Shown: positions 1-64,000 of the stretch, in pieces
Numbering within the stretch: the first letter of the stretch is position 1
How the letters are laid out: the number at the start of each line of letters is the position of its first letter
NCBI GenBank assembly: GCA_050258455.1
Contig: JBLMYT010000132.1
Span: forward strand, 82,349-146,348
DNA: 64,000 bases
Source of the DNA: Candidatus Omnitrophota bacterium
Lineage (GTDB): Bacteria > Acidobacteriota > Aminicenantia > UBA2199
Direction of reading: 5' to 3'
Position numbers and translations under genes: made by a program
Notes under the pieces: model-generated
The model's input: only the letters and a program-made list of their open reading frames with translations
Database searches by the model: none
Told to the model about the DNA's origin: nothing

Positions 1-3000
1 TCTGAGTTGCTCGACAAGGACAGGATTACTTGTTATGATTTCTACAGCTTTAAGCCAGAGTTGCTCCAAGTCGCTTATCTCGTCAAGATAGCCCCGGTTT
101 CCGGTTGAGACAAAGAAATCATTTAGGAAATCTTTTTCGGTTTGAAGTGAAAATGGGGGATACATTTTACCTGATAAAAAATCGGGACCTAAACAATCAA
201 AAAACGCCAATAAAGCAATTTCTTCATTCATCCGCTCAAGTTGCAATGCCATTTCTAGTCCGATATGTCCGCCCCAGGACCAGGTGGCAATATAATAAGG
301 CCCATGAGCTTGAATTTCCTTTATTTGTGAAATATATTTGGCCGATATTTGTTCGATGGTTTCATTTCGGGGGGCATAATTGCGAAGTTTTTCAGCTTCA
401 ATACCCCAGCAATTAAAGCGTGTGCCCAATTGCTGGCTAAATTCCATATATGCCCCCACATCCCCCAGTACTTCATGCACTAAAAAGATGTTACCTTCAG
501 ACTCAAGGGAGCCATTTAGCATTACAAAATTTCCGGGTACCTGCTTGGATGAACCGGGTAATTGGTGGGCGGTTAGACAGAGTACCAACGAATGAATCGT
601 CGGATGGTTAAATAAGGTAGCCACAGGTATTTCTCGGTTGAGCTTTTCTCTTAATTTATTAGATACTTTAACAAGGTCCAGAGAGTTTCCGCCCAACTCA
701 AAAAAATTGTCCTGAATGCCGACTTTTTCACGATTCAGAACGTCTTTCCAGATTCCGGCAACGATTCGCTGCATCCTGGTTTTGGGGCCTTCATATACCC
801 CGTCGGAATGAAAATCGGATTCCAAGGGTTGAGGTAAGGCGCGCCGATCCATTTTTCCATTAGCATTCAAGGGAATCTTGTCTATTTGAATAAAGCAAGC
901 AGGAACCATATAAGTTGGAAGGGATTCTTCAAGATAGATCTTAAATTCTTGATATGAGGGGATTGGAACCCCTGATGATTGCTCGGCGACAATATAGGCG
1001 CAAAGGTATTTGCGCTCATTCTCCCCCCTATCGATGACAACAGCGTCTTTTATTCCGGAATGAGCGTTGAGCCGGCTTTCGATTTCACCTAACTCAATAC
1101 GGAATCCTCTGATTTTGACCTGATTATCGATTCGCCCCAGGAATTCAATCGTTCCATCGTCCAACCATCTCCCTAAGTCTCCTGTCATATATATCCGCCT
1201 CGATCTCCAGAATAGAAAACGCTCATCGGTCAATCCCGGCCGGTTTAAATACCCCCTGGCCATTCCTTCCCCGCCAATGCATATTTCTCCAACAACGCCT
1301 ATCGGTTGAAGTCTTCTCATTCGATCAATAATATATACCTGATTATTGGCAATGGGAGTTCCGATGGTAATCCGATCGGAGCAGGTCAAATTTTTTATTG
1401 TCGACCAAATTGTGGTTTCCGTTGGACCATACATATTGAATATTTGTCCATTTATAAAAGGCCTGATTTTCTCCAGCAACGATTCGGGAAATGCTTCGCC
1501 TCCTACCAATAAGAATTTCAATGATCTTAAAAAAGTCATTACTTCCGGAAATAAGACCATTGATTGCAGTCTCGATGGCGTAACCTGAAAAATTGAGATA
1601 TTTTCTCTCTCAAAAATAACCCCTGAAGTCTCGGTATTTAATTGATCCTCCCGGCTGCCTACGACCACAACGGAACCCTTGGTTAAGGGAACCAAGGTTT
1701 CAAGGCCAAATATATCGAAGGAAATTGTGGTTAAAGACAATATCCGATCATTCATCGTAAACGGTACAAATTCTGTAATTCCTGTTATAAAATTTACGAC
1801 ATTTCGATGGGCGATCATCACACCTTTCGGTTTCCCGGTCGATCCGGATGTGTAAATGACGTAAGCGAGAAAAGTGGCCGGTGAAGAGAAGAAGTGAAGC
1901 GGTTGAGAGGTTGAGTGGTTAAGAGGATCTAAGGAGAACACATTCTTAACATCTGAACTTCCTAACTTCTGAACTTCTTGATTGTTGGCGGTAACCAACA
2001 ATCGCGCCTGGCTATCTTTTAGTATATAATCAATGCGATCTTGCGGATATTCATAATCAATGGGTAAATAGGCACTGCCTGTTTTTAATATACCCAAAAT
2101 TCCCATTATCATTTCAACCGAACGTTGGATCTTTATCCCTACAATCATACTCGATTGAACACCCTTTTGCATAAGTTCATGCGCCAGTTGATCGGATCGC
2201 TCATTCAATTCCTGATAGGTGATTTGCAAAGGTTTTGCACCAAATGCCCTTACGGTTGAGCCGATGACAGCAATATGCCCCGGAGTTCTTCCGGCCTGTT
2301 CCTCAAATAATTGATGGATCGTCTTATCTTTCGAATAATCTCTGTTTGTATTGTTAAATTCATCCAGTATTCGAATTTTCTCTTCTTCGGATAAAAAAGT
2401 TAATTCGTCAATCCTTAATTCTTTATCCTCAATCACCTGATCAATTGCGACCCGGAAGTGGCAAGCAATCCGTTTGATATAATCCTGATCATACACATTC
2501 CCGTTATATTGAAATGTAACAGTTAATTTATCCGACCCTGCCAACAAAATGTTCAAATTATAAGTGGTTTGTTCAAATGACTCGACATTGGTAATCGCAA
2601 ATGCGATTTTATTTTTTTTTCCGTATCCTTCGATTTGTTCGGCGATGGGGTAATTTTCGAATATAAAGATGTGATCGATCAGGTTTTGCTTTAATGAACT
2701 TTTCGATTGGACCTCCGCTAATGGATGATAATGATACGCTTCACCGACGATTGCTTGTTCTTGTATGTGTTGAAGTAACGAATGAAATTTTGTTTTTCCT
2801 TCAAACCGGATCCGGACGGGAATCGTGTTGATAAATAACCCCACCATGGATTCGATCCCTTCAAACCCGGCCGGCCGCCCGGATACAACGGCACCAAATA
2901 CGACATCGTCTTTCCCATTGTATTTGCCCAGAAGCACTCCCCAGAGGACGCGCGTCACGATATTGACCGTTACATGATACCGGGCTGCCAATTTCGCTAA

Positions 3001-6000
3001 TTCGGCTGTTTTTTCCTTGTCCAACTCAAAAGAAAAACGGTCATTTCGATATTCCTGGCTATTATCCCTTACTATCTTTGATTGGGGAATCCCGGTTTGC
3101 TCTTCAAAACCATCCAGGACATGTTCCCAGTACGCGGCGGATTCTTTTTTATCTTGTTTTTCGAGCCATTGGATATAACTTCGATAGGGTTTGGTTATCG
3201 GTAATTGGTAAACCCTATGTTGAACATAAGCGTTATAGATTTCAAAAAATTCGCTATTTAAAATCCCAATGCACCATCCGTCCATTAATATGTGGTGAAA
3301 ACTCCAGATAAATTCGTAAGTCGAATGATCCAGCCGGAGAATGGATGCTCGTGCCAGGGGCTCCTTACCCAAATCAAAGGAACGTTTTTTATCGTTTGCC
3401 TTAAAATCTTTAATAAACTTTTCTTTTTGTTCCTCACTTCCGATATTTATTATATCTTCGAAATAAAAATCAATGGCTCTGTTTTTTAATACCACCTGAA
3501 TCGGGCGATCCATATCTTTATAAACAAATGTGGTGCGTAACACATCATGTCGCCTGGCCAATTCATTTAAACTATGTTTCACTTGCTCAATGTTTAATTC
3601 CCCTTTCAAACGGTAAGAGGTTTGTTCAAAGTAGGATGAAGATTCCTCGACCAACGCATGAAATAACATCCCTTCCTGCATGGGAGATAAGGTATAAATG
3701 TCTTCAATATCCCCGTATGATTTCATTAATTGCTCAACAGTATCTATGGATAATCCTTTGTAGGTAAAATCAGCGGGAGTGAATTCCGGATTTTCTTTTT
3801 CGCTGCAAAACAAAATAATACGTTTAAGTTGGGAACTGAAATTATCAATTAACGCTTCGATGGTTTCCTTTTTAAAATGCGTCTGATTATAAGATAATGT
3901 CATGTTCAAGCAATTATTCGTTATCATTCCATTAATTTCCAGGCCATATTCCCTTCGATTGGCGATACTTTGCGAATTCCCCGCAGATTCTTTGGCAATC
4001 TCAAACTGGGAAATTTGCTTGATATCGGCATCGAATTGCCCCAGATAATTAAAGATAAGTTGAGGTTTTAATTTAAATTCGATTTCTTTTTTATTCTCTT
4101 CATCGGTAAGATATTTCAATATTCCATACCCGATTCCCTTGTTGGGAATTTTCCGCAGGGTTTCTTTGACCTCTTTGATTTGGCGTCCGATATCATGTGC
4201 ATACGTCATATCGAACCATACAGGGTACTCGATGGTAAACCAGCCAAGGGTTCTGCTAATATCGATATCTTCCATTATCTCTTCCCTTCCATGGCCTTCC
4301 GACGCAATTAATAAATGGTCGATCATCACTTCGGATTCGGGGTTTTCGAACGTTTTCTTTATCCCCATTCCCAATGCCGTTAACAAGATATCATTGACTT
4401 CGGTGTTGTAAATCCGGTTGATTTCGCCAATGAGCAATCCCGTTTCCCGCTCATTCAGACCAAAGGATACATTTCGGATATCCGCCCCGTTATTTTCGTC
4501 TCCGTCGAAATCTGTGGGTATATGAATCCCGTTTGAATGCGATTCCAGGTTAGACCAATAGGGTATTTCTTTCAAGAAATTCTTGCTATTCGCATATTCC
4601 GATAGTTTTTCCGACCAGAACTTGAAAGAATCGGTTTTGAGCGTTAAAGTCGGTGTTTCACCTCGTTTGTATTGACTGTACAGGGTTTCGATATCTTCAA
4701 ATAGGATGCGCCATGAAATGCCGTCAATGACCAGGTGATGGATGACGATCAGTAATCGATCGCCATCCTCGAGATGAAACAAAGCCACTTTCATCAATGG
4801 GCCTCTTTCCAGATCGATGCCGGCCTGTATGCGATTGGCTTTAATCTGAATTTCATCTGCGTGTCTTAATTCATATTCTTCAAACGAGAGAGGATGATCC
4901 AAACCATGACTGATTTGAACGACTGTGTTGAGCTCCTTATTTATGCTATAGGTCATGCGCAAGGCATCATGGTGCGTTTGAATTTCTTTAAATACAAGTT
5001 TAAGAATTTCCTTATCGAATCGCTCTTGGGAATAAAACATGACGGCCTGGTTGTAATGATGAGGCTCTGTTGGAGACGAATTGAAAAACATTTTTTGAAT
5101 CGGTGTTAACGGCACAATACCGGTAATTGCCGATTGATCCGGGATGCGTTTTATTTTCTTGACATGGGAGGATAATTCCGATATAAGAGGATATTGAAAG
5201 AGATCTTTCATCTCTAATTTATACCCTGCATGATTCATTCGTGATATAATCTGGATGGATTTAATGGAATCTCCACCAATATAAAAGAAATTATCATTGA
5301 TTCCTATGTTTTTTTTGCCCAGGACGCCCTCCCAAATCCGAACCAGTTCTCTTTCGATTTCATTTCGGGGAGCTGCATATTGATTTTCAATTTCCATCCA
5401 GGGCTCCGGAAGAGCATTCATATCGATTTTACCATTTGGATTGATCGGTATTTTTTCCATTACGGTAAAATAAGAAGGAATCATATAATGGGGTAATAAT
5501 CCGGATAAATATTCTTTTAACCCTGCCGGATCAAAGGAATGATGCATGGGGGATGAAGGATGAGGGACAAGATAAGCACAGAGAACATTCGAACCGCTAT
5601 CATCATGTCTGATCTGAACCACGACTTCTTTAATATCCACATGCTTCATTAAGCAATTTTCGATTTCACCGATTTCAATACGCATGCCCCTGATTTTAAC
5701 CTGCGTGTCGACTCGCCCCAAAAATTCCAGGTTCCCATCGGCTAACCATCGCCCCATGTCCCCAGTCCTGTAAATGCGTTGCCTCCGGCGGCCCGCTTTT
5801 TGAAAAAAGCGGGGCAAAAACTTTTGGTTTGTTAATTCGGGATTATTGAGATACCCGACGGCTAAACTGGAACCGGCTAAACACATTTCGCCCATGACAC
5901 CGATTGGAACCGGATGAAGATATTTGTCCAGGATATAAACCCTGACATTACTGATGGGTTTTCCGATGAATGCTTTGGAACTTTCCGGCCTCAATTCATA

Positions 6001-9000
6001 AGCGGTGGTGTTGACACTGTTTTCCGTGGGACCGTACTCGTTAAAGATTCGGACTTGCGGTAATTTTTCAAAATGTTTCCGAATCAATTCATCCGGGAAA
6101 TTCTCGCCCGCGCAGGTAATCATTTTAATTCCTGTCAGACAATCCCCGATCTCTTCCAGCATGACATTATAAAAAACGGGAACCACGATAAAATGACTCA
6201 CGCGATGGTTGATGATGACGCGTTTGAGAACCTGAAGATCCGTGCGTTCATTATCTTTGATCAACACCAGACAGGCGCCACCCGATAATGGAGTAAAAAT
6301 ATCGGTAACCGAACTATCGAAAAAATACGGCGGCACTTGAAGCGACACGTGACCCGGTGCATATTGATAATTGTTTTTGCGCCATATTACCGTATTGACA
6401 ATAGTGCGGTGTTTGACCAAAACGCCTTTGGGTGTTCCGGAAGAACCGGAAGTGTACATCACATACGCGGCATCATTGACGGTACCCATTTGAGGTCTTG
6501 AGGAACGCTGAACATGGAGATTTAGCGCATCCGTATAGATAATTGTTGATATGTATTTACTTTTCTGTTGAACATGCGTAAGCTTTTCCCCATACCGTTG
6601 GTTTGATATCACCACGCTGACCGACGCATCATCCAGGACCACGCGCAACCGTTCACCCGGAAGCGATGCGTCGAGCGGAACATACGCGGCTCGCGCTTTC
6701 ATAATTCCCATTAGAGATATCATAAGACCGATGGAACGATCCATGATGACAGCAATTCGATCCCCGGATTGTACTCCGTTTTCGCGTTGTAAATCATGCG
6801 CCAGCCGGTTGGCTTCTTCATCGAAATGACGATAGGTGATCATTTCATTATTAAATACAATCGCCGCATGATCCGGAATTCTATCCACCCAATCCTCAAA
6901 TAAATGATAGAGAGTTTTATCTGTAGGATAGGATTCCGCAGTATCATTAAACAAAACGAGAAGTTTTTCTTTTTCCTCTTCGGATAAAATCTCTATATCC
7001 GAAAGTCGTTGATCTCGATTCTCGATAATCGAATCGACAATGGTTCTGAAATAATCTATAAACCGTAAAATGGTTTCTTCTCTAAATAAACTCGTGCTAT
7101 ATTCGACATTAATCCTTAATTTCTCTTTACTTTCAAATATAATAAAGGTTAGATCAAACTTGGATATAAAATTTTCGTATTCATAAGGTTTTAATATCAA
7201 TCCCGGGATTTGAATTTCAGATATCTCGATATTTTGAAATACAAACATCGTATCAAAAAGTGGGTTACGGGACATGTCCCTATTCTTAACCACCCGATCC
7301 ACAAGATCTTCAAACGGGTAGTCCTGGTTTTCAAACGCATTCAACGTCTTTTCTTTGACCTCTTGAAGAAACCCGTTAAATGTTTTCTCCCCCCGTGGAT
7401 AATGACGCATGGCCAGTGTATTGACAAACATGCCCAGAATTTTTTCCAGATCCGTATGACGTCGCCCGGCAACCGGAGAACCGACTACGATATCGTCCTG
7501 CTGGGATAATCCGGATAAAAAAATGTTGTATATGGTTAGAAATACCATATACATGGTGGCACCCGTTTCAAGACTTAACCGTTTCAAGTCTTCGGTCACC
7601 TCTTGGTCGATCTCAAACGAAATCGTCCGACCTTCAACACTCCGAACCGCTGGTCTTGTATAATCAATGGGAAGTTCAAGTACCGGAATGTCTTCTTCGA
7701 ATTCATGGGACCAGAAAACGCCTTGGCGTTTCAGAAACTCTTTCTGTTGGTCACTGCTTTGCCATTCTGAAAAATCTTTGTATTGAACCCGAAGTTTGGG
7801 CAAACCCTCTCCCGGGTATTCTCCTTGATGATACAATGTCATAAAATCCTTTATCATCACATTCATGGAGCTGCCGTCCGAAATGATGTGATGCATGTCT
7901 AGCATCAGGAGATGTTTATTCTCACTTATATTGAACAGTCCCACTCTCATCAGTGGGGCTTTTGTCAAATCAAAACTTCTGATAAATTCTTCTAACTCTC
8001 TTACCCCCTGACCTTCTTCGCTTCTGACCTTCTTCCTTCCCCCCTCCGTGTCCTCCGTGTGCTCCGTGAGAAAATTTATTTTAAATTCCACCTCATCGTG
8101 AATACGCTGAACCGGTTCATCATCGATCACATGAAACGATGTTCGCAAGCTTTCATGACGCTCGATTAGCCGGATGAACGTTTGTTCCAGCTTATTTTTA
8201 TCAACGTCTCCTTCCAATATAAAATAAGCCGGAATATTGTAATTGATGCCATGGTCATCCATCCGGTGTAACACATATAACCGCTTCTGTGCCGAGGATA
8301 ACTCATAAAACTCTTTCCTCTCGATCGGCTCTATCGAGAAATATTTATTTTTAACAGAGTCTTTGATATAATACGCTAATCCACGAATGGTCGAATTGTT
8401 GAATACCTCTCCCAATGGCATATTGACATGGAATTGTTTTTGAATTTTTGATATCAATACAACTGCCTTTAATGAATGTCCCCCTAACTCGAAAAAATTG
8501 TCTGCTGTTCCGATGACTTCTTTTTTTCTTCCCAATACCTCGGACCAAAGCTCCGTTAATTTCTCCTCGACCTCATTTTCCGGGGCGATATATCCCTGAT
8601 TTATTTTTATCTCAAAAGATGGTAAGGATCTACGATTTATTTTTCCTGTTACCGTAAGGGGTAACGCATCCAAACGCATAAAATAAGACGGTACCATATA
8701 ATCCGGCAATGTATGGGATAAATGGTTTCTCAATTCGGAAGTTGAGAGTGCGATATCCGAAACAACATAAGCACGAAGATATTTATCCCCCCTATCCTCT
8801 TTAATAACAACAACCGCTTCCTTTATTTTCTCATGTGATAGTAATCGATTTTCAATTTCTTCCAACTCAATTCGGAATCCCCGAATCTTCACCTGTTGAT
8901 CGAAGCGGCCCAAAAACTCAATATTCCCATCATCCGACCATCGACACAAATCTCCCGTCTTATAAAAGTTTTTGGAAAACTTCTCCAAGGTTAATTCGGG

Positions 9001-12000
9001 TCGATTCAAGTACCCGCGGGCCAATCCCTGACCTGAAATCCATAACTCACCCGCTATCCCTATACTTTGCAAATGACCGTATTTGTTTAAAATAGATAAC
9101 TTAATATTGGGTAACGGTTTTCCAATCGGAACAGTATTGCTTTTATTCTCGCGCGACAGCGAATACCAGGAGGCATATACGGTGCTTTCGGTCGGCCCAT
9201 AAATATTCTCCAATTTTACGGATGTATTCAAATCGTTGAATTTTTTGACCAGCTCAGGGAGTAACGCTTCTCCGGCTAAAAAGATATATTTTAGACTCGA
9301 TAACCGATACCTATTCCTCGTATTCAAATAACCGATAAACGCATTGAACATGGAAGGAACAAAATTAATATGAGTGACCAATCGCCTTTCAATCGTATTC
9401 AATATGACATCAGGATCTTTTTCAAACCCTTTTTCCAATACGGCTAACCGTCCCCCTCCCATAAACCATCCGAAGAGTTCGGTTACCGATACATCAAAAA
9501 CGTAAGATGTTTTTAAAAGATAAGTATCCGATTCATGAAAAGGATACTTGTCTTGCATCGCATATAATAAATTGACAACCGATGCATGATTCACCATTAC
9601 GCCTTTGGGATTCCCGGTGGAACCGGAGGTATAAATGATGTAAGCAAGGTTTGAATGTTTAGCCACAGAGGTCACAGAGGACACGGAGGGAGAGGAGAAG
9701 TTAAGAGGGTGAGAAGATGGGAGGTTAAGATGATCTAAAGCGATCACTCTCTTATCTTCTGAACTTCTTAACTTCTCAACTTCTGCATTATTGCTGGTAA
9801 GCAATAATGCCGCCCCACTGTCTTTGAGCATATAATTAATACGCTCTTGCGGTAATCCGGGATCAATGGGTAAATAAGCGCCACCGGCTTTCAAAATACC
9901 CAGGACACCAATCATTAGTTCAAGCGAACGATCAATCTTAACACCCACAATCACATCGGGGCCAACCCCTTTTTTTATTAATTCGAGCGCCAATTGATCG
10001 GATCGCTCATTCAAGTCATTGTAAGATAATTGAGGGCAGACACGCGGGTCTGCTCCTACCAAAGATGGACCTATAAGAGCGACATGACCCGGCGTTCTTG
10101 CGGCTTGTTCCTCAAATAACTGATGAATGGTTTTATCGTTTGGATATTCGATTTCCGTATCATTAAAACCAAATAATAATTTTTCCTTTTCTTCATCAGT
10201 AAGAATTTCAAAATCCGAAATCTTTCGGTCTTTATTTTCAACATTTTCAACATTTTCAACAACACCATTGAGGATATTTTTTAAATAAACAATCAATCGC
10301 TCGATCGTCTCTTTTTTAAATAACCTTGTACTGTATTCAAATGCAAATACCAGTTTTTCATCGACTTCCATCCCAGACAATGTTAAATCGAATTTGGATA
10401 TTTTAGTCTCATACGCATAAGAAGATAATTTCAATCCGGGAAGCTCCATTTCTTGCAGTTGGAAATTTTGCAACACAAACATGACATCAAACAACGGGTT
10501 GCGAGCGGTATCTCGATGGATAACGACATGTTCAACCAATTCCTCATATTGGTATTCCTGGTTCTCAAACGCACGCAATGCGTTCTCTTTGACTTCAGTA
10601 ATGAATTCGGTAAATGATTTCTCCCCTTCCGGGTAATTTCGTAATGCCAGGGTATTGATAAACATACCGACAATTTGTTCCAGGTCCGAATGGTTCCGAC
10701 CGGCAATGGGTGAACCCACAATGATATCTTCCTGATTGGTTACTTTTGATAAAAATACGGTGTATGCCGCCAGGAGTACCATATACAATGTGGCCCCGGT
10801 TTCTATCGCCAATTGATTCAAATGTCCGGTTAGCTCTTGATCGATCTCAAAATTAATGCTGCTTCCTTCAAAGCTCTGAACCACGGGCCTTGCAAAATCT
10901 AGCGGAAGTTCCAATACGGGGATCTCCCCACTAAACTCATTTAACCAAAAATCCTTTTTCTGATTTAGCGATTCTTTTTCGAATTCCCTCTTTTGCCATT
11001 CCGAAAAATCTTTGTACTGCACCCGAAGAGATGGTAAATCCTCATTGTTATATAAAGCCATGAAGTCCTGAACCATCAAATTCATGGAAGTTCCATCCGA
11101 AATGATGTGATCCATGTCGATCAACAGAAGATGTTTATTCTCCCCTATTTTTAACACTCCCACTCGTATGAGTGGGGCTGTTGTCAAATCAAAACTTCTG
11201 ATAAATTTTTCTATCTCTCTTACCCTCTGACCTTCTTCACTTCTTATCTTCTTCCTTCCCCCCGCCGTGTCCTCCGTGTGCTCCGTGAGAAAATTTATTT
11301 TAAATTCCACCTCATCGTGAATACGCTGAACCGGTTCATCATCGATCACATGAAACGATGTTCTGAAACTCTCATGTCTACGGATTAATGCCCAAAAAAT
11401 TTCTTCAAACTTTTCCTTTTGAACTTCTCCTTCCAGTAAGAAAATATACGGTACATTATAGCCTTCACTCTGCTCGTCCATTTGGTGCAGCAAATATAAG
11501 CGCTTTTGAGCGGAAGATACCGGGTAATATTCCTTCTCTTCTACCGGGAGAATCGAGTCGTGCCCCACCTGGGTCTGTTCCTTGATATATTCGGCTAATC
11601 TCCGAATGGTCGGCGTTTTGAACAACTCAGCCAATGGTATTTTTACATGCAATTCTTTATGTATCCTGGCTGCAAGGATGGTGGCTTTAAGTGAATGACC
11701 GCCAAGATCAAAAAAATCCGAATCGATCCCGATGAGGTTGGATTCAAGATTCAATACCTCGGACCACAATGAAACCAATGTCATTTCAATTTTAGTACGA
11801 GGACCGCTATAGGTTTTATCCGTCCGGGCTTGCGGCTTTGGCAAGGCACTGCGGTCGATTTTTCCATTGGACGTGAGCGGTATCCGATCGATTCTGACAA
11901 CAAAACTCGGAATCATATAATCCGGCAGCACTCCGGTCAGCAACCGCTTGATTTCAGTTGGATCGATGTCTTTATCACTCACGATATAAGCGCATAAATA

Positions 12001-15000
12001 AATATCGTCCGATTCATCGGTTCGATCTACCACCACCACTTCCTTGATCCCCCTATACTTCAATATCTGGTTTTCAATTTCGCCTAACTCGATGCGGAAT
12101 CCCCGAAGCTGAACTTGATGATCGATTCGTCCCAAATAAACCAGCTCGCCTTTTTCCAGAAACCGGGCCAAATCGCCCGACCGGTACAGCCGCTCCTCTT
12201 TTTTATAGGGATTTTCAACAAACTTCTCAACGGTTAATTCCGGCCGATTCAGGTACCCTCGGGTGACGCCAGCCCCTCCCACCATCAATTCTCCACCAAT
12301 GCCTATCGGTTGCAATTGCAGGTTTCGGTCCATGATATAAGTGGTTAAGGTAGGAATGGGCTGACCGATATTGCTCACATTCTGTTCGATTTCGCCACGA
12401 CCGATCTCTTTATAGGTCACATGAACCGTGGTTTCCGTAATACCAAACATGTTGATTAAACGGGTACTGGGATATTGCTCATGCCATTGTTTCAATTTCC
12501 CGGGATGGAGGGCTTCGCCCCCAAATATGACGGTGCGTATTGCCAAACCGTGTCTTTCCTGTTGTAAATCAACTTCAATGAACCGATAAAATGCAGATGG
12601 GGTTTGGTTCAGGATGGTTACGCCATACTGTCTCACAAGGGAAAGAAAATGCGCCGTATCTCGGGCAACCATCTTGGGAACAACGACGACTCTGCCGCCA
12701 TTTAACAGGGAGCCGAACAGTTCCCATACGGAAAAATCAAAACAATGGGAATGAAACATGGTCCATATGTCCGAGCCATTAAAGTCAAATTGAAATTTTT
12801 CGTTAAACAGCAGGCTCACGACATTGCGATGCTCCACCATCACGCCTTTGGGTCTTCCGGTGGTACCGGAGGTGTAAATGATATAAGCGAGAGAGGTGGC
12901 CGGTGGCCGGTGGCCGGCACTTGGGCAGACACGCGGGTCTGCCCCTACGCGGATTTCCCCTTGTAGGGGCGCACCCATGTGTGCGCCCGCCTTGCAGAAA
13001 CTCGGATCTGCCCCTACGGAATAATTAACCAATAAACACGCTCGACTATCCATTAACATGTAATCGATCCGGTCCCGGGGATAATCCGGATCGATCGGTA
13101 AATACGCACCGCCGGATTTTAAAATCCCTAAAATTCCGATGATCATCTCAACGGAACGTTCGGCTTTTATTGCAACGAGGGTGTCCGGCCCAACCCCCTT
13201 CTCGATTAATAATGCGGCCAATCGATCGGATTCTTCGTTCAATTCGTGGTAGGTGATTTGATGGGTGAATACGCTTGAAGTCTCAACTCGAGACGGACCG
13301 ATGACGGCAATCCGATCGGGAGTCTGAGCCGCATTTTTCTCAAAAAAATTATGAATCGTTTGATCCTTAGGGAAACCGGCCCGTTCCCCATTCCATTCCC
13401 ACAACAATTGCTCTTTTTCCACTTCGGATAGCAGGTCGATCCGGGAAATGGGAAGATGGGGGTTCACGATCACGCGTTCCAATATCTGTTGATAATGAGT
13501 CAATAATCGCGAAATCCTGCTTTGATCGTAATAGTCGCGATTGTACACCAATTGACCGCAAAAAATCTCGACGCCATGATGGATTCGCTTCTGAATCAAG
13601 AAATTCAGATCGTATTTCCCCCACCCCAGATTGGTTTCTTCGACTTCGAGAACCGCTTCTCCCAGTGTGGATTTCCAAAAGGGGGCTTCTTCATATTGAA
13701 ACAACACATCAAATAAGGCGGTCCGACTCATATCATTTTCCGGGTTTAGTTCCAGCACCAATCGGTCAAACGGCATTCCCCCGTAAATCAATGCTTCGGA
13801 CACGGTTTCGTTTAATTTCTCAAACACGTCGCTAAACGTGTGACTGCCCTCGATAACACTTCGCAAGACCAATAAATTGGCGGCGGGTCCAATCATGGGT
13901 TCCATGTCGGGACTCGGACGGTTTCCCGTACTGGTCCCCACAATAATTTCCGACTGATCACAGTATCGATGCAATAAAATTTTAAAGGCAGACAATAACA
14001 ATAATAGAACAAAATCCCCCCCCTTTTCTTTATTAAAACTAAGGATTTTATTGGTCAATGATTGGGGAAATACAACCGGGTGATGCGCTTCATGATAAAT
14101 ATGAATTAATGCCCGGGGTCTATCCGTCGGTAATTCAAATGGCTGGAGTTTACCATTTAGCTTCCGTTTCCAATAAAATAAGAGCCGATCCAGAAGTTCT
14201 TCCGAAAATGACTGCTGCCAACTGCAAAACGCAGGAAACTGGATCGCAAGTTCCGGTAATTGCGGGGATTGGCTTTCCTCAAACGCGTCATAGGATAATA
14301 CCAATTCGTTTAAAAAGAGCTCCAATGACTGTTTATCCGCCACAATATGATGAAAGGTTATTACCAATAGGAATTTTTGAGTTTCCCACCGGATTAATTT
14401 TCCCCTGATCGGAAGGTCATGGGACAGCCGGAAAGGTTTTTGGGATTCAGCGATAGCCAGGGAAAGGGCATCTGTATCGCTGAGATGACAAACGGTATCT
14501 GTGAAAAGCTTAAATTGTAACGCATTATCCTCGACCAGGATCGGTTTATTCTCTCTTGTTTCGATCCGGGTATGCAAAATCGTGTGACGTTTGATAATAT
14601 GGCAAATACTTTTTTCCAGCAATGGTTCATCGACAGAACCATTAATCGATACGATCAACGGAATATTATGATAAACCGGAGAAGATTCATAGAGATACCC
14701 GGTTTCAAATTCATTGATAAACCACAACCGTTCCTGGTGATACGACGCCTTACCTTCGGAGGTTTTCGCCGGAGGAAGAATCCGGGGAGGATACCAATGG
14801 CAGATATCGTCGTCTAACAGTAACCGGGATATGGATGTTGAGGAATGCGTGATCACTCGGTTCAGTAATTCAAGAAAACGATTCAGCATTCGCCGGATGG
14901 TTTTATTCTCAAAGAGATCAAGGTTATATTCAACGGAAACCGTTAATGTGGTTTCTCTCTCATAAATATAGATCACCAAATCAAATTTTGCATGACGATA

Positions 15001-17205
15001 ACCGGTCTCAAAAGGTTTGAGTTTCAAGGCGTTTCCCAAAACATTCGGTTGAGGCGATGTATAATTAATCATGTTTAACATCACATCAAACAACGGATGC
15101 CGGGAGGGATCTCGTGATATTTTCAAGGCTTCCAAAAGGACATCAAACGGATACGACTGATGCGCATAAGCTTCCAGGGCGATTTTTCGGACTTTCTCCA
15201 ATAATTCGGCAAACGTATTCATGCTCGTGAACCGCGTTCGTAATGCCAGGGTATTCAGATAAAATCCAATCTGGTTTTCCAGGTCCATATGTTCTCTTCC
15301 GGCGATGGGAGTGCCAACGATCATATCCGTTTGGCCACTGTAACCGTAAAACAACACATTGATCAAACCGAGAAATACCATAAACAGCGTGACATCATTT
15401 TCTTTACCCAGATTTCGCAATTTCTCGGTTAAATCTTCATCCAGATCGACCGAAACGGTATTCCCCCGATAACTTTTTATGGCCGGGCGCACAAAATCTG
15501 CCGGTAACTCCAAAACCGGTAATTCCCCTCGGAATTGTTCCAACCAGTAACGTTCATCTTCGTGCGCCTTTCCTTGCAAAAATTGCCGATTTTGCCATGC
15601 GGCAAAATCTTTATATTGAATCCGCAACCGTGCCAACGGATTTTGTTTGCCCTGTCGGTATGCATCATAGAGTGCCCTCACCTCGGAGATGAAAATATCC
15701 ATAGATACCGCATCACTGATAATGTGGTGCATATTGAATAGGCACACATATTTTTCCATATCCAATCGGATGAGTCTGACTCTTAATAATGGCCCCCGGG
15801 CCAGGTCGAATAGAAATTCCGATTCTTTACAAGCCTCTTCTTTGATTCTACCTTCCTTGTCATTCAGTTGCCGAAAATCCGATTCCTCGACATTAAAGTC
15901 GCTTTGTCCGGGAAGTTTGACACGTTGTTTCGGTTCTCCATCGATTGGAATAAATACGGTACGTAAACTTTCATGCCGGTTTACCAGGGTATAAAAGGTT
16001 TGTATCAATGCGTTGGTATCCAATGCCCCATCGATTATCGACGCACTGGGCATATTAAACGCGATACAACTGTCTTCAATCTGGCTCCCTGTCCAAACGC
16101 GCGTTTGCGAATGCGTGAGATCGTAATATTCTTTTTCCTCCACGGGCTGAATCCGTTCATATACCGCGTCGTCCGATTCCCTGATTTTTTTTACCCGGCC
16201 AGGGGACGCGTTGGCGCCTGATGAGTGGCCTCTCAATTGGAAATTACCGGAGTACTCGACTTTAGCTGGGTCCTTTAAAATATCCATCCATGTTTTGACC
16301 AACTTTTCCCGGATATCATTTGGGGAGTTGCAATTATCGATTTCTCTTTTTATTGGCTCATGGATGGCTTTATTAAATAACTGCTTCTTTTCTTCTTCGG
16401 GGATAACTTCAATTTCCGATACCTTTATTTCTAAATTCGATAACACCATTTCCGAAAGATGATGAAAATGATCCCCAATTCGTTTGATCGCTTCACGGTT
16501 ATAAAAACGCGCATCATAGTGGATTTTACCATTAATTAATCCGTTAACGCGTGAAAACAAAAACACCACTTTCGGACTGACACGTGAAATATCCCCTCTA
16601 TTCTGGATATTTTCCAGGATAATCGCCACATCGAAGAGCGGGCACTCTTTTTCAGAAAACCTCGCCCCCAACTGCCGAACCAATACCTCAAACGGATAAT
16701 TGCGATTTTCCTCGGAATCAATGACGGTCTGCCTGACCTGAAGCAGTAATTCTTTAAAGGTCATATGATCCGTCAACCGGTTCCGCAATGCCAATATCGT
16801 ATTGATAAACTCACCCCGATTGCCTTCATTATTCTTAACCTTTCCCCCGTTATTCTTTTCTCCGTGTCCCCCGTGTGCTCCGTGAGAAACCCCCGTTCCA
16901 ATGATGATATCCTCATGATCCGTGTATTTTGAAAGTAAAAGAGTCAGTATGGCACTCAAGACAATATGAAGACGGATATCCGAATCCGCACTCAGTTTCA
17001 TTAAACGCGACGAAAGTTCTTCATCAAAAAAAATATCGATCGAATTTCCCCCCAAAACCTCGACGTTTTCCTGTATGGGCGTATAAGGAAAATGACTTTT
17101 TATCAAATCGCCGGATAATTTTTCAAGCCAATATTCCTTTTCTCTCACCTTCTTTCCCGCTGCCATCCATAATCTGTCAAAACCGGATAAATCTCTGACA
17201 CTCAT
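1..17205 (-). CDS. Multimodular non-ribosomal peptide synthetase; four A domains, an epimerization domain and a terminal thioesterase are visible; the 3' end is partial and continues past the window start
   Basis: The minus-strand frame (codon first positions divisible by 3) is open from the ATG at 17205 (MSVRDLSGFD..., GGAG 7 nt upstream) to position 1. The ORF track shows no competing long ORF here because the stop lies outside the window. Reverse-complement translation gives the A3 motif LAYIIYTSGTTGRPKG at about 12850 and similar YTSGSTG motifs near 9640, 6470 and 1860. Carrier-protein motifs DLGGHSL (about 11700) and ELGGNSLDL (about 660) are present. A condensation motif MHHIISDG lies at about 7900. 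The epimerization motifs IHHLVIDGISW (about 4760) and EGHGRE (about 4290) are followed by a DCL-type condensation start YPLSPMQEGMLFH. A thioesterase serine motif TWSWGGHIG lies at about 260-290. Confidence 0.92.
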   Translation of the reverse strand, partial: MSVRDLSGFDRLWMAAGKKVREKEYWLEKLSGDLIKSHFPYTPIQENVEVLGGNSIDIFFDEELSSRLMKLSADSDIRLHIVLSAILTLLLSKYTDHEDIIIGTGVSHGAHGGHGEKNNGGKVKNNEGNRGEFINTILALRNRLTDHMTFKELLLQVRQTVIDSEENRNYPFEVLVRQLGARFSEKECPLFDVAIILENIQNRGDISRVSPKVVFLFSRVNGLINGKIHYDARFYNREAIKRIGDHFHHLSEMVLSNLEIKVSEIEVIPEEEKKQLFNKAIHEPIKREIDNCNSPNDIREKLVKTWMDILKDPAKVEYSGNFQLRGHSSGANASPGRVKKIRESDDAVYERIQPVEEKEYYDLTHSQTRVWTGSQIEDSCIAFNMPSASIIDGALDTNALIQTFYTLVNRHESLRTVFIPIDGEPKQRVKLPGQSDFNVEESDFRQLNDKEGRIKEEACKESEFLFDLARGPLLRVRLIRLDMEKYVCLFNMHHIISDAVSMDIFISEVRALYDAYRQGKQNPLARLRIQYKDFAAWQNRQFLQGKAHEDERYWLEQFRGELPVLELPADFVRPAIKSYRGNTVSVDLDEDLTEKLRNLGKENDVTLFMVFLGLINVLFYGYSGQTDMIVGTPIAGREHMDLENQIGFYLNTLALRTRFTSMNTFAELLEKVRKIALEAYAHQSYPFDVLLEALKISRDPSRHPLFDVMLNMINYTSPQPNVLGNALKLKPFETGYRHAKFDLVIYIYERETTLTVSVEYNLDLFENKTIRRMLNRFLELLNRVITHSSTSISRLLLDDDICHWYPPRILPPAKTSEGKASYHQERLWFINEFETGYLYESSPVYHNIPLIVSINGSVDEPLLEKSICHIIKRHTILHTRIETRENKPILVEDNALQFKLFTDTVCHLSDTDALSLAIAESQKPFRLSHDLPIRGKLIRWETQKFLLVITFHHIVADKQSLELFLNELVLSYDAFEESQSPQLPELAIQFPAFCSWQQSFSEELLDRLLFYWKRKLNGKLQPFELPTDRPRALIHIYHEAHHPVVFPQSLTNKILSFNKEKGGDFVLLLLLSAFKILLHRYCDQSEIIVGTSTGNRPSPDMEPMIGPAANLLVLRSVIEGSHTFSDVFEKLNETVSEALIYGGMPFDRLVLELNPENDMSRTALFDVLFQYEEAPFWKSTLGEAVLEVEETNLGWGKYDLNFLIQKRIHHGVEIFCGQLVYNRDYYDQSRISRLLTHYQQILERVIVNPHLPISRIDLLSEVEKEQLLWEWNGERAGFPKDQTIHNFFEKNAAQTPDRIAVIGPSRVETSSVFTHQITYHELNEESDRLAALLIEKGVGPDTLVAIKAERSVEMIIGILGILKSGGAYLPIDPDYPRDRIDYMLMDSRACLLVNYSVGADPSFCKAGAHMGAPLQGEIRVGADPRVCPSAGHRPPATSLAYIIYTSGTTGRPKGVMVEHRNVVSLLFNEKFQFDFNGSDIWTMFHSHCFDFSVWELFGSLLNGGRVVVVPKMVARDTAHFLSLVRQYGVTILNQTPSAFYRFIEVDLQQERHGLAIRTVIFGGEALHPGKLKQWHEQYPSTRLINMFGITETTVHVTYKEIGRGEIEQNVSNIGQPIPTLTTYIMDRNLQLQPIGIGGELMVGGAGVTRGYLNRPELTVEKFVENPYKKEERLYRSGDLARFLEKGELVYLGRIDHQVQLRGFRIELGEIENQILKYRGIKEVVVVDRTDESDDIYLCAYIVSDKDIDPTEIKRLLTGVLPDYMIPSFVVRIDRIPLTSNGKIDRSALPKPQARTDKTYSGPRTKIEMTLVSLWSEVLNLESNLIGIDSDFFDLGGHSLKATILAARIHKELHVKIPLAELFKTPTIRRLAEYIKEQTQVGHDSILPVEEKEYYPVSSAQKRLYLLHQMDEQSEGYNVPYIFLLEGEVQKEKFEEIFWALIRRHESFRTSFHVIDDEPVQRIHDEVEFKINFLTEHTEDTAGGRKKIRSEEGQRVREIEKFIRSFDLTTAPLIRVGVLKIGENKHLLLIDMDHIISDGTSMNLMVQDFMALYNNEDLPSLRVQYKDFSEWQKREFEKESLNQKKDFWLNEFSGEIPVLELPLDFARPVVQSFEGSSINFEIDQELTGHLNQLAIETGATLYMVLLAAYTVFLSKVTNQEDIIVGSPIAGRNHSDLEQIVGMFINTLALRNYPEGEKSFTEFITEVKENALRAFENQEYQYEELVEHVVIHRDTARNPLFDVMFVLQNFQLQEMELPGLKLSSYAYETKISKFDLTLSGMEVDEKLVFAFEYSTRLFKKETIERLIVYLKNILNGVVENVENVENKDRKISDFEILTDEEKEKLLFGFNDTEIEYPNDKTIHQLFEEQAARTPGHVALIGPSLVGADPRVCPQLSYNDLNERSDQLALELIKKGVGPDVIVGVKIDRSLELMIGVLGILKAGGAYLPIDPGLPQERINYMLKDSGAALLLTSNNAEVEKLRSSEDKRVIALDHLNLPSSHPLNFSSPSVSSVTSVAKHSNLAYIIYTSGSTGNPKGVMVNHASVVNLLYAMQDKYPFHESDTYLLKTSYVFDVSVTELFGWFMGGGRLAVLEKGFEKDPDVILNTIERRLVTHINFVPSMFNAFIGYLNTRNRYRLSSLKYIFLAGEALLPELVKKFNDLNTSVKLENIYGPTESTVYASWYSLSRENKSNTVPIGKPLPNIKLSILNKYGHLQSIGIAGELWISGQGLARGYLNRPELTLEKFSKNFYKTGDLCRWSDDGNIEFLGRFDQQVKIRGFRIELEEIENRLLSHEKIKEAVVVIKEDRGDKYLRAYVVSDIALSTSELRNHLSHTLPDYMVPSYFMRLDALPLTVTGKINRRSLPSFEIKINQGYIAPENEVEEKLTELWSEVLGRKKEVIGTADNFFELGGHSLKAVVLISKIQKQFHVNMPLGEVFNNSTIRGLAYYIKDSVKNKYFSIEPIERKEFYELSSAQKRLYVLHRMDDHGINYNIPAYFILEGDVDKNKLEQTFIRLIERHESLRTSFHVIDDEPVQRIHDEVEFKINFLTEHTEDTEGGRKKVRSEEGQGVRELEEFIRSFDLTKAPLMRVGLFNISENKHLLMLDMHHIISDGSSMNVMIKDFMTLYHQGEYPGEGLPKLRVQYKDFSEWQSSDQQKEFLKRQGVFWSHEFEEDIPVLELPIDYTRPAVRSVEGRTISFEIDQEVTEDLKRLSLETGATMYMVFLTIYNIFLSGLSQQDDIVVGSPVAGRRHTDLEKILGMFVNTLAMRHYPRGEKTFNGFLQEVKEKTLNAFENQDYPFEDLVDRVVKNRDMSRNPLFDTMFVFQNIEISEIQIPGLILKPYEYENFISKFDLTFIIFESKEKLRINVEYSTSLFREETILRFIDYFRTIVDSIIENRDQRLSDIEILSEEEKEKLLVLFNDTAESYPTDKTLYHLFEDWVDRIPDHAAIVFNNEMITYRHFDEEANRLAHDLQRENGVQSGDRIAVIMDRSIGLMISLMGIMKARAAYVPLDASLPGERLRVVLDDASVSVVISNQRYGEKLTHVQQKSKYISTIIYTDALNLHVQRSSRPQMGTVNDAAYVMYTSGSSGTPKGVLVKHRTIVNTVIWRKNNYQYAPGHVSLQVPPYFFDSSVTDIFTPLSGGACLVLIKDNERTDLQVLKRVIINHRVSHFIVVPVFYNVMLEEIGDCLTGIKMITCAGENFPDELIRKHFEKLPQVRIFNEYGPTENSVNTTAYELRPESSKAFIGKPISNVRVYILDKYLHPVPIGVMGEMCLAGSSLAVGYLNNPELTNQKFLPRFFQKAGRRRQRIYRTGDMGRWLADGNLEFLGRVDTQVKIRGMRIEIGEIENCLMKHVDIKEVVVQIRHDDSGSNVLCAYLVPHPSSPMHHSFDPAGLKEYLSGLLPHYMIPSYFTVMEKIPINPNGKIDMNALPEPWMEIENQYAAPRNEIERELVRIWEGVLGKKNIGINDNFFYIGGDSIKSIQIISRMNHAGYKLEMKDLFQYPLISELSSHVKKIKRIPDQSAITGIVPLTPIQKMFFNSSPTEPHHYNQAVMFYSQERFDKEILKLVFKEIQTHHDALRMTYSINKELNTVVQISHGLDHPLSFEEYELRHADEIQIKANRIQAGIDLERGPLMKVALFHLEDGDRLLIVIHHLVIDGISWRILFEDIETLYSQYKRGETPTLTLKTDSFKFWSEKLSEYANSKNFLKEIPYWSNLESHSNGIHIPTDFDGDENNGADIRNVSFGLNERETGLLIGEINRIYNTEVNDILLTALGMGIKKTFENPESEVMIDHLLIASEGHGREEIMEDIDISRTLGWFTIEYPVWFDMTYAHDIGRQIKEVKETLRKIPNKGIGYGILKYLTDEENKKEIEFKLKPQLIFNYLGQFDADIKQISQFEIAKESAGNSQSIANRREYGLEINGMITNNCLNMTLSYNQTHFKKETIEALIDNFSSQLKRIILFCSEKENPEFTPADFTYKGLSIDTVEQLMKSYGDIEDIYTLSPMQEGMLFHALVEESSSYFEQTSYRLKGELNIEQVKHSLNELARRHDVLRTTFVYKDMDRPIQVVLKNRAIDFYFEDIINIGSEEQKEKFIKDFKANDKKRSFDLGKEPLARASILRLDHSTYEFIWSFHHILMDGWCIGILNSEFFEIYNAYVQHRVYQLPITKPYRSYIQWLEKQDKKESAAYWEHVLDGFEEQTGIPQSKIVRDNSQEYRNDRFSFELDKEKTAELAKLAARYHVTVNIVTRVLWGVLLGKYNGKDDVVFGAVVSGRPAGFEGIESMVGLFINTIPVRIRFEGKTKFHSLLQHIQEQAIVGEAYHYHPLAEVQSKSSLKQNLIDHIFIFENYPIAEQIEGYGKKNKIAFAITNVESFEQTTYNLNILLAGSDKLTVTFQYNGNVYDQDYIKRIACHFRVAIDQVIEDKELRIDELTFLSEEEKIRILDEFNNTNRDYSKDKTIHQLFEEQAGRTPGHIAVIGSTVRAFGAKPLQITYQELNERSDQLAHELMQKGVQSSMIVGIKIQRSVEMIMGILGILKTGSAYLPIDYEYPQDRIDYILKDSQARLLVTANNQEVQKLGSSDVKNVFSLDPLNHSTSQPLHFFSSPATFLAYVIYTSGSTGKPKGVMIAHRNVVNFITGITEFVPFTMNDRILSLTTISFDIFGLETLVPLTKGSVVVVGSREDQLNTETSGVIFERENISIFQVTPSRLQSMVLFPEVMTFLRSLKFLLVGGEAFPESLLEKIRPFINGQIFNMYGPTETTIWSTIKNLTCSDRITIGTPIANNQVYIIDRMRRLQPIGVVGEICIGGEGMARGYLNRPGLTDERFLFWRSRRIYMTGDLGRWLDDGTIEFLGRIDNQVKIRGFRIELGEIESRLNAHSGIKDAVVIDRGENERKYLCAYIVAEQSSGVPIPSYQEFKIYLEESLPTYMVPACFIQIDKIPLNANGKMDRRALPQPLESDFHSDGVYEGPKTRMQRIVAGIWKDVLNREKVGIQDNFFELGGNSLDLVKVSNKLREKLNREIPVATLFNHPTIHSLVLCLTAHQLPGSSKQVPGNFVMLNGSLESEGNIFLVHEVLGDVGAYMEFSQQLGTRFNCWGIEAEKLRNYAPRNETIEQISAKYISQIKEIQAHGPYYIATWSWGGHIGLEMALQLERMNEEIALLAFFDCLGPDFLSGKMYPPFSLQTEKDFLNDFFVSTGNRGYLDEISDLEQLWLKAVEIITSNPVLVEQLR

Positions 17206-17389
17206 TTTAAAAAAATCTCCTTATTGCTTATGAGCCCTTACAAATGATCGTTGGATTTTTACAAAATTCTGACTTTTTAAGGTAGCATAATAACATATTT
17301 AAATTATTTGTTCAATGACAACGATAACCAATCATCGGAATTTAAAAAATTATATTCCTTTACGTGATTTTTTTTAATAATCCCGGAAA

Positions 17390-17800
17390 CTTTTCATTCA
17401 TTTCCCAAAAATTATCTAACATTTCCGAAAACTTATCACATGTTTCGACAAACTGCTAATAAATCGCAGAAATTTTTCATCCATTTCCGAAATCTTACAA
17501 TTAACTTCTGCAAATTTTTAACACGTTTCGACAAACTAATAACGTTTTGCGGAAATTTTCAATGCATTACCGTAAATTTTTAACGCACTACCGCAAACGT
17601 TTAATGCATCTCCGCAAAATTTCAATCAAATCCCGAAAATTTTCAATGTTTTTCAAAATCCAGTAACGCATTTCGACAATTTTTTAACCTTTTCCGAAAA
17701 ACCTGCAACGCCATCCGGCAAACGGTTAACAGCTACCGAAATTTTTTAATCCCGTTCCACGAACTTTCTGTCACTTCCTGAAAATAATCCAAAAAGGCTT
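17390..17800. promoter_or_regulatory. AT-rich divergent promoter region carrying about 19 degenerate repeats of the form CCG-N-AAA-W-TTTT-YAAYGC with a roughly 21 bp period
   Basis: Direct reading of the sequence, e.g. ttccgaaaacttatcacatg / tttcgacaaactgctaataaa / ttccgaaatcttacaattaac / ccgcaaaatttcaatcaaatc. The array lies between the NRPS start (17205, minus) and the phosphoesterase start (17852, plus). Confidence 0.6.
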
Positions 17801-17851
17801 GAATATTTTCTCAAAAGACTTTATACTTATCGGTTAATGAATAGGATTTGA

Positions 17852-18595
17852 ATGAAATATTTGATTTTTAGCGACATTCACAGCAATATGGAAGCCTTTG
17901 AAGAGATGCTCCATTCTCCGCTCTTCAAAGAAGCAGATAAATATTTGTTCCTGGGGGACCTTGTCGGATACGGCGCCAGTCCCGATGAAACCATTACCCG
18001 ATTCAGAGAACTGAAAAATACCTCCTGCATTCGCGGAAACCACGACAAAGTGATTGCCAACCTGGAATCGTCTTCCCTCTTTAACCCGGTAGCCGCTTTC
18101 TCCGCGGAATGGAGCAAACTCCAAATCTCTCCGGATAATCTCCGCTTTCTCCGAGAACTCAAAACCGGACCGGATACGGTCGACCATTTCATCACCATTT
18201 GCCACGGGTCGAACTTCGACGAAGATTATTACGTATTCTCCATGTTTGAAGCTGTCGAATCCTTCAAATTTATGAATTCATCGATATCCATCGGATTTTT
18301 CGGCCACACCCATTTCCCCGTGATCTATCTCATGCGAAACGAAAAAATCGATATCGTTCAACTGACTACCGAAACCCGTATCAAACTCGACCCCAATACC
18401 CGTTACCTGATTAACCCGGGCTCCATCGGCCAACCCCGGGACAAAAACCCCAACCCCAGTTTCATTCTATTCGATTCGATCAAAAAAGAAATCCACTTTA
18501 CCCGCTTTTCATATAATATTAGTGAAACCCAACGAAAAATAAGAGCTGCCGGACTCCCGGAAATTCTTGCCACTCGGCTGGAGTCAGGTATATGA
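17852..18595 (+). CDS. Metallophosphoesterase (calcineurin-like phosphoesterase, YfcE-like)
   Basis: MKYLIFSDIHSN ... LFLGDLVGYG ... IRGNHD ... GHTH motifs. Confidence 0.85.
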   Translation: MKYLIFSDIHSNMEAFEEMLHSPLFKEADKYLFLGDLVGYGASPDETITRFRELKNTSCIRGNHDKVIANLESSSLFNPVAAFSAEWSKLQISPDNLRFLRELKTGPDTVDHFITICHGSNFDEDYYVFSMFEAVESFKFMNSSISIGFFGHTHFPVIYLMRNEKIDIVQLTTETRIKLDPNTRYLINPGSIGQPRDKNPNPSFILFDSIKKEIHFTRFSYNISETQRKIRAAGLPEILATRLESGI

Positions 18596-18627
18596 TAATT
18601 AATAATTAATAATCAAGGAGGCTGATT

Positions 18628-19662
18628 ATGGGATTTGAGAAACTTCAAAAATTAATAGACGAGATTCTCGATGAACGCAGAGACCGAGTTTATGAGAAAA
18701 TCGACCGCATTACCAATAATATTATTCTTCAACTCGAAGAATTAAAAGCCCTGGATGATTTTCATGAGTATACGATACCGGAAAATTTCCGGATGGAGGA
18801 CAAACCGAAAACCGAACCCTCTGTCGATATATTACATCCATATATTAAACAAATATCATCATCCGCCAACCAACTGGATTTAATCAACAACTTTCTGGAA
18901 GGAATCAACCGCTTTTGCACCCGGGCGGCGTTGTTTCTCCTCCGCGACGATAAACTGGTCGGTTGGAAAGGTTCGGGATTTTCAGCCCGCGAGGGAAACA
19001 TCGGCGACGACGAGATCAAAAAACTCTTCTTTTCCCTATCCGCAAACACGATCTTTCGGTATGTACTGGATAAACGCATCCCCTATTCGGGAGCCCCTCT
19101 TTCCCAACCGGATGACCACATTCTTTACAGTCGATTCGGTGGCGAAGAACCCGAAAAAATATTTGCGCTTCCTTTCTTTGTCAAGGGAAAGCCCCAGGCC
19201 GTCGTGTATACCGACACCTTCGATGAAAAACCGATCGGCGAAAAGGAAATCGAAATCCTTGCGACTGTCGCGGAAATGAGCCTTGATCTCCTCCCGCTCC
19301 GTCAAAAAATCCTTGCCAAAATAAAGACTCAGGAATACCCCGAAGAATCGGATTCGGCCCAATTTCACGCCTACAGTCCCGAACCCGAAGAACGCACCCC
19401 CGCTCCTGTTAAGGAAAACGATCCCGAACGCCTGGCGCGAGTCATCATTAACGATATTTACCTTTATAATAAAGCCAAAATCGATGATATTGTCAGAACA
19501 GGCCAAAACCTGTTCCAATTTCTTCAAACTACGATTCTTCAATCGCGCGAGCTCTACCTCAACAAATACCGGGATATTGCTCCCTTCGAACGCCAATTGA
19601 TTGAGACCCTGGCCCGCGGAAAAAAAGAATTACTCAAAGGTTACGCGTTTGAAACTCAATAA
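18628..19662 (+). CDS. Hypothetical protein with a GAF-like central domain and helical N- and C-terminal regions
   Basis: A 344-aa ORF with a GGAGG ribosome-binding site. The fold assignment is tentative, based on a pattern resembling GAF domains. Confidence 0.5.
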   Translation: MGFEKLQKLIDEILDERRDRVYEKIDRITNNIILQLEELKALDDFHEYTIPENFRMEDKPKTEPSVDILHPYIKQISSSANQLDLINNFLEGINRFCTRAALFLLRDDKLVGWKGSGFSAREGNIGDDEIKKLFFSLSANTIFRYVLDKRIPYSGAPLSQPDDHILYSRFGGEEPEKIFALPFFVKGKPQAVVYTDTFDEKPIGEKEIEILATVAEMSLDLLPLRQKILAKIKTQEYPEESDSAQFHAYSPEPEERTPAPVKENDPERLARVIINDIYLYNKAKIDDIVRTGQNLFQFLQTTILQSRELYLNKYRDIAPFERQLIETLARGKKELLKGYAFETQ

Positions 19663-19691
19663 CTACATGAACGAAAAATAATCGAATCAAC

Positions 19692-20777
19692 ATGGAACCT
19701 AACAAAATCACAGTCGGAATTATCTTTGGCGGTCAATCGGCGGAACACGACGTCTCCTTAAAGTCCGCTCATGCGTTATACACCCACCTCGATAAGGATC
19801 AATACACCCCCTTGTTTATCTATATATCCCGCGACACCGGGCGATGGCAGATTATCGACGAGCAGACCTTTATTTCTCGCGACATGCACGCCTTACCCTC
19901 TTCCGGTTACTCGTTCCTCCCCTGGGGCGATTCGGTGGGGGAACACATGAACGCGGATATTTATTTTCCAATGCTCCACGGCCCCAACGGGGAAGATGGA
20001 AAAATCCAATCTCTCCTGGAACTGGCCGGCAAACCGTACGTTGGCGCCAACAGTCTGGCTTCGGCGCTGGCCATGGATAAAGCGGTAGCCAAAATGTTGT
20101 TTCAACGCGCCGGGCTTCAGGTGACCGACTATGTACTGGCCCAAAGGTACGATTATGACGAAATTAAAAAAAGGATTGACGCTCGATCGCTGACTTATCC
20201 CCTATTTATCAAACCCAATGCCATGGGATCCTCAGTGGGTATCTCCAAAGTGACCGAAGAAAGCCAATTAAAGGAAGCGCTTGAACTGGCCTTTCAATAC
20301 GACCGGAAAGTACTGATCGAACAGGGACTGGATATTCGGGAAATCGAAGTATCGGTCATGGGAAACGACGCACTCATGGTGTCTCGCCCCGGAGAATTGA
20401 TCCCGCACAACGACTTTTATGATTACAACGATAAATACATCGATGGTAAAACCGCGTTTTATATGCCCGCCCACCTCGAACCGGAGTTCGAACAACAGAT
20501 TCGAATCACCGCCGAAGACGCATACCGGGCTCTCTTTCTCAACGGAATGTCCCGGGTCGATCTGTTCATCGAAAAACAAACACGGACCATATACGTGAAC
20601 GAAATCAACACGATTCCCGGTTTTACCGAAATCAGTATGTTTCCCAAGCTGTGGACACTGCAAGATATTTCATTTACCGAACTCATCACCCGATTGATCG
20701 GATACGGGTTTGAATACTGGAATCAACAGCCGATTTCCACGGCCCTGCATGACGGAATAACCCTTCCCTCCCAATGA
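19692..20777 (+). CDS. ddl: D-alanine--D-alanine ligase
   Basis: HGPNGEDGKIQSLLELAGKPYVGANSLASALAMDKAVAKML and a C-terminal ATP-grasp domain. Confidence 0.9.
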   Translation: MEPNKITVGIIFGGQSAEHDVSLKSAHALYTHLDKDQYTPLFIYISRDTGRWQIIDEQTFISRDMHALPSSGYSFLPWGDSVGEHMNADIYFPMLHGPNGEDGKIQSLLELAGKPYVGANSLASALAMDKAVAKMLFQRAGLQVTDYVLAQRYDYDEIKKRIDARSLTYPLFIKPNAMGSSVGISKVTEESQLKEALELAFQYDRKVLIEQGLDIREIEVSVMGNDALMVSRPGELIPHNDFYDYNDKYIDGKTAFYMPAHLEPEFEQQIRITAEDAYRALFLNGMSRVDLFIEKQTRTIYVNEINTIPGFTEISMFPKLWTLQDISFTELITRLIGYGFEYWNQQPISTALHDGITLPSQ

Positions 20778-21196
20778 AAATACTTGCCGTCGATTTCGGA
20801 ATGAGACGCATCGGGTTTGCCATCGGCAATCCCTTGATTCACACCATTACCCCGATCGACCCCCTTATCCGAAAAAATTCCAAACAAGCGGTCGACCACA
20901 TTCGACAACTGGTGGATACATATGAAATTACGCATGTCATTGTCGGGTACCCGTTGAATATGGATGGAACCCGAAGTTCATTTACCGAACAGGTAGAACA
21001 TTTTACCCAACGGTTAAAAAAAAGATTGGGACCGGATATCCCCATTGATTTTATCGATGAACGGCTCAGCAGCTTTGAAGCCGAAGAAGAGTTAAAAACG
21101 CACCCGATGGGTAATATCGATCATCGAAAGAAAAAGAAAATGCTCGATTCGATGTCCGCCCAGGTATTATTAAAACGCTTTATGGAGATAACATGA
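20774..21196 (+). CDS. ruvX: Putative pre-16S rRNA nuclease / Holliday-junction resolvase-like YqgF
   Basis: ILAVDFGMRRIGFAIGNP start; 140 aa; the start overlaps the ddl stop. Confidence 0.85.
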   Translation: MKILAVDFGMRRIGFAIGNPLIHTITPIDPLIRKNSKQAVDHIRQLVDTYEITHVIVGYPLNMDGTRSSFTEQVEHFTQRLKKRLGPDIPIDFIDERLSSFEAEEELKTHPMGNIDHRKKKKMLDSMSAQVLLKRFMEIT

Positions 21197-22248
21197 CGAA
21201 GAATTCATCATTCAAAAATAAAAAAATAATGATTTCGGTTTTGCTGATTGTTCTTCTGGTTGGAATTGCGATAGGGATTGATTTTTATAAAAACGTATTC
21301 ACGCCTTATGCGGGTTATGGCAATCCCATCTATGTCGAGATACCCAAAGGCGCTTCCGCGGCTTCGATTGCCCGCATTCTCCATAAGAATAAAGTCATTA
21401 GCGGTTATTACCATTTCCGGATCTATTACCGGTTGTTTTTTGGAAATCTCACGTTCAAATCCGGTGAGTATCTGTTCGACCGTCCGATGACCATGCACGA
21501 CGTGATTGAAAAACTCCACGAAGGCAAAGTCGCCCTATTTAAACTCACGGTCCAGGAAGGATTATCCATCCCGGAGATTGCCGAACTGGCCGCGAGCCAC
21601 CCGTCGCTGCACATCTCATCCGACGCATTTATCCGGGAAGCGCGTTCGGGAGATTTGATCCGGGAACTCGATCCCACAGCTCCGGACCTGGAAGGCTACC
21701 TGTTTCCCGACACCTACATGCTGCGGCGCAATGTGACGGCGCAAGAACTGGTGGGCATGATGGTGGATCGATTCAAAGAAAACTTCACCAAACCTATGGA
21801 GCAGAGAAGCCATGAGATGGATTTTTCGATCCGAAAGGCCGTTACCATGGCGTCGCTCATTGAAAAAGAAACCGCTTCCTCGGAAGAGCGGTATTTAATT
21901 TCTTCGGTCTTTCACAACCGATTAAAAATTCAGATGGCGCTGGCCTGTGATCCCACGGTAATTTACGCACTGAAACGGGACAACGCCTATAAGGGGAAAT
22001 TGGGATGGGCCGCGCTTCGGTACGATTCCCCGTACAATACCCGGATATACAGAGGTCTCCCTCCCGGTCCCATTTGCAGTCCGGGCGTCGCCTCCATCAA
22101 AGCGGCACTCTATCCTCCCCAAACCAATTACCTTTACTTTGTGGCGGAGAATCCGCAAAAGCATTACTTTTCCGAAAGTCTGGACGAACATAACCGGGCT
22201 GTTCGAAAATTCATCATCAATCGTGGTAAAGAAGAGAAAAAGAAATAA
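21193..22248 (+). CDS. mltG: Endolytic murein transglycosylase MltG (YceG family)
   Basis: An N-terminal transmembrane helix and the YNTRIYRGLPPGPICSPG motif typical of YceG/MltG. Confidence 0.85.
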   Translation: MTKNSSFKNKKIMISVLLIVLLVGIAIGIDFYKNVFTPYAGYGNPIYVEIPKGASAASIARILHKNKVISGYYHFRIYYRLFFGNLTFKSGEYLFDRPMTMHDVIEKLHEGKVALFKLTVQEGLSIPEIAELAASHPSLHISSDAFIREARSGDLIRELDPTAPDLEGYLFPDTYMLRRNVTAQELVGMMVDRFKENFTKPMEQRSHEMDFSIRKAVTMASLIEKETASSEERYLISSVFHNRLKIQMALACDPTVIYALKRDNAYKGKLGWAALRYDSPYNTRIYRGLPPGPICSPGVASIKAALYPPQTNYLYFVAENPQKHYFSESLDEHNRAVRKFIINRGKEEKKK

Positions 22249-22252
22249 AATC

Positions 22253-23146
22253 ATGGATAAAATCATTCATCCGGATTCATTTTGGGAAAAAGTCAAAGCC
22301 TCCTGGCGCGGGTTCAAACAGATTCGCCGCATTGCCGAATTGGATCAACTGGATGAATTGAAATCCCAAAACCGCGCGCTTTCTGAAGAAATCAAACGAA
22401 TGGATGAGTTACGCCGCCGGGCCGAGCAGGAATGGGGCCCGCTCGATGGGTCGTGTTCTGCCCCATCCGATGATTTTTATTATGCCTTTGAAGAAACATT
22501 TCGCGGCAGCCGCGACATGATCAAATCCCGCTTGGCCGTTTACCTTCCTTATGTGGAACGCATTCGAAACGTATCGGCTCCCGGCGGTTTTCTGGATATT
22601 GGGTGCGGACGGGGCGAGTGGTTGGAGATATTAAACGAGAATCATATTCCGGCCCGGGGCATCGATCTCAATGTCCACATGATTCATGAGGCGCGTTCCC
22701 GAGGGCTTGAGGTCGAGCACGCCGATATTCTCGATTACCTTCGCCGGCTTCCCGAGACTTCGCTTTCCGGTATCAGCGGATTTCATGTAGTCGAACACCT
22801 GCCGCTTGCGGTTCTCATTGCCATGCTGGCAGAAATCCGGCGAACCCTGGCGCCCGGCGGGATTCTGATTCTCGAAACCCCCAATCCCGAAAATCTCCTG
22901 GTCGGTTCCTGCAACTTCTACGTGGACCCCACCCATCGGCGTCCGGTTCCGCCGCCGATCCTGGCCTTTATCATCTATCAGGCCGGTTTTCACGAATACG
23001 AGTGTGTGAGACTCGCCCCCCCCGATCTGCCGCTACCCAATATTGAAAATATAGCGGAAAACGCCCTCCAAACCCTTGCCCATCACATGACCGTCGGTCA
23101 GGATTATGCCCTCATTTCATTTAAGCCGCATTCGTTTGAATCATAA
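22253..23146 (+). CDS. Class I SAM-dependent methyltransferase with an N-terminal coiled-coil
   Basis: LDIGCGRGEWLEIL (SAM-binding motif I) ... ILILETPN. The start is moved to the ATG at 22253 (MDKIIHP), just after the mltG stop. Confidence 0.75.
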   Translation: MDKIIHPDSFWEKVKASWRGFKQIRRIAELDQLDELKSQNRALSEEIKRMDELRRRAEQEWGPLDGSCSAPSDDFYYAFEETFRGSRDMIKSRLAVYLPYVERIRNVSAPGGFLDIGCGRGEWLEILNENHIPARGIDLNVHMIHEARSRGLEVEHADILDYLRRLPETSLSGISGFHVVEHLPLAVLIAMLAEIRRTLAPGGILILETPNPENLLVGSCNFYVDPTHRRPVPPPILAFIIYQAGFHEYECVRLAPPDLPLPNIENIAENALQTLAHHMTVGQDYALISFKPHSFES

Positions 23147-23225
23147 TCATAACTATAATTATAGACTTTATAGACTTTATCCAGGAAATTGACAATTCGA
23201 TCGTCAATCGTTATAATCATTTCAT

Positions 23226-24476
23226 ATGAGCGGAAAAAAAGAAAAAAAAGATATGCCCTGGCTTCAAAAAATTAGCCTGTTAATTACAGCGGGTATTTTT
23301 ATTAATTTTCTATATGAAGTTTGGCTTGCCCTGATGACTCGGAACTGGGGAGCCCTGGCAACCCAATCCCTGGCCCTTCTCATTCTGGGTTTCATCACCT
23401 GGCTCTTTTGGAATGACATGCAGGAGATATTCAGAGATATCCAAAAATACAGGGAAAATGCCAGGGAACGGATCGAAAAAAACAAGGGAAAAATCAATAT
23501 CAAAGACGCCTTTTTATTTTCACTTCTTTGGAGTAACCAGATCTACAAGGATATCCCGGATGACCGCAAAGACTTTGTAAAAACATCATTCATTCTGATC
23601 GGGTTGGCCCTTTTTGTTTTTTACAAGAATTGGGACGGCCACTTGGTGTTGTTCTTCATCCTTGCCGCCCTGATTTTGGCAGGGGCCAACTTATTGATCT
23701 GGGTGGTCGGGAGCGAACGTCAGGAAAAAAACCGGATGGCCATCGAATTGGAAGCCGCCCGCAAGATGCAATTGAGCCTGATGCCGTCCAAGCCGCCGCA
23801 AATCAAGGGCTTTGATATTGCCGGATGCTGTATTCCGGCCAGCGATGTCGGGGGAGACCTCTTCGATTTTGTATGGATCGGTAAAAAATCGGACAAGTTG
23901 TGTATCCCGGTCGTGGACGTTTCCGGTAAAGGCATGGATGCGGCCCTGACTGCGGTGTACACCAGCGGCGCCCTGGTTTCCGAAACCCAGCACGAGGACG
24001 ATGTGGCCAAAGTGGCCCATAATTTAAATTCCGCCATTCTGTCGCGCAACAATCGCTCCCGTTTTGTCTCCCTATTAATGATTGCGCTGGATGTGTCTTC
24101 CCAAAAAATCGAATACGTCAATGCGGGGCAGACCAAACCCATTTTGCTTCGAAACGAGCAATTCGTAACGCTAAAAGGAACGGGGGCGCGTTTCCCGCTG
24201 GGGGTCATGAAAACCCCCCACTATCAAAGCGAAGGCCTTCAGCTCATGGCCGGGGATATCCTTCTCCTCTATACCGATGGCGTCACCGAAGCCATGAATG
24301 CCGAACTGGAAATGTTTGGCGAAAACCGGTTGCAAATGCTATTCCTCGATCTGGCCCGACAGAGGATACCGGCATCGGATATGGCCCTTCATATCAAAAA
24401 TGAAGTGATCCATTTCTCGGGACTGGATGAACAACAGGACGATTTAACCATTGTCGTCTTAAAGGTGTTATCATGA
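23226..24476 (+). CDS. Membrane-anchored PP2C-family serine phosphatase (SpoIIE/RsbU-like)
   Basis: N-terminal transmembrane helices; GGDLFDF, VDVSGKGMDAAL and LYTDGVTEA motifs. Confidence 0.85.
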   Translation: MSGKKEKKDMPWLQKISLLITAGIFINFLYEVWLALMTRNWGALATQSLALLILGFITWLFWNDMQEIFRDIQKYRENARERIEKNKGKINIKDAFLFSLLWSNQIYKDIPDDRKDFVKTSFILIGLALFVFYKNWDGHLVLFFILAALILAGANLLIWVVGSERQEKNRMAIELEAARKMQLSLMPSKPPQIKGFDIAGCCIPASDVGGDLFDFVWIGKKSDKLCIPVVDVSGKGMDAALTAVYTSGALVSETQHEDDVAKVAHNLNSAILSRNNRSRFVSLLMIALDVSSQKIEYVNAGQTKPILLRNEQFVTLKGTGARFPLGVMKTPHYQSEGLQLMAGDILLLYTDGVTEAMNAELEMFGENRLQMLFLDLARQRIPASDMALHIKNEVIHFSGLDEQQDDLTIVVLKVLS

Positions 24477-25114
24477 AAATTATTGACCTTACGCATACGT
24501 TGTGCAGCGGGATGCCTGTTTTTCCCGGCGATGAACCGCCGGTGATTTCGCGGGTGTCCACGATTGAACAAAACGGATATACCTCCCATCGCTTAACGCT
24601 TTCTACCCATACCGGGACTCATCTGGATGCGCCGGCGCACATGTTACCCCATGGCGCAGTATTGAATCGGCTTCCCATCGATTATTTTATCGGTAAGGGT
24701 GCGGTGATCGATTTAACCGGGTTAAACGCCTCGGAAATCCGCCTCTCCGACCTCAAACCCCATGAAGACCTTTTTAAACGTAGCGACTATATTCTGTTTC
24801 GAACCGGTTGGGATCGCTTTTGGGGAATTGATCGGTATTTCCGTGATTTTCCCGTTTTATCCCTGGAAGCAGCCATATGGATTCACAGCTTCCAATTGAA
24901 AGGCATTGGGCTGGATACCATTTCGGCCGATGAGGCGACATCGACCACGGTTCCGATTCACAAAACGCTTCTGGAACGCAGTGTGATCATTGAAAATTTA
25001 ACCAACCTGGGCGAACTGCCCTCAACCGGTTTTCTCTTTTCCTGCTTCCCGCTGAAACTGGAAAATGGCGAGGCGTCCCCCATCCGCGCAACAGCCCTGA
25101 TATTGGACGCGTGA
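24473..25114 (+). CDS. Cyclase family protein (kynurenine formamidase-like)
   Basis: HTGTHLDAPAHM (an HxGTHxDxPxH motif). Confidence 0.8.
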   Translation: MKIIDLTHTLCSGMPVFPGDEPPVISRVSTIEQNGYTSHRLTLSTHTGTHLDAPAHMLPHGAVLNRLPIDYFIGKGAVIDLTGLNASEIRLSDLKPHEDLFKRSDYILFRTGWDRFWGIDRYFRDFPVLSLEAAIWIHSFQLKGIGLDTISADEATSTTVPIHKTLLERSVIIENLTNLGELPSTGFLFSCFPLKLENGEASPIRATALILDA

Positions 25115-25163
25115 TGCCGCTGTAAGCTGGAAATGGTATTCGTTACTTTTTCTTGTTCCGATC

Positions 25164-26129
25164 ATGGAAAAATCGACATTCAAACTCGGCAATCTTAAGA
25201 TCCATTATCGCGCGATCCCCGCACCCATGGCCTCGATTACCGATATTGTGTTCCGTAAACTATTGGATGAAATCGGGTGCGTCGATTATATGATCACGGA
25301 GATGATTTCAGCCGAAGGTCTGCGCCGTCAGCAGACCAAAACCCTGGAGATTATGCGTTCCGATGGGTTTAAAACCCCGCAATTGATTCAATTGTTCGGA
25401 TGGGAGCCGTCCCAATTTGCCGATGCGGTGTCGTTTATTGAAAACGAAACCCCTTTTTCCGGGGTGGATCTCAACATGGGATGTCCGGCCGGAAAAGTGG
25501 TGCGAAAGGGAGGAGGAGCCGCCTTATTAAAAGATCCGCTAAAAGCAGCGTCCATTATTCGGGAAATCAAAACCCATACCCGGCTCCCCATCACGGTCAA
25601 GCTCCGATTGGGCTTTAATACCGTCAACATCCTGGACATGCTCCAGGCGATCGACGGCGAAGGCGCCGATGCGGTTACCGTGCACTTTCGGCTGCGTTCC
25701 GAAGGCTATTCGGGAAACGCCAATTGGGAGTATGCGCCCATCATCCGGGAACAGTTAAAAGAGAAAGCCTTATTTATCGGAAATGGCGACATCAAAACCG
25801 CCGCAGAAGCCAAAGAAAAATTAAACCGGGTCGACTGCGTCATGATCGGGCGCGGTGCGGTCATCAACCCGTTTATCTTTGCCGAAATGGCCGGAATCGA
25901 CCCCGCGGGTTTCGATACCAGGCGCATGGTGTTTCATGTCCTGGAGTTGATCGAGACCTATTACCATCCCATGTTTCATTTGTCCCGCTTTAAGGCTTAT
26001 GCCCGCTTTCTGTTCAGCAATCGCCAAAATTCAAAAAAAATCCGTCAGCATATTTATAGTTGCCATACGTTTGACGAAGTCAAACGCGTGTTACATACCT
26101 ATTTCGAGGTGAATCATGAGTCACTTTAA
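25164..26129 (+). CDS. dus: tRNA-dihydrouridine synthase
   Basis: PMASITD ... NMGCPAGKVVRKGGGAALL ... a TIM-barrel FMN enzyme pattern. Confidence 0.85.
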   Translation: MEKSTFKLGNLKIHYRAIPAPMASITDIVFRKLLDEIGCVDYMITEMISAEGLRRQQTKTLEIMRSDGFKTPQLIQLFGWEPSQFADAVSFIENETPFSGVDLNMGCPAGKVVRKGGGAALLKDPLKAASIIREIKTHTRLPITVKLRLGFNTVNILDMLQAIDGEGADAVTVHFRLRSEGYSGNANWEYAPIIREQLKEKALFIGNGDIKTAAEAKEKLNRVDCVMIGRGAVINPFIFAEMAGIDPAGFDTRRMVFHVLELIETYYHPMFHLSRFKAYARFLFSNRQNSKKIRQHIYSCHTFDEVKRVLHTYFEVNHESL

Positions 26130-26523
26130 AACCATCAGTGTCAAGTCATCCAGGGGGATTCAATTGATCGATATCACCCGGGATGTCACCGATTACATTG
26201 CCGAGCAAAAGGTTTCAAACGGTATCATCCTGGTTTATACTCCCCACACCACCGCCGCCGTAACGATCAATGAGAATGCCGATCCGGCAGTCACGGCAGA
26301 TATCGAGGCCTTCCTTCACCGTCATATCCCGCATGAACCGTACTTTAAACATGCGGAAGGCAATTCGCCGTCCCATATCATGTCCGGTTACTTTTCCGCT
26401 TCCGAAACCCTCATCATCGATAGCGGGAATCTGGTATTGGGGACCTGGCAGGGAATCTATTTCTGTGAATTCGACGGCCCAAGAAACCGAAAAGTCCATT
26501 TAAAAATCATGGAGGACAAATGA
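26116..26523 (+). CDS. yjbQ: YjbQ/UPF0047 family protein (secondary thiamine-phosphate synthase-like)
   Basis: A 135-aa protein; the central TPHTTAAVTINENADP motif and length match the family. Confidence 0.8.
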   Translation: MSHFKTISVKSSRGIQLIDITRDVTDYIAEQKVSNGIILVYTPHTTAAVTINENADPAVTADIEAFLHRHIPHEPYFKHAEGNSPSHIMSGYFSASETLIIDSGNLVLGTWQGIYFCEFDGPRNRKVHLKIMEDK

Positions 26524-29156
26524 AGAACCGAATCCTTACCCTGTTATTGGGGTTAAGCCTCTTATCCATGGCGGCACTTGCCTCCCCCAACGCGAACGAT
26601 CCCACCGCTTCCGCACCGGAAGCCCGCCTGCGTTCCTATCAAAAACACCTGCAAATGAAAGCGGATTCCCCGTTTAAGATCCTGAAGTGGAAAGAGTTGG
26701 GGCCTTATTACCTGGGAGGACGCATCACGGATATCGAAGGGTATGTCAATGACCCTCATAAATATTATATTGCTTCGGCTTCCGGCGGATTGTGGTTCAC
26801 GGAAAACAACGGAACCTCCTGGACGCCCTTATTTGATAACGAGTCGTCGATTACCATCGGCGATATTGCCGTATCGCAGAGCGATGAGAACTTGCTTTGG
26901 GTGGGAACCGGTGAGCCGAACGCGTCCCGCAGTTCATACGCCGGAACAGGGGTCTTTAAAAGCATCGATGGCGGTAAAACCTGGAAGAACATGGGACTGA
27001 CCGATACCCACCATATTGCCCGGATCCTCATTGACCCGGTAGACAACCATACGGTGTATGTGGCAGCCATCGGTCATCTGTATACCGACAACGACCAAAG
27101 AGGGCTCTTCAAAACCACGGATGGGGGGCTGACGTGGAAGAAAATATTGTCCATCAGTCCCAAAACCGGAATCATCGATGTGGTCATGCATCCCGAAAAC
27201 CCTCGGATTCTCTATGCCGCGTCCTGGCAAAAGGATCGAAAAGCGTGGAATTTTGAAGAAAGCGGCGAAGAAAGCGCAGTATTTAAATCCGTGGATGCGG
27301 GTCAAACCTGGACGAAGATCATGAATGGACTGCCGCAGGGAAAATACGTGGGGCGAATCGGATTGGCGATTGCGCCGTCCAAACCCAATGTGGTTTACGC
27401 CTATATCGACAACCAGGAACCCAAACCCGGAATTAAGGACGATAAGAGCAGCGACGCGAATAAGAATCTGTTTAATACGACCATTAAAGGCGGCGAAGTC
27501 TATCGCAGCGACAATGGCGGCGACACCTGGACCCGAACCCACACCCAATACCTGGACGGATTGGTTTATACGTACGGGTACTATTTCGGTCAGATCCGGG
27601 TGGCACCCGATAACGAAAACATTATTTACCTCCTCGGCGTCCCGCTCATGGTGTCGACCGACGGAGGCAAGACGGTTCGCGATATTTTCAGCGATGAAAC
27701 CCAGTATGATTATTACTGGCTTCATGCCGACCTGCATGCCTTGTGGATCCATCCGAAAAATCCCAAACAGATGTTGCTGGGAACCGACGGCGGCCTGAAT
27801 GTCTCGTATGATCGGGGAACCTCCTGGCAGCGGTTCGATAACCTTCCCCTGTCCCAGTGTTACACCATCCAGTTTGATAACCGCGAGCCCTACAATATCT
27901 ATTCGGGGTTACAGGATAATGGCGTCAACATGGGGCCTTCGGATTACGCCTTGCGAAAAATCAACTGCGATTGGAAACTCATCTTAGGGGGAGACGGCGC
28001 GTTTGTTCAGCCGCAACCCGATAACCCGGATACGGTTTATGCGGCCATTCAGTTCGGCAGTATATTCCGCCTCGAGATGAATACCAAAAAGCGAACGTAT
28101 ATCAAACCCCAATCCCCGGATAAGAATGTGCCCTATCGCTTCAACTGGCTTTCCCCCTTTTTGGTTTCCTCCCACAATCCCCTGACGCTGTACATGGGGG
28201 CCAATAAGGTCCTCAAGTCCGTGAATCGTGGGGAGAACTGGTGTGAGATTTCCCCGGATTTAACCAATGAAAAAAATACCGGCGGCGATGTCCCCTATGC
28301 CACGATTACGGCCCTGGACGAATCACCGCTTTCACCCGATTTACTGGTTGCGGGAACCGACGACGGTCATGTATGGGTTAAAAAAGACGCCCATTCGTTG
28401 TGGGAAAAGGTCACCAATGGGCTTCCCGCCAAATGGGTGTCCCGGGTCACGGCATCCCAATATAAAAAAGAGCGGATTTACCTCTCGTTAACCGGGTATC
28501 GGGAGGATGATTTCAGAACCTACGTGTATGTGTCCGAAAATTATGGGAAGACCTGGCGGGCTATTCAGGGAAACCTACCCGAAGAAGAACCGGTCAATGT
28601 GATTCGCGAAGACCCGGTCAATGAAAACGTGCTGTACCTGGGAACGGATCTGGGAATTTATGTGTCGCTGGACCGGGGAACCACCTGGCACGCACTCAAA
28701 AACAATCTTCCCACCAATGCGGTGTACGACCTGAGGGTTCACCCGACCAAAAAGGAATTGATCATCGGAACGCACGGTCGGGGGGTGTTTCTCCTTCCGA
28801 TCGACCACATCGAGCGATTAACTCCGGATGTGTTGAAAAAAAAGATGCATGTGTTTCCCATTACCGATGCGTGGCCATCCGCCGGTCCCTATTCACCCGG
28901 TCAGCCTCTGACGGTTTATTTTTATCGTTCCGAATCCACCCGATTAACGATTGAAATCACAGACAAATCCGGGAAAAAAATTCAAACCGCTCAAACCCTG
29001 GAAATAAACGCCGCCAATGGTTTGAACCGATGGGATTGGGATCTGATGCTGGATAAAGAAAAGAAAACGACACTTCAAAAAGGAGAATACACGATTACGC
29101 TCATTAACAATAACGACAAAATCGAAGGATCCTTTAAGGTTATCGATCCCCGGTAA
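26520..29156 (+). CDS. Secreted BNR/Asp-box repeat protein (sortilin/VPS10-like beta-propeller; often annotated as a BNR-repeat glycosyl hydrolase)
   Basis: A signal peptide followed by at least nine S-x-D-x-G-x-T-W boxes (SIDGGKTW, TTDGGLTW, SVDAGQTW, SDNGGDTW, STDGGKTV, SYDRGTSW, SVNRGENW, SENYGKTW, SLDRGTTW). Confidence 0.8.
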   Translation: MKNRILTLLLGLSLLSMAALASPNANDPTASAPEARLRSYQKHLQMKADSPFKILKWKELGPYYLGGRITDIEGYVNDPHKYYIASASGGLWFTENNGTSWTPLFDNESSITIGDIAVSQSDENLLWVGTGEPNASRSSYAGTGVFKSIDGGKTWKNMGLTDTHHIARILIDPVDNHTVYVAAIGHLYTDNDQRGLFKTTDGGLTWKKILSISPKTGIIDVVMHPENPRILYAASWQKDRKAWNFEESGEESAVFKSVDAGQTWTKIMNGLPQGKYVGRIGLAIAPSKPNVVYAYIDNQEPKPGIKDDKSSDANKNLFNTTIKGGEVYRSDNGGDTWTRTHTQYLDGLVYTYGYYFGQIRVAPDNENIIYLLGVPLMVSTDGGKTVRDIFSDETQYDYYWLHADLHALWIHPKNPKQMLLGTDGGLNVSYDRGTSWQRFDNLPLSQCYTIQFDNREPYNIYSGLQDNGVNMGPSDYALRKINCDWKLILGGDGAFVQPQPDNPDTVYAAIQFGSIFRLEMNTKKRTYIKPQSPDKNVPYRFNWLSPFLVSSHNPLTLYMGANKVLKSVNRGENWCEISPDLTNEKNTGGDVPYATITALDESPLSPDLLVAGTDDGHVWVKKDAHSLWEKVTNGLPAKWVSRVTASQYKKERIYLSLTGYREDDFRTYVYVSENYGKTWRAIQGNLPEEEPVNVIREDPVNENVLYLGTDLGIYVSLDRGTTWHALKNNLPTNAVYDLRVHPTKKELIIGTHGRGVFLLPIDHIERLTPDVLKKKMHVFPITDAWPSAGPYSPGQPLTVYFYRSESTRLTIEITDKSGKKIQTAQTLEINAANGLNRWDWDLMLDKEKKTTLQKGEYTITLINNNDKIEGSFKVIDPR

Positions 29157-29276
29157 CCTCGATATCCGATCCAATCGATCCAATCGATCGAATTGACTTT
29201 GTCGGTAAATCATATTATGATTATTATGATTATTATGATTATCTACTAATACATGAAACTACCATTTGGAGGCAAA

Positions 29277-30356
29277 ATGAAACGAATCAAGATTATCGGT
29301 TTATTGTTCACGTTATGCAGTCTGTCGATCGCGATGATTCTGACCGGCGCTCCTGAAAAAAAAGAAGGATCCGTATTCACCGAGGATTATACGATTGACC
29401 TGAAAAAAGTTTCTCCGTCGCTCGGCAATGTCATCGATATGGATGTCGACTCCGCCGGCAATCTTTATTTGCTGGACACCAAATCCTGTAAAGTGGTCAT
29501 GCTGACCAACAAGGGGGAGATAAAGGGAGAGTTTGGGAAAAAGGGTGCCAAACCGGGAGAAATTGACAACCCGTCCAACATTCGCCTCACCGCTTCCGGT
29601 CAAGTGGTGCTTGCCGATATCATCATCAGTCGGTTTTCCTTCTTTAATAAAGACGGAAAATTTGTCAAAGAGATGCGATTTGAGCCCGGAGCAGCCGAAG
29701 GCTTCATGCTGGACAACGGAAATTTCATATTAAAAAAATTTGTCTATCCCACATACAGAGGCGGAAACATGACCTATTCGTCGGTTTTGTACAATTCCGC
29801 TTCCATTGAAATCAAACCCCTGGATACCATGGAGCGCCCCACCCCTCAGGCCCCCAAAGAATTGGGGATTTTTTATCATATGGGGGTTGGAATTTCAAAG
29901 GATAAAATCATCACCGGCAATCAGGTCAGAGGCTATGATTTTTGGGTTTCCGATTTCTCCGGTAAATTGATTCGCCATATTCAACGGAAATCCACCCCGG
30001 TTCAACCCTGGGAAGATTATAAAAAAGCCTTCATCCGAAATTTTGGCGAGAGTTACGACTTGATCAAGAATAAATTGGAATTTCCCAAAGTTCTTCCGGC
30101 GTTTCATTACTTTGCAACGGATGAAGACGGCCGCTTATTTGTCATGACTTACGAAAAAGATAAGGTTTCCGGCGGCTACATGGTGGATATCTTCGGCCCT
30201 GACGGGGGCTTTGTTACCCGAGCCGCGCTTCGGTTTCCGATGCTGGACAAAGGAACCCTTCGAATCAAAAACAATCGGTTGTATTACCTTCATAAGAACG
30301 AAACCGGTTTCCAACAGATTTCCGTATATAAAATTGATCTGAAGAAATCGAAATGA
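29277..30356 (+). CDS. Secreted hypothetical protein, probably a beta-propeller (NHL/TolB-like repeats)
   Basis: A signal peptide (MKRIKIIGLLFTLCSLSIA); the start is moved to the second ATG, which has a GGAGG ribosome-binding site. Confidence 0.55.
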   Translation: MKRIKIIGLLFTLCSLSIAMILTGAPEKKEGSVFTEDYTIDLKKVSPSLGNVIDMDVDSAGNLYLLDTKSCKVVMLTNKGEIKGEFGKKGAKPGEIDNPSNIRLTASGQVVLADIIISRFSFFNKDGKFVKEMRFEPGAAEGFMLDNGNFILKKFVYPTYRGGNMTYSSVLYNSASIEIKPLDTMERPTPQAPKELGIFYHMGVGISKDKIITGNQVRGYDFWVSDFSGKLIRHIQRKSTPVQPWEDYKKAFIRNFGESYDLIKNKLEFPKVLPAFHYFATDEDGRLFVMTYEKDKVSGGYMVDIFGPDGGFVTRAALRFPMLDKGTLRIKNNRLYYLHKNETGFQQISVYKIDLKKSK

Positions 30357-30378
30357 TCAGCGGGCAATTGGGGGAAAC

Positions 30379-32055
30379 ATGAAATTGAATAAAAAAGAGT
30401 TATTTAAATTCTTCTTTTCATTTCAGAAAAAATATCTCCCGATTGCGATCGTTACCGCGGTGCTTCTGCTTGTGAACGTTCTCTTGCAATTGCCGATGCC
30501 GCTGGTGACCAAATACCTGATCGATAAAATCGTCCCTGCCCGAGATTTTCATGCGCTCAACGTGTTGTGCCTGATTCTCCTGGGCATTATCCTCTTTCGA
30601 CAGGCCAGTGCTTATTTAATGCAGTATACGATATCCAAATATAAGGCGAATGTTCGTTTTGACCTTGAGCAGGCGCTTTACCTTCATATCCAGGATCTGC
30701 CTGTGTCTTATTTTACCCAAAAGGACACAGGCTACATCCTGTCTCGAATTTCAGAAATCTCCTCCATTGAATCCATCCTTGCCGATACGTTCCTCTACAT
30801 TCTCCGCGATACCATTACCATCATTGTCGGCGTGATACTGATTTTGGGGCTTCACTTTAAACTCGGCATGATCTCGATTGCGTTATTGCCCTTTTTTATC
30901 TTCACCTTAAAGAGTTTTCATCAAAAAATAAAAGTCATCAATCGGGAATTACGGGAAGAAAGCGCTCAGTATTACGGGAAGCTTGAAAAAAACCTCAATG
31001 CCATGGAGAAAATCAAGTCATGGGTCAAGGAAGAGATCGAGGGAAAACGCATCGCCCAACGGCTCTCGCGGGTCATCGGATTGGGCATGCGAGCGGAGTT
31101 AACCGGCGCCATGGCTGGGATCGCGTCTTCATTTGTCGGTATGATTGCCCCGTTTATTATTCTTTGGTACGGGATGTCGGAAATTATCAACGGAACGCTA
31201 ACCTTGGGTTCTTTTTTTGCCATCAATGCATTTACCGGGTATTTATACAATCCGGCCCGGCAATTAACCGAAACCGGCTTTTCGATTTCCCGGGCGCTGG
31301 CAGGGCTCGAACGCATCCATGAAATCTTCAATGAGAAAAAAGAAATGGAAGGCATCGAACCCATCGAGGGCATCGATTCCATCGAGTTTCAGAATGTGAC
31401 GTTCGGATATGAGGGCAATGATCCCGTATTGGAGAATTTAAACCTGACGATTAAACGGGGCGACAAAATTGCCCTGGTCGGGCAAAGCGGCGAAGGAAAA
31501 AGCACGGTCGTTAAGATGATTTTAAAATTCTATCTTCCGGCAGAGGGGAAAATTTTAATTTCCGGAAAAGATTCAAAAGATATCCAAATCAAAAGTTTGC
31601 GCCGACGCATTGCGTATATTCCTCAAAACCCCTTTATCCTCGAAGATGACGTGGAAGACATGTTCAAACAGCAGCACGCCCGAGAATTGCTTCAAAAATT
31701 TAGGTTAGAGAAATCCTCGATCGAAGCGTTGCACCATATCCATCAAAAGCAGTTTTCCGGAGGAGAAATCCAGAAGGTCGAATTACTCGAAGCGTTGCTC
31801 AAGGAAGCGGATGTACTCATCATCGACGAAGGAACCTCCAACATCGATTTTAATGCCGAGAAAATCGTCTTAAATGATTTGTTCGATAAATATAAAGAAA
31901 AAATTATCATATTTATCGCACACCGCTTAACATCCGTGGTGGATTTTAAACGGATTGTCGTGATCGAGAAGGGTAAAATAACCGAAGACGGGCCCCATGA
32001 TCGATTGATGAGCAATAAAGGCCGGTACTATTCCTTCTGGGGAGAAAAGGGATAA
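30379..32055 (+). CDS. ABC exporter with fused transmembrane and ATP-binding domains
   Basis: Six predicted transmembrane helices at the N-terminus, a Walker A motif GQSGEGKST, an ABC signature FSGGEIQKV and a Walker B motif LIIDE. Confidence 0.85.
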   Translation: MKLNKKELFKFFFSFQKKYLPIAIVTAVLLLVNVLLQLPMPLVTKYLIDKIVPARDFHALNVLCLILLGIILFRQASAYLMQYTISKYKANVRFDLEQALYLHIQDLPVSYFTQKDTGYILSRISEISSIESILADTFLYILRDTITIIVGVILILGLHFKLGMISIALLPFFIFTLKSFHQKIKVINRELREESAQYYGKLEKNLNAMEKIKSWVKEEIEGKRIAQRLSRVIGLGMRAELTGAMAGIASSFVGMIAPFIILWYGMSEIINGTLTLGSFFAINAFTGYLYNPARQLTETGFSISRALAGLERIHEIFNEKKEMEGIEPIEGIDSIEFQNVTFGYEGNDPVLENLNLTIKRGDKIALVGQSGEGKSTVVKMILKFYLPAEGKILISGKDSKDIQIKSLRRRIAYIPQNPFILEDDVEDMFKQQHARELLQKFRLEKSSIEALHHIHQKQFSGGEIQKVELLEALLKEADVLIIDEGTSNIDFNAEKIVLNDLFDKYKEKIIIFIAHRLTSVVDFKRIVVIEKGKITEDGPHDRLMSNKGRYYSFWGEKG

Positions 32056-32131
32056 TCTTCCACCACTCGTTGAGAGTACAACACGTATAACTCACCCCAA
32101 AAAATTGAACATTAAGAGTAAACAGCTCCCA

Positions 32132-32150
32132 TTCAAAAGTTACTTTTGAA
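32132..32150. terminator. Perfect 9-bp inverted repeat (ttcaaaagt-t-acttttgaa) between convergent genes, overlapping the stop codon of the XRE gene
   Basis: Seen directly in the sequence. It has no strong T-tract, so it is a weak candidate. Confidence 0.3.
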
Positions 32151-32619
32151 CTTTTGCCCTTTCGGCCCTTTTCTTTTTCTCGCGATTTTCCCTTTCCTGC
32201 TGGTTTAAAAAATCCTTTACTTCGTCTTTAAAAAGCGTTTTGCATTCCATTAGCTTTGCAAGGACAACCTGTTCGACTACGGGAATCTGCATCAGGTTCA
32301 TTAATTCATTGTATTGCTCAAATTTAGGATCCCCATATTGAACGTTGGGATAACTAATGGTAGAGGCACCCACGGCTGAAGGATGGGTCCGCATATACAT
32401 TTCGCCTTCCCCGGTGACCAGCCAATTAATATTTAGCCCATACTTTTCATAAAAGTATTGTAAATAATTAATCTTGGGAAAGGTCGTCCCATGTTCAATA
32501 TTCGTAATCGTTGATTGATGAACTTTAAGCTCAGCAGCAAGAAGATGCTGCGCCTTTTTCCTGTCAATGCGGAACGTTTTGAACCGCTGACCGACGTCTT
32601 GTTTCAGTTGTTTCAGCAT
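32140..32619 (-). CDS. XRE-family helix-turn-helix transcriptional regulator
   Basis: An HTH motif QHLLAAELKVHQSTITNIEHG, plus a YGLNINWLVTGEGEM motif shared with the neighbouring paralog. Confidence 0.8.
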   Translation of the reverse strand: MLKQLKQDVGQRFKTFRIDRKKAQHLLAAELKVHQSTITNIEHGTTFPKINYLQYFYEKYGLNINWLVTGEGEMYMRTHPSAVGASTISYPNVQYGDPKFEQYNELMNLMQIPVVEQVVLAKLMECKTLFKDEVKDFLNQQERENREKKKRAERAKVQK

Positions 32620-33023
32620 ATTTTTTCCTTTAATATTATTTATTTTGTTTTTTATTACTTTTAAATTGCGAAAAACGTTGGTACATCAACGCAATAAACA
32701 GGTTCAAATGGATCAAGGTTCCGCAAGTACTTCGGCTAAGCAATAGACTTTTCAGGCAATGACTCATGTGCAGCGTAAAAAAGGAAATATGTTTTGTTTT
32801 CATAGATGAATAATATAACTCAAATCGAATTCAATTTCAAGATGAAAAAAAATTAAATTCAAAAAATAAGAAATTATTCCGCATTTTCTTTTGGCCGTTT
32901 ACATTGATCTTTGAGATTTTTAATGAAAAAAAGAATGTCTAAAATTATTTTTTACTCTTAAAAAAAATTTTATTTTTAACCTTAATTTCTTACCAGAGGA
33001 GGCGATGGAATTCAATTCCGAGA

Positions 33024-33470
33024 TTATTTTTTTTTTAAAGCTTTTCGAATATTCTCATCAACGATATCTTTATTCTTGTGAATATATTCCTGAAAAAAAC
33101 CTAAAACTGCATATTTGGCCACCGGCGCGTTTTCCAAGTACCATAAAAGTTGATTGTAGTCGTCTTCGTACGTATCGGTGGAGATTTCTTCGTCGCCTTT
33201 GGGATAATCGGCATCCCATTTTTCAATCATCTTTCCCTTACCCGAGAGCCACCAGTTGATATTCAGTCCATACAATTTAAAGAGGGCTAGCATTAAAATA
33301 GCGGACGGCTTGGTTTTGCCTGCCTCTACCTCGGTAAGCGTATCCCGCGAAAGAGATGTTTGATCTGCAATCTCCGGGATTGTTAAATTATGAGATTTTC
33401 GAAATAATTTAAATCGCTTACCGATATCTTCGATATTAAAATCAAACTTTACCAGGCACTTTGTTTCCAT
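33024..33470 (-). CDS. XRE-family helix-turn-helix transcriptional regulator (paralog of 32140-32619)
   Basis: An HTH motif and the shared YGLNINWWLSGKGKM motif. Confidence 0.75.
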   Translation of the reverse strand: METKCLVKFDFNIEDIGKRFKLFRKSHNLTIPEIADQTSLSRDTLTEVEAGKTKPSAILMLALFKLYGLNINWWLSGKGKMIEKWDADYPKGDEEISTDTYEDDYNQLLWYLENAPVAKYAVLGFFQEYIHKNKDIVDENIRKALKKK

Positions 33471-33643
33471 TTTTATCGCTTCGACTAGTAAAATAAATTT
33501 TTAAAAATAAAGGATACTATAACGCAGAATGGAATAATTTGCAACCCATTCCGTATGAATCGAAAAAAATTTTTTTATTGAAATTTTTATGAAATAGTTT
33601 TAAAATATTAGAAAAATAAACAAACCTACAAAGGAGAATGAAA

Positions 33644-33862
33644 ATGGAATATAATCAAAATTCAATGTTAAAAAATGTCGGCTTCTTCTTGGCAGGGGGG
33701 TTAATCGGAGCAGGCTTAGCCCTTCTTTTTGCACCCGTTTCAGGAAAAGAAGCCAGGGAAGTCATTGGCAACAAATACGATGATTTGAAAGATGATGTGA
33801 AAGATGCATTCAAAAAGATGGAAAAGAAGGTCACCAAACTCGGTTCCAAAGTGAAAATGTAA
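33644..33862 (+). CDS. YtxH/DUF948-like small membrane-associated protein
   Basis: GFFLAGGLIGAGLALLFAP followed by a charged helical tail. The start is chosen at the ATG 7 nt after the GGAG. Confidence 0.6.
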   Translation: MEYNQNSMLKNVGFFLAGGLIGAGLALLFAPVSGKEAREVIGNKYDDLKDDVKDAFKKMEKKVTKLGSKVKM

Positions 33863-34015
33863 ACGTTAAAATAACATCAAAATGCTAAAGTGGCAGAGAC
33901 CCATTGAAAAACCGATTAAATGTCTCCCCCCGATCGGGTGAGATTAAATAAAGCACGTCAAGAGGGAGAGCATGACATGCTCTCCCTCTTATTACTTTAT
34001 TGTTTTAATGTGATT

Positions 34016-34984
34016 TTATTCCAATCGTTGCCCGATCCCTTTTTCACTGGCCCTGGCCAGGTAATAGGCGCCCAATGCCATATCAAAAACCGCCATGCCC
34101 ATCGGATTAAACATAATGGGGGCATCCGGTAAAATATTCTCCAACCATTTTCCCGATACCACATCGATGATGGATTTAACATGCGCTTCTTGTAATCCCT
34201 TGTGAAGATGCAGCATTTCGATATCCGTCTTTTCCCGGCAAATTTCTTCCCAATTATCGACGATGATGCTGTCTTTGACGTAATCAAACACATCGGTCTT
34301 AAAATCGCGAAGAGAGATATTTAATTGAAGCGAACCCTTCTTGGGGGCTTTATCGATATAGGGGGCACTGGAAACCGTTGCCGTGATAAACACATCCGCA
34401 TCCGTATAAGCCTCTTCCCAATTTTTGGCGATAACGATTTTTTCGTTTGGGGCAAAGGCATACGAGCCGGGATCGATCGGTCGCAAGTCATATAAATAGA
34501 TCGTCTCGATTTGTGGCCCCAATAGGTCGAGACACATCCGTAAATGATATTGTCCAATCGGTCCCCAACCGATAATGGCCAATTTGATGTTTCGAAGGGG
34601 GCGAACGTTGTCAAAATACCGGATCATTAAACCGGTGACGGCGGCTGTACGCAAAATGCTTAAAAGCGCGGTATTGATAATGGCCACAGGTTTACCCGTA
34701 TCTGCCTCATTCAGAACCACGACGCTGTGGGCCCGCGGAATACGCCGCTCAATATTATCGGGGAAACTGGCAATCCACTTGATGCCGGCAACATTGAAAT
34801 GGCCACCGATAAACGCAGGCATCGCAATGATCCGATTCTTTAAATTCCGATACCGTAAGTACGGTTTTATGGGTTGGGCAAAATCGTCTCGGTCCAAACA
34901 TAACACCGCTGATTCGATCACATCAATCAATTTTTCCCATTCGATTCCGACTTGGTGAATACTCGTTTCATTTAAATAAAGCAT
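34016..34984 (-). CDS. sbnB: Ornithine cyclodeaminase/mu-crystallin family NAD-dependent enzyme, SbnB-like (2,3-diaminopropionate biosynthesis)
   Basis: A Rossmann motif AIIGWGPIGQYH; its length and family match, and it lies directly downstream of an SbnA-like gene. Confidence 0.75.
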   Translation of the reverse strand: MLYLNETSIHQVGIEWEKLIDVIESAVLCLDRDDFAQPIKPYLRYRNLKNRIIAMPAFIGGHFNVAGIKWIASFPDNIERRIPRAHSVVVLNEADTGKPVAIINTALLSILRTAAVTGLMIRYFDNVRPLRNIKLAIIGWGPIGQYHLRMCLDLLGPQIETIYLYDLRPIDPGSYAFAPNEKIVIAKNWEEAYTDADVFITATVSSAPYIDKAPKKGSLQLNISLRDFKTDVFDYVKDSIIVDNWEEICREKTDIEMLHLHKGLQEAHVKSIIDVVSGKWLENILPDAPIMFNPMGMAVFDMALGAYYLARASEKGIGQRLE

Positions 34985-35002
34985 CCCTGATTCTCCTTCA
35001 TT

Positions 35003-35974
35003 TCATTTGGATTCATTTTTGGTTTTTCTGGTTTTGAAATCCTGATACCAGGCTTCATCGTAAACCGTATTTCCATACCGTTCACCCCTATCGGGGAATA
35101 TCGTCACCACCCGGGCTTGTGTGGATACCGGGTGGGTTTCAAAATACCGCTTAATTCCCCCGTACACCGATCCGGATGATCCGCCCGCAAAGATATTGTG
35201 ACGTTTCAACAATTCATGACACATATCGATGGTGGAAATCTCATCCATCATGACGACATCGTCGATTTTTGCTATTTTTAAAATTTCCGGGACCATGCTG
35301 GAACCAATTCCGGGAATAAACCTCTTTTGGGGCGGATACCCGAAGATGACCGAGCCGATAATATCCACGGCAATGACTTTGCTCTCCGGAAACGCCTCCT
35401 TGACCCGCCGAGATACGCCGGTAATCGTCCCCCCGGAACTGATCCCCAGGAACAGGTAATCCAGTCGGTCGCAGGTCTCCAAAATTTCAGATCCTAGGGT
35501 TTGATAGTAAGCCTCGGCATTATAAGGGTTGCCGTATTGATTGACCCAATACGAATTTTTGATTTCGCTGACCAATTCCTTGACTTTCTTGATTCGGTTG
35601 AGGAGATATCCCCCATTCTCATCGGGAACCTCGACTTTAATGATGGTTGCCCCGAAGGACCGGATGAGCATCTCATTCATCGGGGAAATATGAGGGTCCA
35701 CCACGCAAATGAATTTCAATCCCTTGTACCGGCAATACGCAGATAGAGCGATTCCGAAATTCCCCGAGGAGGATTCGATGATTGTCGTATCGTGATTGAT
35801 TTCTCCCCTGGAAAGGATTTTATCGAGTAAATAAGCGGCCGCTCGATCCTTGACACTTCCCGTCGGGTTAAGAAATTCGAGTTTGGCGTACACATCGATA
35901 TGTGCTAACTCATTGAGAGGGATATAAACCATCGGTGTATGTCCGACTGTTTGTAAAATATGATGATGTACCAT
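35003..35974 (-). CDS. sbnA: PLP-dependent cysteine synthase-family enzyme, SbnA-like (N-(2-amino-2-carboxyethyl)-L-glutamate synthase)
   Basis: A PLP-lysine motif LNPTGSVKDRAAAYLL, a glycine-rich loop GISSGGTITG, and pairing with sbnB. Confidence 0.75.
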   Translation of the reverse strand: MVHHHILQTVGHTPMVYIPLNELAHIDVYAKLEFLNPTGSVKDRAAAYLLDKILSRGEINHDTTIIESSSGNFGIALSAYCRYKGLKFICVVDPHISPMNEMLIRSFGATIIKVEVPDENGGYLLNRIKKVKELVSEIKNSYWVNQYGNPYNAEAYYQTLGSEILETCDRLDYLFLGISSGGTITGVSRRVKEAFPESKVIAVDIIGSVIFGYPPQKRFIPGIGSSMVPEILKIAKIDDVVMMDEISTIDMCHELLKRHNIFAGGSSGSVYGGIKRYFETHPVSTQARVVTIFPDRGERYGNTVYDEAWYQDFKTRKTKNESK

Positions 35975-36168
35975 GAGTCATCTCACAAAAAAAATTTAGT
36001 TTTTAAAATAGATAATAATGAATAATAATAAATAAAAGCTTTTTCCATCTTTACTATAACATAGAATTGTGTTTTTTTCAATGCAATCCCCATTCAATTT
36101 TCAATTCCCCTTTTCTTTCTCGAATTTCCGGATTTCTCTTTTGACTTTCCATAAACGTTATGAGATAA

Positions 36169-37386
36169 TTGCGTCTTATGAAAAAAATAATAGCACTTAT
36201 TGATATAATTTATTCAGAGATTCCAAAGATGATTAAAAAACATTACCCATTGAGCGCTTGTCTATTGGTATTTTTGTTTTTCTTACCCCAAATGATGGTG
36301 GGTGAGGAAATATTTGATGTTCCTGAAATTTTGAAGGACAATGTGATGTTTTGGAAGAAAATTTATACGGAAGTATCGTTGACCGAAGGGGTCATCCACG
36401 ATAATGAATACCCGATGATCATTTACCGATTGATCAGTCTGGCGAATAGAACGGGAAAAACGCGTAAAGGTTATCTGCAAGAAAACATGGCGGCAGTCGA
36501 AAGGATATTGGAGACCATGAATAACAAAAGCCCGGACCAATGGACCGGCATCGAATGCCAAATTCGAGACTTATTTAAACAGTACGCGAATCTGGACGCC
36601 TTAAAAGATGCCGCGTCTCGGCTTCGGTTTCAATTGGGACAAAAGGAACGATTCAAGGAAGGATTGGAGCGGGCGGCCGCTTACATGCCCTTCATCATGG
36701 CAACCTTCGAGAAAATGAATATCCCCAAACGCGTGGCTTACCTCCCCCATGTGGAATCCTCGTTTAATATCGAGGCGCGTTCGCGGGTGGGGGCGGCCGG
36801 GATGTGGCAGTTTATGCGGGGAACCGGGAAACTGTTCCATCTTAAAATGGATTCGAAAATCGATGAACGCCATGACCCCATTCGATCGACCCTTGCCGCG
36901 GCTCAATTGTTAATCAAAAATTACGAAAATCTAAAATCCTGGCCATTGGCGATTACCGCTTACAATCACGGCCCCGCAAGTATTAAACGCGCGGTACTGG
37001 AAACCGGATCCCGGAACCTCGGCGTGATTATCGAGAAATACAAAAACCGCCGCTTCAAATTTGCGTCGAAAAATTTTTACGGGTGTTTCATCGCTGCCAG
37101 CGAAATTGCCTCCCAACCGGAAAAATATTTTTCCAACCTTAACCTTCATCCCCAATTGAAATTCAATGAAATCCAAATCAGAAATTCCCTGGCTCCTCAA
37201 AAACTCGCGAAGCAATTGGGGGTTTCTCAAGATAACCTCAAAAAACTCAATCCCGCCCTTCGTCCCGTTCTTTTTAAACGTCAGCTTCCGATTCCAACAC
37301 CCTATGTCTTGCGAATCCCCACGTCAAGGGCAACCGAAAAAGCTGCATTTTCCGCCGCAGACAGCGGGGCGGATAAAGATAACTAA
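36169..37386 (+). CDS. Membrane-bound lytic murein transglycosylase (MltD-like, SLT domain)
   Basis: VESSFNIEARSRVGAAGMWQFM ... AYNHGP. Confidence 0.8.
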   Translation: MRLMKKIIALIDIIYSEIPKMIKKHYPLSACLLVFLFFLPQMMVGEEIFDVPEILKDNVMFWKKIYTEVSLTEGVIHDNEYPMIIYRLISLANRTGKTRKGYLQENMAAVERILETMNNKSPDQWTGIECQIRDLFKQYANLDALKDAASRLRFQLGQKERFKEGLERAAAYMPFIMATFEKMNIPKRVAYLPHVESSFNIEARSRVGAAGMWQFMRGTGKLFHLKMDSKIDERHDPIRSTLAAAQLLIKNYENLKSWPLAITAYNHGPASIKRAVLETGSRNLGVIIEKYKNRRFKFASKNFYGCFIAASEIASQPEKYFSNLNLHPQLKFNEIQIRNSLAPQKLAKQLGVSQDNLKKLNPALRPVLFKRQLPIPTPYVLRIPTSRATEKAAFSAADSGADKDN

Positions 37387-37452
37387 CAAAACGGATATCG
37401 ATATAGATAATCGGGGATAATAATTTGAGGAGACTATCGGAAGGAATTAAAA

Positions 37453-37528
37453 TGGCGCGCCTGGCAAGGATCGAACCTGCGACCTTTGGTTCCGGAGACC
37501 AACGCTCTATCCTCTGAGCTACAGGCGC
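37453..37528 (-). tRNA. tRNA-Arg (anticodon CCG)
   Basis: The reverse complement GCGCCTGTAGCTCAGAGGATAGAGCGTTGGTCTCCGGAACCAAAGGTCGCAGGTTCGATCCTTGCCAGGCGCGCCA folds into a cloverleaf. It has a 7-bp acceptor stem, GCTC/GAGC D-stem, TTGGT/ACCAA anticodon stem around the loop CTCCGGA, a TTCGATC T-loop and an encoded CCA. Confidence 0.9.
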
Positions 37529-37573
37529 ACCCAACTAAAATCATATTATACCAGAAATACGATTAAATCTCAA

Positions 37574-38500
37574 GTGTTTTTGGAGGAGGGCTCCGAATTG
37601 AATTCAAAAAAATTTGCCGTATATGCCGGTATCCTATTGTCCATGATGTTTTGGGGGTTATCTTATCCCTGGATCATGATCGTGTATCGATGTTACCATC
37701 CGATTACCACCGTGTTTCTCCGATTATTGGTTGCGTCCGTCCTGATGACCGTTTTTTCCCGGTTATCCAAAAAAATACAGCGAATCGAACGCGGAGACCT
37801 CCGCTATTTCATTCTGTTGGCCATCGTTCAGCCTTTCCTTTATTTTTTGTGTGAAAGTTATGGGCTTAAATCGGTGTCTCCAACGCCTGCGGCCGTGATT
37901 ATTTCAACCATTCCTCTGTTTACGCCGATTGCGGCTTTTTATTTTTTCAAGGAAAAATTAATGGCGGTGAATATCGTCGGTATGGCCGTTGCCTTTGGGG
38001 GTGTCCTCCTGGTGGTCATTAAAGAGGACTTCACCCTTTCGGCTTCTCCTGTGGGCTTCATCCTTCTGTCGATCGCCGTGGCGATGGGGGTGACGTACAC
38101 GACGCTTTTGAAAAAAATATCCTTCAAATACAATGCGATTACGATTGTGACCTATCAAAATACGTTTGGTATCGTGGGCTTTCTTCCCCTTTTCTTCTGG
38201 GTCGACTGGAATCATTTTTTAAATGCGGTTCCGACCCGAAGCGTCCTCATCTCTCTCGGGCTATTGGCGGTTCTATCGTCATCCCTGGCTTACGTTCTTT
38301 ACGCTTACTCGGTTAAGCAACTGGGGGTTTCTCGCGCCAGCATGTTTTCCAATGTGATGCCCGTGTTTACCGCCGTGTTTGCCTGGATGATCCTGGATGA
38401 AAAAATCACCCTGCGAATGGGTCTGGGAATTCTGGCCGTCGTTGGCGGATTATTCATCTCTCAAACGAAAACCCCTTTACAGAAAAATAAGACCAAATAA
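37574..38500 (+). CDS. DMT-superfamily (EamA-like) permease
   Basis: Ten predicted transmembrane helices in two EamA-like halves. Confidence 0.75.
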   Translation: MFLEEGSELNSKKFAVYAGILLSMMFWGLSYPWIMIVYRCYHPITTVFLRLLVASVLMTVFSRLSKKIQRIERGDLRYFILLAIVQPFLYFLCESYGLKSVSPTPAAVIISTIPLFTPIAAFYFFKEKLMAVNIVGMAVAFGGVLLVVIKEDFTLSASPVGFILLSIAVAMGVTYTTLLKKISFKYNAITIVTYQNTFGIVGFLPLFFWVDWNHFLNAVPTRSVLISLGLLAVLSSSLAYVLYAYSVKQLGVSRASMFSNVMPVFTAVFAWMILDEKITLRMGLGILAVVGGLFISQTKTPLQKNKTK

Positions 38501-38575
38501 AAAAGGCGCCGCAACGCAATTTCGAAATTTCGAAATTTTACGTTGGGACGCCTTTGTATTTCTTGTCTTTAAATC

Positions 38576-39601
38576 TTACTTTTTGGTTTCATCCTTTTTG
38601 GCAGCGCTCTCGATGAGTTCTTCAGGCTTCTTTAGGATCTGTTCCGAGTTCCATTGAGCGATACAAAACACAAAAGGACTTTCCGATGAAATGGCCGGAT
38701 AGATATATTCTTCCATTCCTTGTTCGGAAGCTTTTCGATCCGTTTCCAAAATTTTGGGGTAGAGATAAGCATGATATTCTTTGCTTTTACTTTTCAATTT
38801 CGCAGAAAAAATGGGAGCTTGAGATTTACCGAATTCTTCCTTGGTTTTATCGTCGATGTACTTCCGACAAATGATGAAACTCAACTGGCTGAGAATGGAA
38901 TCGATATTGGCTTTAACTGCTTTTTTACCATCGGGAGTTACCCATTCGACATCCGAGCCCGGAAGATTTTGCGTCGGATCATTCTTTTTCTCCGGCGACT
39001 TGGGAAGGATCTTCTTGATAAAATGGAGTTTGGCCCCACCGGTTTCGATCTCAATATCATCGATGTTTTCGATGGTAAACTTCATGACCAGTTTATCGCG
39101 AAGTTCATCTTTCCTCAGATCCACGTCATCCCGAAACGCGTCCAGGGCATAGTACACCTTGTCATCGTTCTCAAGTTTGACAAACGTGTGATGGTCGGTG
39201 GGGGCGACCCGCCCGACGTCGAACCTCCGAATGACCTGACCGTTGTGATAGGCGATGACCCGGATCACGTTGGTCGGGTCCAGATCATATAAAGCGAAAT
39301 TTTTGGCTTTAGAGGCCAGATCGGTCAGGGTCAGTTTGCTAATGATTTCATTTATTCGCTTGATCTTGTCTTCATCCGGTGCATACCCTTTGGGAGGAAT
39401 GGTCCAGTTGGAATTGTTTTTAACGGCGAGGTAGGTTTTTCCCTTTTTGATGATCTCAATTTTATCGATATCTTCGACTTTAATCGGTTTCATCTGGGGA
39501 AGCCGATAATTGAGTTTATCACTTTTTCGTAAAATTAAATACCCACCCAGGATCAGGATGATCCCGACGATTATAATCAGTTCTTTTCTCATCGATTTCA
39601 T
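38576..39601 (-). CDS. DUF4340-like protein, the last gene of a GldG-type ABC operon
   Basis: An N-terminal transmembrane anchor, then a charged extracytoplasmic domain; it sits directly after a GldG-like gene, as is typical. Confidence 0.6.
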   Translation of the reverse strand: MKSMRKELIIIVGIILILGGYLILRKSDKLNYRLPQMKPIKVEDIDKIEIIKKGKTYLAVKNNSNWTIPPKGYAPDEDKIKRINEIISKLTLTDLASKAKNFALYDLDPTNVIRVIAYHNGQVIRRFDVGRVAPTDHHTFVKLENDDKVYYALDAFRDDVDLRKDELRDKLVMKFTIENIDDIEIETGGAKLHFIKKILPKSPEKKNDPTQNLPGSDVEWVTPDGKKAVKANIDSILSQLSFIICRKYIDDKTKEEFGKSQAPIFSAKLKSKSKEYHAYLYPKILETDRKASEQGMEEYIYPAISSESPFVFCIAQWNSEQILKKPEELIESAAKKDETKK

Positions 39602-39619
39602 GATCGCCTCCGGTATTGT

Positions 39620-41845
39620 TTATTTTTGCTGAGAAAACATCAGTTGAATTTTGCGTTTCCGACGAACACGTCGAATCCAAAGGACAATTCCCAGAGCGAT
39701 AAACAGCGCCGGCAACCCACCGATGTTAAATATTTTAATGGCCATTTTGGTAAACGGTTTGGTATCTTCAATGGGGTTAAATTTCTGATTTTTACTTCGC
39801 ATCACGGCGATATCTTCGCGGTTATTGAGGTAATCAAAGGCATTTAAAACAAAGAGGGCATTGGGCGAATTGGCTTCTTCATCGATCACATTGTTCTTGA
39901 GAATCTCGGTTGTTCCGATCAGAAAGATTTTTCCGGGTTTGACTGCCCGGGTAAGGATCTCTTTTTTACCCTTGATGACGGATCCCTTTTGTGCGGATTC
40001 GGCCGTGGCCTTGGTGTCTTCTTTGGTCACACCGGTGGATTCTTCTGTGGTCACCGCGGGTTTATCGGGAACCGGTTTCCCTGCAAAATAACTGGAGAAA
40101 TGACCTTCCAGGAGGTAAGCCAGGGGCTGGGCAAATTTTTCTTTGGGGTTGGTCGGCGGTTTGAGCATATAGGGCATCAAGCTAATGCGGCCCTTCATCT
40201 CCCATGACTTGTCCGAAGACGTGAACAATGGATTCAGGGTTAAGTTATTCCGTTTGATCTTTTCCTGAAGCGCTTCCACCGGAGAGGCCTTGATCATCAC
40301 GAGCTGCTTGATGTTTTCAATGAATGGCAATTTATGATTGATGTTTTCATTCTTGATCATGGGAACGTAATAGATGGAGGTTTGCTCGCCGGTTTGTTCT
40401 TTGTTGACGTAACAGTTTTCATCCATGACGTATGATTTTTTTACTTTCAAACCGTAAAATTCAAGGAGTTTTTCCAGGCCGGTATTGATGGGAATATAAT
40501 AGGTTTCCGGAACGCCCTGTTCCTTGACCGTGATTTCATTGAGACTGTCCAGAAAAATAGCCAGCGATTTTCCCTTCATCAGGAATTGATCGATCTGGAG
40601 GAGCTGGTAATCGGAAAATTTTTCCCTGGGACCGGATATCACTAATGTATCGATATTATCCGGGATGCCATCCAGCAGGTTGACGTCTTTGACGCTGTAT
40701 ATTTTGGTTAACACCATGTTTAAGTTATCGAGGGTTTCCTTTTTGGGAGGACGGGCCATGCCGGGTTCGAATTTTTTCGGCAATATGGGGTTCAGGAGCC
40801 GGCATTCATTGGTATTGAGGTACCCGATGCTGTCATTGAGTTCGATCAAATTATCGACGTTGTCGCTGATGAAGTTTTCCATTTCATTCGAGTCGATGAT
40901 CGAAAATTGTTCCGCAATCCCCTGAGGGGTATAAGCCATTTTTCGATCGAGTAAATTCCGCTGAGTGGTTTTATCGCCGAATTGCATCACCAGGGCAGCC
41001 ACGCCATTACCGGCAGGGATCACGGCGCCGTTGGGCGCTTTGATTTCCGGCCATTGCAAACCGAATTGTTCCAGGAGCCCCTGTTGCCCCGGTGTGCCGG
41101 GGGCATAAGCGGGATCATCGAACGCGCATTCCAATTTCCCATAGGTTTTGGGATTCAATCGCTCGACCGCGCCCTGAACCGAGGAGCGCACGGTATCGAG
41201 ACCGCGCAGATTGACCAGCGGCGCAATCATGGCAAGAGACGGACTCACGACCGCTGTAATCTTGATCTTCCGGGGTAATTTCAACAGTGCGGAAACCTTG
41301 GCGGTCATGTTCTTGATGCCGGTGGTAATTTTGTATTCGAGCCCATCGGTTGAGGTCACGGATGGAATTCGGGAAACGAGGTCGCCATGGAGTAAGGCGA
41401 TTCCCATGTAGGCCCGCTGCATTTTGGCTTCATCCTGCTCGATCTTCTGGACATTGACCGGGGTAATCCCAAAACTCTCGGCCAGTTTGCGGTTGACCTG
41501 TTCGGTTTCGCTCAGGTCGCCCTCTTTGGCCGTGACGTCGTAAAACCGGTAACTTAAGTTGTGATTGGAGTAAATTTCGAATTCGTTGAGCAGGTCATGG
41601 AGGTAGAGCTCCACGTTGCTGTAGGGGGCCGGGAGGTTCTTGGAGAAAAAGACATCGATGGTCAGGGGTTCCTTGAGGGACGAGACCACCTCTTTACTGG
41701 CTTTGGATAAGGAATAGAGATGGTTGGATGTTAAATCCGCCCGAAAAAAGAGGGTAATACCCACGAGGTTAATCAAGACGATAATCACCAGGTAGAGAAC
41801 GAATTTGTAATATTTTTGAGAGGGTTTATAATCTTTCGCAGCCAT
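39620..41845 (-). CDS. gldG: GldG-like ABC transporter auxiliary component
   Basis: 741 aa, with N- and C-terminal transmembrane helices flanking a large periplasmic domain; it follows an ABC-2 permease gene. Confidence 0.7.
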   Translation of the reverse strand: MAAKDYKPSQKYYKFVLYLVIIVLINLVGITLFFRADLTSNHLYSLSKASKEVVSSLKEPLTIDVFFSKNLPAPYSNVELYLHDLLNEFEIYSNHNLSYRFYDVTAKEGDLSETEQVNRKLAESFGITPVNVQKIEQDEAKMQRAYMGIALLHGDLVSRIPSVTSTDGLEYKITTGIKNMTAKVSALLKLPRKIKITAVVSPSLAMIAPLVNLRGLDTVRSSVQGAVERLNPKTYGKLECAFDDPAYAPGTPGQQGLLEQFGLQWPEIKAPNGAVIPAGNGVAALVMQFGDKTTQRNLLDRKMAYTPQGIAEQFSIIDSNEMENFISDNVDNLIELNDSIGYLNTNECRLLNPILPKKFEPGMARPPKKETLDNLNMVLTKIYSVKDVNLLDGIPDNIDTLVISGPREKFSDYQLLQIDQFLMKGKSLAIFLDSLNEITVKEQGVPETYYIPINTGLEKLLEFYGLKVKKSYVMDENCYVNKEQTGEQTSIYYVPMIKNENINHKLPFIENIKQLVMIKASPVEALQEKIKRNNLTLNPLFTSSDKSWEMKGRISLMPYMLKPPTNPKEKFAQPLAYLLEGHFSSYFAGKPVPDKPAVTTEESTGVTKEDTKATAESAQKGSVIKGKKEILTRAVKPGKIFLIGTTEILKNNVIDEEANSPNALFVLNAFDYLNNREDIAVMRSKNQKFNPIEDTKPFTKMAIKIFNIGGLPALFIALGIVLWIRRVRRKRKIQLMFSQQK

Positions 41846-41855
41846 TTTAATCTCC

Positions 41856-42635
41856 TTATTTTTTTTCTTCCATAATCAGGTGTGCCCCGTACAAGGCAAT
41901 AAACATGACCGATAGGAAGTATATGATATCGCGGCTGTCCACCATCCCCTTGGCGACATTATAGAAATGGTAATTGCTGCTGAAATATTGGAACGTTTTT
42001 ACGAGTTTATCGGGCAGGAAGTACAGGAGGAAATCGGTAAACAGGGTTAGCGAAAAGCAGATGGCCACGCCGATAATAAACGAAACGACCTGGTTACGGT
42101 TGAGGGAGGACGCCAGGAGTCCGACGGCGCAGTAGGTGGCTCCCAACAGCATGGCGCCGAGGTAACCGCCAATGACCGGGCCCCAGTCCAGTTTCCCGAC
42201 GATGGTTACCGATATGGCATAAGACAGGGTCGGTAAAAGCATGACGCCGACAAACGCCACCGCTGCAAGGAATTTCCCCACAATGATGTCTCGGAACGTC
42301 ACGGGAAGGGTCAACAGCAATTCGTAGGTTCCGACGTTGATTTCTTCCGAAAAGAGGCGCATGGTCAGGGCCGGGAGGATAAACGAAAACGTTACCGGCA
42401 GGATGGAGAAAAACCGGGTCAGGGTGGCCTGGCCATTGAGGAAGAAGGTGGAAAAGAACATCCAACCGATGATCAACAGGAAAAGTGAGATAACGATGTA
42501 AGCGATGGGAGAAATGAAATAGGCCATAAATTCCCGTTTAAAGATGTGTTTGATATTCTGGGTATATTGAATTTTGATTTTGGTTTTAGTTTCCATTAGT
42601 GACTCCCTTTGTAATTCGTCTGAATATATCTTCAA
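41856..42635 (-). CDS. gldF: ABC-2 family permease (GldF-like)
   Basis: Six transmembrane helices; an alternative start at the METKTKI codon (about 42596) is possible. Confidence 0.75.
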   Translation of the reverse strand: MKIYSDELQRESLMETKTKIKIQYTQNIKHIFKREFMAYFISPIAYIVISLFLLIIGWMFFSTFFLNGQATLTRFFSILPVTFSFILPALTMRLFSEEINVGTYELLLTLPVTFRDIIVGKFLAAVAFVGVMLLPTLSYAISVTIVGKLDWGPVIGGYLGAMLLGATYCAVGLLASSLNRNQVVSFIIGVAICFSLTLFTDFLLYFLPDKLVKTFQYFSSNYHFYNVAKGMVDSRDIIYFLSVMFIALYGAHLIMEEKK

Positions 42636-43314
42636 AGGATTCGTTCCGGGTTAACTCGTGGAGTTGCTCGATGGTGTAATCGGCCGCGAGCTTGCCGCGG
42701 TTAATGATCAAGACACGGTCGCAGGTGAGTTCGGCTTCGCTCAGGATATGGGTCGAGAAGATAATGGTTTTTTCTTTGCCGATCCGTTTGATGATGTCAC
42801 GGGTTTCGGCAATCTGGTTCGGATCGAGGCCGGACGTCGGTTCATCCAAAACCAGGATTTCGGGGTTCCCCATTAAGGCATGAGCGATACCGACCCGTTG
42901 ACGGTATCCCTTGGAGAGCTGGTTAATGTTTTTATGCATTACCTCGGTGAGACTGCAAAGTTCTGCCAGGTCTCTGATGTGGGAAAGCTTTTGTTTTTTC
43001 GGAACGCCCCGGATATCCGCCACATAATTGAGATAATCGTATACCATCATTTCATGATAGAGGGGTGCGGATTCCGGAAGATAGCCGATAAGTTTTTTAA
43101 TTTCCAACTGGTGATCATGGATGTTGTAGTCTTTGACCCGAATATTCCCGGAGGTAGCCTGGAGATATCCGGTCAGAATTCGGTAAGTAGTGGATTTGCC
43201 TGCGCCATTGGGGCCGAGAAATCCGAGGATTTCCCCTTTCTTGACTTCAAAGCTGATCTTGTCCACTGCGCAGAAGTTCCCGTAGAATTTGGTCAGGTTC
43301 TCAAACGTTATCAT
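42586..43314 (-). CDS. gldA: ABC transporter ATP-binding protein (GldA-like)
   Basis: GPNGAGKST, LSKGYRQRV and LVLDEPTSGLD motifs. The start is chosen at MITFENL, which has a GGAG ribosome-binding site. Confidence 0.85.
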   Translation of the reverse strand: MITFENLTKFYGNFCAVDKISFEVKKGEILGFLGPNGAGKSTTYRILTGYLQATSGNIRVKDYNIHDHQLEIKKLIGYLPESAPLYHEMMVYDYLNYVADIRGVPKKQKLSHIRDLAELCSLTEVMHKNINQLSKGYRQRVGIAHALMGNPEILVLDEPTSGLDPNQIAETRDIIKRIGKEKTIIFSTHILSEAELTCDRVLIINRGKLAADYTIEQLHELTRNESFEDIFRRITKGVTNGN

Positions 43315-43493
43315 GCGCTTCTCCTTTTTCTTCCCGCGAGGCAACGTCTGGTTGAGGCAGTTACGTGTAAACCCGCGGCTTTTTTATTTATGTTCATTTG
43401 TCAATGTACATACTGAATTTATGTGCGTGAATTTTTACTCTCAAAATAAGATTTTACCAGAATTACGGGTTTTGTCAAGGGCGTTAAATGGAC

Positions 43494-44843
43494 TCACTCG
43501 TTTGATGTTTTTTGTCGAAGAAATCCGATAAATGGACGCCCCGAGCGCCACTCCCGGACGATGAATAAAATCAGAAGCGGCAGGTATTCAATCGCCATCC
43601 AGAGAACCGAATCGCTCCATCTCCCCGTTGTTTTGTAGCGGTAAACCACGGCGTAACTGGCAGCCATCGTCCCGGACCACAGGGCAATGGCCGGATGGGC
43701 CGAGAGGCAGAGCAAACCGGTAAGAATTGTTAAATACCAGGGATGAATGGTCGGATTCAGCACCACAAACGCCAGAACGGCGACCATTATTTTTTTATTT
43801 AATGGGAAAGGGCGAAGTAACATCCGGAGGTAAACCGCGGCAAATAAGACAAAAGCGGCCATGTGCGCGGCGGCATTGGTTTTAAAAATGAAAAGGAGAG
43901 CAAAAAACAGCGGGTTATTAAAATACCACCTGGTAGAATAGTTCAACACCACGTTTAATAAATTCGTCGCCGATGAAAAATACAAGGCATAAAAACCCAG
44001 TCCGGTGAGAAGCAGCGGGATAACGAAGCGGTATAGCGGATGAGTGATTCGAGTGATCCGGTCCCTGGGTCCGTAGCCGGGGTTCTTGATCAAATAGAAG
44101 AAAAGAATCGGAAGCAGAATCACGGGGATTAACTTGGTCATCACGGCACACGCGGCAGCCATTCCGGAAAGAACAAAGCGACGGTCATCAAACAGCCAGA
44201 GGCTCAACAGAACGAAGAAAACCATGAGAATATCGAGGTGACCGTTGATGGCAGTTTCCATGATTACCAGTGGGTTCCAGGCAAAGAACAGAAACCACCG
44301 GGGAGAACCGGAGAATCGTTGGAGCAGGAGATAAAAAATAGTCATACTGCCGCAAGCCGTTAAGAGAAAGAGGAATTTCATCCCCGTGAGGCTCTCGCCG
44401 AAGAGCGTGTAGGACAGCAAGAAGAAGACCTGAGCCATGGGCGGATAAATGGTTTTGAGCGTCGGGAAATTGACCCGCTCGGGTAAGACTTCGGAATGAT
44501 ACGGCGCTAAGACCGGATCATTGGGGGCGTAGGTGTACGGGTTGATATGGTTGGCTTGAATCTTTCCGTCCCAGATATAGCGGTAAATGTCGTCGGATTG
44601 ATCGGGCGGCGTGGTCATGAGGGTCAAACCGAAAAGCAAGGAAAAGAGAATGACGGTGAGCGCGAAGGAACGCGAAAAGGGTTGTTTTTTGGATAAACCA
44701 AAGGCGATGGCAGTCAGGATAAACACCGCTGCCCATACAATCGTGTAGAGGATCACGGCTTGCGCGGGGGTTTTGGGGTAAAATTTATAGAATAAAAAGA
44801 GGGTTTCGATCAGTAAACCGAAAATAAGGTACAAGGGATGCAT
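43494..44843 (-). CDS. Polytopic membrane glycosyltransferase-like protein (DUF2029/GT87-like)
   Basis: About 12 transmembrane helices and a conserved DxD-like region (DDIYRYIWDG) in the first periplasmic loop. Confidence 0.5.
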   Translation of the reverse strand: MHPLYLIFGLLIETLFLFYKFYPKTPAQAVILYTIVWAAVFILTAIAFGLSKKQPFSRSFALTVILFSLLFGLTLMTTPPDQSDDIYRYIWDGKIQANHINPYTYAPNDPVLAPYHSEVLPERVNFPTLKTIYPPMAQVFFLLSYTLFGESLTGMKFLFLLTACGSMTIFYLLLQRFSGSPRWFLFFAWNPLVIMETAINGHLDILMVFFVLLSLWLFDDRRFVLSGMAAACAVMTKLIPVILLPILFFYLIKNPGYGPRDRITRITHPLYRFVIPLLLTGLGFYALYFSSATNLLNVVLNYSTRWYFNNPLFFALLFIFKTNAAAHMAAFVLFAAVYLRMLLRPFPLNKKIMVAVLAFVVLNPTIHPWYLTILTGLLCLSAHPAIALWSGTMAASYAVVYRYKTTGRWSDSVLWMAIEYLPLLILFIVREWRSGRPFIGFLRQKTSNE

Positions 44844-44858
44844 CGGGATGCGCCCGGG

Positions 44859-45920
44859 TTAGGAAACGGGACGAGTGAAGCGGCATTCGGGGTAATTGGC
44901 ACACCCCAGAAACGACCCGAACTTTCCCTTGTGCGGCTTGAGGAGCCCCCCGCATTCGGGACACACCTGGGTCCCGTCGATATTGGGATCTGCGGCGGCA
45001 TTACGCTCATTAACGCCGAGGTTTTGGGTAAATTTACATCGGGGGTAATTTCGGCACCCCAAAAACGCTCCGAATTTCCCCTTTCTTTCCTGCAACTGGC
45101 CGCCGCACAGCGGGCAGGCTTCCAGATACGCATCGGGGCTGGCGGCTTTTCCGGTGGCCGACTCGCGGGACGCGTCACACATGGCGTTGTACCCACACCA
45201 CAGGCACAGCATGGAGGGTTTGGCCACAAAGGCGTCGGGTGACGTATTTAATATGGTATCGATTTCGCGGAGTAAATCCTCTCGGACCTTTTGGGCCTCC
45301 TCACGGGAAAACCGAACAACAATCGCGCGGTTTTCCTTTAAATGTTCGTAACACAATTCGATCTCCGCTTCCGACCGGTTTAAGAACAGGTACAGGGCAT
45401 AAGACGGGAGTTGAAGGGTACTCAACGGATGGTCCACTTTCCCGGTTTTATAATCGGTGATGCGAAGGGTCCCGTCCGAATGAAGCGCGATCCGGTCGAT
45501 GACACCGCGGAAAACAATGTCATCCCTTAAGGGAAATTCGAACTCATGTTCCAGGTGAAGGGTGAAGCTGCGATCCTCGAAAAATACCCGGTGAAAATAC
45601 GCGGAAACAAAGGCACGGCCCTGATGGTAATAATCGTCCCGTGTGGTGGTGTCTTTGACAATTTTAATGGTTTCAAAATCTCCCTGATGCCAAAACCGTT
45701 CGTATTGCTCCAGGGTCAGCGGAAGGGACGGCTCGGTTCCCTGGCGCCGCTGGTCATAAGCCCATTCCAGGGCCTGATGAACCGTACTTCCCATATAGGC
45801 TTCAATCGACGAGAACGCCTCGGGTAATTGCCGAATGTATTTAAACTCAAACGACCGGGGACAGGTTTTAAAACTGGAAATCCCGGAAAAACTAAAATGC
45901 GTTAACGCTGGTGCTGTCAT
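44859..45920 (-). CDS. PD-(D/E)XK nuclease-family protein (Cas4/RecB-like) fused to two C-terminal topoisomerase-type C4 zinc ribbons
   Basis: A nuclease core motif ITDYKTGK, then CPLCGGQLQERKGKFGAFLGCRNYPRCKFT and CPECGGLLKPHKGKFGSFLGCANYPECRFT. Confidence 0.7.
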   Translation of the reverse strand: MTAPALTHFSFSGISSFKTCPRSFEFKYIRQLPEAFSSIEAYMGSTVHQALEWAYDQRRQGTEPSLPLTLEQYERFWHQGDFETIKIVKDTTTRDDYYHQGRAFVSAYFHRVFFEDRSFTLHLEHEFEFPLRDDIVFRGVIDRIALHSDGTLRITDYKTGKVDHPLSTLQLPSYALYLFLNRSEAEIELCYEHLKENRAIVVRFSREEAQKVREDLLREIDTILNTSPDAFVAKPSMLCLWCGYNAMCDASRESATGKAASPDAYLEACPLCGGQLQERKGKFGAFLGCRNYPRCKFTQNLGVNERNAAADPNIDGTQVCPECGGLLKPHKGKFGSFLGCANYPECRFTRPVS

Positions 45921-45987
45921 TACACTCCAAACTCCTCATTGTTGATAATGTTGATAATGCTGATGATGTTGATGACGTTGATGATGT

Positions 45988-47877
45988 TCATGCGACAAAA
46001 TCGCCGATTCCAAATTGATCCAGAAAGATACCGAAGGTAATGACCGTGATGAGTAAATCGCTGTCAAACGGTAAATTGAGGCGGAATCCTTCCTGGCTGT
46101 ACTGTTTTTTTAACCGTTCCACGCTGTCGGGGTTAAAATAACCCTGCTTTTTAATGCGTTCATAGGAAAGCAGGTCATTGATGTATTCAATATTGCGATT
46201 CAATAAGTAAGGACTTCCCGGCGCCACAAACCCGAATTTCTCCCGCTTGATGATTTCCGGGGGAACGAGGCCGGAAGCCATGCGCTTGACGATGTACTTT
46301 TCATCGAAGTCCTTTAACTTCAAATCCGGGGGAACGGTGGCTGCAAATTCCACGAGGTTTTTATCGAGAAACGGATAGCGGGCTTCGACCGAATTGGCCA
46401 TGGCCTGCCGGTCCCCGTGATCGGAGATCAAATGATCGGCCAACCGAAGTTTATAATCCAGGTAAGACCGCTTATGGATGTTGTCCCTGTTTTTTAGCCG
46501 TTCGTTGTTCACGACGAAATGGTTGATGCAGTGAATGGCATCAAAGTCTGCGTTCACCTGTTCGGAGTACAAATCCCGTTTGACTGCGGAAAAGGCGTAT
46601 TTGAATTTCTCATAGAAGAAGTTTTCATCGCCCCATAACCGCCGACGGATGGCGTCTTCAAACGGGGTTTCGGGCGTGACGGTTTTCTTTTGCATCTGCC
46701 GCATTTTATCGAATCGGTATCCGACATAACCGGCAAAAAATTCGTCCGACCCTTCACCAGTGAGAACCACCTTGATGTTGTGGCTTCGAACCGATTCGGA
46801 TAACGCAAAAGACGCGGTATTGTAGGTTTCTTTGATGGCGCATTCGCAGTGCCGGATGGCCTGGGGTAAGCGGGAACTGATATCCCCGAACCGAAACAGG
46901 ATTTCATGATGATCGGAATTCACGGATTTTGCCATGAGCCGCTGAAATTTGGATTCGGATATCTCTTTTTCCAAAAAATCGATCGCAAAGGAATGCCGTC
47001 GATTCTCGGGGGTGAGTCGATGCGTCAAGGCAGTGATGACCGACGAATCCAATCCCCCACTGATATAAATGCCCACCGGAACATCGGACCGAAGCCGTAA
47101 CCGCACGGATTCGGTAATCAATTCCTCGAGCCGTTTGACGTAATACGCGTCATCGTGTCGGTAATCGGCGGCATGAATTTCCGGATAAATGACGTCCCAG
47201 TATTCGACATCCCGAATCTCGTCGCGATCGCCGTCCGGTTTCACGAGTAAATAATGACCGTTTTCCAGACTCTTAATGTGTTTAAACATGGTTCGGGGGC
47301 TGACCAGTCCGGGAAAGGTAAACACCTGGTCCAGGCCCACGAGGTCGGCTTCGCGCTTAACGCCCGGATATTCCAGAATGGCTTTGATTTCCGAACCGAA
47401 GATAAACAGTCCGTCGACCAGGGTATAGAAAAAGGGAAGCACGCCGAAATGGTCTCGGGCGCAGAATAACTGCTGTTTTTTAAAATCGAAAATGGCAAAG
47501 GAAAATTGGGCGTTGAGTTGATTTAAAAACTCCGGGCCCGATTCTTCGTAAAGGTGAACCAGAACTTCGACGTCAGTCCGGGTTTTAAAGGTGTGCCCGC
47601 GCTGAATCAGATCTTCTCGGAGCTCGATGTAATTGAATATTTCACCGTTGCAGATGAGCATGATGGAGCCATCTTCGTTAAACAGGGGTTGCATGCCCCC
47701 TTCCAGGTCGATGATGCTGAGCCTGGAAAAACCGAACCCCAGGTTTCCGTGGTTGGCGATAACCACATTTTCGCCGTCGGGTCCACGGTGATAGAGTTGG
47801 GCGGTCATGCGTCGGATCACGGCCTCATCGACCCGGCCCCGCTGTCTTAAATCAAACATTCCGCAAATTCCACACAT
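45988..47877 (-). CDS. asnB: Asparagine synthetase B-family glutamine amidotransferase
   Basis: The start is set at MCGICGM, since an Ntn amidotransferase requires Cys at position 2. The PP-loop motif SGGLDSS is present. Confidence 0.85.
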   Translation of the reverse strand: MCGICGMFDLRQRGRVDEAVIRRMTAQLYHRGPDGENVVIANHGNLGFGFSRLSIIDLEGGMQPLFNEDGSIMLICNGEIFNYIELREDLIQRGHTFKTRTDVEVLVHLYEESGPEFLNQLNAQFSFAIFDFKKQQLFCARDHFGVLPFFYTLVDGLFIFGSEIKAILEYPGVKREADLVGLDQVFTFPGLVSPRTMFKHIKSLENGHYLLVKPDGDRDEIRDVEYWDVIYPEIHAADYRHDDAYYVKRLEELITESVRLRLRSDVPVGIYISGGLDSSVITALTHRLTPENRRHSFAIDFLEKEISESKFQRLMAKSVNSDHHEILFRFGDISSRLPQAIRHCECAIKETYNTASFALSESVRSHNIKVVLTGEGSDEFFAGYVGYRFDKMRQMQKKTVTPETPFEDAIRRRLWGDENFFYEKFKYAFSAVKRDLYSEQVNADFDAIHCINHFVVNNERLKNRDNIHKRSYLDYKLRLADHLISDHGDRQAMANSVEARYPFLDKNLVEFAATVPPDLKLKDFDEKYIVKRMASGLVPPEIIKREKFGFVAPGSPYLLNRNIEYINDLLSYERIKKQGYFNPDSVERLKKQYSQEGFRLNLPFDSDLLITVITFGIFLDQFGIGDFVA

Positions 47878-47973
47878 GGTTGATCCCTCGATGTTGAATT
47901 TAATATAATAGCGTATCACACATTTCGGAATTTTCAATACCCAAAATAAAAAAGTTTTTGGCCCCACCTTTTT

Positions 47974-50900
47974 TCAAAAAGGTGGGCGGCAAACGTTGAT
48001 AAAGGAACGGATCACACCGATCAGAATCACGGAAAGGGTAAACACGGTAATAAGCATCGGGTCTCCGGTTAGCGTCATCATGCTGACAATCAGGGCAATG
48101 AGGGTCAAGGCAATGGCGAAAAGAAGAATCCGACACTTGAGGTATGGCTTTTGGCGCCATTCATCCGACGGAGACGGGATCGCTCGTTTCGAGTTTCCCC
48201 CCAAGGCATCGACGCGGTCTGCGACTTGCTTCACGTATCGCGTAAACACGGAAAACCAACGGTTGTGTTCGGGAATTTCCCGTTCGATCCACCGTAAATT
48301 GGCCAACAGGCGTTCTTCGCGGGCAACGATTTCCTCTTTTTCCCGCACCGGAATCGTGATCTGAAACGACCCCAGGACCCGCCGCTGATTTCGCGGACGA
48401 GAGGCCGCTGCCAACCGCACCTCTTCCCTGGGGATAAACGCCCGCGTCAATGTCGTGACCTGCCGCACAATGATCGTAAACGCCTGCCCTTTTCGGATGG
48501 TTTCCGGAAGGTCGATCGTGATCATCCCGACCTCATTGCCGCCTTCCCCTTTGGGGATCGGAATATAATCGATACCGCCCGTCTCACATTGCAGCGTATG
48601 GGAATCGATTCGCACAACGTGATGGGACCGGTACAGTTTCATGGCTAGTTCGAGAACTTCGTTGGTATCCACACCCGGAAGGTAAATCGTGGCCAGACTC
48701 CCGGCCGGCGTATTGCCCCAATCGATCATCAGTTCGTCCGGAACCTCATCGGGCGTTAATTCCGATCCGGTCGGTCGGAATTCAAAGGTATGAGGAATGC
48801 GACGCGAGGCAATAGTTCCCGGATTGGCGGATTCTACAATCGCCAGGTTGCGTTGGGCGAGTTTATCCGAAAGCGATGGCGACGCACCGGTGAGAATAGG
48901 TGCCGGATCAAAGGCAATTTCCGCCACCAAACACTGGTGCTGGTTTCGGATGAGTTCCTGAATCGTCTTTCGGTTCACGGCCGCGTAAGGCCCATCGGGC
49001 GGCGTCGGGTAAATCGGAAACTGAGGTTGCGTTTGGTTAATATCCAACCAACACCCGAAATACCTCACGACCTCGTTGCCGTTTAAATCCGCCGGAATCT
49101 CCCGAACGTTGACCGGATCGGTTTGCTGACTCATGGATACGGCCGAGGAGTCGATCCGCGGGGCAGCGAAAAACGGAATCGTCATGAGTTCGCCCCCACT
49201 CAGACCGAGGAGCGCGTTGACCTCCGTGCCCTGGGTCGAACGGCGATAATTGGTGGCCGGATCGTACGCCAGAGAGGTTGATGACGCCGGGAAAGATCGA
49301 AAAAAAACGCGCACGTTGTGCGCCGCTTGAACTTTGGCCCGATAACGGACTTTGGCAATGGCATAATTGTAAACCGGGATACCGTCGACGGTCTGAGAAA
49401 GCTCCAATCGGGAGAGTTGAGGATCCGCGGATATGCCCTCGAACCCCTCCCCGCCTGTGGCGCCACTGTTCAGGTTGTGAAGCACACCGGCGATGAAATC
49501 ATTGGGATCACCGCTCATCGTCTGATTAAACCGCATGTCACCGGTCTTGATCTGAAACACGCGCAAATCCGTGCTGAGCCAGGTGATTTCCCCATCGATT
49601 TCATAGGGATTGGGTTGCGTGGTCAGGTATATACTCGCATTCGCCGATACGGTGGACAGGGAGGCGGTCAAATTCACGATCTGAAAATCGCTTGCCGCAA
49701 AAGCGTTATTACCGGTAAAACGAATCCGGTATTTCCAGGTGATGCGCTGTCGGCGCAGGAGATGATCCGGGTCTTCCAGGCCGATGGTGGCCATGACTTC
49801 AACGGCCATTTGCGGCACATCCGGGGAGAGTGTCAGCGTGGGGTGAATATTGGGAACGCCCACGAGGGTAATGTCGGTGATACCGAGTTCCGAAGGCGTA
49901 AAGCCGTCAACGATGACAAAGAATGCACTGTTGATATTGGCCGGATTGACGATAGTCAATAACGCGTCGACTTCGTCTTTTGAAATATTGCTTCGGTCAA
50001 CGATGAACGCACATTTTTTCTCCAGGGGACAGACATACGGAGGCGGACCATACGCACTGCATTCTTCATTGAGCCGGAGTCGATACAACTCCATGTCATT
50101 ATCGGCTTGCACCTGGGTCGCTGTTCCGCCGCCATAGTTGTACCGATCCCAGGCCGAAGACGTCAGGTCCGCACCCGGGTCTCCCTGAACGGTTTTCCAT
50201 TCCTCGAGCGTCACCGGCCGGTTAAAGAGGGAGGGATCGATCACCATTTTGACCGCCGGCCCATCGTTTGGTTTGACCAGTAAGGTCGGGGCCACGTGCC
50301 ACCCCCAGTACACTTCACACTCGGGAACGTTGGCGGTCAGCACATGTAAATTCCCGGATATCCAGATTTTTTCCGGCGTTTCCCCCTGAGCTTGCATCAG
50401 GTAACACATCATGTGGGCTCGGATCCAGCATCCGTCGTACGGGTACTTGAAGGGGATGCAGGACGCTTCCATTGCACAGGGGATACAGGACTGTGTTTTC
50501 ATCTGATTAAAGAGTTCGACGGCCCGGTTCCAGGTTACCGGCGGATCCGGAGGGTTCGAGGCCGGGGACTCCGGCGATTCGTTTTCTCCAAATGAGGGCG
50601 GAAGGGGCCGAACATCGATGATTTCAAAATCATTGGCCGCGGTCACCTGGACGGTTGTCTGCGTATTCAGGGCGTTTTGCAGCGCGTCGCGAATATCTTG
50701 AAAATCGGGATTATTGCGTCGGATATAATAGCGGGCTTCGGAGGTAGAGAAAAAAACATAAACGACGTCTCCCCCCTGATCCGCGATTCTTAACACGTTG
50801 GCTGCCTGGGGCACATACAAGGCCGTGATGATCCGGGTATCCGGATCGATTTCCACATACACCGGCCGATTGTTCTTTCGGAGGTACTCGATTATTTTTA

Positions 50901-51066
50901 CCCAAACCGATGCACGCGGATAACTCAAATCCAAAAGACCTTTTCGGTCTCCTTCCAGGATCACTGTCTTCAGTTGCGGCGTTCCCGGAAATGGCCGGAT
51001 GCCTCGCATCTCCGAGGACGGGGAAATACTCGTGATTTTACCGATAAGGGCATTTTGTTTGGACAT
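47974..51066 (-). CDS. Large hypothetical protein (1030 aa) with an internal papain-fold protein-glutaminase-like domain and two C-terminal transmembrane helices
   Basis: Residues about 185-310 (LFNQMKTQSC..SCIPFKYPYDGCWIRAHMM..YGNLH..WGWHVA..IDPSLF) resemble the protein-glutaminase family (recalled from memory, no search run). There is no signal peptide; the C-terminus is hydrophobic. Confidence 0.55.
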   Translation of the reverse strand: MSKQNALIGKITSISPSSEMRGIRPFPGTPQLKTVILEGDRKGLLDLSYPRASVWVKIIEYLRKNNRPVYVEIDPDTRIITALYVPQAANVLRIADQGGDVVYVFFSTSEARYYIRRNNPDFQDIRDALQNALNTQTTVQVTAANDFEIIDVRPLPPSFGENESPESPASNPPDPPVTWNRAVELFNQMKTQSCIPCAMEASCIPFKYPYDGCWIRAHMMCYLMQAQGETPEKIWISGNLHVLTANVPECEVYWGWHVAPTLLVKPNDGPAVKMVIDPSLFNRPVTLEEWKTVQGDPGADLTSSAWDRYNYGGGTATQVQADNDMELYRLRLNEECSAYGPPPYVCPLEKKCAFIVDRSNISKDEVDALLTIVNPANINSAFFVIVDGFTPSELGITDITLVGVPNIHPTLTLSPDVPQMAVEVMATIGLEDPDHLLRRQRITWKYRIRFTGNNAFAASDFQIVNLTASLSTVSANASIYLTTQPNPYEIDGEITWLSTDLRVFQIKTGDMRFNQTMSGDPNDFIAGVLHNLNSGATGGEGFEGISADPQLSRLELSQTVDGIPVYNYAIAKVRYRAKVQAAHNVRVFFRSFPASSTSLAYDPATNYRRSTQGTEVNALLGLSGGELMTIPFFAAPRIDSSAVSMSQQTDPVNVREIPADLNGNEVVRYFGCWLDINQTQPQFPIYPTPPDGPYAAVNRKTIQELIRNQHQCLVAEIAFDPAPILTGASPSLSDKLAQRNLAIVESANPGTIASRRIPHTFEFRPTGSELTPDEVPDELMIDWGNTPAGSLATIYLPGVDTNEVLELAMKLYRSHHVVRIDSHTLQCETGGIDYIPIPKGEGGNEVGMITIDLPETIRKGQAFTIIVRQVTTLTRAFIPREEVRLAAASRPRNQRRVLGSFQITIPVREKEEIVAREERLLANLRWIEREIPEHNRWFSVFTRYVKQVADRVDALGGNSKRAIPSPSDEWRQKPYLKCRILLFAIALTLIALIVSMMTLTGDPMLITVFTLSVILIGVIRSFINVCRPPF

Positions 51067-51159
51067 GGTTGAATCCCTCCTAAAGATTTTATTTTCGTTT
51101 TCGATTTACCGTTGCGCACGTTCCGACCCATTGGAGATTCAAGCCGTCAATCTCGGGTA

Positions 51160-51199
51160 AATAAAGCCCCCAGGGTGGTGAAGGTCACCCTGGGGGCTT
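51160..51199. terminator. Bidirectional rho-independent terminator hairpin
   Basis: aaagcccccagggtg-gtgaagg-tcaccctgggggcttttt. Confidence 0.7.
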
Positions 51200-51248
51200 T
51201 TTATTTAAACTGGGTGCATCGGCGATAATAAAGGAACCACTTAACTGC

Positions 51249-51761
51249 TTAAAACTTCCACCTCAGACCGACCTGAAGGGTGGAGAACTCGACGCCTCGT
51301 TTGGCAGGGTACGCGTCGTGGTAATTGTAGGCGAATTCCAACGCCACCGAAGGCTTGATTTGATAATCAAGACCTGCCCCGAGGTTAAAACCGATCTGGT
51401 CGTGCCCGGACCAATTCGATGGCTTTTGCAAATAGAGCCCAAATCCACCGTTAACGTAAGGCTTAAGCGAGCCACCCGTGATAAAATAAATCCGGCCGTT
51501 GAGCGACATCTGCCAGACATGAAGATTAGCGGCAGCCTTGCCCATGAGCCGATGATAACCCAACACCCCTTCGAGCGTGATCCAGGGATTCAGGTAATAT
51601 TCGAGTCCCACATTGGCGCTGATTCCCGGGTCGTAGGTCCGATGCGGAATGGCCATCCCCAACCGGGCGCTCATGGCGATATCGGCCGAAACCATGTCCC
51701 CCACCAGGAATAAAATAACCACGGCGAATAAGCCGAGTTTCATCAATTTTTTTATACTCAT
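51249..51761 (-). CDS. Small outer-membrane beta-barrel protein (OmpW/OmpA-like 8-strand barrel), paralog 1
   Basis: A signal peptide, alternating hydrophobic strands and a C-terminal aromatic residue (GLRWKF). Confidence 0.7.
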   Translation of the reverse strand: MSIKKLMKLGLFAVVILFLVGDMVSADIAMSARLGMAIPHRTYDPGISANVGLEYYLNPWITLEGVLGYHRLMGKAAANLHVWQMSLNGRIYFITGGSLKPYVNGGFGLYLQKPSNWSGHDQIGFNLGAGLDYQIKPSVALEFAYNYHDAYPAKRGVEFSTLQVGLRWKF

Positions 51762-52041
51762 ATTTCCTCCTTAATAAATTTATGACTCAATCACTTTCTC
51801 TCTCTTCATTCCCCAAAAAATATCTTTAAAAAATTCGATCCATGTTTCATCGATCCGGGATAAGAATAATACAATTACCAAAATTTTTGTTCTATTTTTA
51901 TAGAAATGGAAACCTTTTTTTTTGAGGTTCGACAGGAAAGAATTTTTGGATATCAATTTTTATAAAATGATATTTTGGGGTTAAAATGTCTGGGGCAAAT
52001 TCATGGGAATCTTCAATTCAAAATAAGTGGATTTTAATCCA

Positions 52042-52085
52042 CCGCGGAACAGATAAACCCCCGGGGTCATGCTCACCCCGGGAGC
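52042..52085. terminator. Rho-independent terminator hairpin
   Basis: cccggggt-catgctc-accccggg, then a T/A-rich run. Confidence 0.55.
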
Positions 52086-52134
52086 TTTATTATTAAAATT
52101 TGTGTGCCTCGGCAAGGATGAAATCAAGGCACCA

Positions 52135-52677
52135 TTAAAAATGGAATCGAAGTCCGGCTTGAAGGGCTGAAAACTTGAGGCTCCAGTCTCCGGGTTGGAT
52201 ACAATGAAAGTTATACGCCAATTCCAAGGCCAGGGAGGGATTTAGGTAATAATCCAGCCCTGCACCGACGTTAAAGCCAAAGTGACTGGTCGCCGACTGG
52301 ATCCTTTCCTTTTGGAAATAAAGCCCAAACCCACCATTGACATAAGGTTTTAATGGACCAGCAGTGAAGAAATAAACGCGACCGTTTAGGGATAGCTGCC
52401 ATACATCAAGATTCGGAATGCCAAAACTTTTGCCCACGAGCATATGGTACCCCAAAACGCCTTCGAGCGTAATCGAAGGCGTCACGTAATAGTTAATACC
52501 AATATTTGCACTCATTCCAGGATCATAGAGACTCGAATGCGGGAAGGTCACTCCTACCCGGGCGCTTGCTGCCATTTGCATCGGATACGCCTCCCCCACC
52601 ATGAATAAAATCACTATTATGGCTAAACCGAATTTCATAACCTGGGGAATTTTTCCCCATAATGATTTGTTAGTCAT
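52135..52677 (-). CDS. Small outer-membrane beta-barrel protein, paralog 2
   Basis: The start is chosen at MTNKSLW, with an AAGGAGG ribosome-binding site 6 nt upstream; the C-terminus is GLRFHF. Confidence 0.7.
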   Translation of the reverse strand: MTNKSLWGKIPQVMKFGLAIIVILFMVGEAYPMQMAASARVGVTFPHSSLYDPGMSANIGINYYVTPSITLEGVLGYHMLVGKSFGIPNLDVWQLSLNGRVYFFTAGPLKPYVNGGFGLYFQKERIQSATSHFGFNVGAGLDYYLNPSLALELAYNFHCIQPGDWSLKFSALQAGLRFHF

Positions 52678-52688
52678 TTTTAACCTCC

Positions 52689-53219
52689 TTAAAATTTCCA
52701 TTTAAGCCCGGCTTGAAGGGACGAAAGCTCAATGCGCCAATATCCGGGTTTGATGTAATGAAAGTTATACGCCAATTCCAAAGCCCAAGAGGGATTTAAG
52801 TAATAATCCAGCCCTGCCCCAAGGTTAAAGCCGAAATCTTCGCTTCCGGGTCGTTGAATCGGTAATTGAACCGGTCTTTGAAAATAAATCCCGATCCCCC
52901 CATTGACATAGGGTTTTAATGGACCAATCACGGAGAAATAAATTCGACTGTTCAGGGACAGTTGCCAAATATTTATCGTGGCAGCGCCAAGCAGCTTCCC
53001 CCCAATCCGGTGATACCCCAAAACGCCTTCGAGCGTGATCGAAGGCGTCACGTAACATTCAAAGCCCCCATTCGAACCGATTCCCGGATAAGCCTCCATA
53101 TGCGGGAAGCTTACCCCTATCCGGGCATTTGCGGCCATTTGGGATGGATACATGTGTCCCATCATGACAAACATGACCGCGACGAAAAAACCGAGTTTCA
53201 TCAATTTTTGTATTCTCAT
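52689..53219 (-). CDS. Small outer-membrane beta-barrel protein, paralog 3
   Basis: A GGAGG ribosome-binding site; the C-terminus is GLKWKF. Confidence 0.7.
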   Translation of the reverse strand: MRIQKLMKLGFFVAVMFVMMGHMYPSQMAANARIGVSFPHMEAYPGIGSNGGFECYVTPSITLEGVLGYHRIGGKLLGAATINIWQLSLNSRIYFSVIGPLKPYVNGGIGIYFQRPVQLPIQRPGSEDFGFNLGAGLDYYLNPSWALELAYNFHYIKPGYWRIELSSLQAGLKWKF

Positions 53220-53235
53220 ATTACCTCCTTAAAAT

Positions 53236-54543
53236 TTATGGTTTAATCAAATCTCCAGGCCAATCCAGCCCCAAGGCCAGACGGAAGCCAGGTGTAAATG
53301 ACGAATTTTTTTCCGAAACGACATTAACGGTCACCTCTTGAGCAATCGAATGAACCCCGTTTTGGATACCGAAAACCGTGTACGTGTAACTACCACCCGC
53401 CTTCTTTTGTTCCAATAGATCAAGGGGGGACGACTTGAAATCATCCGTAAACGCATTGGTTTTACCGGAATAGTAATCGGAGATCCGGTTTCCATTCCGC
53501 CAGATGACGACCATGTCATACTTCGTTCCGGGCGCCCACGTCAAATGAACCCGGCCGCTGTGAGGATCGCAGGTCGCTTGAAGATGGGTGACCGGCGGTA
53601 AAAATTCCAGACTCTGATCCGCTTCCATGATGGCAATCTCCTGAGGATCGATACATTGGATGCGAATCGTTGGCTGCCCGTTTGGCAGCAATTGCGGGAT
53701 GAGGTGAAGGTTTTTCCCCAGGTTCCGGTTCACTTTGAATTGCCGGTAAAGACGCTCCAAAAATTCGCTTAAATCCATTTGCTCTCCCGCTCGAACAACG
53801 ATCTCCTCATGGGCCATTCTCAGTGTAAAATTGCCCCTGACCACGGCATGGTCCGGAAACGCCAGGAGCGTGGAGTCCATGATCGAGTCCCCATCGTCTT
53901 CCGGGGGATTGGGTTGCAGGTCGGTAACCTCGAAACAATCCTCCTTCGGCTTTTTGGTCTCCGATTTGGTCTGTAAACAGGAATCGGAATAATAACTGTC
54001 GCAATCCAACCGGTCCTGCTTCACCTTGTCGGCCAGGGCACTATAAATATACATCCACCGGTCAAATTTCCCATCGTCATCATCATCGTTATAACCCTCC
54101 CAGGGCGATGGCCCATCCCTCGAAATCCAAACCGTGCCCAGAATCCGGTCGATTTTGCCGTTACAGTTTTGATCCGGTATCACGTAGAGACTGACGGTAT
54201 TGCGGCCGCCGAAGTAGGGACAAAGCCCCACAAAACGTTGTTTTCCTCCTTGAGGGATATAGAGACAGGCATAAAACGCCTTATCGATGCAGGCCACTTT
54301 CACTTCATTGCCCAAATCGTCGGCAATACTCGTACACTCAAAATCGGTGATACTGGAACAATTGATATCGCGAGTGCCCCTGGGCGTGTGGGGACCGCAA
54401 GGAACGCAGATCAGGGACGGGGCGGGAACCAATTGACGTTCCGATTCCACCTGCTGACCCTGAAACGAAACGGAAGATACAACCAAAATTAATACGAAGA
54501 TTTCGAGCTTAAAAAAACGGGTTTTCGGACTTAATACCTTCAT
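53236..54543 (-). CDS. Secreted hypothetical protein (Cys-rich N-terminal half, acidic DDDDD stretch)
   Basis: A signal peptide; no recognisable catalytic motif. Confidence 0.5.
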   Translation of the reverse strand: MKVLSPKTRFFKLEIFVLILVVSSVSFQGQQVESERQLVPAPSLICVPCGPHTPRGTRDINCSSITDFECTSIADDLGNEVKVACIDKAFYACLYIPQGGKQRFVGLCPYFGGRNTVSLYVIPDQNCNGKIDRILGTVWISRDGPSPWEGYNDDDDDGKFDRWMYIYSALADKVKQDRLDCDSYYSDSCLQTKSETKKPKEDCFEVTDLQPNPPEDDGDSIMDSTLLAFPDHAVVRGNFTLRMAHEEIVVRAGEQMDLSEFLERLYRQFKVNRNLGKNLHLIPQLLPNGQPTIRIQCIDPQEIAIMEADQSLEFLPPVTHLQATCDPHSGRVHLTWAPGTKYDMVVIWRNGNRISDYYSGKTNAFTDDFKSSPLDLLEQKKAGGSYTYTVFGIQNGVHSIAQEVTVNVVSEKNSSFTPGFRLALGLDWPGDLIKP

Positions 54544-54781
54544 TGCTTACCTCCTCTTCTGACTCTATATAGATAATATGAATTACCAAATTTTTGCTCT
54601 CCTTTTATAAAAATGCGCAGTTTCTTTTTTGATGTTTATGATGTTTTAGGATGTTTGATATAGGAAAGAATTTTGAGTCTTCACCGTCAAGAGGGATGGG
54701 GATTAAAATTTTCTCTTTACGCCCCGAGGTTTATGGTATATAATGGATCAATGAGTAAATACATAATAGGGAGATTCATTT

Positions 54782-55675
54782 ATGGATGAACAAAAAGCAA
54801 ATGAAACAAGACACTCCGGATATGTTGCCCTGATCGGTCGAACAAACGTCGGTAAATCAACATTCCTCAATGCCGTCATGGAAGCGAAAATCTCCATTGT
54901 TTCAAATAAACCTCAAACCACCCGAAAACAAATCCTCGGGATCAAAACCACGGACCGGGGACAAATCGTTTTCTTCGATTCGCCGGGCGTCCACGTCCCC
55001 CATTTCCGGCTGAACGAACAAATGATGAAAGGCGTTCATGCCTCGTTAATGGACGCCGATGTGATCCTTTACTTTATCGACATCAGCGATGCGAAAAAAG
55101 ACGATTTCATCCTTTCCATGTTCAACGAACTTGAAAAACCGACGTTTCTGGTCATCAATAAAATCGATAAATTCGCCAAAAGCAAAATTCTCGATGTCAT
55201 CAATTCCTATAAAGATGTGTTCCCCTGGACTGAAATCGTTCCCATTTCGGCCTTGAAAGAAATAAACATCGATCTGATGGAAGATCTGATTTACAAATAC
55301 CTCCCGGAAAATGACAATTTCTATCCCGCTGAAGAAACGACCCTGCAAACCCAAAAATTTTATGTTTCCGAACTCATCCGGGAGAAACTCCTGCAACTGG
55401 TCGAACAGGAGCTTCCGTTTACAACCACTGTTAAAACAGAAGAAATCACGGACAGGGGAAATGTCGTGTATATCCGCGCCGAGATTTACGTGGAAAGCCG
55501 CTCCCAGAAAAAGATCGTGGTCGGCAAACACGGGGAACTGGTGAAAGAAATCGGACAACTCGCCCGCGTGGAACTGGAAGATCACTTTGACAAAAAGGTC
55601 TATCTGGATCTGTTTATCAAAATCGTTCCCGATTGGCGAAACTCCCCTACCGTTTTAACCGATTTGGAGATATAG
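54782..55675 (+). CDS. era: GTPase Era
   Basis: A G1 motif GRTNVGKSTFLN, a DSPG motif and a C-terminal KH domain. Confidence 0.9.
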   Translation: MDEQKANETRHSGYVALIGRTNVGKSTFLNAVMEAKISIVSNKPQTTRKQILGIKTTDRGQIVFFDSPGVHVPHFRLNEQMMKGVHASLMDADVILYFIDISDAKKDDFILSMFNELEKPTFLVINKIDKFAKSKILDVINSYKDVFPWTEIVPISALKEINIDLMEDLIYKYLPENDNFYPAEETTLQTQKFYVSELIREKLLQLVEQELPFTTTVKTEEITDRGNVVYIRAEIYVESRSQKKIVVGKHGELVKEIGQLARVELEDHFDKKVYLDLFIKIVPDWRNSPTVLTDLEI

Positions 55676-55692
55676 AAAAAGAGGTTAACACA

Positions 55693-56565
55693 ATGGACAT
55701 AAAGAAACCCAAAATCGCGTTCTTTGGAACGGGCCTCATGGGAACACCCATGGCCGCTCGGTTACTGGACGCCGGCTATGAACTGGCCGCTTATAACCGC
55801 ACCGCGTCAAAGACCGAGCCCCTGAAAGAAAAAGGGGCAACTGTGGCCCAAAAACCGGAAGACGCCGCCCGGTCAGCGGATGTTCTCATCACCATGCTCG
55901 CCGATTTTCACGCGACCGCCGATGTCCTCTCCGATATTCCGCCTGAAGTGTTGAAGGATAAAACTCTGATTCAAATGGGAACGATTTCCTCAGATCAGAG
56001 CCTTCAGATCAAGAAACAAATGGATGCTGCCGGATGCGATTACCTTGAAGCTCCGGTTCTGGGAAGTATACCGGCAGCCACCGATGGAACGCTCTTTGTT
56101 CTGGTGGGCGGCACCCAACATCAGTTTGACACCTGGGATAAACTGTTATCCCATATCGGCGATAAACGCTACTTCATGGGAGAAGTCGGAAAGGCAGCCG
56201 CCGTCAAATTGGCGTTTAACCATTTAACGGTTGCGATCATGGCTGGATTTTCCATGAGCCTGGGTTTGGTCCGCGAAAAAGGCGTGGATGTCGATCTGTT
56301 TATGACGATTCTGCGACAAACCGCCATGTATACCCAAAATTACGACAAAAAGCTGGACTTCATGCTACAGCGGGATTTTTCCGATACCAATTTCCCGGTC
56401 CGGCTCCTCTTAAAAGATACGAATTTAATGTTGGAGGAATTCCGTAAAGCCGGGATCAACACGCTTCCCCTCGAAGGCACGCGGGACGTCATTCACCAAA
56501 CCGTTGAACACGGCGAAGGGGATCTGGATTACTCGGCGATTTACGATACCATTCATCCGAAATAA
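55693..56565 (+). CDS. NAD(P)-dependent oxidoreductase, 3-hydroxyisobutyrate dehydrogenase family
   Basis: IAFFGTGLMGTPMAARL (GxGxxG). The start is chosen at MDIKKP. Confidence 0.8.
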   Translation: MDIKKPKIAFFGTGLMGTPMAARLLDAGYELAAYNRTASKTEPLKEKGATVAQKPEDAARSADVLITMLADFHATADVLSDIPPEVLKDKTLIQMGTISSDQSLQIKKQMDAAGCDYLEAPVLGSIPAATDGTLFVLVGGTQHQFDTWDKLLSHIGDKRYFMGEVGKAAAVKLAFNHLTVAIMAGFSMSLGLVREKGVDVDLFMTILRQTAMYTQNYDKKLDFMLQRDFSDTNFPVRLLLKDTNLMLEEFRKAGINTLPLEGTRDVIHQTVEHGEGDLDYSAIYDTIHPK

Positions 56566-56639
56566 TAAATTGGACTCTTTTTTTGTGTTTTCATCGTAAT
56601 AATAAAGAAAGAGACTCCTTTGAAAAAGCGGTTAGCAGA

Positions 56640-57275
56640 AAAGATTTGAGCCGCCCTGCCAAAAGTTGAGCCCTCCCTCGCGTCAGTCGGTGATTCCCTG
56701 CAAAAAGTTGGAGCTGCCATATATCTGGTCGGTGATGCCATCCCAAAAATTGGAGCCGCCATGTGTCTGGTCGGTACTGCCACCTCAAAAGTTGGTGCTG
56801 CCATGTGACTGGTCGGTACTGCCACATCAAAAGTTGGAGCCGCCATGTATCTGGTTGGTCCTGCCACCTCAAAAGTTCGTGCTGCCACGTGACATGATTG
56901 GTCCTGCCACCTCAAAAGTTCGTGCTGTCATGTGACCTGATCCGTACTGCCACCTCAAAAGTTCGTGCTGCCACCTGACCTGATCGGTATTGCCACCTCA
57001 AAAGTTGGAGCCGCCACCTGACCTGATTGGTACTGCCACCTCAAAAGTTGGAGCTGCCACCTGACCTGATCGGTATTGCCACCTCAAAGTTCGTGCTGCC
57101 ACCTGACCTGATCGGTACTGCCATGTGAAAAGTTTGAGCTGCCCGGCGTCTGGTTGGTGATGCCATCCCAAAAATTGGAGCCGCCATGTGTCTGGTTGGT
57201 GATGCCATCCCAAAAATTGGAGCCGCCATGTGTCTGGTTGGTGATGCCATGCCAAAAGTTTGTGTTTCCCGGGGA
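56640..57275. repeat. Tandem direct-repeat array of about 14-15 units of 42-45 bp
   Basis: Seen directly, e.g. ctggtcggtactgccacctcaaaagttggagccgccatgtgt repeated with point variation. All six frames are open over short stretches, but no long ORF exists. Confidence 0.85.
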
Positions 57276-57307
57276 AGTTAAGAGAGTGTTAAACTTTTTT
57301 TTCTTCT

Positions 57308-57333
57308 GTAGGGGCAGACCCGCGTGTCTGCCC
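57308..57333. repeat. GC-rich hairpin repeat element (gtaggggcagacccgcgtgtctgccc), the same family as the copies embedded in the NRPS at 10034-10056, 12923-12944 and 12965-12990
   Basis: Seen directly; an 8-bp stem GGGCAGAC/GTCTGCCC. Confidence 0.8.
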
Positions 57334-57441
57334 GCTCCCCGCCGCGTCATTTCAATGCGTGTTAATTAATTCTTTTTAATTGAAAAAGAACCCGTTTTAT
57401 ACTATATTATATGGCGTTAGAAGAAAGACTGGAGGGAGAGC

Positions 57442-58560
57442 ATGACGAATAATATTATCACTAACTATAAAAAACTATCGTGTTTTATTTTGATATTCAT
57501 CTTTTCCGTTTGGGGATTCTGCCACCAACGCGTCCAAAAGGAACCGAAAGCTTATGAAGAATTAAGCAGCATTGGATTTTACCCGGAAAGTCCGGATCAA
57601 GGCCCCCTTACCGCAATCATAAACATCAAAAAGAGTACCGGTTATTCCGGCACTCTCTGTCAAGCCGGTTCCACCGAATACATCCGCTTCTTTGTGGATT
57701 GGAACAGCGACGGCGATTTTAACGATCCGGGCGAAAGCGTTGGCCTCGCCACCGTAAATGTTCACGATATTCCCCGAAACTCCGATCGCGTGAGAGAAAA
57801 CAGAGAAAACAAACCGCTGTCTTATGCGGTTTCCATTCTACTCAAACCGAAAAACAAAACCTTCTGCCAACAACCGTTCCTGGTCAAGGCTCGGGCCATT
57901 CTCTCCTGGAATCAAGCTCCCCTACCCAACGATCCGGATTATACGCCGGTTTATGGACATGTCATCGATCAATGGATCCAAATCAAACCCAGATGGAAAT
58001 GGTGGTCATTCACCGAACCCTTAATCAATATACCACTAAAACCCACGGACTTTCTTTCCGAATCCGAATTCATGAAACTATTTAAATCGAATGGAGAGCA
58101 ATCGCGTGATGAGTCGCTTCCGGTGAACCAATCCAATACCGCTTATGAACAACTGAACGGCGTGGGTTGGGATGACCATCAGGAAACGTTGACGGCCACA
58201 ATCACGATTAAAAAACCTTACGGTTTTTCCGGGGACCTGTGTCAACCGGGAAGTAACGAAAACGTGGCATTTTGGGTTCAAACCAAAGGATCAAACGGTG
58301 CCCAGTGGAAATACCTGGGAACGGCTTCCGTGAATATTCATGATATTCCGGGACTTCCGGCGAGCGGGCTGCACTACTCGGTTCATTTACCCGTGGATTT
58401 ATCTGCTTACCGGTCGTCGTGCGTAAAACCCGGACTGTTGAACATTCGCGCCATTCTGTCCTGGATTCGAACGCCGACTCCCAATGTCCCGAATTTCGCG
58501 CCCGTGTGGGGAAATGCCTTTGATGCGGTCATTCAATTGAAACCAAAGAAACATCAATGA
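57442..58560 (+). CDS. Secreted hypothetical protein made of two homologous tandem domains of about 170 aa
   Basis: Internal repeat: ..IKKSTGYSGTLCQAGS..VNVHDIP..ILSWNQAP..PVYGHVIDQWIQIKP vs ..IKKPYGFSGDLCQPGS..VNIHDIP..ILSWIRTP..PVWGNAFDAVIQLKP. Confidence 0.6.
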   Translation: MTNNIITNYKKLSCFILIFIFSVWGFCHQRVQKEPKAYEELSSIGFYPESPDQGPLTAIINIKKSTGYSGTLCQAGSTEYIRFFVDWNSDGDFNDPGESVGLATVNVHDIPRNSDRVRENRENKPLSYAVSILLKPKNKTFCQQPFLVKARAILSWNQAPLPNDPDYTPVYGHVIDQWIQIKPRWKWWSFTEPLINIPLKPTDFLSESEFMKLFKSNGEQSRDESLPVNQSNTAYEQLNGVGWDDHQETLTATITIKKPYGFSGDLCQPGSNENVAFWVQTKGSNGAQWKYLGTASVNIHDIPGLPASGLHYSVHLPVDLSAYRSSCVKPGLLNIRAILSWIRTPTPNVPNFAPVWGNAFDAVIQLKPKKHQ

Positions 58561-58669
58561 GGAGCGCATGCACGGATGCGCTTTTCCAGAAACAACCGGT
58601 CTTTAAAATTCCTCAAAATTGTTACTTTTACGCAATACTATTGACATTCAGAGACTTTTTCTTTAACAT

Positions 58670-59989
58670 ATGGTCATGAATACAGAGAAAGGTTTAAAAC
58701 AAATCCCTTATGGGGTATCCGATTTTCGGGAGATTCGAAAGAATAATTACTACTATGTGGACAAAACCCGGTTCATCCGGGATATTGAACGAAGTGGGGT
58801 TTATTTGACGTTCCATCGTCCCCCTCTTTTTGGAAAATCCCTTCTCCTTTCCACCATGGAAGCCTACTACGACATTCGCGCAGAGGATGAATTCGATTTT
58901 CTATTCGAAGGTACGGATATTCATGAGAATCCCACCAAAGAAAAAAACAGTTACCTGGTTTTTAAACTGGATTTTTCAAAGGTCGATACGGACCTGGAAA
59001 AAGTCGAAGCGTCGTTCCTCGCCTACATGAAGGAAGCCGCCTCCGATTTTGTGATCAAATATGAGAAATATCTGCATATCGATCTCGAAGAAGCGAAAGA
59101 AAGGTTTAATGAAGGAAAAAGTGCTACCGACATCCTGGGAACCTTAATCCATTTCTGTGATGGGTGGAGAAGAGACCAGCCCAAAGTCTATGTCATGATC
59201 GATGAGTATGACAGTTTGGCCCTTAATCTTTTTGTTGCCGGCGGCGAATTTCCTTCCCGTGAAAGTTTGCGGAAAGAAATGTTTATGGGATCTTTTTTTA
59301 CGGTACTCAAAGCCGGAACCACCGGGTCGGGTGCCCCGTTTTCGCGGATATTTCTATCCGGTACCTTTCCCATTTCGCTCGATAATATTACCTCCGGGTT
59401 TAATATTGCCTGGGATATTTCCGATAGTCGGGATATCAATCAAGTCGCAGGGTTTAATCCGATCGAAATCCAGACCATGATCGATTATTACAAGCGTTTG
59501 GGATGGATTTCTCAGCCTACCGAGGAACTCCTGGCAATGCTGCATCAATGGTATGGCGGATATCGTTTTGCCGAAAGGGCGCGCCAGGATGTTTTTAATT
59601 CCACGATGGTTTTATACTTTGTGAAAGAGTTGATCAAAAATTCAGTGCTGCCGCAAGAGATGATCGATCAATGGATTTGGGATGCTTACCGAAAGTTTCG
59701 GCATCTGATTGAATCTTATGGAAAGATATCTCCGGAGAATGGGGATCGATTCTCCGTGCTTAAGGAGGTTTTCACCAATGGGTCGGTGGAGTTGATGTCC
59801 GGCATTTGGTTTTCGTTAAGAAGGTTGAATCGATCGGAGAACTTTATTTATTTCCTTTTTTATGTGGGGTTATTAACCATTGGAGGGTCTGCGTTGGGTG
59901 GATTGGTTTATAACATTCCCAATGAAGCCGTCCGGCGTATTTATGCCGAATACATCGATGAGGCTGGAAGCGAAAGCCCGGTTGAATAA
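58670..59989 (+). CDS. Predicted AAA-ATPase-like protein with a C-terminal PD-(D/E)XK nuclease-like domain
   Basis: An N-terminal YYYVDKTRFI..FHRPPLFGKS motif (P-loop-like), the characteristic length, and a C-terminal region resembling the PDDEXK_9 pattern. Confidence 0.6.
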   Translation: MVMNTEKGLKQIPYGVSDFREIRKNNYYYVDKTRFIRDIERSGVYLTFHRPPLFGKSLLLSTMEAYYDIRAEDEFDFLFEGTDIHENPTKEKNSYLVFKLDFSKVDTDLEKVEASFLAYMKEAASDFVIKYEKYLHIDLEEAKERFNEGKSATDILGTLIHFCDGWRRDQPKVYVMIDEYDSLALNLFVAGGEFPSRESLRKEMFMGSFFTVLKAGTTGSGAPFSRIFLSGTFPISLDNITSGFNIAWDISDSRDINQVAGFNPIEIQTMIDYYKRLGWISQPTEELLAMLHQWYGGYRFAERARQDVFNSTMVLYFVKELIKNSVLPQEMIDQWIWDAYRKFRHLIESYGKISPENGDRFSVLKEVFTNGSVELMSGIWFSLRRLNRSENFIYFLFYVGLLTIGGSALGGLVYNIPNEAVRRIYAEYIDEAGSESPVE

Positions 59990-59993
59990 TTGA

Positions 59994-60245
59994 ATGATAA
60001 CAAGAGAACGATTAAAAAGAGAAATCGATAATGTGCGGGATGAATATATAATACCATTATATAAGATTATTAAGGCTTTTGAAGAACCCGAAGATTCGAT
60101 CGAAGATGAAATGTCTTCTGGTAAAGAAGAACAAAAAAAAGAAGAGTGGAAAAATTTTATCGATAAGTTTGCCGGATCGTTGGCAGATACCCCTATTGAA
60201 AGGGGGGACCAGGGAAAGTATGAAGTAAGGGAACCCATTTTATAA
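59994..60245 (+). CDS. Small acidic hypothetical protein (83 aa), starting 5 nt after the preceding stop
   Basis: ORF only; charged and helical. Confidence 0.35.
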   Translation: MITRERLKREIDNVRDEYIIPLYKIIKAFEEPEDSIEDEMSSGKEEQKKEEWKNFIDKFAGSLADTPIERGDQGKYEVREPIL

Positions 60246-60402
60246 AGATATTTAAGCGGATCATCTCCCCGGACTCCCGCCGAAAACATTTTTCTTCCAT
60301 AACTTCGCCCAAGCTGTATTCATGCAACCAATTCAGCCAAAAACTCCCTTATTAATTCTTTTTTCTCTTGATTATTGTTTTTATTCGTGATATAAGCATT
60401 AT

Positions 60403-63400
60403 ATGAAAAAAAAGATTTTTATCAGTTACAGTCATGAAGATAAAGCCTTTAAGGATATGCTGGTTAAACAACTGAAGGTTCTGGAACTGGAAGGTAATTT
60501 AGATCTCTGGGAAGATAGCCGTATCGAAACCGGTATAGATTGGTTTCCCGAAATCGAGAAAGCAATCAACAACGCGCACATTGCCGTGTTGATGATCAGT
60601 GCGGGGTTTCTCACATCCAATTTTATCAAGGGTAAAGAAGTTCCCACGATCATAAGACGACGGAAAAAGGAAGGTTTAATCGTTTTACCTTTATTTGTGA
60701 AACCCTGTCCATGGAAATCGGTTCCCTGGTTAAGTCCTATTCAGGGGTTTCCTTCTGATAATAAAACATTAATAAATATGATTAAAGGGGAACAATTAAA
60801 ATGTCTGGCAGAGTTTGCCGAAAAGATAAATAAAATTATTCCATGTGAATTATTCACGCCTTTACCGTCCAGAAAGGTTCATCTCATTGGTCGCGAGAAG
60901 GACTTGATCTCATTGGAAAATTCCTTGAATAAGTCCGATCGTGTAGTATTGGTCAATGGTTTGGGGGGTATCGGTAAAACCGAAGTATGCAAAGCATTTT
61001 TTCTGAAAAATTATAAAATATACTGGTATGCCGCATGGGTGGATTGGATCTCCTCAGTCAGGGAATCCATGGTGAATGCGTTGGGCAAGGATAATTCCAC
61101 CTTTATTTCGGTTGATGAAACCGATACGCCTGATGATCGGTTTGAAAAAATAAAGCAAAAACTGGGTCAGATCCGGGAACCGTTCTTATTGGTGTTGGAT
61201 AATATCCAAAACCCGAATGATCCTGATCTTGATCTGTTTAACTTACTTCCTGCATCAATTAAAGTATTGGCCAACTCGCGTTCCAAAATTGACGGGTATG
61301 AATTGCGGGGTTTGGATTTTTTAAGCCCGGCGGATTGTAAAACCTTGTTTTATGAGTTTTACAAGTGGAAGCGGGATGATGAACGGGTGGAGAAAGTATT
61401 GACGTTATGCGGATATCATACCTTGACCGTGGAATTATTGGCCAAAACCGCATATCATGCGGCCATGACGATCGGGGATTTGTATCAGACATTGAATTCA
61501 AGGGGATTTAATTTAAACCGCAGCGAAACGGTTTCCACCTTTTGGCACGATGAAAAAGAGAAGAAGACGTTTTTCGATCACCTCCTAAAGGTATTCGATA
61601 TATCCGGTGTAACCGAGAAGGAATTATCAATATTGATCAATATGTCGGTATTGCCGTCTATTTATATCCCGATTGTCTGGATTGCAGAATGGCTGAAATT
61701 AAAGGATAATACGGAGATTGCTTCGCTGATCGAAAAGGGGTGGCTAAAAAGGGATGAAGAATTACGCATTTATATGCACCCGGCCATTCAGGAGGTAGTC
61801 AAATATAAAACCAAACCCGATACCAAAAAATGCGAGGTTTTAATAGATTCGATTGGAAAAAAATTATATTTAAAACCTGGCGATAACCCGATTCACAAAA
61901 AAGAGTATGTGATATATGGAGAATCGGTGGTGCGCGGGATGGGGGAAGAAAAGGACAAAGGCCTATCTGCCCTGGCGAATAATTTATCGATTATCTACAG
62001 CTCAATGGGCCAATTGAACAGAGCATTGGAATTTCAATTGAAAGCCTTAAAAATCCGGGAAGCGGTATTGGATTCCCAGCATCCGGATTTAGCCGCATCG
62101 TACAATAATACATCGATGATATGCAGGACGATGGGTCAATTGGACCGGGCATTGGAATTTCAATTGAAAGCCTTGGATATCCGGGAAGCGGTATTGGATT
62201 CCCAGCATCCGGATTTAGCCACGTCGTACAGTAATGTATCGATAATTTACCTGACTATGGGCCAATTGGACCGGGCATTGGAATTTCAATTGAAAGCGAT
62301 TGAAATCTATGAAGCAGTATTGGACCCACAGCATCCTTACTTAGCAACATCATATGATAATATATCGAAGATTTACCTGACTATGGGCCAATTGGATCGG
62401 GCATTGGAATTTCAATTGAAAGCGATTGAAATAGCCGAAGCGGTATTGGACTCTCGGCATCCCGATTTAGCCGACTCGTATAATAATATATCCTTGATTT
62501 ACCAGACGATGGGCCAATTGGATCGGGCATTGGAATTTCAACTGAAAGCGATTGAAATAGCCGAAGCGGTATTGGACCCCCGGCATCCCTCTTTAGCCAT
62601 TTTGTACAATAATATATCGATGATTTATAAAAATATGGGCCAATCGGACCGGGCATTGGAATTTCAATTAAAAGCGATTGAAATAGCCGAAGCGGTATTT
62701 GCCCCTCAGCATCCCGATTTAGCAACATCATACAATAATATATCGTTGATTTACCAGGTTATGGGCCAATTGGATCGGGCATTGGAATTTCAATTAAAAG
62801 CGATTGAAATCCGGGAAGGGGTATTGGACCCTCGGCATCCCTCTTTAGCCACGTCTTACAATAATGTATCGATGATTTACAAAGATATGAGCCGATTGGA
62901 CAGGGCTTTGGAATTTCAATTGAAAGCATTGAAAATCCGGGAAGTGGTATTGGACCCTCAGCATCCCGATTTAGCCGCGTCGTATAATAATATATCGATG
63001 ATATACCAGAATAGGGGCCAACTGGACCGGGCATTGGAATTCCAATTAAAATCGATTAAATTCCGGGAAGCAGTATTGGGCCCCCAGCATCCCGACTTAG
63101 CCGTTTCATATGATAATTTAGCGTTGATTTGCAAAGATATGGGCCAATTTGGCAGCGCGTTGGAATCTCAACTAAAAGCGATTGAAATCCGGGAAGCGGT
63201 GTTGCCGCCCCAGCATCCCGATTTAGCCACGTCGTATGATAATATATCGATGATTTACAGAGGTATGAACCAATTGGACCGGGCATTGGAATTTCAACAG
63301 AAAGCAGTGGAAATTCGTAAAGCGGTAGAAGAATTGCGTAAAAAAGCAGAGAAAAAACGAGATCAAAAATTATTGAAAGAAGAAGATATCCCGATGATGG

Positions 63401-63657
63401 CTTACCATCTTGTCCTATCCCGATATGCTTCCCCTGAATTACTTTTGGATTTACACCCCGATTCAATAGACAAAGCAATACGGAAAATATTTACTCCCGG
63501 AGAAGAAACCGAATCCGTATATTTGCATTTGCAAAAACTCATACGCCGAAATAAGGAAAAACCCAATCCGCTTTGGAATTCATGGATCAAAACCACTCAA
63601 TCAAAACGTATAAAGGAGATCAAAGCGTTGCTTTGGGAAATGGGTACCAATGAGTGA
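60403..63657 (+). CDS. TIR domain - P-loop NTPase (NB-ARC/STAND-like) - TPR repeat protein
   Basis: N-terminal KIFISYSHEDKAF (TIR_2-type), a Walker A motif LVNGLGGIGKTEVC, a Walker B-like region LLVLDN, then about 12 TPR units of 42 aa (e.g. LATSYNNISLIYQTMGQLDRALEFQLKAIEIAEAVLDPRHPD). Confidence 0.85.
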   Translation: MKKKIFISYSHEDKAFKDMLVKQLKVLELEGNLDLWEDSRIETGIDWFPEIEKAINNAHIAVLMISAGFLTSNFIKGKEVPTIIRRRKKEGLIVLPLFVKPCPWKSVPWLSPIQGFPSDNKTLINMIKGEQLKCLAEFAEKINKIIPCELFTPLPSRKVHLIGREKDLISLENSLNKSDRVVLVNGLGGIGKTEVCKAFFLKNYKIYWYAAWVDWISSVRESMVNALGKDNSTFISVDETDTPDDRFEKIKQKLGQIREPFLLVLDNIQNPNDPDLDLFNLLPASIKVLANSRSKIDGYELRGLDFLSPADCKTLFYEFYKWKRDDERVEKVLTLCGYHTLTVELLAKTAYHAAMTIGDLYQTLNSRGFNLNRSETVSTFWHDEKEKKTFFDHLLKVFDISGVTEKELSILINMSVLPSIYIPIVWIAEWLKLKDNTEIASLIEKGWLKRDEELRIYMHPAIQEVVKYKTKPDTKKCEVLIDSIGKKLYLKPGDNPIHKKEYVIYGESVVRGMGEEKDKGLSALANNLSIIYSSMGQLNRALEFQLKALKIREAVLDSQHPDLAASYNNTSMICRTMGQLDRALEFQLKALDIREAVLDSQHPDLATSYSNVSIIYLTMGQLDRALEFQLKAIEIYEAVLDPQHPYLATSYDNISKIYLTMGQLDRALEFQLKAIEIAEAVLDSRHPDLADSYNNISLIYQTMGQLDRALEFQLKAIEIAEAVLDPRHPSLAILYNNISMIYKNMGQSDRALEFQLKAIEIAEAVFAPQHPDLATSYNNISLIYQVMGQLDRALEFQLKAIEIREGVLDPRHPSLATSYNNVSMIYKDMSRLDRALEFQLKALKIREVVLDPQHPDLAASYNNISMIYQNRGQLDRALEFQLKSIKFREAVLGPQHPDLAVSYDNLALICKDMGQFGSALESQLKAIEIREAVLPPQHPDLATSYDNISMIYRGMNQLDRALEFQQKAVEIRKAVEELRKKAEKKRDQKLLKEEDIPMMAYHLVLSRYASPELLLDLHPDSIDKAIRKIFTPGEETESVYLHLQKLIRRNKEKPNPLWNSWIKTTQSKRIKEIKALLWEMGTNE

Positions 63658-64000
63658 AAATCTTTTCACAAAACTGGAAGGACTATCCGAAAGGATACTG
63701 AGCGGAGAAGTTGTCTTTTTTATAGGGGCAGGCTTTTCCATTGAAAGTGAGGACAATTCCAGTAAACGATTAATAAGGCGATTACTTATACGCTTTTTAG
63801 CAATAACTGACGTCTTATGCGAAATGAATTCCATCGAAAAAAACACAAAAGAGACTTCAGAAAAATTAAAAAAAATTTTACTGAACAGGTATGAGTTGAA
63901 GGAGTTGAGTGACTTGAAGGAGTTAACAAGTAATGATATCATTAAAAATAATGCTATCATTGAAAAATTGGCCCGTGATTACTACCAAATTAACGATTGG
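63650..64000 (+). CDS. SIR2-like (SIR2_2/DHS-like NAD-binding) domain protein, partial (runs off window end)
   Basis: The ATG overlaps the upstream stop (ATGAGTGA). The N-terminal motif GEVVFFIGAGFSIES is typical of SIR2-like defense proteins. Confidence 0.6.
   Translation, partial: MSENLFTKLEGLSERILSGEVVFFIGAGFSIESEDNSSKRLIRRLLIRFLAITDVLCEMNSIEKNTKETSEKLKKILLNRYELKELSDLKELTSNDIIKNNAIIEKLARDYYQINDW

Follow-up and report, generated by a model that had tools for sequence, protein, structure and literature searches.

Architecture of the locus

The window, by which we mean the whole 64-kb stretch of DNA that was analysed, contains at its left end a single stop-free frame on the minus strand, which runs from 17205 to 1 and comprises at least 5735 codons. 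The frame exits the window at the left end, and the thioesterase (TE) domain is thereby incomplete. Translation of the reverse complement of 1-17205 gives no internal stop, in agreement with the continuous nonribosomal peptide synthetase (NRPS) frame of at least 17.2 kb reported in a preliminary description of the same DNA. Homologues of the N-terminal region share the same aligned start Met. A truncated reading frame, or an N-terminal lobe overlooked upstream, is ruled out by the in-frame stop and the Shine-Dalgarno sequence just before the start (Table 1). In tblastn searches there was no remnant of an N-lobe, an A domain or a T domain in 17206-19000, and no other piece of an NRPS, a partner subunit included, elsewhere in the 64-kb window. 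The genes to the right of the NRPS gene are housekeeping genes, not cluster genes; past the left edge, an exact-match scan of metagenome contigs gave no match.

Domains were called by Pfam, and the specificity codes of A domains were pulled out by motif rules. The order in the direction of translation is half-C, carrier stub, C, C*, A, T, C, A, T, C, A, T, E, C, A, T and TE, and we have hardly any doubt about it. The tandem C-C, the E domain, the DCL-type C domain and the TE had all been placed in this order before, and the scan with Pfam and TIGR01720 confirms it. Each of the four A domains matches PF00501/PF13193 and contains YTSGxxGxPKG, YxTGD, GRxDxQVKIRGxRIE and NGKxD. The protein thus has what is expected of a modular (type I) NRPS, namely core motifs A3, A7, A8 and A10, GGxS carriers, HHxxxD and a terminal TE, and the active-site motifs of its four A, four T and six C/E domains are all intact. 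The condensation-family domain after T3 is an epimerization domain: it scores 165.6 bits against TIGR01720 (cut-off 74.2), contains EGHGRE, follows a GGDSI carrier and precedes a DCL domain, C5, which itself aligns with the C domain that follows E in PRK05691 (positions 3252-3702). Palindromic repeat elements are inserted within A1 and A2, and both insertions preserve the frame.

Table 1. Features of the NRPS gene in the order of translation
Feature	Position	Strand	Evidence or remark
In-frame stop TAA before start	17223-17221	-	sequence
Shine-Dalgarno AAGGAG	17217..17222	-	11 nt 5' of ATG; sequence
ATG start codon	17205-17203	-	sequence
half-C, aa 1-276	16378..17205	-	C-terminal C-domain lobe without HHxxxD; Pfam PF00668
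C-A linker and first residues of lost A, aa 277-292, ...EEEKKQLFNKAIHEPIKREIDNC	16330..16377	-	alignment to P0115
Carrier-domain stub, aa 293-330	16216..16329	-	helix 1 and NFQLRGHS; helices 2-4 absent
C1, aa 359-797, LCL type, HHIISDAVS	14815..16131	-	Pfam 382 bits, full length
C*, aa 821-1265	13411..14745	-	Pfam 251 bits, full length
A1, code DFWNIGMVHK (Thr)	11860..13344	-	Pfam; core motifs intact
T1, FFDLGGHSL	11584..11778	-	Pfam PP-binding 71.6 bits
C3, LCL type, active site DHIISDGTS	10210..11532	-	Pfam 418 bits
A2, code DVTNFAIVYK	8641..10116	-	Pfam
T2, FFELGGHSL	8365..8565	-	Pfam
C4, LCL type, HHIISDGSS	6976..8313	-	Pfam 436 bits; 61% identical to C3
A3, code DSTITAEVNK	5428..6900	-	Pfam
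T3, FFYIGGDSI	5161..5349	-	Pfam; type found before E domains
E domain, HHLVIDGIS, EGHGRE	3742..5121	-	TIGR01720; Pfam Condensation 294 bits
C5, DCL type after E, HHILMDGWC, LSPMQEGMLFH	2377..3705	-	Pfam 393 bits
A4, code DILQLGMIWK (Gly, 9/10)	853..2307	-	Pfam
T4, FFELGGNSL	580..762	-	Pfam
TE, cut at window end, TWSWGG nucleophile elbow	1..489	-	PF00975 profile 3-153 of 226

Specificity codes could be extracted for all four A domains: Thr for A1, DVTNFAIVYK for A2, Tyr-like for A3 and Gly for A4. The A3 code shares eight of its ten positions with DGTITAEVAK, which we take to be the code for Tyr. The predicted peptide core would be (L-allo-)Thr, X, a D-aromatic (Tyr-like) residue and Gly, released by the TE. 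A product with a minimum of four residues, one of them in the D form, had been expected from the letters alone, and four intact A-T units with one E domain fit that expectation. Region 1-17205 encodes the terminal, TE-bearing subunit of an NRPS from an uncultured bacterium, whose MAG bears the NCBI label Candidatus Omnitrophota and has its nearest Era proteins in Aminicenantes. The explanation given below for its unusual first half, taken as a whole, we consider likely. In kind the gene is an ordinary NRPS gene, but two elements come to light in it that recur elsewhere and are unexplained, the half-C and C*.

A half condensation domain at the start of subunits

The match of the N-terminus to Pfam PF00668 covers profile positions 192-455 of 456 only (aa 20-276, E 2e-33), and a Gly/His/Asn-rich loop is inserted at aa 107-130. 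The AlphaFold model of this region is confident (pLDDT 85-98 across aa 10-265), and Foldseek returns NRPS C domains (E 1e-15) with a TMt of about 0.45, which equals half a domain. The preliminary description had the protein begin inside a C domain whose N-lobe is missing; as to the extent of the domain this is correct, but the start is a recurrent N-terminus of subunits rather than a truncation. P0014, a half-C-A-T-C subunit that is a paralogue from the same MAG (accession series MGE534xxxx), begins with a half-C of 58% identity to it, and the two have the insertion VSHG.HGGHGE in common. With at least 20 other subunit N-termini the identity is 35-47%, 47% being the best match outside the source MAG. 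Altogether, at least 25 further NRPS subunits begin at this position with a half-C, and the domain next to it is normally an A domain. The half-C is a feature conserved at the N-termini of NRPS subunits from Aminicenantes-like bacteria, not the result of a truncation. An origin of the half-C from C* was considered and dropped: its nearest relatives are the C-lobes of LCL domains, at 24-27% identity, and C* is the least similar.

Wherever it is visible, the gene before a half-C subunit ends in a full C domain followed by a short aromatic tail that resembles GDFGF. This arrangement is seen in loci L003, L017, L074, L083, L084 (in three successive subunits) and L085, and the tails read GDFGF, GEFGF, ITFGF, IDFEF, TAFQF, DEWEL and SFGNF. 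Given such an end of the upstream gene, the half-C would mark a downstream subunit and not a starter. We suggest that it is a supernumerary acceptor-side lobe at the start of such a subunit, and that its probable partner is an upstream subunit with a full C domain and an aromatic tail at its end. Gene order and tail motifs speak for a docking element, and we would give this role an even chance. Since the half-C reads as the acceptor lobe for an upstream subunit, the window protein would once have taken its chain from a partner; at present it may skip one residue or start at Thr.

Subunits of NRPSs are known to dock through COM domains or through TubC_N beta-hairpin docking domains, which are met by C-terminal short linear motifs, and the lobe boundaries of C domains serve as exchange points in the XUC concept. 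The half-C resembles the docking systems in standing at subunit starts and in having as its counterpart a short conserved tail at the end of the subunit before it, and it corresponds to the acceptor-side lobe that is used as an XUC fusion unit. It differs in that its upstream partner retains a complete C domain, which makes the half-C an extra lobe and not one half of a split domain; binding of the tail is putative. A half-C start after a partner with a full C domain and a tail suggests a way of joining NRPS subunits that has not been described, and it may be of interest for engineering.

Probable loss of the first module

Behind the half-C, the linker aligns to aa 262-284 of P0115 (EEEKQVLLLDFNNTRTGYPAEKTIDEC) and the alignment restarts at about aa 812 of P0115, so roughly 527 aa are missing. 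The deletion junction lies after aa 292, and a whole A domain (about 520 aa) is absent, not only against P0115 and P0014 but also against P0019, P0101 and P0269. A second gap, of 23-26 aa against P0115 and P0014, follows the GHS of the carrier stub. The stub reads NFQLRGHS where DNFFxLGGHS is expected, and it has neither the four-helix bundle, nor the length of about 70 aa, nor the (D)xFFxLGGHS motif of a carrier domain. Pfam gave no PP-binding match in aa 1-345 (E<=0.01), and the AlphaFold model is disordered from aa 316 on (pLDDT 28-47). The carrier-like segment FQLRGHS had been called degenerate before, which is amply supported by these results.

A relative from Aminicenantes, P0269 of locus L003, has the intact series halfC-A-T-C-C*-A-T, with a normal A-T at the position deleted here; its identity to the window protein is 57% in C1, 56% in C* and 62% in A1. 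No relative more than 60% identical was found in the databases searched, and the layout without the A domain was found in none of the other half-C relatives. Comparison with these proteins shows the reconstructed ancestral layout to be halfC-A-T-C-C*-A(Thr)-T-... The first module is very probably vestigial, with nothing left of its A domain beyond the first residues and with helices 2-4 gone from its carrier, so that of the options offered by the preliminary description the decayed module is the one that stands. Of the module, the half-C, the linker and a dead stub of the carrier would be left. Since both deletions preserve the frame, translation that begins at the old start codon still reaches the four modules downstream. 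The window would then show a natural in-frame loss of a module, which is one route to shorter assembly lines.

NRPS modules are repetitive, and the A domain might be missing because repeated modules collapsed during assembly of the MAG. An independent Logan assembly (run SRR24085925) agrees with the window at 100% identity from position 16861 to the right; the Logan contig spans aa 1-115 and the region upstream, and it breaks within the NRPS gene, short of the deletion junction. Such an artefact is nevertheless highly improbable: the stub is degenerate at conserved positions and has a second deletion of its own, which a mis-join of intact modules would not yield, and the junction does not lie within sequence repeated elsewhere in the gene.

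A further proposal might be that the gene as a whole has ceased to function and is decaying, a remnant of what was once a longer assembly line. Its first module is clearly dead, A1 and A2 contain palindromic repeats, and the genes on the right flank are housekeeping genes. A frame of 17.2 kb with no stop or frameshift and with no damaged A, T, C, E or TE motif is, however, unlike the outcome of neutral decay, and both deletions and both repeat insertions keep the frame. We regard decay of the entire gene as improbable.

Initiation or elongation

The preliminary description read the N-terminus, including the tandem C-C, as a non-canonical initiation architecture. This reading is not supported, given that the half-C start is so widely repeated behind genes that end in a full C domain, and that the tandem pair is part of an internal elongation module wherever its surroundings can be read. 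Nothing typical of a starter C domain is seen in C1. Among PDB entries it is closest to 2jgp, the PCP-C structure of TycC (LCL, 1.8e-93), it is preceded by the carrier stub and by the usual T-to-C linker, VEEKEYYDL, and its orthologues are internal and not first in line. By position, linker and closest match, neither a normal starter nor a lipoinitiation module was recognised at the N-terminus.

One can still imagine that the present protein initiates synthesis, with C1 acting as a starter C domain that acylates Thr with an acyl-CoA, an acyl-ACP or an amino acid delivered in trans, the last of these perhaps from a free-standing A-T protein, while the half-C and the stub serve as a leader only. 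C1 resembles the TycC domain and, among relatives, the corresponding C domain of the same tandem pair, which is internal there; this speaks against a starter role, as do the retention of the T-to-C linker and the normal A-T of L003 at the position of the deleted module. Moreover, the 47 kb to the right of the NRPS gene contain no acyl ligase, ACP or free A-T gene. On the other hand, the frame and all downstream motifs are intact, the half-C is better conserved (toward P0014) than C1, and the same MAG holds further NRPS subunits that could act in trans. On balance we find a working initiation module of this kind unlikely.

A clade of condensation domains linked to threonine

C*, the second member of the tandem pair, begins at aa 821, directly behind C1, which ends at aa 797. 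In the window protein its motifs are SYHQERLWFI..YHNIP, HHIVADKQS, DMSRTALFDV and NLGWGKYDLN; the motifs of the clade, S[YFW]HQERLWFI, YHN[IL]P, HHxxxD[KR]xS, DMSRTALFD and GKYDLN, all fall within aa 821-1265. HMMER rankings obtained with C* were dominated by giant proteins with many C domains, and the set of C* domains was mined by the C* motif. It matched 244 genome loci, from Aminicenantes, Acidobacteriota, Bacteroidota, Verrucomicrobiota, Chloroflexota, Pseudomonas and Lysobacter. Across these phyla the His-His-x3-Asp and some 55 other columns are invariant, and most members have Lys or Arg in place of the Gly of HHxxxDG. C* domains score 280-380 bits among themselves and at most 196 bits against LCL domains. 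For the window C* the scores are 280-294 bits against its counterparts from Pseudomonas (KeaB, 294 bits) and Lysobacter, at most 182 bits against any LCL domain and 162 bits against its own neighbour C1.

A full C domain stands directly before C* in 68 of the 80 loci that were fetched (fused to it in 60, split between two genes in 8). The readable A codes after C* are of the Thr type in 68 cases out of 70; in L017, an exception, C* precedes a non-Thr A domain. The same loci hold 31 Thr-type A domains without C*. The window protein follows the rule, with a full C domain upstream, the clade motifs and a Thr-type A1. Judged by scores and context, C* is a distinct clade that is nearly always found after a normal C domain and before a Thr-type A domain. 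With these proportions the C-C pair belongs to the Thr module and not to the start of the line. The 'special condensation domain' of PDB entry 8z0q was considered as a relative of C* and rejected, as it has no His-His motif and is annotated HtmB2-CT; a literature search on the PDB code returned unrelated papers only.

By sequence, C* is the still unexplained domain known as the 'tandem CL domain' from synthetases of the syringomycin class. Such a domain was pointed out at the first module of KeaB, with its role stated to be uninvestigated, and it was reported for thanamycin and nunamycin too (Götze et al. 2023, PMC9897216; PMC10599466). We found no published study in which the tandem pair was put to the test in the literature on tandem C domains, interface domains, dehydrobutyrine (Dhb) and allo-Thr. 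Of the pair that was known from lipopeptide synthetases of Pseudomonas, its function left open, the second domain appears here (80 loci) as a Thr-tied clade spread across many phyla, and it coincides with L-allo-Thr in every matching peptide whose structure is known.

Possible role of C*

Several suggestions can be made regarding what C* might do. In keanumycins A and D, residue 6 is L-allo-Thr according to Marfey analysis (PMC9897216; PMC10599466). In the Pseudomonas loci, the module with C* is module 6 of the 'mycin' synthetases: the order of A codes is Gly3-Hse4 and then Thr6-Thr7-Asp8 in QS1027, and Asx3-Hse4-His5 and then Thr6-Thr7-Asp8 in P. corrugata. The Dhb7 module has the same Thr code and is without C*. 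In Lysobacter sp. ISL-50 (locus L081) the codes are Arg, one that was not extracted, Thr (with C*), Gly and Asn, an order that fits Arg6-Ile7-aThr8-Gly9-HyAsn10 of lysobactin, the putative assignment being based on the A-domain codes and this peptide sequence. We found no mention of the tandem pair in a paper on lysobactin.

The two systems can be compared with the window protein directly. The mycin synthetases, represented by KeaB, have the same series of an LCL domain, C*, a Thr-type A domain and a GGHSL carrier, along with HQERLWFI and DMSRTALFD; however, their pair is the first element of a subunit, in a lipodepsinonapeptide line of Pseudomonas, whereas that of the window follows a vestigial module in a candidate-phylum bacterium, and the C* domains are just 33-36% identical. 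The aThr8 module of the lysobactin-type synthetase reads C-C*-A(Thr)-T, and a Gly module comes next, an order shared with the family of the window protein; the C* scores are 280-292 bits.

In the tandem pair C1, an ordinary LCL domain, would make the peptide bond, and C*, which travels with the Thr A-T unit, would do something else to the carrier-bound Thr. Our best guess is that it inverts the beta-carbon of Thr to give L-allo-Thr, perhaps via dehydration and rehydration. A correlation over two or three characterised peptide families points to C* as the source of L-allo-Thr, a proposal to which we give slightly less than an even chance. Alternatively, L-allo-Thr could be supplied as a free amino acid.

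If L-allo-Thr were made otherwise, C* might be no more than what is left of the module's own C domain, without catalysis and retained to support the A domain as a scaffold, which is also the apparent role of the half-C. C* and the half-C do share the same place, with a full C domain ahead of them and an A domain immediately behind, either fused or at a subunit start, and the change of Gly to Lys or Arg in HHxxxDG would suit an idle domain. The invariance across phyla of His-His-x3-Asp and of so many further columns is hard to reconcile with idleness, as is the attachment of the clade to a single type of substrate; and no C* member has shed its N-lobe, unlike the half-C. We consider an idle C* unlikely, though more credible than the possibilities that follow.

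Among domains of the C superfamily, some dehydrate: AmbE-C2, AlbB-C2/C3 and LgnD-C2 are CmodAA or DHC domains (PMC10880069). They belong to the same superfamily as C* and modify a carrier-bound beta-hydroxy amino acid, in place of condensation or in addition to it, as is proposed for C*, and they offer a possible precedent for dehydration followed by rehydration. That C* itself is such a domain, converting Thr to dehydrobutyrine, is suggested by its substrate and by the existence of these enzymes. Yet the known DHC domains lie downstream of the donor carrier on which they work, after GGDSx at a Ser/Thr carrier, belong to the D-clade and yield dehydro residues (PMC10880069). C* differs from them in position, clade and product: it lies upstream of A(Thr), its module has a GGHSL carrier (T1) followed by an LCL domain, it groups nearer to the L-clade, where its PDB matches also lie, and no AmbE CmodAA structure is among those matches. 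Our initial idea that C* makes Dhb, which arose from the Thr code and the Pseudomonas hosts, was abandoned, since the module order places C* at residue 6, which is L-allo-Thr, and not at Dhb7.

[quoted passage not shown] C* is like both in being an additional C-fold domain inside a module. In L001 a TauD gene follows the C-C* gene, and C* might then be an interface domain that positions a TauD-type beta-hydroxylase. This neighbour occurs in L001 only among the few loci whose flanks were read, and nearly all the A codes are those of Thr, which already has a beta-hydroxyl. Unlike X and I domains, C* retains HHxxxD, is tied to Thr and has no conserved partner enzyme adjoining it in the examined loci. 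We judge it very improbable that C* is either a dehydrating or an interface domain.

The two building blocks may be combined in one reading, which we put forward tentatively and hold somewhat less firmly than the origin of L-allo-Thr from C*. C* would be a new catalytic branch of the C superfamily (a beta-carbon epimerase, or a dehydratase/hydratase, converting L-Thr to L-allo-Thr), and the half-C would be a new N-terminal docking domain for the aromatic tail. The C* clade gives a testable hypothesis for the formation of L-allo-Thr by NRPSs and could serve as a sequence marker for predicting this residue in genome mining.

Domain organization

The reverse complement of window positions 1-17205 is a single NRPS frame of 5735 codons with zero stops, continuing past the left edge of the window, just as the preliminary description had it. 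Pfam scans were run on domain-sized pieces of the protein. After a half condensation domain (half-C) and two full condensation (C) domains, they give the order A-T, C-A-T, C-A-T, a Condensation-family domain, C, A-T and Thioesterase, the match to the last stopping at profile position 153 of 226 at the window edge. The Condensation-family domain after the third carrier is an epimerization (E) domain (TIGR01720, 165.6 bits; motif EGHGRE), and the C domain following it aligns with a post-E C domain; the domain reading made earlier from the sequence was accurate. No recognizable domain was found by Pfam in aa 277-345, and past aa 346 all A, T, C, E and TE signature motifs are intact. In C3 the first His of the active site is replaced by Asp.

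Features of the window, of the NRPS protein (aa) and of fetched genome or metagenome loci (L-numbers)
Feature	Location	Strand	Remarks
NRPS start codon, ATG	17205	minus	AAGGAG and in-frame TAA just upstream
Half-C (Condensation)	aa 20-276		profile positions 192-455 of 456 only (Pfam)
Loop insertion in half-C	16816-16887 (aa 107-130)		Gly/His/Asn-rich
Full Condensation domains C1 and C*	aa 359-797 and 821-1265		Pfam
C3 active site	11098-11112 (aa 2032-2036)		DHIISDG (HHxxxDG)
A1 code DFWNIGMVHK			Thr
A2 code DVTNFAIVYK			substrate X in predicted core
A3 code DSTITAEVNK			Tyr-like; then E
A4 code DILQLGMIWK			Gly
Tail-bearing C-termini	L083 1-6438; L084 1-2630, 4361-9973; L085 1835-6682		also unannotated ORFs in L003, L017, L074
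B12-binding radical SAM genes	L083 6462-9958; L084 2658-4340, 15578-17245		between NRPS subunits
Radical SAM/B12 domain	L084 4361-9973		inside one A domain
C* followed by non-Thr A	L017 ~9990-13000		A code DVSDFALVYK
TauD-family dioxygenase gene	L001 6433-7521		forest-soil metagenome contig
Array of 21-bp units	17360-17770		~20 degenerate copies, roughly CCGnAAAnnTTTnAAnnnAnT
Palindrome GGGCAGACCCGCGTGTCTGCCC	12923-12944, 10034-10055, 57312-57333		GC-rich
PALP and ornithine cyclodeaminase-family genes	34016-35974	minus	adjoining; 17 kb from NRPS
TIR-AAA_16-TPR protein	60403-63657	plus	1084 aa

The half-C is a subunit N-terminus

The half-C is not a truncation; it is a conserved subunit N-terminus, the lineage-typical start of downstream elongating subunits. 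The same aligned start Met occurs in six homologous proteins (P0019, P0053, P0101, P0115, P0211 and P0269) and in 18 shorter matches. The homologues share the motif (D/E)RLW..AAGKK.KEREYWLEKLSGEL.KS.FP, and in all save the shortest matches (some of about 190-330 aa, either partial or consisting of the half-C alone) the half-C runs on into a normal A domain. An AlphaFold model of aa 1-345 is confident across aa 10-265 and, in matches to solved structures, covers roughly one half of a C domain (E 1e-15, TMt ~0.45), and the closest sequences are the C-lobes of LCL domains.

Wherever the upstream gene is visible (L003, L017, L074, L083, L085 and, with three successive subunits, L084), the half-C begins a new gene. 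The gene before it closes with a complete C domain and, after that, a short tail of acidic/aromatic character (GDFGF, GEFGF, ITFGF, IDFEF, TAFQF, SFGNF; also DEWEL). P0014, a paralogue from the same MAG, ends similarly in FKGGF, its downstream gene lying outside the visible sequence. This tail may be a docking motif. Since the half-C opens new genes after such subunits, it marks a downstream elongating subunit, and we infer that it probably helps to receive the upstream one. The recurrence of this junction between subunits is of wider value.

The window protein and P0014 also share an otherwise unique loop insertion in the half-C, disordered in the model. B12-binding radical SAM genes lie between NRPS subunits in related Aminicenantes-type clusters.

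A vestigial first module

Compared to P0115, the window protein can be aligned over the half-C, the C-A linker and the first A residues (EPIKREIDNC vs YPAEKTIDEC); then ~527 residues are skipped before the alignment resumes where the carrier domain begins (NSPNDIREKLVKTW vs APRDEVEWEMAKIW), and a further 23 residues are absent after GHS. Alignment with P0014, a halfC-A-T-C subunit whose half-C is 58% identical, shows the same deletions. The carrier remnant (aa 293-330) has a degenerate sequence at conserved positions (NFQLRGHS), lacks a Pfam match to PP-binding and is disordered in the AlphaFold model. An Aminicenantes MAG has kept the intact order halfC-A-T-C-C*-A(Thr)-T-C-A in P0269 (L003), with identities to the window protein of 57% in C1, 56% in C* and 62% in A1. 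Judged from these alignments, the first module of this downstream subunit is gutted and vestigial. Both deletions preserve the frame, so that four working modules would still be expressed from the old start.

The tandem C domains form a Thr module

C1 is an ordinary LCL domain (TycC 2jgp, 1.8e-93). The second domain, C*, is marked by invariant motifs of its own: S[YFW]HQERLWFI, YHN[IL]P, HHxxxD[KR]xS, DMSRTALFD and GKYDLN. A scan with two of them, taking one genome per species, gave 244 loci in Aminicenantes, Acidobacteriota, Bacteroidota, Verrucomicrobiota, Chloroflexota, SAR324, Pseudomonas and Lysobacter. Scores among the C* domains of Pseudomonas, Lysobacter and the window are 280-380 bits; against LCL domains, their own neighbours included, none of them exceeds 196 bits. 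Of the 80 loci fetched, 68 have a full C immediately before C* (60 as a fusion, 8 with the C closing the preceding gene); the others are mostly cut by contig ends. The A domain after C* is Thr-type in 68 of 70 readable codes, and the same loci contain 31 Thr-type A domains without C*. C* can also open a subunit exactly like the half-C, e.g. in the gene after P0101 in L083.

The C-C pair is thus a conserved Thr module and not starter logic, one already known from Pseudomonas with its function unexplained. The non-canonical initiation architecture proposed earlier gives way to a vestigial first module, a lineage-typical half-C start and a tandem-C Thr module. At junctions with a half-C only, the peptide bond must be made by the upstream full C; by analogy, the condensing partner in the tandem pair would be the upstream LCL domain, and C* would have some other role.

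One of the two exceptions to Thr, the only one inspected, is in L017, and its A code resembles that of A2. Immediately after the C-C*-A(Thr)-T-C gene of L001 comes one for a TauD-family dioxygenase, a kind of neighbour noted at no other C* locus for which flanking genes were read.

A possible role of C* in L-allo-Thr formation

Pseudomonas C* loci have the order [C-C*-A(Thr)-T][C-A(Thr)-T][D-clade C-A(Asp)-T][C-T], which matches residues 6-9 of the syringomycin class: aThr, Dhb, 3-OH-Asp and 4-Cl-Thr. The preceding codes agree with keanumycin for strain QS1027 (Gly3, Hse4) and with cormycin for P. corrugata (Asx3, Hse4, His5). Götze et al. report a "tandem CL domain" in the first KeaB module, known also for thanamycin and nunamycin and described by them as uninvestigated in its role; their Marfey analysis puts L-allo-Thr at this position (PMC9897216; PMC10599466). 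The adjacent Dhb module has an identical 10-residue Thr code without C*; hence we rejected C* as a Dhb-forming element. Known dehydrating C domains belong to the D-clade and are placed on the opposite side of the carrier from C* (PMC10880069).

The codes of a Lysobacter locus are Arg, one not extracted, Thr (with C*), Gly and Asn. This order agrees with lysobactin, in which residue 8 is allo-Thr. Because the C* module coincides with the L-allo-Thr position in the mycins and fits aThr8 of lysobactin, and because the Dhb module lacks C*, we propose that C* converts carrier-bound L-Thr into L-allo-Thr. A conceivable route would be His-mediated dehydration followed by rehydration. The proposal is a correlation across two or three peptide families, and the main alternatives are that C* serves as a scaffold only or as a gate-keeper. 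The wider value lies in cross-phylum evidence tying C* to Thr, probably to L-allo-Thr.

Predicted product

The codes of A1-A4, together with E and TE, predict the core (L-allo-)Thr, X, D-aromatic, Gly, released by TE. A partner subunit may still deliver a chain, e.g. via P0014-like proteins elsewhere in the MAG, or synthesis may now start at Thr.

The A2 code has no substrate assigned. In this context we note two adjoining genes, one for a PLP-dependent enzyme (PALP) and one for a protein of the ornithine cyclodeaminase family, a pairing like that of SbnA/SbnB, which makes L-2,3-diaminopropionate. The palindrome GGGCAGACCCGCGTGTCTGCCC occurs three times with zero expected, once between genes and twice in frame within A1 and A2, where it falls in a variable loop and encodes VGADPRVCP. 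It looks like a REP-like mobile repeat tolerated in coding sequence.

Surroundings and source

There are no other NRPS fragments in the rest of the window, and no N-lobe remnant was found upstream of the NRPS gene. Genes to its right are housekeeping ones (metallophosphoesterase, Ddl, YceG, Dus, Era and others). Era and the metallophosphoesterase are 100% identical to MGE5344012.1 and MGE5343980.1, both on a 153-kb contig of the MAG that NCBI lists as Candidatus Omnitrophota bacterium. The next-best Era proteins are 72-79% identical, several of them from Aminicenantes MAGs. As Aminicenantes MAGs supply most of the nearest named relatives of Era and the NRPS domains, the NCBI label may be wrong. 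An independent Logan assembly equals the window exactly from 16861 rightwards and ends within the NRPS gene.

The array of 21-bp units lies in the 646 bp that separate the NRPS start from the divergent metallophosphoesterase gene. Their start-to-start spacings of 21, 41 or 83 bp are phased with two helical turns, and the array could be regulator-binding or bent DNA. Farther to the right a gene encodes a protein that combines a TIR domain at its N-terminus, an AAA_16 NTPase domain and many TPR repeats; such a STAND-like architecture is typical of proteins in defence or signalling.

Follow-up and report, generated by a model that had tools for sequence, protein, structure and literature searches.

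Hairpin repeats, probably selfish or neutral, lie in frame in permissive loops of an Omnitrophota NRPS

We found that a giant NRPS gene of a Candidatus Omnitrophota MAG carries, embedded in its reading frame, copies of two or three distinct repeat families, and we consider it probable that these are selfish or neutral hairpin repeats, normally extragenic, that are tolerated in permissive loops of the protein. The gene spans positions 1..17205 on the minus strand of the window, i.e. the 64-kb stretch of DNA analysed here, and was assigned by its stop-free frame, by Pfam matches (Condensation, AMP-binding, PP-binding, Thioesterase) and by a self-BLAST domain map. Its product exceeds 5,735 aa, has the domain order C'-C-C-A-T-C-A-T-C-A-T-C-C-A-T-TE and ends beyond the window edge; Pfam families other than NRPS domains were not detected in it. 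The minus-strand frame runs from 17220 to 1 (5,740 codons without a stop, first ATG at 17205) and leaves the window at its left end, directly past the TE domain. Since the NRPS is one stop-free frame on exact translation, every insert is in frame, as a preceding sequence-only reading had proposed. The core motifs of the host domains are all intact, and each insert is flanked by domains in the right order and register.

The GC-rich hairpin is a GTAG-tagged REP, GTAG+GGGCAGAC-CCGCGT-GTCTGCCC, with an unpaired GTAG tag, an 8-bp stem (GGGCAGAC/GTCTGCCC) and a 6-nt loop. Four copies lie in the NRPS gene, one at 10034 and three at 12923-13010 as first read, i.e. a singleton ahead of core motif A1 of A domain 2 and a trimer in A domain 1, where it lies between A2 and A3. 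The singleton (GTAGGAGCAGACCCGCGTGTCTGCCC, 10034..10059, minus strand, 25/26 to consensus) supplies residues 2388-2396 of the protein (VGADPRVCP), which lie within A domain 2's N-terminal beta-hairpin, between '..TPGHVALIG' and the core motif A1 'LSYNDL', so that the earlier placement of all copies between A2 and A3 has to be corrected. Within the trimer, the copy at 12923..12948 (minus strand) yields the same VGADPRVCP in the A2-A3 loop; the copy at 12963..12988 (plus strand), inverted relative to its neighbours and carrying the stem variant GTAGGGGCGCACCCATGTGTGCGCCC that occurs in other phyla too, is read antisense as GAHMGAPLQ; and the degenerate copy GTAGGGGCAGATCCGAGTTTCTGC.. at 12992..13017 (minus strand, 21/24 matches) encodes VGADPSFC, with an alignment score of 36 vs a random maximum of 20 in 20,000 windows. 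The inverted copy forms a tail-to-tail dimer with 12923-12948 (14-nt spacer) and a head-to-head dimer with 12992-13017 (3-nt gap). The REP is read both sense and antisense in the gene, and five of its six frames are open.

As had been noticed, the same element is also found in intergenic DNA: the copy at 57308..57333 (plus strand), with a dehydrogenase gene on one side and a hypothetical gene on the other and placed 48 nt past a 42/43-nt tandem array, is 26/26 identical (100% complementary) to 12923..12948. Exact matches to the 22-mer GGGCAGACACGCGGGTCTGCCC lie at 12923 and, on the reverse strand, at 57312, and one with 1 mismatch lies at 10034; none is expected by chance. The identity of two of the intragenic copies to the intergenic one (26/26 and 25/26) points to a recent arrival. 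The repeat is present elsewhere in the genome as well, since on a second contig of the same MAG the 45-aa annotated ORF ACM3SY_05015 reads GAHMGAPLQ-13 aa-VGADPRVCP and reflects the same tail-to-tail dimer. Four of the five REPs in the window fall within the NRPS and the remaining 47 kb of genes has one; simple tolerance does not account for this enrichment.

In other genomes, the pattern GTAGGGGCRSACCCRYGTGTSYGCCC gave at least 156 copies, spread over many phyla and at least 117 contigs. Of these copies, 155/156 have complementary bases at the two variable positions of the stem (three Watson-Crick combinations and one G.T); their flanking sequences are unrelated to each other, and inverted doublets occur often. 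Copies inside ORFs with at least 80-150 flanking codons make up 5-11% (27-52% for random positions), and the GTAG-REP is mostly extragenic there. At two of the 117 loci (L051 and L094, both from other genomes) the same family flanks RAYT-like genes and also lies in frame within them, directly after the HUH motif; among NCBIfam entries, these genes match NF047646 (REP-associated tyrosine transposase) best (E 6e-17 and 5e-18, both scores under the curated cut-off). The 64-kb window holds no RAYT gene, and no RAYT-like gene was found across 658 kb of loci of the second repeat family.

This second family is what had been described as a "polypurine" motif: a widespread hairpin repeat, (CACGGAGNN)x3, with arms of three tandem nonamers. 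What had been taken for a single element with variants comprises at least two repeat families that are unrelated. An inverse-orientation motif had been located in C-domain regions near 8045, 11270 and 16860, and indeed CTCACGGAGCACACGGAGGACACGGAG was recovered at 8044-8070, 11263-11289 and 16860-16886 with 0-1 mismatch, where none is expected. The core at 16860..16886 (minus strand; nonamer x3, CTCACGGAGCACACGGGGGACACGGAG) is read as SHGAHGGHG and adds 12 aa to a C-domain loop of otherwise fixed length (25 aa vs 13 aa in 20/23 homologues). C domain 3 holds the core at 11263..11289 (minus strand, LTEHTEDTA) in its C2-C3 region, which measures 55 aa vs a homologue median of 42 aa, and that at 8044..8070 (minus strand, LTEHTEDTE) occupies the same site in C domain 4. 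A domain 2 has a degenerate core in its A2-A3 loop, in the opposite orientation (CACAGAGGTCACAGAGGACACGGAGG at 9664..9689, plus strand, 85% complementary) and translated as SVSSVTSV; this loop is about 9 aa longer than in the paralogous A domain 4. The core (27-30 nt) is near-identical at three non-homologous NRPS sites, in two frames and both orientations, with readings that differ by site (TEHTEDT, HGAHGGHG, SVSSVTSV). The hairpin repeat occurs in at least 120 unrelated metagenome contigs; 3-19% of its copies lie within ORFs (random 25-51%) and 50 of 145 have an inverted partner within 150 nt. Family 2 in the NRPS is one arm of this widespread hairpin, and microsatellite-like tracts of octamers, heptamers and nonamers go with it. 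The copies in C domains 3 and 4 (11263 and 8044) are not independent events, because they are joined by a gene-conversion tract of ~310 nt (11090..11400, minus strand, partner ~7870-8180; 85-100% nucleotide identity vs 55-70% background) that has the family-2 element at its centre.

The purine tracts at 9670-9740 and 1880-1940 share a loop position, as had been claimed, in that they lie in the A2-A3 loops of the second and fourth A domains. The tract at 1880-1940, however, is not an independent insertion, because it is a paralogue of 9690-9750, the two A domains being 70-78% identical in nucleotides throughout their N-terminal third; the 'polypurine insert' is partly ordinary paralogous loop sequence. 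The codons of the native 'VIALD' strand are enclosed by two arms that are 83% complementary over 29 nt (together 9695..9777): a purine-rich one of octamer type at 9695-9723 and its inverted complement at 9749-9777. The pair has a paralogous counterpart at 1883-1978, and its design recurs in a P0022 homologue. The octamer-type motif has 9 matches in the window, all within the NRPS (0.32 expected), and the fold gives z -3.7 vs shuffles and z -0.8 vs the gene background. This feature is low-complexity loop sequence and an insertion in part only.

The A2-A3 loops of the four A domains measure 71, 76, 71 and 67 aa, and alignment to 108 homologous A domains (median 67.5 aa) does not bear out a marked lengthening of these loops by inserts. 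As they are barely longer than those of the homologues, the REP trimer would replace native loop sequence rather than add to it. At the N-terminal site in A domain 2 the hairpin spacing is 15 aa vs a canonical 6 aa in 65/87 homologues, and vs 15 and 14 aa in REP-free paralogous and homologous loops; an alignment with LgrA (PDB 6mfz) leaves a 9-aa gap exactly opposite the REP peptide at 10034. Since both REP sites are as long as their REP-free counterparts, replacement or conversion fits better than plain insertion. Decay from REPs as the origin of the paralogous loops was not supported (p = 0.88 and 0.06). In AlphaFold (AF2) models of A domains 1 and 2 (mean pLDDT 89.8 and 89.2, pTM 0.88) low-confidence internal stretches occur solely at the inserts (residues 127-145, blocks 31-40 and blocks 141-160): residues 127-145, the REP trimer, fall below pLDDT 50, the SVSSVTSV region (9664..9689) reaches 61-65, and the REP peptide at 10034 has no secondary structure and dips to 77. 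Thus the inserts are predicted to occupy low-confidence, permissive loops of otherwise confident A-domain folds. The insert peptides are absent from 79 C-domain and 120 A-domain homologues; neither a true orthologue nor an empty-site orthologue of the NRPS was found, the best homologue being 55% identical. Among the closest A-domain homologues, several that come from other phyla hold different palindromic repeats in the same two loops, so that such inserts are less uncommon in NRPS genes than had been supposed, although these exact sequences are absent there.

Taken together, REP anatomy, dispersed copies, extragenic bias elsewhere and low-confidence loops support the proposal that a repeat family colonises tolerated loops of a giant protein. 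REP copies would be mobilised by a RAYT-type Y1 (HUH) transposase working on single-stranded hairpins, and such mobilisation may have taken place in this genome. Landings in coding DNA would persist only if in frame, stop-free and in permissive surface loops; resident copies would then spread among paralogous modules through gene conversion, and local slippage would supply short tandem units. VGADPRVCP, GAHMGAPLQ and TEHTEDT/HGAHGGHG/SVSSVTSV would be carried along without a dedicated role in the protein, whose A and C domains are intact. The repeats are elements of the DNA level and not of the protein level, given that frame and orientation differ between sites.

Alternatively, the hairpins might be kept for a nucleic-acid role in the 17-kb gene, as mRNA stabilisers, as transcription or translation pause sites placed between folding units, or as recombination or gene-conversion substrates promoting module or subdomain exchange. 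We regard this as unlikely, even though the predicted folds are very stable: the REP trimer forms a predicted REPIN-like long hairpin (-56.6 kcal/mol, z -4.5), and the loop of the first A domain has z -5.3 vs same-length windows of the gene. The enrichment of copies in the NRPS over the rest of the window, the centring of the conversion tract on a family-2 element and the different palindromes in the same loops in other phyla would also fit. So would the relation of A domains 2 and 4, which are 70-78% identical up to motif A3 and ~40% past it; this drop puts the swapped-core boundary just past the repeat-bearing loop and matches the A3-A9 exchange units described before (PMC8097286). However, not every module has repeats (the loops of A domain 3 are canonical), strong structure is seen in only 3-5 of the 11 A2-A3 loops examined, conserved core motifs suffice as recombination sites, and the same repeats are ordinary extragenic elements elsewhere.

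That the inserts are selected protein features exapted from repeat DNA, be it flexible linkers or docking or metal-binding loops (Cys/His-rich VCP or HGGHG), is very improbable. The same DNA is used in different frames and orientations from site to site, the peptides are predicted to be disordered, the near-identity to the intergenic copy suggests that they arrived recently, and none of the 79 C-domain and 120 A-domain homologues has them; selected linker insertions, as considered earlier, find no support either, as the sites are not domain linkers and the closest A and C relatives recovered are without these sequences. Against this stand the loop length, kept despite complete sequence replacement, the intact core motifs and the His/Gly-rich nonamer readings in apparently genuine His-rich proteins elsewhere (L214, L222). 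We give equally little credence to an assembly artefact, in which short-read metagenome assembly would have collapsed or mis-joined contigs at dispersed repeats, yielding chimeric modules or false insertions. In its favour, the window comes from a MAG, and contig ends of an independent Logan assembly (SRR24085925) fall exactly within a family-2 core (L118, starting at 16861) and within the 42-nt array (L119, ending at 56760); yet Logan contigs match the window base-for-base over 21 kb, the frame is unbroken with correct order and register around each insert, the inserts (26-100 nt) are below typical read length, both partners of a mis-join at a REP would need to carry one in the same loop, and NRPS genes assembled independently from other samples contain comparable inserts. 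Hardly any weight falls on in-place replication slippage in unconstrained loops, unrelated to dispersed elements, as the source of the nonamer, octamer and heptamer tracts: it may explain the heptamer and VEN arrays, which are perfect and occur just once each in the window ((GGTGGCC)x3.3 at 12895..12917, TRF, 100% matches, abutting a REP and encoding part of SAGHRPPATS; (ATTTTCAAC)x3.1 at 10234, TRF), and would suit an octamer-like motif confined, within the window, to the NRPS, but not the REPs or family 2, whose near-identical core at three non-homologous sites matches a repeat of unrelated metagenome contigs.

Selfish or neutral hairpin repeats, the reading we prefer, have several known counterparts. 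Rickettsia palindromic elements (RPEs) are reportedly selfish palindromes that lie in frame in coding genes, in surface-exposed segments of proteins that stay functional; the NRPS repeats likewise are palindromes in frame within coding sequence, but unrelated in sequence. In REPIN-RAYT systems, a longer hairpin is said to arise from two inverted REPs, which are associated with a tyrosine transposase of the Y1/HUH type (RAYT); the REPINs described so far lie outside genes and are confined to particular lineages. Similarly, 12923-12948/12963-12988 and the dimer on the second contig are inverted REP pairs, and NF047646 is the best match at L051 and L094, whereas the 26-mer is nearly unchanged across many phyla and the REP lies inside the transposase frame at these two loci. 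The A2-A3 interval accepts whole domains, as in the interrupted A domains TioN and MarQ with a methyltransferase between a2 and a3 (PMC11355689; PMC8097286); the NRPS inserts use the same permissive interval for foreign sequence with the fold preserved, but are 9-45 aa of repeat-derived, predicted disordered peptide instead of whole functional catalytic domains.

A close parallel in form is the GTAG superfamily (Di Nocera, De Gregorio & Rocco 2013, BMC Genomics 14:522; PMC3733652), outlined here from the abstract and three sections of that paper: an unpaired GTAG, a 5-13-bp stem and a short loop, in 24 families with sub-families that show complementary stem changes. These REPs form head-to-head and tail-to-tail dimers and small clusters and are mostly intergenic, a minority lying wholly inside ORFs in frame, where dimers encode 20-30 aa and clusters 43-82 aa (e.g. 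Opitutus terrae uvrA, recB, dnaE2). Replication and repair genes are stressed as hosts, besides, among others, tRNA synthetases, tRNA pseudouridine synthases and RNA helicases; NRPS hosts are unmentioned in the abstract and these sections. The same parts record in-frame intragenic repeats in Rickettsia, with RPE-1 palindromic insertions longer than REPs and with RPE-4 and RPE-6, short repeats within Rickettsia conorii genes, placed in the CGTC-tagged superfamily, not the GTAG one. The window copies share tag, stem and loop, complementary stem variants, dimers and in-frame intragenic sites with these GTAG-REPs, but differ in the NRPS host, in replacing same-length loop sequence, in the second hairpin family within the same gene and in the other palindromes that homologous A domains of other phyla carry in the same two loops. 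Intragenic REPs that keep the frame are thus already on record, and, measured against those parts of the paper, what is new here is the type of gene, an NRPS, and the phylum.

The GC-rich hairpin that the sequence-only reading claimed for the window is present, against a chance expectation of none. It folds as GTAG-GGGCAGAC-CCGCGT-GTCTGCCC with an 8-bp stem and a 6-nt loop, and because each copy has an unpaired GTAG beside its stem (immediately 5' of it in 5/5 window copies), the repeat unit (hereafter REP) is 26 nt long. Copies are found at 10034-10059 (minus strand, 25/26 to the consensus), 12923-12948 (minus strand, 26/26), 12963-12988 (plus strand, stem variant GCAC/GTGC), 12992-13017 (minus strand, degenerate, 21/24, with a score far above those of 20,000 random windows) and 57308-57333 (plus strand, 26/26, intergenic). 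In the coding sense, the three neighbouring copies are arranged as a head-to-head dimer with a gap of 3 nt and then a tail-to-tail dimer with a spacer of 14 nt; the last two are predicted to pair with each other as a single long hairpin (-56.6 kcal/mol, z -4.5). The same tail-to-tail dimer recurs in P0129, an annotated ORF of 45 aa located on another contig of the MAG (locus tags ACM3SY_*), which reads GAHMGAPLQ-13 aa-VGADPRVCP; thus the REP is dispersed in this genome. The expectation that the repeat occurs elsewhere in the genome is borne out by this dimer and by the intergenic copy, within a view of 64 kb plus one ORF: five copies and one dimer are visible, and four of the five window copies are intragenic, all of them inside a non-ribosomal peptide synthetase (NRPS) gene. 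A search for REP-decorated proteins with the 43-aa peptide of the trimer gave two candidates and one match, too few for a survey. An intergenic tandem array at 56686-57260 (~13.6 units of 42/43 nt, 80-86% identity) ends 48 nt ahead of the intergenic REP; it holds no convincing ORF and, as its unit length is mixed, it is not a coding repeat. L119, one of the Logan contigs that provide an independent assembly of the same MAG DNA (run SRR24085925), breaks within this array.

The NRPS frame runs on the minus strand from 17220 to 1, with a first ATG at 17205, and exact translation meets no stop over its 5,740 codons; the inserts thus preserve the frame, as the sequence-only reading had held. Pfam and self-BLAST yield the architecture C'(half)-C-C-A-T-C-A-T-C-A-T-C-C-A-T-TE, with the TE domain reaching the left edge of the window and adenylation domains 1 to 4 (A-dom 1-4) starting at aa 1293, 2369, 3441 and 4972. 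At its N-terminus the protein has just the second, C-terminal half of a condensation domain (16375-17205, minus strand); its residues 4-282 correspond in the alignment to positions 169-453 of a complete C domain, and the HHxxxDG motif is absent. Upstream of the NRPS, a divergent intergenic region of 630 nt (17221-17851) is packed with ~21-nt-phased repeats (TTTCCGAAAA / TTTCGACAAA-like) and three 83-nt units; this region could hold a series of binding sites for a regulator. Other genes of the window are housekeeping genes, e.g. ddl, mltG/yceG, dus and era; no transposase gene was found within the 64 kb, and a search of Rfam at gathering thresholds returned only a tRNA (37456-37528) and no match for the repeats. 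Neighbouring genes for an ornithine cyclodeaminase/mu-crystallin and a PLP-dependent enzyme (34016-35974, minus strand), 17 kb from the NRPS, resemble SbnB/SbnA, which make 2,3-diaminopropionate, a compound that could serve as an NRPS building block. The window also contains three tandem paralogous genes for small outer-membrane beta-barrels (51249-53219, minus strand; 63-81% nucleotide identity) and, at 60403-63657, a gene whose 1,084-aa product combines TIR and AAA_16 ATPase domains with TPRs encoded by 11 tandem units of 126 nt (76-83% nucleotide identity), a STAND-like architecture of the defence type.

In anatomy and in its distribution across genomes the hairpin family matches the GTAG-tagged REP superfamily as characterized by Di Nocera et al. 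(PMC3733652), with stems 5-13 bp long, loops 2-20 nt long, stem variants that remain complementary, dimers in head-to-head and tail-to-tail arrangement, an occurrence in at least eight phyla and a link to RAYT transposases. The 8-bp stem and the 6-nt loop fall within these ranges, and dimers or small clusters are represented by the NRPS trimer, the P0129 dimer and many doublets in other genomes. Scanning one genome per species with GTAGGGGCRSACCCRYGTGTSYGCCC returned at least 117 contigs with the GTAG-tagged hairpin, where ~0.02 chance matches would be expected; they include Chloroflexota, Acidobacteriota, Bacteroidota, Firmicutes, Cyanobacteria, Nitrospinota, Omnitrophota and many others. Among the matches listed, 155 of 156 copies keep the two variable positions of the stem paired (the exception is one G.T pair), and the paired stem types are GGAC/GTCC, AGAC/GTCT and GCAC/GTGC. 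This restriction to three types is informative because the search pattern permitted 16 stem combinations; the loop was fixed by the pattern and its conservation across contigs is hence uninformative. The flanks of the listed copies are unrelated, and inverted doublets 20-50 nt apart are common. Also among the matches listed, REPs are depleted from long ORFs of other genomes, with 5-11% of copies lying within ORFs having at least 80-150 codons on each side, compared to 27-52% of random positions. Short tandem repeats were rejected as a defining feature of REP flanks, since their presence in 2.6% of flanks versus 0.9% of random windows is a weak enrichment.

The REP consensus stays nearly unchanged, with covarying stems, across very many bacterial phyla (loci L001-L117, at least 117 contigs). 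REPINs are usually described as lineage-specific, and such a multi-phylum spread of one consensus is therefore unusual. A MAG of the cyanobacterium Shackletoniella antarctica carries six tandem 69-nt units, each with a REP, within an open frame that exceeds 1,200 codons (L062, 2140-2510). A hallmark of REPIN-RAYT systems is a cognate RAYT (Y1/HUH) gene in the same genome, typically flanked by REPs. The window is without a transposase. RAYT-like Y1 transposase genes carry and adjoin this REP in two other genomes, i.e. in two of the at least 117 loci (L051 2813-3418, plus strand; L094 2466-3095, minus strand). Their best NCBIfam match is NF047646 (E 6e-17 and 5e-18, below the cut-off). Both are flanked by the REP and also hold a REP or REP dimer in frame directly after the HUH motif, e.g. 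..NHIHGIVVIVGADPRVRP...GGHMGPPLQEIIQWFK.

Three other classes fit less well. Rickettsia palindromic elements behave alike but are another family: RPE-4 and RPE-6 belong to CGTC-tagged families and RPE-1-type elements are longer, according to PMC3733652, whereas the window element is 26 nt long and GTAG-tagged. MITEs have IS-derived terminal inverted repeats and a target-site duplication, while at the five REP sites neither terminal inverted repeats beyond the hairpin nor flanking duplications are visible. Interrupted adenylation domains, finally, carry a folded auxiliary catalytic domain (M, KR or Ox) in a2-a3 or a8-a9, and the a2-a3 interval takes whole methyltransferase domains in TioN and MarQ (PMC11355689); the NRPS does not belong to this class, because Pfam detects only Condensation, AMP-binding, AMP-binding_C, PP-binding and Thioesterase families in it and the inserts measure 9-45 aa with a pLDDT of 41-68.

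The second motif claimed for the C-domain regions was recovered as well: CTCACGGAGCACACGGAGGACACGGAG, three tandem nonamers denoted (CACGGAGNN)x3 (family 2), lies at 8044-8070, 11263-11289 and 16860-16886, and an inverted degenerate copy at 9664-9689. Logan contig L118 starts at 16861, within this core; de Bruijn assemblers break at repeats or length polymorphisms, which fits this start. A metagenome scan for the nonamer motif returned at least 120 contigs, and the usual form is a hairpin with three nonamers in each arm (CACGGAGnnCACGGAGnnCACGGAG, a 15-40-nt loop and the complement). Among the matches listed, an inverted partner occurs within 150 nt of 50 of the 145 sites, and the sites are depleted in long ORFs (3-19% versus 25-51%). 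The NRPS carries only single arms of the hairpin. As family 2 is absent from all REP-bearing loci listed (at least 117), the two families do not travel together.

Both the family-2 motif and the REP are DNA elements rather than protein motifs. The family-2 core yields LTEHTEDT in both C domain 3 and C domain 4, in another frame and at another site as SHGAHGGHG in the first half-C domain, and antisense as SVSSVTSV in A-dom 2; the REP is translated as VGADPRVCP in the sense and as GAHMGAPLQ in the antisense orientation. Compared with homologues, the family-2 sites are genuine net insertions: +12 aa in a C-domain loop (13 aa in 20/23 homologues), about +13 aa between C2 and C3 (55 aa versus a median of 42) and, measured against its paralogue, about +9 aa in A-dom 2. 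In A-dom 1 the A2-A3 interval, which contains the REP trimer, measures 71 aa compared to a median of 67.5 aa in 108 homologous domains, and the REP-bearing loop before core motif A1 in A-dom 2 has 15 aa, compared to 15 and 14 aa in the REP-free A-dom 1 and A-dom 4. REP-bearing loops are thus about as long as REP-free ones, and the REPs therefore replace native loop sequence. We also considered the equally long N-terminal loops of A-dom 1 and 4 as decayed REPs, an idea that gained no support when their local alignments were compared with those of 20,000 random windows of the gene (p = 0.88 and 0.06). A search for an orthologue without the inserts found none, the best match to the A1 region being 55% identical. 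An octamer inverted repeat in the A2-A3 loop of A-dom 2 scores z -3.7 against shuffles but only -0.8 against other gene windows, and is taken as no more than suggestive.

The catalytic core motifs are all present in A-dom 1 and 2, and AlphaFold2 models built with homologue alignments are confident overall (mean pLDDT 89.8 and 89.2, respectively; pTM 0.88 for both). In the A-dom 1 model confidence drops internally at residues 31-40 (pLDDT 66) and 121-160 (56, 41, 49 and 68; below 50 at 127-145), the latter stretch being exactly the REP trimer plus a heptamer array; the helix and short strand of the A2-A3 interval of A-dom 2 are missing here. In A-dom 2 the corresponding drops are at residues 31-40 (77), a 13-residue coil between two strands which contains VGADPRVCP, and 141-160 (65 and 61), the pyrimidine-rich arm plus the nonamer peptide. 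Within otherwise confident folds, the inserts thus fall into stretches of low confidence. The sequence-only reading was wrong to place the copy at 10034 between A2 and A3: in A-dom 2 this copy occupies the beta-hairpin that precedes core motif A1, and its peptide VGADPRVCP falls opposite a gap of 9 residues when aligned with LgrA.

The modules of the gene also bear signs of exchange. C domains 3 and 4 share 55-70% nucleotide identity except for a ~310-nt tract at 85-100% (11090-11400 versus 7870-8180), which is centred on the family-2 element and represents a recent gene conversion. Between the domain start and A3, A-dom 2 and 4 share 70-78% identity, which falls to ~40% between A3 and A8 and returns to 65-73% beyond, the classic pattern of A-core exchange (PMC8097286); the upstream boundary of the apparent swap lies just past the repeat-bearing loop. 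The best explanation, in our view, is a passive one, with hairpin repeats tolerated in the NRPS reading frame. Extragenic-type hairpin repeats would have entered the frame and survived only where frame, lack of stops and structural tolerance permitted; gene conversion would then have copied them from module to module, and slippage would have added short arrays, among them (GGTGGCC)x3 at 12895 and (ATTTTCAAC)x3 at 10234. Passive tolerance by itself does not account for the enrichment of REPs in the NRPS (four of five window copies), for their length-neutral exchange with loop sequence or for unrelated palindromes recurring in the same two loops in other phyla.

Repeats at these loops recur in the closest homologues of these A domains (45-59% identical), which come from MAGs of Acidobacteriota, Aminicenantes, Deferrimicrobium and Kapabacteria. 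A canonical 6-aa pre-A1 loop is present in 65 of 87 homologous domains, the length being 6 aa in these and 8-25 aa in many of the best matches. The Acidobacteriota gene P0015 carries a different perfect GTAG REP, GTAGGGGCAGGTT-CTCA-AACCTGCCCC, at the same pre-A1 site and a tandem-octamer hairpin, (GAGCGGAA)x4 and its complement (z -4.1), in the A2-A3 loop; in P0001, from another MAG, the A2-A3 loop contains a MITE-like palindrome (-80 kcal/mol, z -3.6), and P0022 has purine and pyrimidine octamer arms resembling those of A-dom 2 and 4. In the DNA of such homologous domains, these repeats (a different GTAG REP before A1, a tandem-octamer hairpin or MITE-like palindrome between A2 and A3) occupy positions 367-393 and 631-732 of L243 and 1766-1924 of L244. 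As only ~3-5 of the 11 loops examined are strongly palindromic and the others are unstructured, the pattern is recurrent but not universal. The pre-A1 beta-hairpin and the A2-A3 loop of this one A-domain clade may be landing pads for each host's own palindromic repeats, and the recurrence may go beyond tolerance, with resident hairpins attracting more insertion or conversion. Shared repeats bracketing the specificity-conferring A core could also serve as substrates for conversion or subdomain swapping between modules. We consider it rather improbable that this whole scenario, i.e. landing pads at both loops together with repeat-promoted conversion or swapping, is correct; if true, it would connect selfish repeats with the way nonribosomal peptides diversify.

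Full-text literature searches with the repeat sequences gave unrelated primer matches only, and among the papers retrieved on REPs combined with NRPS adenylation domains no title or abstract opening concerned in-frame REPs in NRPS loops. In-frame intragenic REPs as such are already known, PMC3733652 documenting dimers of 20-30 aa and clusters of 43-82 aa, as in Opitutus terrae and Rickettsia. With the NRPS gene, the in-frame REP/REPIN 'decoration' of proteins now includes a biosynthetic enzyme of giant size and a member of a candidate phylum. Natural permissive sites for 9-45 foreign residues are the beta-hairpin that precedes A1, the loop ahead of A3 and two loops of C domains, a map useful for NRPS engineering and tagging. 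Annotators should be aware that odd peptides such as VGADPRVCP, GAHMGAPLQ or TEHTEDT in MAG proteins are translated repeats and not motifs. If the cross-phylum recurrence reflects targeting or repeat-promoted conversion, it would also bear on how NRPS modules recombine.

Follow-up and report, generated by a model that had tools for sequence, protein, structure and literature searches.

A helically phased array of 21-bp repeats, predicted to be strongly curved, between an NRPS gene and a conserved housekeeping block in an uncultured bacterium

Between a giant NRPS gene and a divergently transcribed metallophosphoesterase gene, the stretch of uncultured bacterial genome analysed here (64,000 nucleotides, hereafter the window) carries an array of 19 diverged 21-bp units whose runs of A and T recur in register with the DNA helix, and whose predicted curvature places it at or near the top of the whole window. 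The array is best explained by tandem amplification, long ago, of a unit of ~21 bp, and our preferred reading, held tentatively and a little short of even confidence, is that it would serve as an architectural curved-DNA element, modulating the promoter of the putatively acquired NRPS gene through RNA polymerase or a nucleoid protein. That phased A-tracts curve the DNA ahead of promoters is textbook knowledge, but natural bacterial cases are short. The present one is a 38-turn array of a single unit, with a predicted turn of one full circle, lying between two (predicted) promoters, at the edge of a probably acquired NRPS gene, in an uncultured phylum.

Results

The intergenic gap and its flanks

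The gap between the two genes measures 646 bp (17206..17851), and the features in and around it are collected in Table 1. Its flanks are those that a preliminary description of the region had given, with the NRPS on the minus strand and the metallophosphoesterase diverging from it on the plus strand. The same description had the repeat filling a gap of 640 bp; the position within the gap stands and the full coverage does not, as the array takes up 395 of the 646 bp (61%). The reading frame of the NRPS is open up to the edge of the window, and the GC content of this gene is ~41%, as against 46-50% for the housekeeping block.

Table 1. Positions of the genes, predicted promoters and repeat features of the intergenic gap, numbered from the first letter of the window.
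Feature	Position	Strand	Remarks
Giant NRPS gene, 5' part	1..17205	-	>5,700 codons, runs off the window; ATG at 17205, RBS AAGGAG, Condensation domains
Alternative candidate NRPS promoter, predicted	17287..17315	-	TTGAAC-17-(TG)TATTAT (TGnTATTAT); from consensus scan
A6 and T8 tracts, left of the array	17340..17383	.	Lengthen the stretch predicted to be curved; onset of the sliding-mean curvature maximum at ~17354-17370
Best candidate NRPS promoter, predicted	17349..17377	-	TTAAAA-17-TATAAT; 10/12 matches; -35 is 7 bp from the first array unit
21-bp repeat array	17384..17778	.	19 diverged head-to-tail units of 20-22 bp; PWM-based segmentation
Degenerate 20th unit	17779..17798 (segmentation: 17779..17799)	+	Merges into the A-tract, UP-element-like region GAAAATAATCCAAAAAGG directly upstream of the phosphoesterase -35
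Predicted phosphoesterase promoter	17799..17827	+	TTGAAT-17-TATACT; conserved in five Aminicenantes lineages
Metallophosphoesterase gene	17852..18595	+	Opens a gene block that is conserved across Aminicenantes (with a hypothetical protein, ddl, ruvX, mltG, others)

The promoters listed are consensus matches, and are to be read as predicted sites and not as mapped start sites. The array spans the interval between the two predicted divergent -35 regions, in agreement with the location between divergent promoter-like sites that had been claimed for it. On its right side, the phosphoesterase promoter is conserved in the five lineages as CCAAAAAGG-CTTGAAT-17-TATACTTA, with A5 and GAAAATAAT standing at about -41..-55 of this promoter (as counted from a start site that is itself only predicted), and the similarity of the relatives to the window ends at ~17786, where the array ends. 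The ATCCAAAAAGG part of the degenerate 20th unit is common to the relatives, and therefore belongs to the ancestral phosphoesterase promoter. Birth of the array unit by duplication of this ancestral UP-like segment (17779..17799) was considered and finds no support, manual comparison giving only 8 matches in 21 positions.

Anatomy of the array

Iterative PWM segmentation resolves the array into 19 consecutive units with the plus-strand consensus CGAAAAyTTTTnAAyrCATTTC, which bears out both the count of about 19 and the motif CCG-N-AAA...TTTT..AAYGC of the preliminary description. The sequence is non-coding, with a GC content of 34%. Spacings from unit to unit are, in order, 22, 20, 21, 20, 21, 21, 21, 20 and 21 bp for the first nine and 21, 21, 21, 20, 20, 22, 21, 20 and 21 bp for the remaining nine, with a length change of +/-1 bp at half of the junctions. 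The repeat is visible by eye once the sequence from 17340 to 17860 is set in rows of 21 bases. At lags 21, 42 and 62 the base-match autocorrelation of the array reaches 0.528, 0.523 and 0.530, with z values of 10.4, 9.6 and 10.1 relative to 1000 dinucleotide-preserving shuffles, none of which goes beyond z 4.7 at any lag. The 21-bp periodicity for which an autocorrelation check had been advised is thus real and significant. Tandem Repeats Finder picks up just the two best-preserved stretches of the array because the units have diverged; they are ~53% identical to one another in pairwise comparison (mean 0.48-0.58) and 68% identical to the consensus. A weak higher-order period of 83 bp, equal to four units, suggests a block duplication in the past of the array.

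Within the consensus, AATGCATT comes after a palindromic core, GAAAATTTTC. C outweighs G on the plus strand (24% vs 10%), and tracts of 3 bp or more number 19 for A and 20 for T in the array. Conservation is spread unevenly over the columns of the unit (chi2 52.1, df 19, p 6e-5): the AAA of columns 3-5 is retained in 16-19 of the 19 units, the A of column 12 in 18, the TT of columns 17-18 in 14-16 and the TT of columns 7-8 in 14-15. A C at the unit boundary is kept in 14 of the 19, some other G/C positions (CG) are kept too, and around half of the units still show a recognisable CCGnAAA. These retained G/C positions, together with the asymmetry between the strands, are not required by curvature alone, and could reflect either a shared ancestry of the units or base-specific recognition.

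An independent Logan assembly (L001, from run SRR24085925) matches the window without a difference over 11,735 bp, from the 5' end of the NRPS through the array into the housekeeping block, with the same array copy number in both assemblies, and this identity makes an assembly artefact or a chimeric join an unlikely source of the array.

Identities that do not fit

A number of the identities that a tandem repeat might ordinarily assume were rejected. A phase-variable contingency repeat is at odds with the low identity of the units (~53%) and with the copy number shared by the two assemblies, and a CRISPR array with units that are contiguous and without spacers. A coding heptad repeat (21 bp being seven codons) would have to tolerate 2-10 stops in each of the six frames; the gap contains no ORF of at least 50 aa, and the conserved columns of the array have no codon pattern. 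A link to transposition was likewise dismissed, as no such gene adjoins the array.

The preliminary description had also termed the array iteron-like. Plasmid and phage iterons are 17-22-bp direct repeats that are bound by Rep initiators in groups of 3-7 units, and the parC-type arrays of type II partition centromeres consist of 10-20-bp tandem repeats that are wrapped by ParR. With the former the array shares a unit of ~21 bp, direct orientation, two-turn spacing and AT-rich surroundings, and with the latter the disposition of helically phased tandem repeats around a promoter, which a protein could wrap into a superhelix or ring. Tandem ~21-bp direct repeats in an AT-rich gap between divergent genes could mark the replication origin or the partition centromere (iterons, parC/parS-like) of an integrated or secondary replicon, but we hold this identity to be extremely improbable, and in the replication sense the iteron-like label fails. 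The array is flanked by an NRPS and a metallophosphoesterase gene; no rep, par or dnaA gene lies in the flanks within the window, and no parMR or parAB operon (parM/parR, parA/parB) was found among the annotated ORFs. The gap (17206..17851) contains no DnaA box at up to one mismatch, window-wide counts of such boxes are at chance level, and the GC skew is negative on both sides of the array, with no switch. Furthermore, the 19 units are far more numerous and, at ~53% identity, far more diverged than functional iterons, the locus is not a plasmid, and its right flank is the chromosomal housekeeping block conserved in the relatives.

It is very unlikely, in our estimation, that the array acts as RNA, be it as part of a long 5' leader of the NRPS or as a separate minus-strand transcript whose CGGAAA motifs would titrate or recruit an RNA-binding protein in the manner of a CsrB sponge. 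The minus strand does fold better than its shuffles (z -3.46, with z -0.51 for the plus strand) and contains GGA 12 times, against 7.6 expected. However, quasi-palindromic repeats would by themselves give such a fold z-score, and only around half of the units contain GGA. All promoter-like candidates on the minus strand are located left of the array and none right of it, and Rfam offers no match to the array, the search having returned two chance-level hits (E 0.11 and 0.58) that score far below the gathering scores and fall outside the array.

Helical phasing and predicted curvature

The lattice fitted to the units has a period of 20.75 bp (10.4 bp per turn) with a residual sd of 0.42 bp; the maximum deviation is 0.96 bp, so that over 19 units the drift never reaches 1 bp. 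Phase coherence across all 19 units is R = 0.96 at 10.4 bp per turn, falling to 0.68 at 10.5 and to 0.22 at 10.6, and the earlier equation of one unit with two helical turns is upheld. In the spectra of AA, TT and AA-minus-TT the strongest line falls at 10.35-10.4 bp and not at 21 bp, with a power of 35-59 against a shuffle maximum of 14.7. This line is the signature of helically phased A/T tracts, and A or T runs of 3-4 bp or more that recur at 10-11 bp, as they do in the array, are what characterises intrinsically curved DNA.

Paths of the helix axis were computed under the Bolshoy-Trifonov, De Santis and AA-wedge models, all three of them static dinucleotide wedge models, and the implementation was checked on classical controls. 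Of the Hagerman polymers, (GAAAATTTTC)n is curved and (GTTTTAAAAC)n is straight, and the models returned 20-27 degrees per turn for the first and 0.2-7 for the second; phased A6 tracts gave 24-28 degrees per turn and unphased ones ~2. Depending on the model, the array holds the single most curved stretch of 315 bp in the 64-kb window or one within its top 0.1%, with an end-to-end/contour ratio at 315 bp of 0.04-0.43 against a median of 0.89-0.92. As this ratio is not monotonic beyond 360 degrees of bending (a pure consensus array gives 0.46-0.78), measures of local curvature and of in-plane turning were added. The array averages a predicted local curvature of 9-12.4 degrees per turn, and it is here that the sliding mean peaks within the window. 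Its helix axis is predicted to make a net in-plane turn of 375-444 degrees, or about one full circle, along a path that is near-planar (rms out-of-plane 16-55 Å vs in-plane 112-196 Å). In the wedge models the two predicted -35 hexamers would come to lie 276-526 Å apart along a contour of 1440 Å.

Any 21-bp repeat adds up the bend of its unit in phase, and for this reason the magnitude of the curvature was tested against permuted and decayed arrays. When the order of the columns was permuted, with the period and column composition retained, just 0-5% of the arrays were equally curved, and when the consensus was decayed uniformly at random to equal identity, 0-0.3% matched the observed AA/TT power or curvature. 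The modelled array is also more curved than its own majority consensus. Taken together, the decay simulations and the comparison with the consensus argue that, as far as bending is concerned, the units do not vary at random. The predicted curvature thus exceeds both the genomic background and controls of the same composition, and intrinsic curvature from phased A/T tracts, as raised in the preliminary description, finds strong in silico support under all three wedge models.

Relatives and distribution

Close relatives of the phosphoesterase are all Aminicenantes, and the NCBI label of the exact protein is that of a 'Candidatus Omnitrophota' MAG. Related loci were fetched by way of this protein and comprised 21 GTDB species-representative loci, 16 of which are Aminicenantes-type orthologues (68-80% protein identity), with the further addition of closer relatives at 80-84% identity (among them four loci at 82-84%) and the 9.1-Mb genome CP070627. 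The block of phosphoesterase, hypothetical protein, (SLT), ddl, ruvX and mltG is present in all relatives examined. The gene upstream of the phosphoesterase differs in nearly every lineage, the upstream gap of the relatives being mostly ~100-300 bp, and both the NRPS and the array are absent from all ~20 Aminicenantes relatives examined. A search with the first 500 aa of the NRPS yielded no homologue above 47% identity, so that there is no orthologous NRPS promoter for comparison; the locus of the NRPS homologue P0123 is without the array. The lower GC content of the NRPS gene, its absence in the relatives and the point at which their similarity to the window stops place the array at a synteny breakpoint, on the side that varies and was probably acquired. 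The gene itself was probably acquired horizontally.

Elsewhere in the 64-kb window the unit produces one marginal PWM hit, at 33532, and nothing more; no copy of it was found in ~350 kb of related loci, and a generic periodicity scan of ~415 kb of fetched DNA found no second 21-bp array. In two of the fetched loci (L037 and L038) the periodicity signal was strong at every lag, and these look like scaffold gaps (runs of N). Metagenomes scanned with the two-unit IUPAC pattern TTYAAYGCANNNCCGNAAANNTTYAAY gave 9 isolated hits with no neighbouring units and no 21-bp periodicity, compared to a chance expectation of ~7 (a rough estimate in which the collection size is assumed), and a viral collection scanned with the same pattern gave one single hit, similarly devoid of neighbouring units or 21-bp periodicity. 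Such a pattern is narrow, and diverged arrays would escape it. A blastn search against plasmids and phages returned no match to the array. The preliminary description had allowed for a common repeat unrelated to promoters, which the unit is not; as far as this narrow pattern search and the accompanying scans reach, the array is an orphan, a single and lineage-specific instance.

A second and unrelated intergenic tandem array occurs in the window at 56686..57260, with a 42/43-bp unit in ~13.6 copies, and the genome may simply be tolerant of such arrays.

These observations bear upon the proposal that the 21-bp array is a functionless minisatellite, generated by slippage or unequal recombination at the synteny breakpoint and now in decay, with a curvature that is incidental to its founding unit. 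Such an origin would sit well with an orphan that is absent from ~20 related loci, that has only the 9 chance-level hits in metagenomes and no match in plasmids or phages, and that is situated exactly at the end of synteny with the relatives; the +/-1-bp changes at half of the junctions, the block duplication to which the weak 83-bp (four-unit) period points and the presence of the second array in the window are also in its favour. We nonetheless regard it as unlikely. The units have diverged heavily, yet the lattice drifts by <1 bp over 19 of them, and their columns are unevenly conserved (p 6e-5). The AA/TT phasing and the curvature beat 99.7-100% of the uniform-decay simulations, and the array is more curved than its own consensus and closely fitted to the interval between the promoter-like sites.

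Discussion

The array described here is robust and unusual, and it is one instance in an uncultured genome. Its helical phasing, its predicted curvature, the uneven conservation that favours A/T-tract positions, its position and the acquisition context of the NRPS all argue for the architectural reading, on which we tentatively settle; against it weigh the orphan status of the array, the conserved G/C positions and the second tandem array. Under the architectural reading, the runs of A and T would be held in register with the helix at 10.4 bp, giving rise to a nearly planar, intrinsically curved segment of 400 bp that would describe approximately one full circle in the space between the -35 regions of the divergent promoters, at the junction of the acquired NRPS and the conserved housekeeping block. 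RNA polymerase could wrap this pre-bent, AT-rich platform through contacts of the alpha-CTD/UP-element type, and/or a curvature-preferring nucleoid-associated protein could coat it. The outcome may be that transcription of the NRPS operon is set, most plausibly damped or conditioned, and that the two promoters are brought close in space. We infer which proteins take part, in which direction they act and that the curvature is selected, as opposed to incidental; from its position we likewise infer that the array may exert control over the NRPS, as had been suggested.

To our knowledge, no curvature-binding nucleoid protein has been identified for this phylum. The architectural reading has one analogue in UP-element/A-tract activation. 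Another is H-NS, which acts on curved upstream DNA, as at rcsA, where AT-rich curved DNA is a target of silencing (PMC6070653). The low GC content of the NRPS and its absence in the relatives place the array in the kind of context where AT-rich curved DNA is a known silencing target.

A bolder reading, which we consider quite improbable, would make the array a wrapping or nucleation platform upon which a hypothetical oligomerising DNA-binding protein of the lineage, either a nucleoid protein or a cluster regulator, closes ~400 bp into a nucleoprotein ring that couples both promoters. Were this to be true, a tandem repeat would here gate a giant acquired biosynthetic operon, as a bacterial counterpart of the enhanceosome or the positioned nucleosome.

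A different view of the same sequence is that it offers some 19 cooperative sites to one sequence-specific protein, for instance of the winged-helix (OmpR/PhoB/SARP) type or a ribbon-helix-helix protein that occupies direct repeats head to tail. By polymerising on one helical face, such a protein would turn the NRPS operon, and possibly its divergent neighbour, on or off. Arrays of direct repeats are familiar as operators (PhoP DRu arrays, SARP heptamers and ArcA repeats), the SARP examples govern biosynthetic gene clusters, and known cluster and response regulators bind direct repeats phased at 11 or 22 bp in just this position (PMC2275107, PMC5930380, PMC3798270). The array resembles such operators in its strictly phased direct repeats of two-turn period (20.75 bp) on one face of the helix, and in that it lies directly upstream of, and abuts, both predicted -35 hexamers; the strand-specific G/C positions that are kept, such as the boundary C and the CCGnAAA of about half of the units, also favour this view. 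The known operators of the OmpR/PhoB/SARP/ArcA kind, however, comprise 2-8 repeats with a well-conserved core of 6-7 bp and have a cognate regulator gene nearby. The present array far exceeds them with its 19 sites, its units are only ~53% identical in pairwise comparison and 68% identical to the consensus, and its strongest columns (AAA, A12 and TT) belong to A/T tracts, leaving a weak core in place of a compact base-specific one. Within the window, to which the search for regulators was limited (the rest of the NRPS cluster lying beyond it), no regulator gene adjoins the array, and no isolated unit was found upstream of other genes save for the marginal PWM hit at 33532. The preliminary description had pointed to neighbouring XRE regulators as candidates; the nearest HTH genes are in fact two XRE paralogues (32140..32619 and 33024..33470) that lie ~15 kb away, past a dozen housekeeping genes and in an unrelated neighbourhood, and on grounds of distance and context a link to the array was rejected. 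We therefore view control by a dedicated cooperative regulator as possible but rather doubtful. It is not mutually exclusive with the architectural reading.

How does the array compare with DNA already known to be curved? Known natural bacterial examples are not tandem repeats, and their phased tracts number 3-6 within 30-100 bp. The array, by comparison, repeats a single unit 19-20 times, stays coherent for ~38 helical turns and is predicted to turn by ~360 degrees, and its consensus core is literally the GAAAATTTTC of Hagerman's curved polymer (GAAAATTTTC)n. What it has in common with curved promoter-upstream DNA, of the UP-element/RNAP-wrapping and H-NS-targeted kinds (PMC6070653), are A/T runs at a helical period of 10.4 bp, an AT-rich composition and a position directly upstream of predicted -35 hexamers and beside a probably acquired gene, with the reservation that the curvature here is predicted from sequence. 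The array differs from known curved promoter DNA in scale and construction, and not in kind. Sustained curvature through A-tract phasing over long arrays is also found in eukaryotes and their kinetoplasts. The bend of the kinetoplast minicircle is one such case. Another is curved satellite DNA (PMC8122249). The array is similar to both in the length and persistence of its (predicted) curvature, and unlike either in that they belong to another domain of life, with a different genomic role and copy number, and have no association with promoters.

If the array is without function, it illustrates how closely a minisatellite in decay can resemble a curved element made by design. If it does have a function, it would stand as an extreme example from nature in which the shape of DNA, or a nucleoid protein that reads this shape, controls a silent biosynthetic cluster, and the removal or rephasing of the array would then provide a practical handle for activation of the cluster in a heterologous host.

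Other features of the window

The XRE-type HTH genes, about 15 kb from the 21-bp array, encode two paralogues that have in common the motif ...YGLNINW..G.G.M. Their surroundings are low in GC (36%) and carry small ORFs alongside, and this stretch is possibly an islet of mobile or phage origin.

A second tandem array, non-coding and unrelated to that at 17384..17778, repeats a 42/43-bp unit about 13.6 times with 80-86% matches, each unit holding an internal sub-repeat of ~21 bp (GCTGCCACCT) twice. Its predicted curvature is unremarkable (0.66-0.88), no Rfam match was found for it, and the only ORFs that cross it are short ones generated by the repeat itself.

Beyond this second array comes a predicted AAA-ATPase (PF09820), and after it a 1084-aa protein with TIR, AAA_16 (STAND) and TPR regions, the last of which accounts for a 126-bp DNA repeat; the pair is defence-like. 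Elsewhere, small outer-membrane beta-barrel (OMP_b-brl) genes form a tandem of three paralogues. On the minus strand, a 9-bp tandem repeat (TGTTGATRA, about 6 copies) gives rise to a 23-codon ORF rich in Ile and Asn (MNIINVINIISIINIINNEEFGV, translated by hand from the sequence), whose ATG shares an ATGA overlap with the stop codon of an asparagine-synthase-like gene, itself adjoined by a gene for a glutaminase/deamidase-domain protein. The small ORF could encode either a leader peptide or a small peptide resembling RiPPs.

Positions of the features discussed
Feature	Locus	Position	Strand
XRE-type HTH protein, 159 aa	Window	32140..32619	minus
XRE-type HTH protein, 148 aa	Window	33024..33470	minus
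Shorter SLT-domain ORF	Window	36169..37386	
TGTTGATRA repeat	Window	45921..45991	minus
Asparagine-synthase-like gene	Window	45988..47967	
Glutaminase/deamidase-domain protein, 1030 aa	Window	47974..51066	
OMP_b-brl genes	Window	51249..53219	minus
NAD-binding dehydrogenase gene (array flank)	Window	55633..56565	
Second tandem array	Window	56686..57260	
Unannotated ORF (array flank)	Window	57442..58560	
AAA-ATPase and TIR/AAA_16/TPR genes	Window	58670..63657	
126-bp repeat	Window	61978..63327	
Every-lag self-match	L037 (CP070627)	~15380..15775	
Every-lag self-match	L038 (CP070627)	~9050..9440, ~11065..11460, ~16705..17095	
Phosphoesterase promoter	Window	17794..17832	
Phosphoesterase promoter	L002	5800..5835	
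Phosphoesterase promoter	L003	5941..5975	
Phosphoesterase promoter	L023		
Phosphoesterase promoter	L025		

Related loci and the phosphoesterase promoter

In the related loci L023, L025 and L037, an SLT-domain lytic transglycosylase of 680-736 aa separates the conserved hypothetical gene from ddl; the window lacks it at that position (18628..20777) and has the shorter SLT-domain ORF instead. The protein exactly matching the phosphoesterase (17852..18595) bears the NCBI label 'Candidatus Omnitrophota bacterium', and several GTDB records carrying the block are titled 'uncultured Clostridia', while all close homologues and all syntenic loci belong to Aminicenantes/Acidobacteriota MAGs. The taxonomic labels look unreliable.

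Certain stretches of CP070627, a 9.1-Mb 'complete' Aminicenantes record, match themselves at every lag, and from this lag signal were taken as putative scaffold gaps (runs of N). One adjoins the 'partial' NRPS fragment P0123. CP070627 probably represents a scaffold with gaps, in which the NRPS genes look fragmented.

The sigma-70-type promoter 5' of the phosphoesterase gene, AAAAAGG-CTTGAATATTTT-N-AAAAA-N-TTATACTTA, is well conserved, being kept across Aminicenantes lineages with only 70-84% protein identity, and offers a useful reference for promoters of the phylum.

Follow-up and report, generated by a model that had tools for sequence, protein, structure and literature searches.

An SbnA/SbnB-type gene pair, a predicted source of L-2,3-diaminopropionate, that probably stands apart from a nearby NRPS gene

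The window (the whole 64-kb stretch of DNA analysed here) carries an sbnA-like gene and, 18 nt downstream on the same strand, an sbnB-like gene. The pair and the features on either side of it are:

33960..33990, no strand assigned: hairpin (14-bp stem) in the gap that separates sbnB from the convergent ytxH gene
34016..34984, minus strand: sbnB-like gene, 322 aa; predicted NAD-dependent ACEGA dehydrogenase of the OCD/mu-crystallin fold
35003..35974, minus strand: sbnA-like gene, 323 aa; predicted PLP-dependent N-(2-amino-2-carboxyethyl)-L-glutamate (ACEGA) synthase
36053..36081, minus strand: promoter-like site upstream of sbnA (TTGAAA, 17-nt spacer, TG-TATAGT)
36169..37386, plus strand: MltD-like SLT lytic transglycosylase gene (Pfam SLT), 405 aa, divergent from sbnA
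37453..37528, minus strand: tRNA-Arg(CCG) (ARAGORN and Rfam), part of a conserved block
37574..38500, plus strand: EamA-family transporter gene (Pfam EamA), a syntenic neighbour of the pair

The adjacent PLP enzyme and OCD-family protein described in a first-pass annotation of this DNA were indeed present, with the sbnA product matching the Pfam domain PALP (224 bits) and the sbnB product matching OCD_Mu_crystall (108 bits). Among the NCBIfam models, SbnA scored 404.4 bits with TIGR03945, above the equivalog cutoff of 349.95, whereas the cysteine synthase models cysKM, cysK and cysM yielded 214.9, 203.7 and 163.8 bits, all far under their own cutoffs (344–394; 351 for cysK). SbnB aligned over its full length with TIGR03944 (residues 1–322 to positions 1–325 of 327) at 325.3 bits, 1.6 bits short of the cutoff of 326.9, with the second-best family model at 96.9 bits and the ornithine cyclodeaminase (OCD) model NF005762 at 39 bits (cutoff 350). 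The best match of SbnA in the PDB was S. aureus SbnA (5D84; 298 bits), followed by CmnB (178 bits) and by CBS/CysK structures (at most 173 bits), and that of SbnB was S. aureus SbnB (4M54; 160 bits), with the remaining structures, OCD, alanine dehydrogenase and Pyr2C reductase being considered, at 66 bits or less. The NCBI name for a protein identical to SbnA is likewise SbnA.

The SVKDR lysine motif reported on the first pass was found as GSVKDR (residues 39–44) of SbnA, in which K42 aligned to the PLP Schiff-base lysine K47 of the S. aureus enzyme (45.5% identity over 312 aligned residues). R127, Y147 and S179 aligned to R132, Y152 and S185 of S. aureus SbnA, the residues that select O-phospho-L-serine (PMC12414870), and all three were invariant among 26 close homologues of SbnA. 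[quoted passage not shown] SbnB aligned over its full length to S. aureus SbnB, with its Rossmann motif (GxGxxG) GWGPIG at residues 139–144 opposite GCGLIG.

On the strength of the scores with the equivalog models (for SbnB marginally below the cutoff), the best solved-structure matches and the conserved equivalents of Lys47, Arg132, Tyr152 and Ser185, we assign the pair, from its sequence, to the genuine SbnA/SbnB type, and not to CysK and a proline-forming OCD. Neither protein grouped with CysK or OCD, an outcome that favours the first-pass likening of the pair to SbnA/SbnB and hence its proposal as a candidate L-2,3-diaminopropionate (L-Dap) synthase. The product of the pair should be L-Dap. 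By analogy with the family and with the S. aureus enzymes, SbnA, with PLP bound to K42, would eliminate phosphate from O-phospho-L-serine and add the amine of L-glutamate to give ACEGA, which SbnB would then oxidise with NAD+ and hydrolyse to L-Dap and 2-oxoglutarate.

The likeness to the staphyloferrin B genes of S. aureus lies in both protein families, in the order sbnA then sbnB and in the tight spacing. However, the S. aureus pair heads the nine-gene sbn operon, together with IucA/IucC proteins (SbnC/E/F) and SbnG/H/I, whereas the pair described here is a stand-alone operon with none of these genes, nor any siderophore transport genes, nearby. An IucA/IucC domain (NIS siderophore synthetase) was not found among the scanned proteins of the 64-kb window. 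Elsewhere, IucA/IucC synthetases occur next to SbnA homologues in the Pseudoalteromonas loci L077–L081, among which L080 has IucA/IucC beside sbnAB.

The promoter-like site upstream of sbnA agreed with 10 of 12 consensus positions and had an extended –10 element; it is a consensus match only, of a kind no commoner than in shuffled sequence. At the other end, the hairpin starts 26 nt past the sbnB stop codon and, as minus-strand RNA, has a folding energy of –31.9 kcal/mol (z = –8.3 versus shuffles); it is probably a bidirectional terminator that ends the sbnAB operon. No Rfam match to a riboswitch or leader was obtained upstream of sbnA. Because the genes are only 18 nt apart, lie between a promoter-like site and a terminator hairpin and lack a riboswitch, sbnAB is predicted to be a separate, self-contained two-gene transcription unit.

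The gene order upstream of the pair proved to be conserved. A block of an ABC-2 operon, DUF4340, EamA, tRNA-Arg, SLT, sbnA and sbnB was complete in L002 and L084, with tRNA-Arg(CCG) again between EamA and SLT. The SLT gene was 56–66% identical to those beside sbnAB in L002, L007 and L010, although without the LysM repeats of its relatives (405 aa versus 636–691 aa), and the SLT–sbnAB layout recurred in L084, L085, L089, L090 and L093. EamA was 50–61% identical to its counterparts in L002, L003 and L005. In a neighbour-joining tree, SbnA of the window fell into a clade with L002, L007, L010, L084, L085/86, L089 and L090, all of them SLT-adjacent; L093, also SLT-adjacent, was laid out as in the window. 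Across these Aminicenantes-type MAGs (L002, L007, L010, L084, L085, L089, L090 and L093), SbnA was 67–72% identical to that of the window and the MltD-like SLT gene was divergent from it. An 8.3-kb Logan contig carried the same genes, and the locus is present in the Logan run SRR24085925. We considered a genomic island at tRNA-Arg and rejected it: the end of the tRNA had no direct repeat and the tRNA is likewise placed in the relatives, indicating conserved synteny and not an integration scar. Downstream of sbnB the loci diverge, with folC-like, speE and speD genes in four relatives versus ytxH, two XRE regulators and an ABC exporter in the window.

The housekeeping GTPase Era was 67–73% identical to its Aminicenantes/Acidobacteriota relatives, and sbnAB thus diverges at a rate similar to that of a housekeeping gene. 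GC3 was 0.55 for sbnA and 0.52 for sbnB, compared with a housekeeping range of 0.49–0.63. As judged from these comparisons, the sbnAB block is vertically inherited and common to Aminicenantes-type MAGs.

On the far side of sbnB, the window contains the following:

1..17205, minus strand: NRPS gene (Pfam and domain mapping), one ORF that runs from 17205 off the window start, >5,735 aa
30379-32055: ABC exporter, a generic MsbA/HlyB-like half-transporter under every equivalog cutoff
32140-32619 and 33024-33470: two XRE regulators

The NRPS, the exporter and the two regulators named in the first-pass annotation are real, and the annotation had tentatively drawn them together with the pair into a cluster of about 36 kb, interleaved with housekeeping genes, that would supply Dap to the NRPS. 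The domain order of the NRPS is partial C, C, C, A1, T, C, A2, T, C, A3, T, E, C, A4, T, TE, with the TE cut by the window edge; A2 lies at 8596-10116 on the minus strand. From sbnB to the NRPS start there are 16.8 kb and 14 ORFs, so that the pair is neither inside nor directly beside NRPS genes. The intervening plus-strand block encodes a metallophosphoesterase, ddl, ruvX, yceG/mltG, a methyltransferase, a PP2C phosphatase, a cyclase, dus, UPF0047 and a BNR protein; past it, toward sbnB, lie the ABC exporter, the two XRE regulators and ytxH. A promoter-like site and a hairpin delimit the pair, and opposite-strand genes intervene, which argues against co-transcription with the NRPS. With the pair a separate unit and the intervening genes housekeeping, the 36-kb cluster was not borne out. 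The exporter and XRE genes were weighed as links holding such a cluster together and set aside, the exporter being generic and the XRE genes being separate units beyond ytxH with atypically low GC3. An AsnB-like gene (45988-47967) was also dismissed as a cluster component and treated as housekeeping: it scored 467 bits with the generic glutamine-hydrolysing asparagine synthase model (cutoff 267) and lies 10 kb off, beyond the ABC-2 operon. Homologues of this AsnB-like gene, 61–72% identical, were seen within the sbnAB/NRPS loci L008, L012 and L013.

The NRPS differed from the pair in composition (GC3 0.44), and its GC, like that of the 29–34 kb region, was below that of the housekeeping block. 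Its N-terminal 1,290 aa had no close orthologue, the best matches being 40–48% identical and from unrelated clusters without PALP/OCD genes. Another NRPS from an 'Omnitrophota' MAG was present in the database (P0142).

The A-domain codes of the NRPS, numbered on a GrsA reference verified against 1AMU, were DFWNIGMVHK (A1), DVTNFAIVYK (A2), DSTITAEVNK (A3) and DILQLGMIWK (A4), and the codes would specify Thr for A1, a Tyr-like residue for A3 and Gly for A4. Diamino acids are recognised through three described modes, namely by Glu at position 3, by an acidic residue at each of positions 4 and 9, or by Asp at both position 8 and position 9, the last as in the SulA3 code DVWEMNADDK (PMC12042044). 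None of these modes was found in any of the four A-domain codes, and the check for a Dap-like code was thus negative. As a positive control, the same extraction revealed the modes in 13 NRPS loci directly beside sbnAB elsewhere, nine with SulA3-like codes (DIWExT(A/C/V)DDK) and four with DPExxGxVDK. No paper with the A2 or the A3 code was found in the literature. Among solved structures, A2 was nearest to gramicidin/tyrocidine-type domains, with SulM A3 absent from the matches at E <= 1e-60. Among 117 A domains of the loci, its best match (46–48% identity) was an A domain of the NRPS-PKS of a sister clade (L003, L005). However, the margin was small (439 bits versus 409 bits to its own sister domains) and A1, A3 and A4 matched that domain too, and the likeness therefore looks like a lineage effect.

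Homologous pairs do serve NRPSs elsewhere. SulH/SulG (sulfazecin), CmnB/CmnK and VioB/VioK (tuberactinomycins) are of this kind, CmnK being detectable for SbnB (53 bits) and CmnB for SbnA (178 bits), and an NRPS is likewise present in the window. There, however, the pair is embedded among the cluster genes and Dap is held through acidic residues of an A domain reserved for it, whereas the NRPS here is set off across housekeeping genes and its codes are without such residues. Across the wider family, NRPS genes occurred within 10 kb in 53 of 80 genomic sbnAB loci, usually one to three genes away, from which we conclude that NRPS supply is the commonest use of the pair. In the sister clade (L003, L005, L087, L088), an NRPS-PKS directly follows sbnB at the same syntenic position. 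By contrast, no NRPS was found in the readable flanks of the SLT-clade relatives or L093, flanks that reach to 10 kb only, so that an NRPS at about 17 kb would escape; within this group, an NRPS within 17 kb is known for the window only. In Patescibacteria loci, the SbnA homologue lies beside a Ddl-like ATP-grasp enzyme, a C39 peptidase and an aminotransferase.

Taken together, these data lead us to favour, with moderate confidence, a stand-alone, lineage-conserved L-Dap operon that does not form one contiguous cluster with the NRPS (1-17205) and whose Dap goes to a consumer encoded outside the window or of a so far unrecognised kind. The separation from the NRPS is inferred from the promoter-like site and hairpin of the pair, the 14 ORFs in between, the lack of a diamino-acid code and the stand-alone sbnAB clade. 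The frequency of NRPS genes in the family, the NRPS-PKS that follows sbnB in the sister clade and the closeness of A2 to that NRPS-PKS run counter to this preference. They would fit a supply of L-Dap in trans to the NRPS, with A2 as the entry point into a Thr-Dap-(D-aromatic)-Gly peptide, perhaps exported by the nearby ABC exporter. The presence of the NRPS within the same 64 kb, the polar residues T239, N278 and Y331 in the unassigned A2 code and the lower GC common to the NRPS and the 29–34 kb region point in the same direction. Yet no acidic residue occupies the positions that would anchor the side-chain amine, A2 scores only slightly higher against the sister-clade domain than against its own sister domains, GC3 is host-like in sbnAB and not in the NRPS, and the relatives keep the sbnAB block with no NRPS in their readable flanks. 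With the separate operon, its terminator and the 14 unrelated genes added, we regard supply in trans as unlikely, and the first-pass proposal of Dap supply to this NRPS is not supported.

A consumer elsewhere in the genome, which overlaps with the preferred reading, comes close to an even chance. Candidates are a second NRPS or NRPS-PKS whose A domain is of the Dap type, an NIS synthetase as for staphyloferrin B, or an ATP-grasp ligase, and all three kinds of partner were seen beside SbnA homologues (NRPSs with the codes DIWExTADDK/DPExxGxVDK, IucA/IucC and the Ddl-like ATP-grasp enzyme). The further NRPS of the 'Omnitrophota' MAG is consistent with such a consumer, but no such gene lies within the 64-kb window. 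A role in primary metabolism, with a CysK/CysM cysteine synthase and a proline-forming ornithine cyclodeaminase unrelated to Dap, might be read from the membership of both proteins in those superfamilies and from the JGI auto-annotation, which labels many homologues 'cysteine synthase A'. However, the low scores with the cysteine synthase and OCD models, the wide margins by which S. aureus SbnA and SbnB are the best structural homologues and the retention of the O-phosphoserine-selecting residues make this very improbable.

For annotation, the names SbnA and SbnB are safe with good confidence, whereas proximity alone gives no ground for predicting Dap in the NRPS product, and a 36-kb "cluster" should not be drawn. 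In our survey, the sbnAB-linked NRPS clusters found in Paenibacillus and Bacteroidota MAGs commonly had SulA3-type "mode 3" Dap codes, which are of practical use as a marker in the search for peptides that contain Dap. The pair itself is an unremarkable representative of an established family, although its apparent lineage conservation and independence from biosynthetic clusters are mildly interesting. If the genomes of these uncultivated Aminicenantes-type bacteria prove to be without an NRPS or siderophore partner, this would suggest that L-Dap has a use not yet recognised. More speculatively, and in our view doubtfully, L-Dap synthesis might be a vertically inherited, cluster-independent trait of the Aminicenantes type, kept beside the MltD-like transglycosylase while both flanks reshuffle. 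Were this true, Dap would have a conserved physiological function other than as a building block of siderophores or NRPS products, whether within the cell envelope or in some other primary-like capacity.

The gene pair at 34016-35974, which the first-pass annotation had described as SbnA/SbnB-like, was compared at the subfamily level with its possible relatives. The genes on which the analysis centred were:

35974..35003, minus strand: sbnA, PLP enzyme of 323 aa (Pfam PALP, 224 bits)
34984..34016, minus strand: sbnB, OCD-family NAD enzyme of 322 aa (Pfam OCD_Mu_crystall, 108 bits)
36169-37386, divergent from sbnAB: MltD-like lytic transglycosylase (SLT) of 405 aa, without LysM repeats
17205 (ATG) running off the window start, minus strand: NRPS, a single ORF

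The ORF coordinates in the window place sbnA and sbnB 18 nt apart, and the SVKDR lysine motif noted earlier in the PLP enzyme was seen as GSVKDR (residues 39-44). Against the NCBIfam models, SbnA scored 404.4 bits with equivalog TIGR03945 (cutoff 349.95) versus 164-215 bits with cysKM, cysK, cysM and cystathionine beta-synthase, far under the cutoffs of those models. SbnB aligned end to end with TIGR03944 at 325.3 bits, 1.6 bits below the cutoff of 326.9, against 97 bits for the runner-up family and 39 bits for the model of true ornithine cyclodeaminases. The best solved structures were S. aureus SbnA (5d84, 298 bits; CmnB 178, CBS/CysK ≤173) and S. aureus SbnB (4m54, 160 bits; next 66). In S. 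aureus SbnA, PLP is bound on K47 and O-phospho-L-serine is selected by R132, Y152 and S185 (PMC12414870). Pairwise alignment (45.5% identity) placed these residues and Q151 at K42, R127, Y147, S179 and Q146 of the window SbnA, with loop 72-78 kept as ESSSGNF; SbnB retained its Rossmann motif (GWGPIG, residues 139-144). Together, the NCBIfam scores, best structures and conserved active-site residues thus uphold the SbnA/SbnB half of the earlier reading. Judged by sequence, the pair very probably constitutes a Dap (L-2,3-diaminopropionate) synthase, an enzymatic assignment that is well supported. It is a further member of a known family, already correctly named by the NCBI pipeline: an NCBI MAG record holds a protein identical to the window SbnA under that name.

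The mechanism of the S. aureus enzymes has been described (PMC10906522), and family membership leads us to infer the same for the window pair. SbnA would condense O-phosphoserine and glutamate into N-(2-amino-2-carboxyethyl)-L-glutamate (ACEGA), which SbnB would cleave in an NAD+-dependent manner to L-Dap and 2-oxoglutarate.

The right flank of the pair was collinear with MAG loci L002, L003 and L005 (L-numbers denote comparison loci carrying SbnA homologues), with identities of 80% (ABC ATPase), 79% (ABC-2 permease), 57% (ABC_transp_aux), 44% (DUF4340) and 61% (EamA). The SLT gene (63-66% identity) was common to L002 and L010 only, being absent from L003 and L005, and the tRNA-Arg(CCG) between EamA and SLT also occurred in L002 and L084. 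An NJ tree of 87 SbnA sequences, with S. aureus as root, grouped the window SbnA with L002, L007, L010, L084, L085/86, L089 and L090. In each of these clade-mates, the pair stood beside a divergent SLT-LysM gene, and no NRPS was seen in their available flanks (0-10 kb beyond sbnB); L093 shared this layout. Downstream of sbnB lay folC-like, speE and speD genes (L007, L089, L090, L093), a TPR protein (L084) or an inositol phosphatase with a toxin-antitoxin pair (L085). The sister clade (L003, L005, L087, L088) also had the ABC-2/EamA block, with AraC, thioesterase and AraC genes in place of the SLT gene and an NRPS-PKS of ~2,600 aa after sbnB. The SLT proteins beside sbnAB in L002, L007, L010, L084, L085, L089, L090 and L093 measured 636-691 aa and carried LysM, and SLT-sbnAB adjacency was found in every clade member despite outer flanks differing between genomes.

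The Era GTPase (54782-55675) had its nearest named relatives in Aminicenantes and Acidobacteriota MAGs (67-73% identity). Because SbnA was about equally similar to its relatives there (67-72%), its inheritance appears to fit vertical descent at a housekeeping-like rate rather than that of a mobile cluster gene. Although the source MAG carries the label Candidatus Omnitrophota, Era and the ABC-2/EamA/SLT/sbnAB block point to Aminicenantes/Acidobacteriota at 67-80% identity; the taxonomic label or binning may be wrong.

The interval from the start of the NRPS (17205) to the stop of sbnB (34016) contains 14 ORFs. A plus-strand run (17852-29156) includes a metallophosphoesterase, ddl, ruvX, yceG/mltG, a methyltransferase, a PP2C phosphatase, a cyclase, dus, UPF0047 and a BNR protein, followed by an NHL-like protein, an ABC exporter, two XRE regulators and ytxH. 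The exporter and regulators previously placed between pair and NRPS are indeed among the intervening ORFs, the exporter being MsbA/HlyB-like and under every equivalog cutoff. A promoter-like site lay 80-110 nt upstream of sbnA, and a hairpin with a 14-bp stem (-31.9 kcal/mol, z = -8.3), common to the convergent ytxH, began 26 nt past sbnB. GC3 was 0.55 for sbnA and 0.52 for sbnB (housekeeping range 0.49-0.63; era 0.54), 0.44 for the NRPS and 0.42-0.45 for the XRE genes. The intergenic space from the NRPS start to the divergent metallophosphoesterase gene is filled by three direct repeats of 83 nt (17379-17689; 63-71% identical to the reference copy), which may form a regulatory array.

Domain mapping of the NRPS gave the order partial C (residues 25-281), C (364-792), C (849-1273), A1, T, C, A2, T, C, A3, T, E, C, A4, T and TE, the last cut by the window edge. 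Within residues 1-1290 (13336-17205, minus strand), only the C-terminal half of the opening C domain was present, followed ahead of A1 by two full C-type domains in tandem (motifs HHIISDA and HHIVADK) without a carrier domain between them; the C domain after module 1 carried DHIISDG. Only two database proteins covered this tandem arrangement over ~70% of the segment (40-48% identity), and a search of 5.8 billion proteins gave no close orthologue of the N-terminal third, whose best matches (40-48% identical) lay in unrelated clusters. Considering gene organisation, GC3 and this missing orthologue, the NRPS and sbnAB appear to have different histories.

To read the ten Stachelhaus positions, each of the four A domains was aligned with the GrsA Phe-A segment; residues 185-531 of PDB 1AMU have exactly the sequence of this reference, so the numbering is sound. 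The codes were DFWNIGMVHK (A1), DVTNFAIVYK (A2), DSTITAEVNK (A3) and DILQLGMIWK (A4). A3 agreed at 8/10 positions with DGTITAEVAK, reportedly Stachelhaus's classical Tyr code of 1999, and the A2 code had no match in the searchable literature. The A1 code is among Thr/Dhb signatures and that of A4 denotes Gly in PMC12283262. With the Dap-bound SulM A3 domain solved, three modes of holding a side-chain amine have been distinguished: Glu at code position 3, acidic residues at positions 4 and 9, or Asp-Asp at positions 8 and 9, as in SulA3 (DVWEMNADDK; PMC12042044). None of the four window codes had an acidic residue at any of these positions, and SulM A3 was absent from the PDB matches of A2 at E ≤ 1e-60.

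As a positive control, the same extraction was applied to 117 A domains encoded in 80 genomic loci that carry SbnA homologues. It yielded SulA3-like codes in 9 loci (DIWE(M/V/L)T(A/C/V)DDK, IAWEGTCDDK and one gapped code, DIWEG-ADTK in L036, in which Asp-Thr replaces the Asp-Asp of positions 8 and 9) and DPExxGxVDK codes in 4 loci, indicating that Dap-type domains are detected where sbnAB truly belongs to an NRPS cluster. The Dap-like code sought in the nearby NRPS was thus not found. In the SulA3-like loci (L016, L028, L032, L036, L042, L043, L047, L061, L076), NRPS genes adjoin sbnAB; those with DIWExT(A/C/V)DDK-form codes come from Paenibacillus, Bacteroidota, Bacillota and other genomes. 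These codes match the mode 3 Dap pocket of SulA3, for which sulfazecin is the sole known BGC reported (PMC12042044).

Elsewhere in the window, the protein encoded at 60403-63657 (plus strand; 1,084 aa) combines an N-terminal TIR domain with an AAA_16/NB-ARC-like NTPase and extended TPR arrays, an architecture similar to that of STAND-type proteins of defence or signalling. The gene for a glutamine-hydrolysing asparagine synthase (45988-47967, minus strand), close homologues of which (61-72% identical) also lie inside sbnAB/NRPS loci L008, L012 and L013, is immediately preceded by that of a 1,030-aa protein carrying a protein-glutaminase-like domain (Gln_deamidase_2; 47974-51066, minus strand). 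Three small clustered outer-membrane beta-barrel (OMP_b-brl) paralogues (51249-53219, minus strand; 170-188 aa) include a last adjacent two that overlap by 13 nt.

Taking the SbnA family as a whole, 53 of the 80 loci had NRPS A or C domains ≤10 kb away, usually 1-3 genes from sbnA, and the intuition of NRPS supply is statistically reasonable there; the window pair falls into another subgroup. Other contexts were IucA/IucC NIS synthetases (Pseudoalteromonas) and a conserved module without NRPS, a possible user of Dap, in which a Ddl-like ATP-grasp ligase follows sbnAB (Patescibacteria L015, L017, L019, L022, L044, L051 and L060; Leptospiraceae L020). The Patescibacteria loci continue with a 448-aa protein that has no Pfam match, a C39-like peptidase and a class-III aminotransferase. 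In L091 and L092, SbnA homologues (~70% identity) end NRPS/PKS clusters with B12-radical SAM genes and have no adjacent SbnB; the ~340-aa upstream protein without Pfam match may be an alternative partner enzyme.

That the window pair feeds the nearby NRPS within an interleaved cluster of about 36 kb, as first proposed, is not supported and we consider it unlikely; the unassigned code of A2 leaves it a small probability. Among locus A domains, A2 did match best the domain beside sbnAB in L003/L005 (46-48% identity, 439 bits), but it scored 409 bits with its own sister domains, and because A1, A3 and A4 also match the L003/L005 domain, this likeness is read as a lineage effect. The absence of a Dap-type code from the four A domains, the intervening ORFs and the apparently different histories count against Dap supply to this NRPS, and the plus-strand run with ddl, ruvX and dus between the NRPS and the minus-strand pair counts against the interleaved cluster. 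A use of L-Dap independent of clusters, possibly envelope-related, seems rather improbable. In Aminicenantes-type genomes, the SLT gene keeps its place beside sbnAB although the flanks on both sides vary. Most likely, the pair forms a Dap operon that stands alone and is conserved in its lineage, and the consumer of the Dap would lie outside the window or be of an unrecognised kind.
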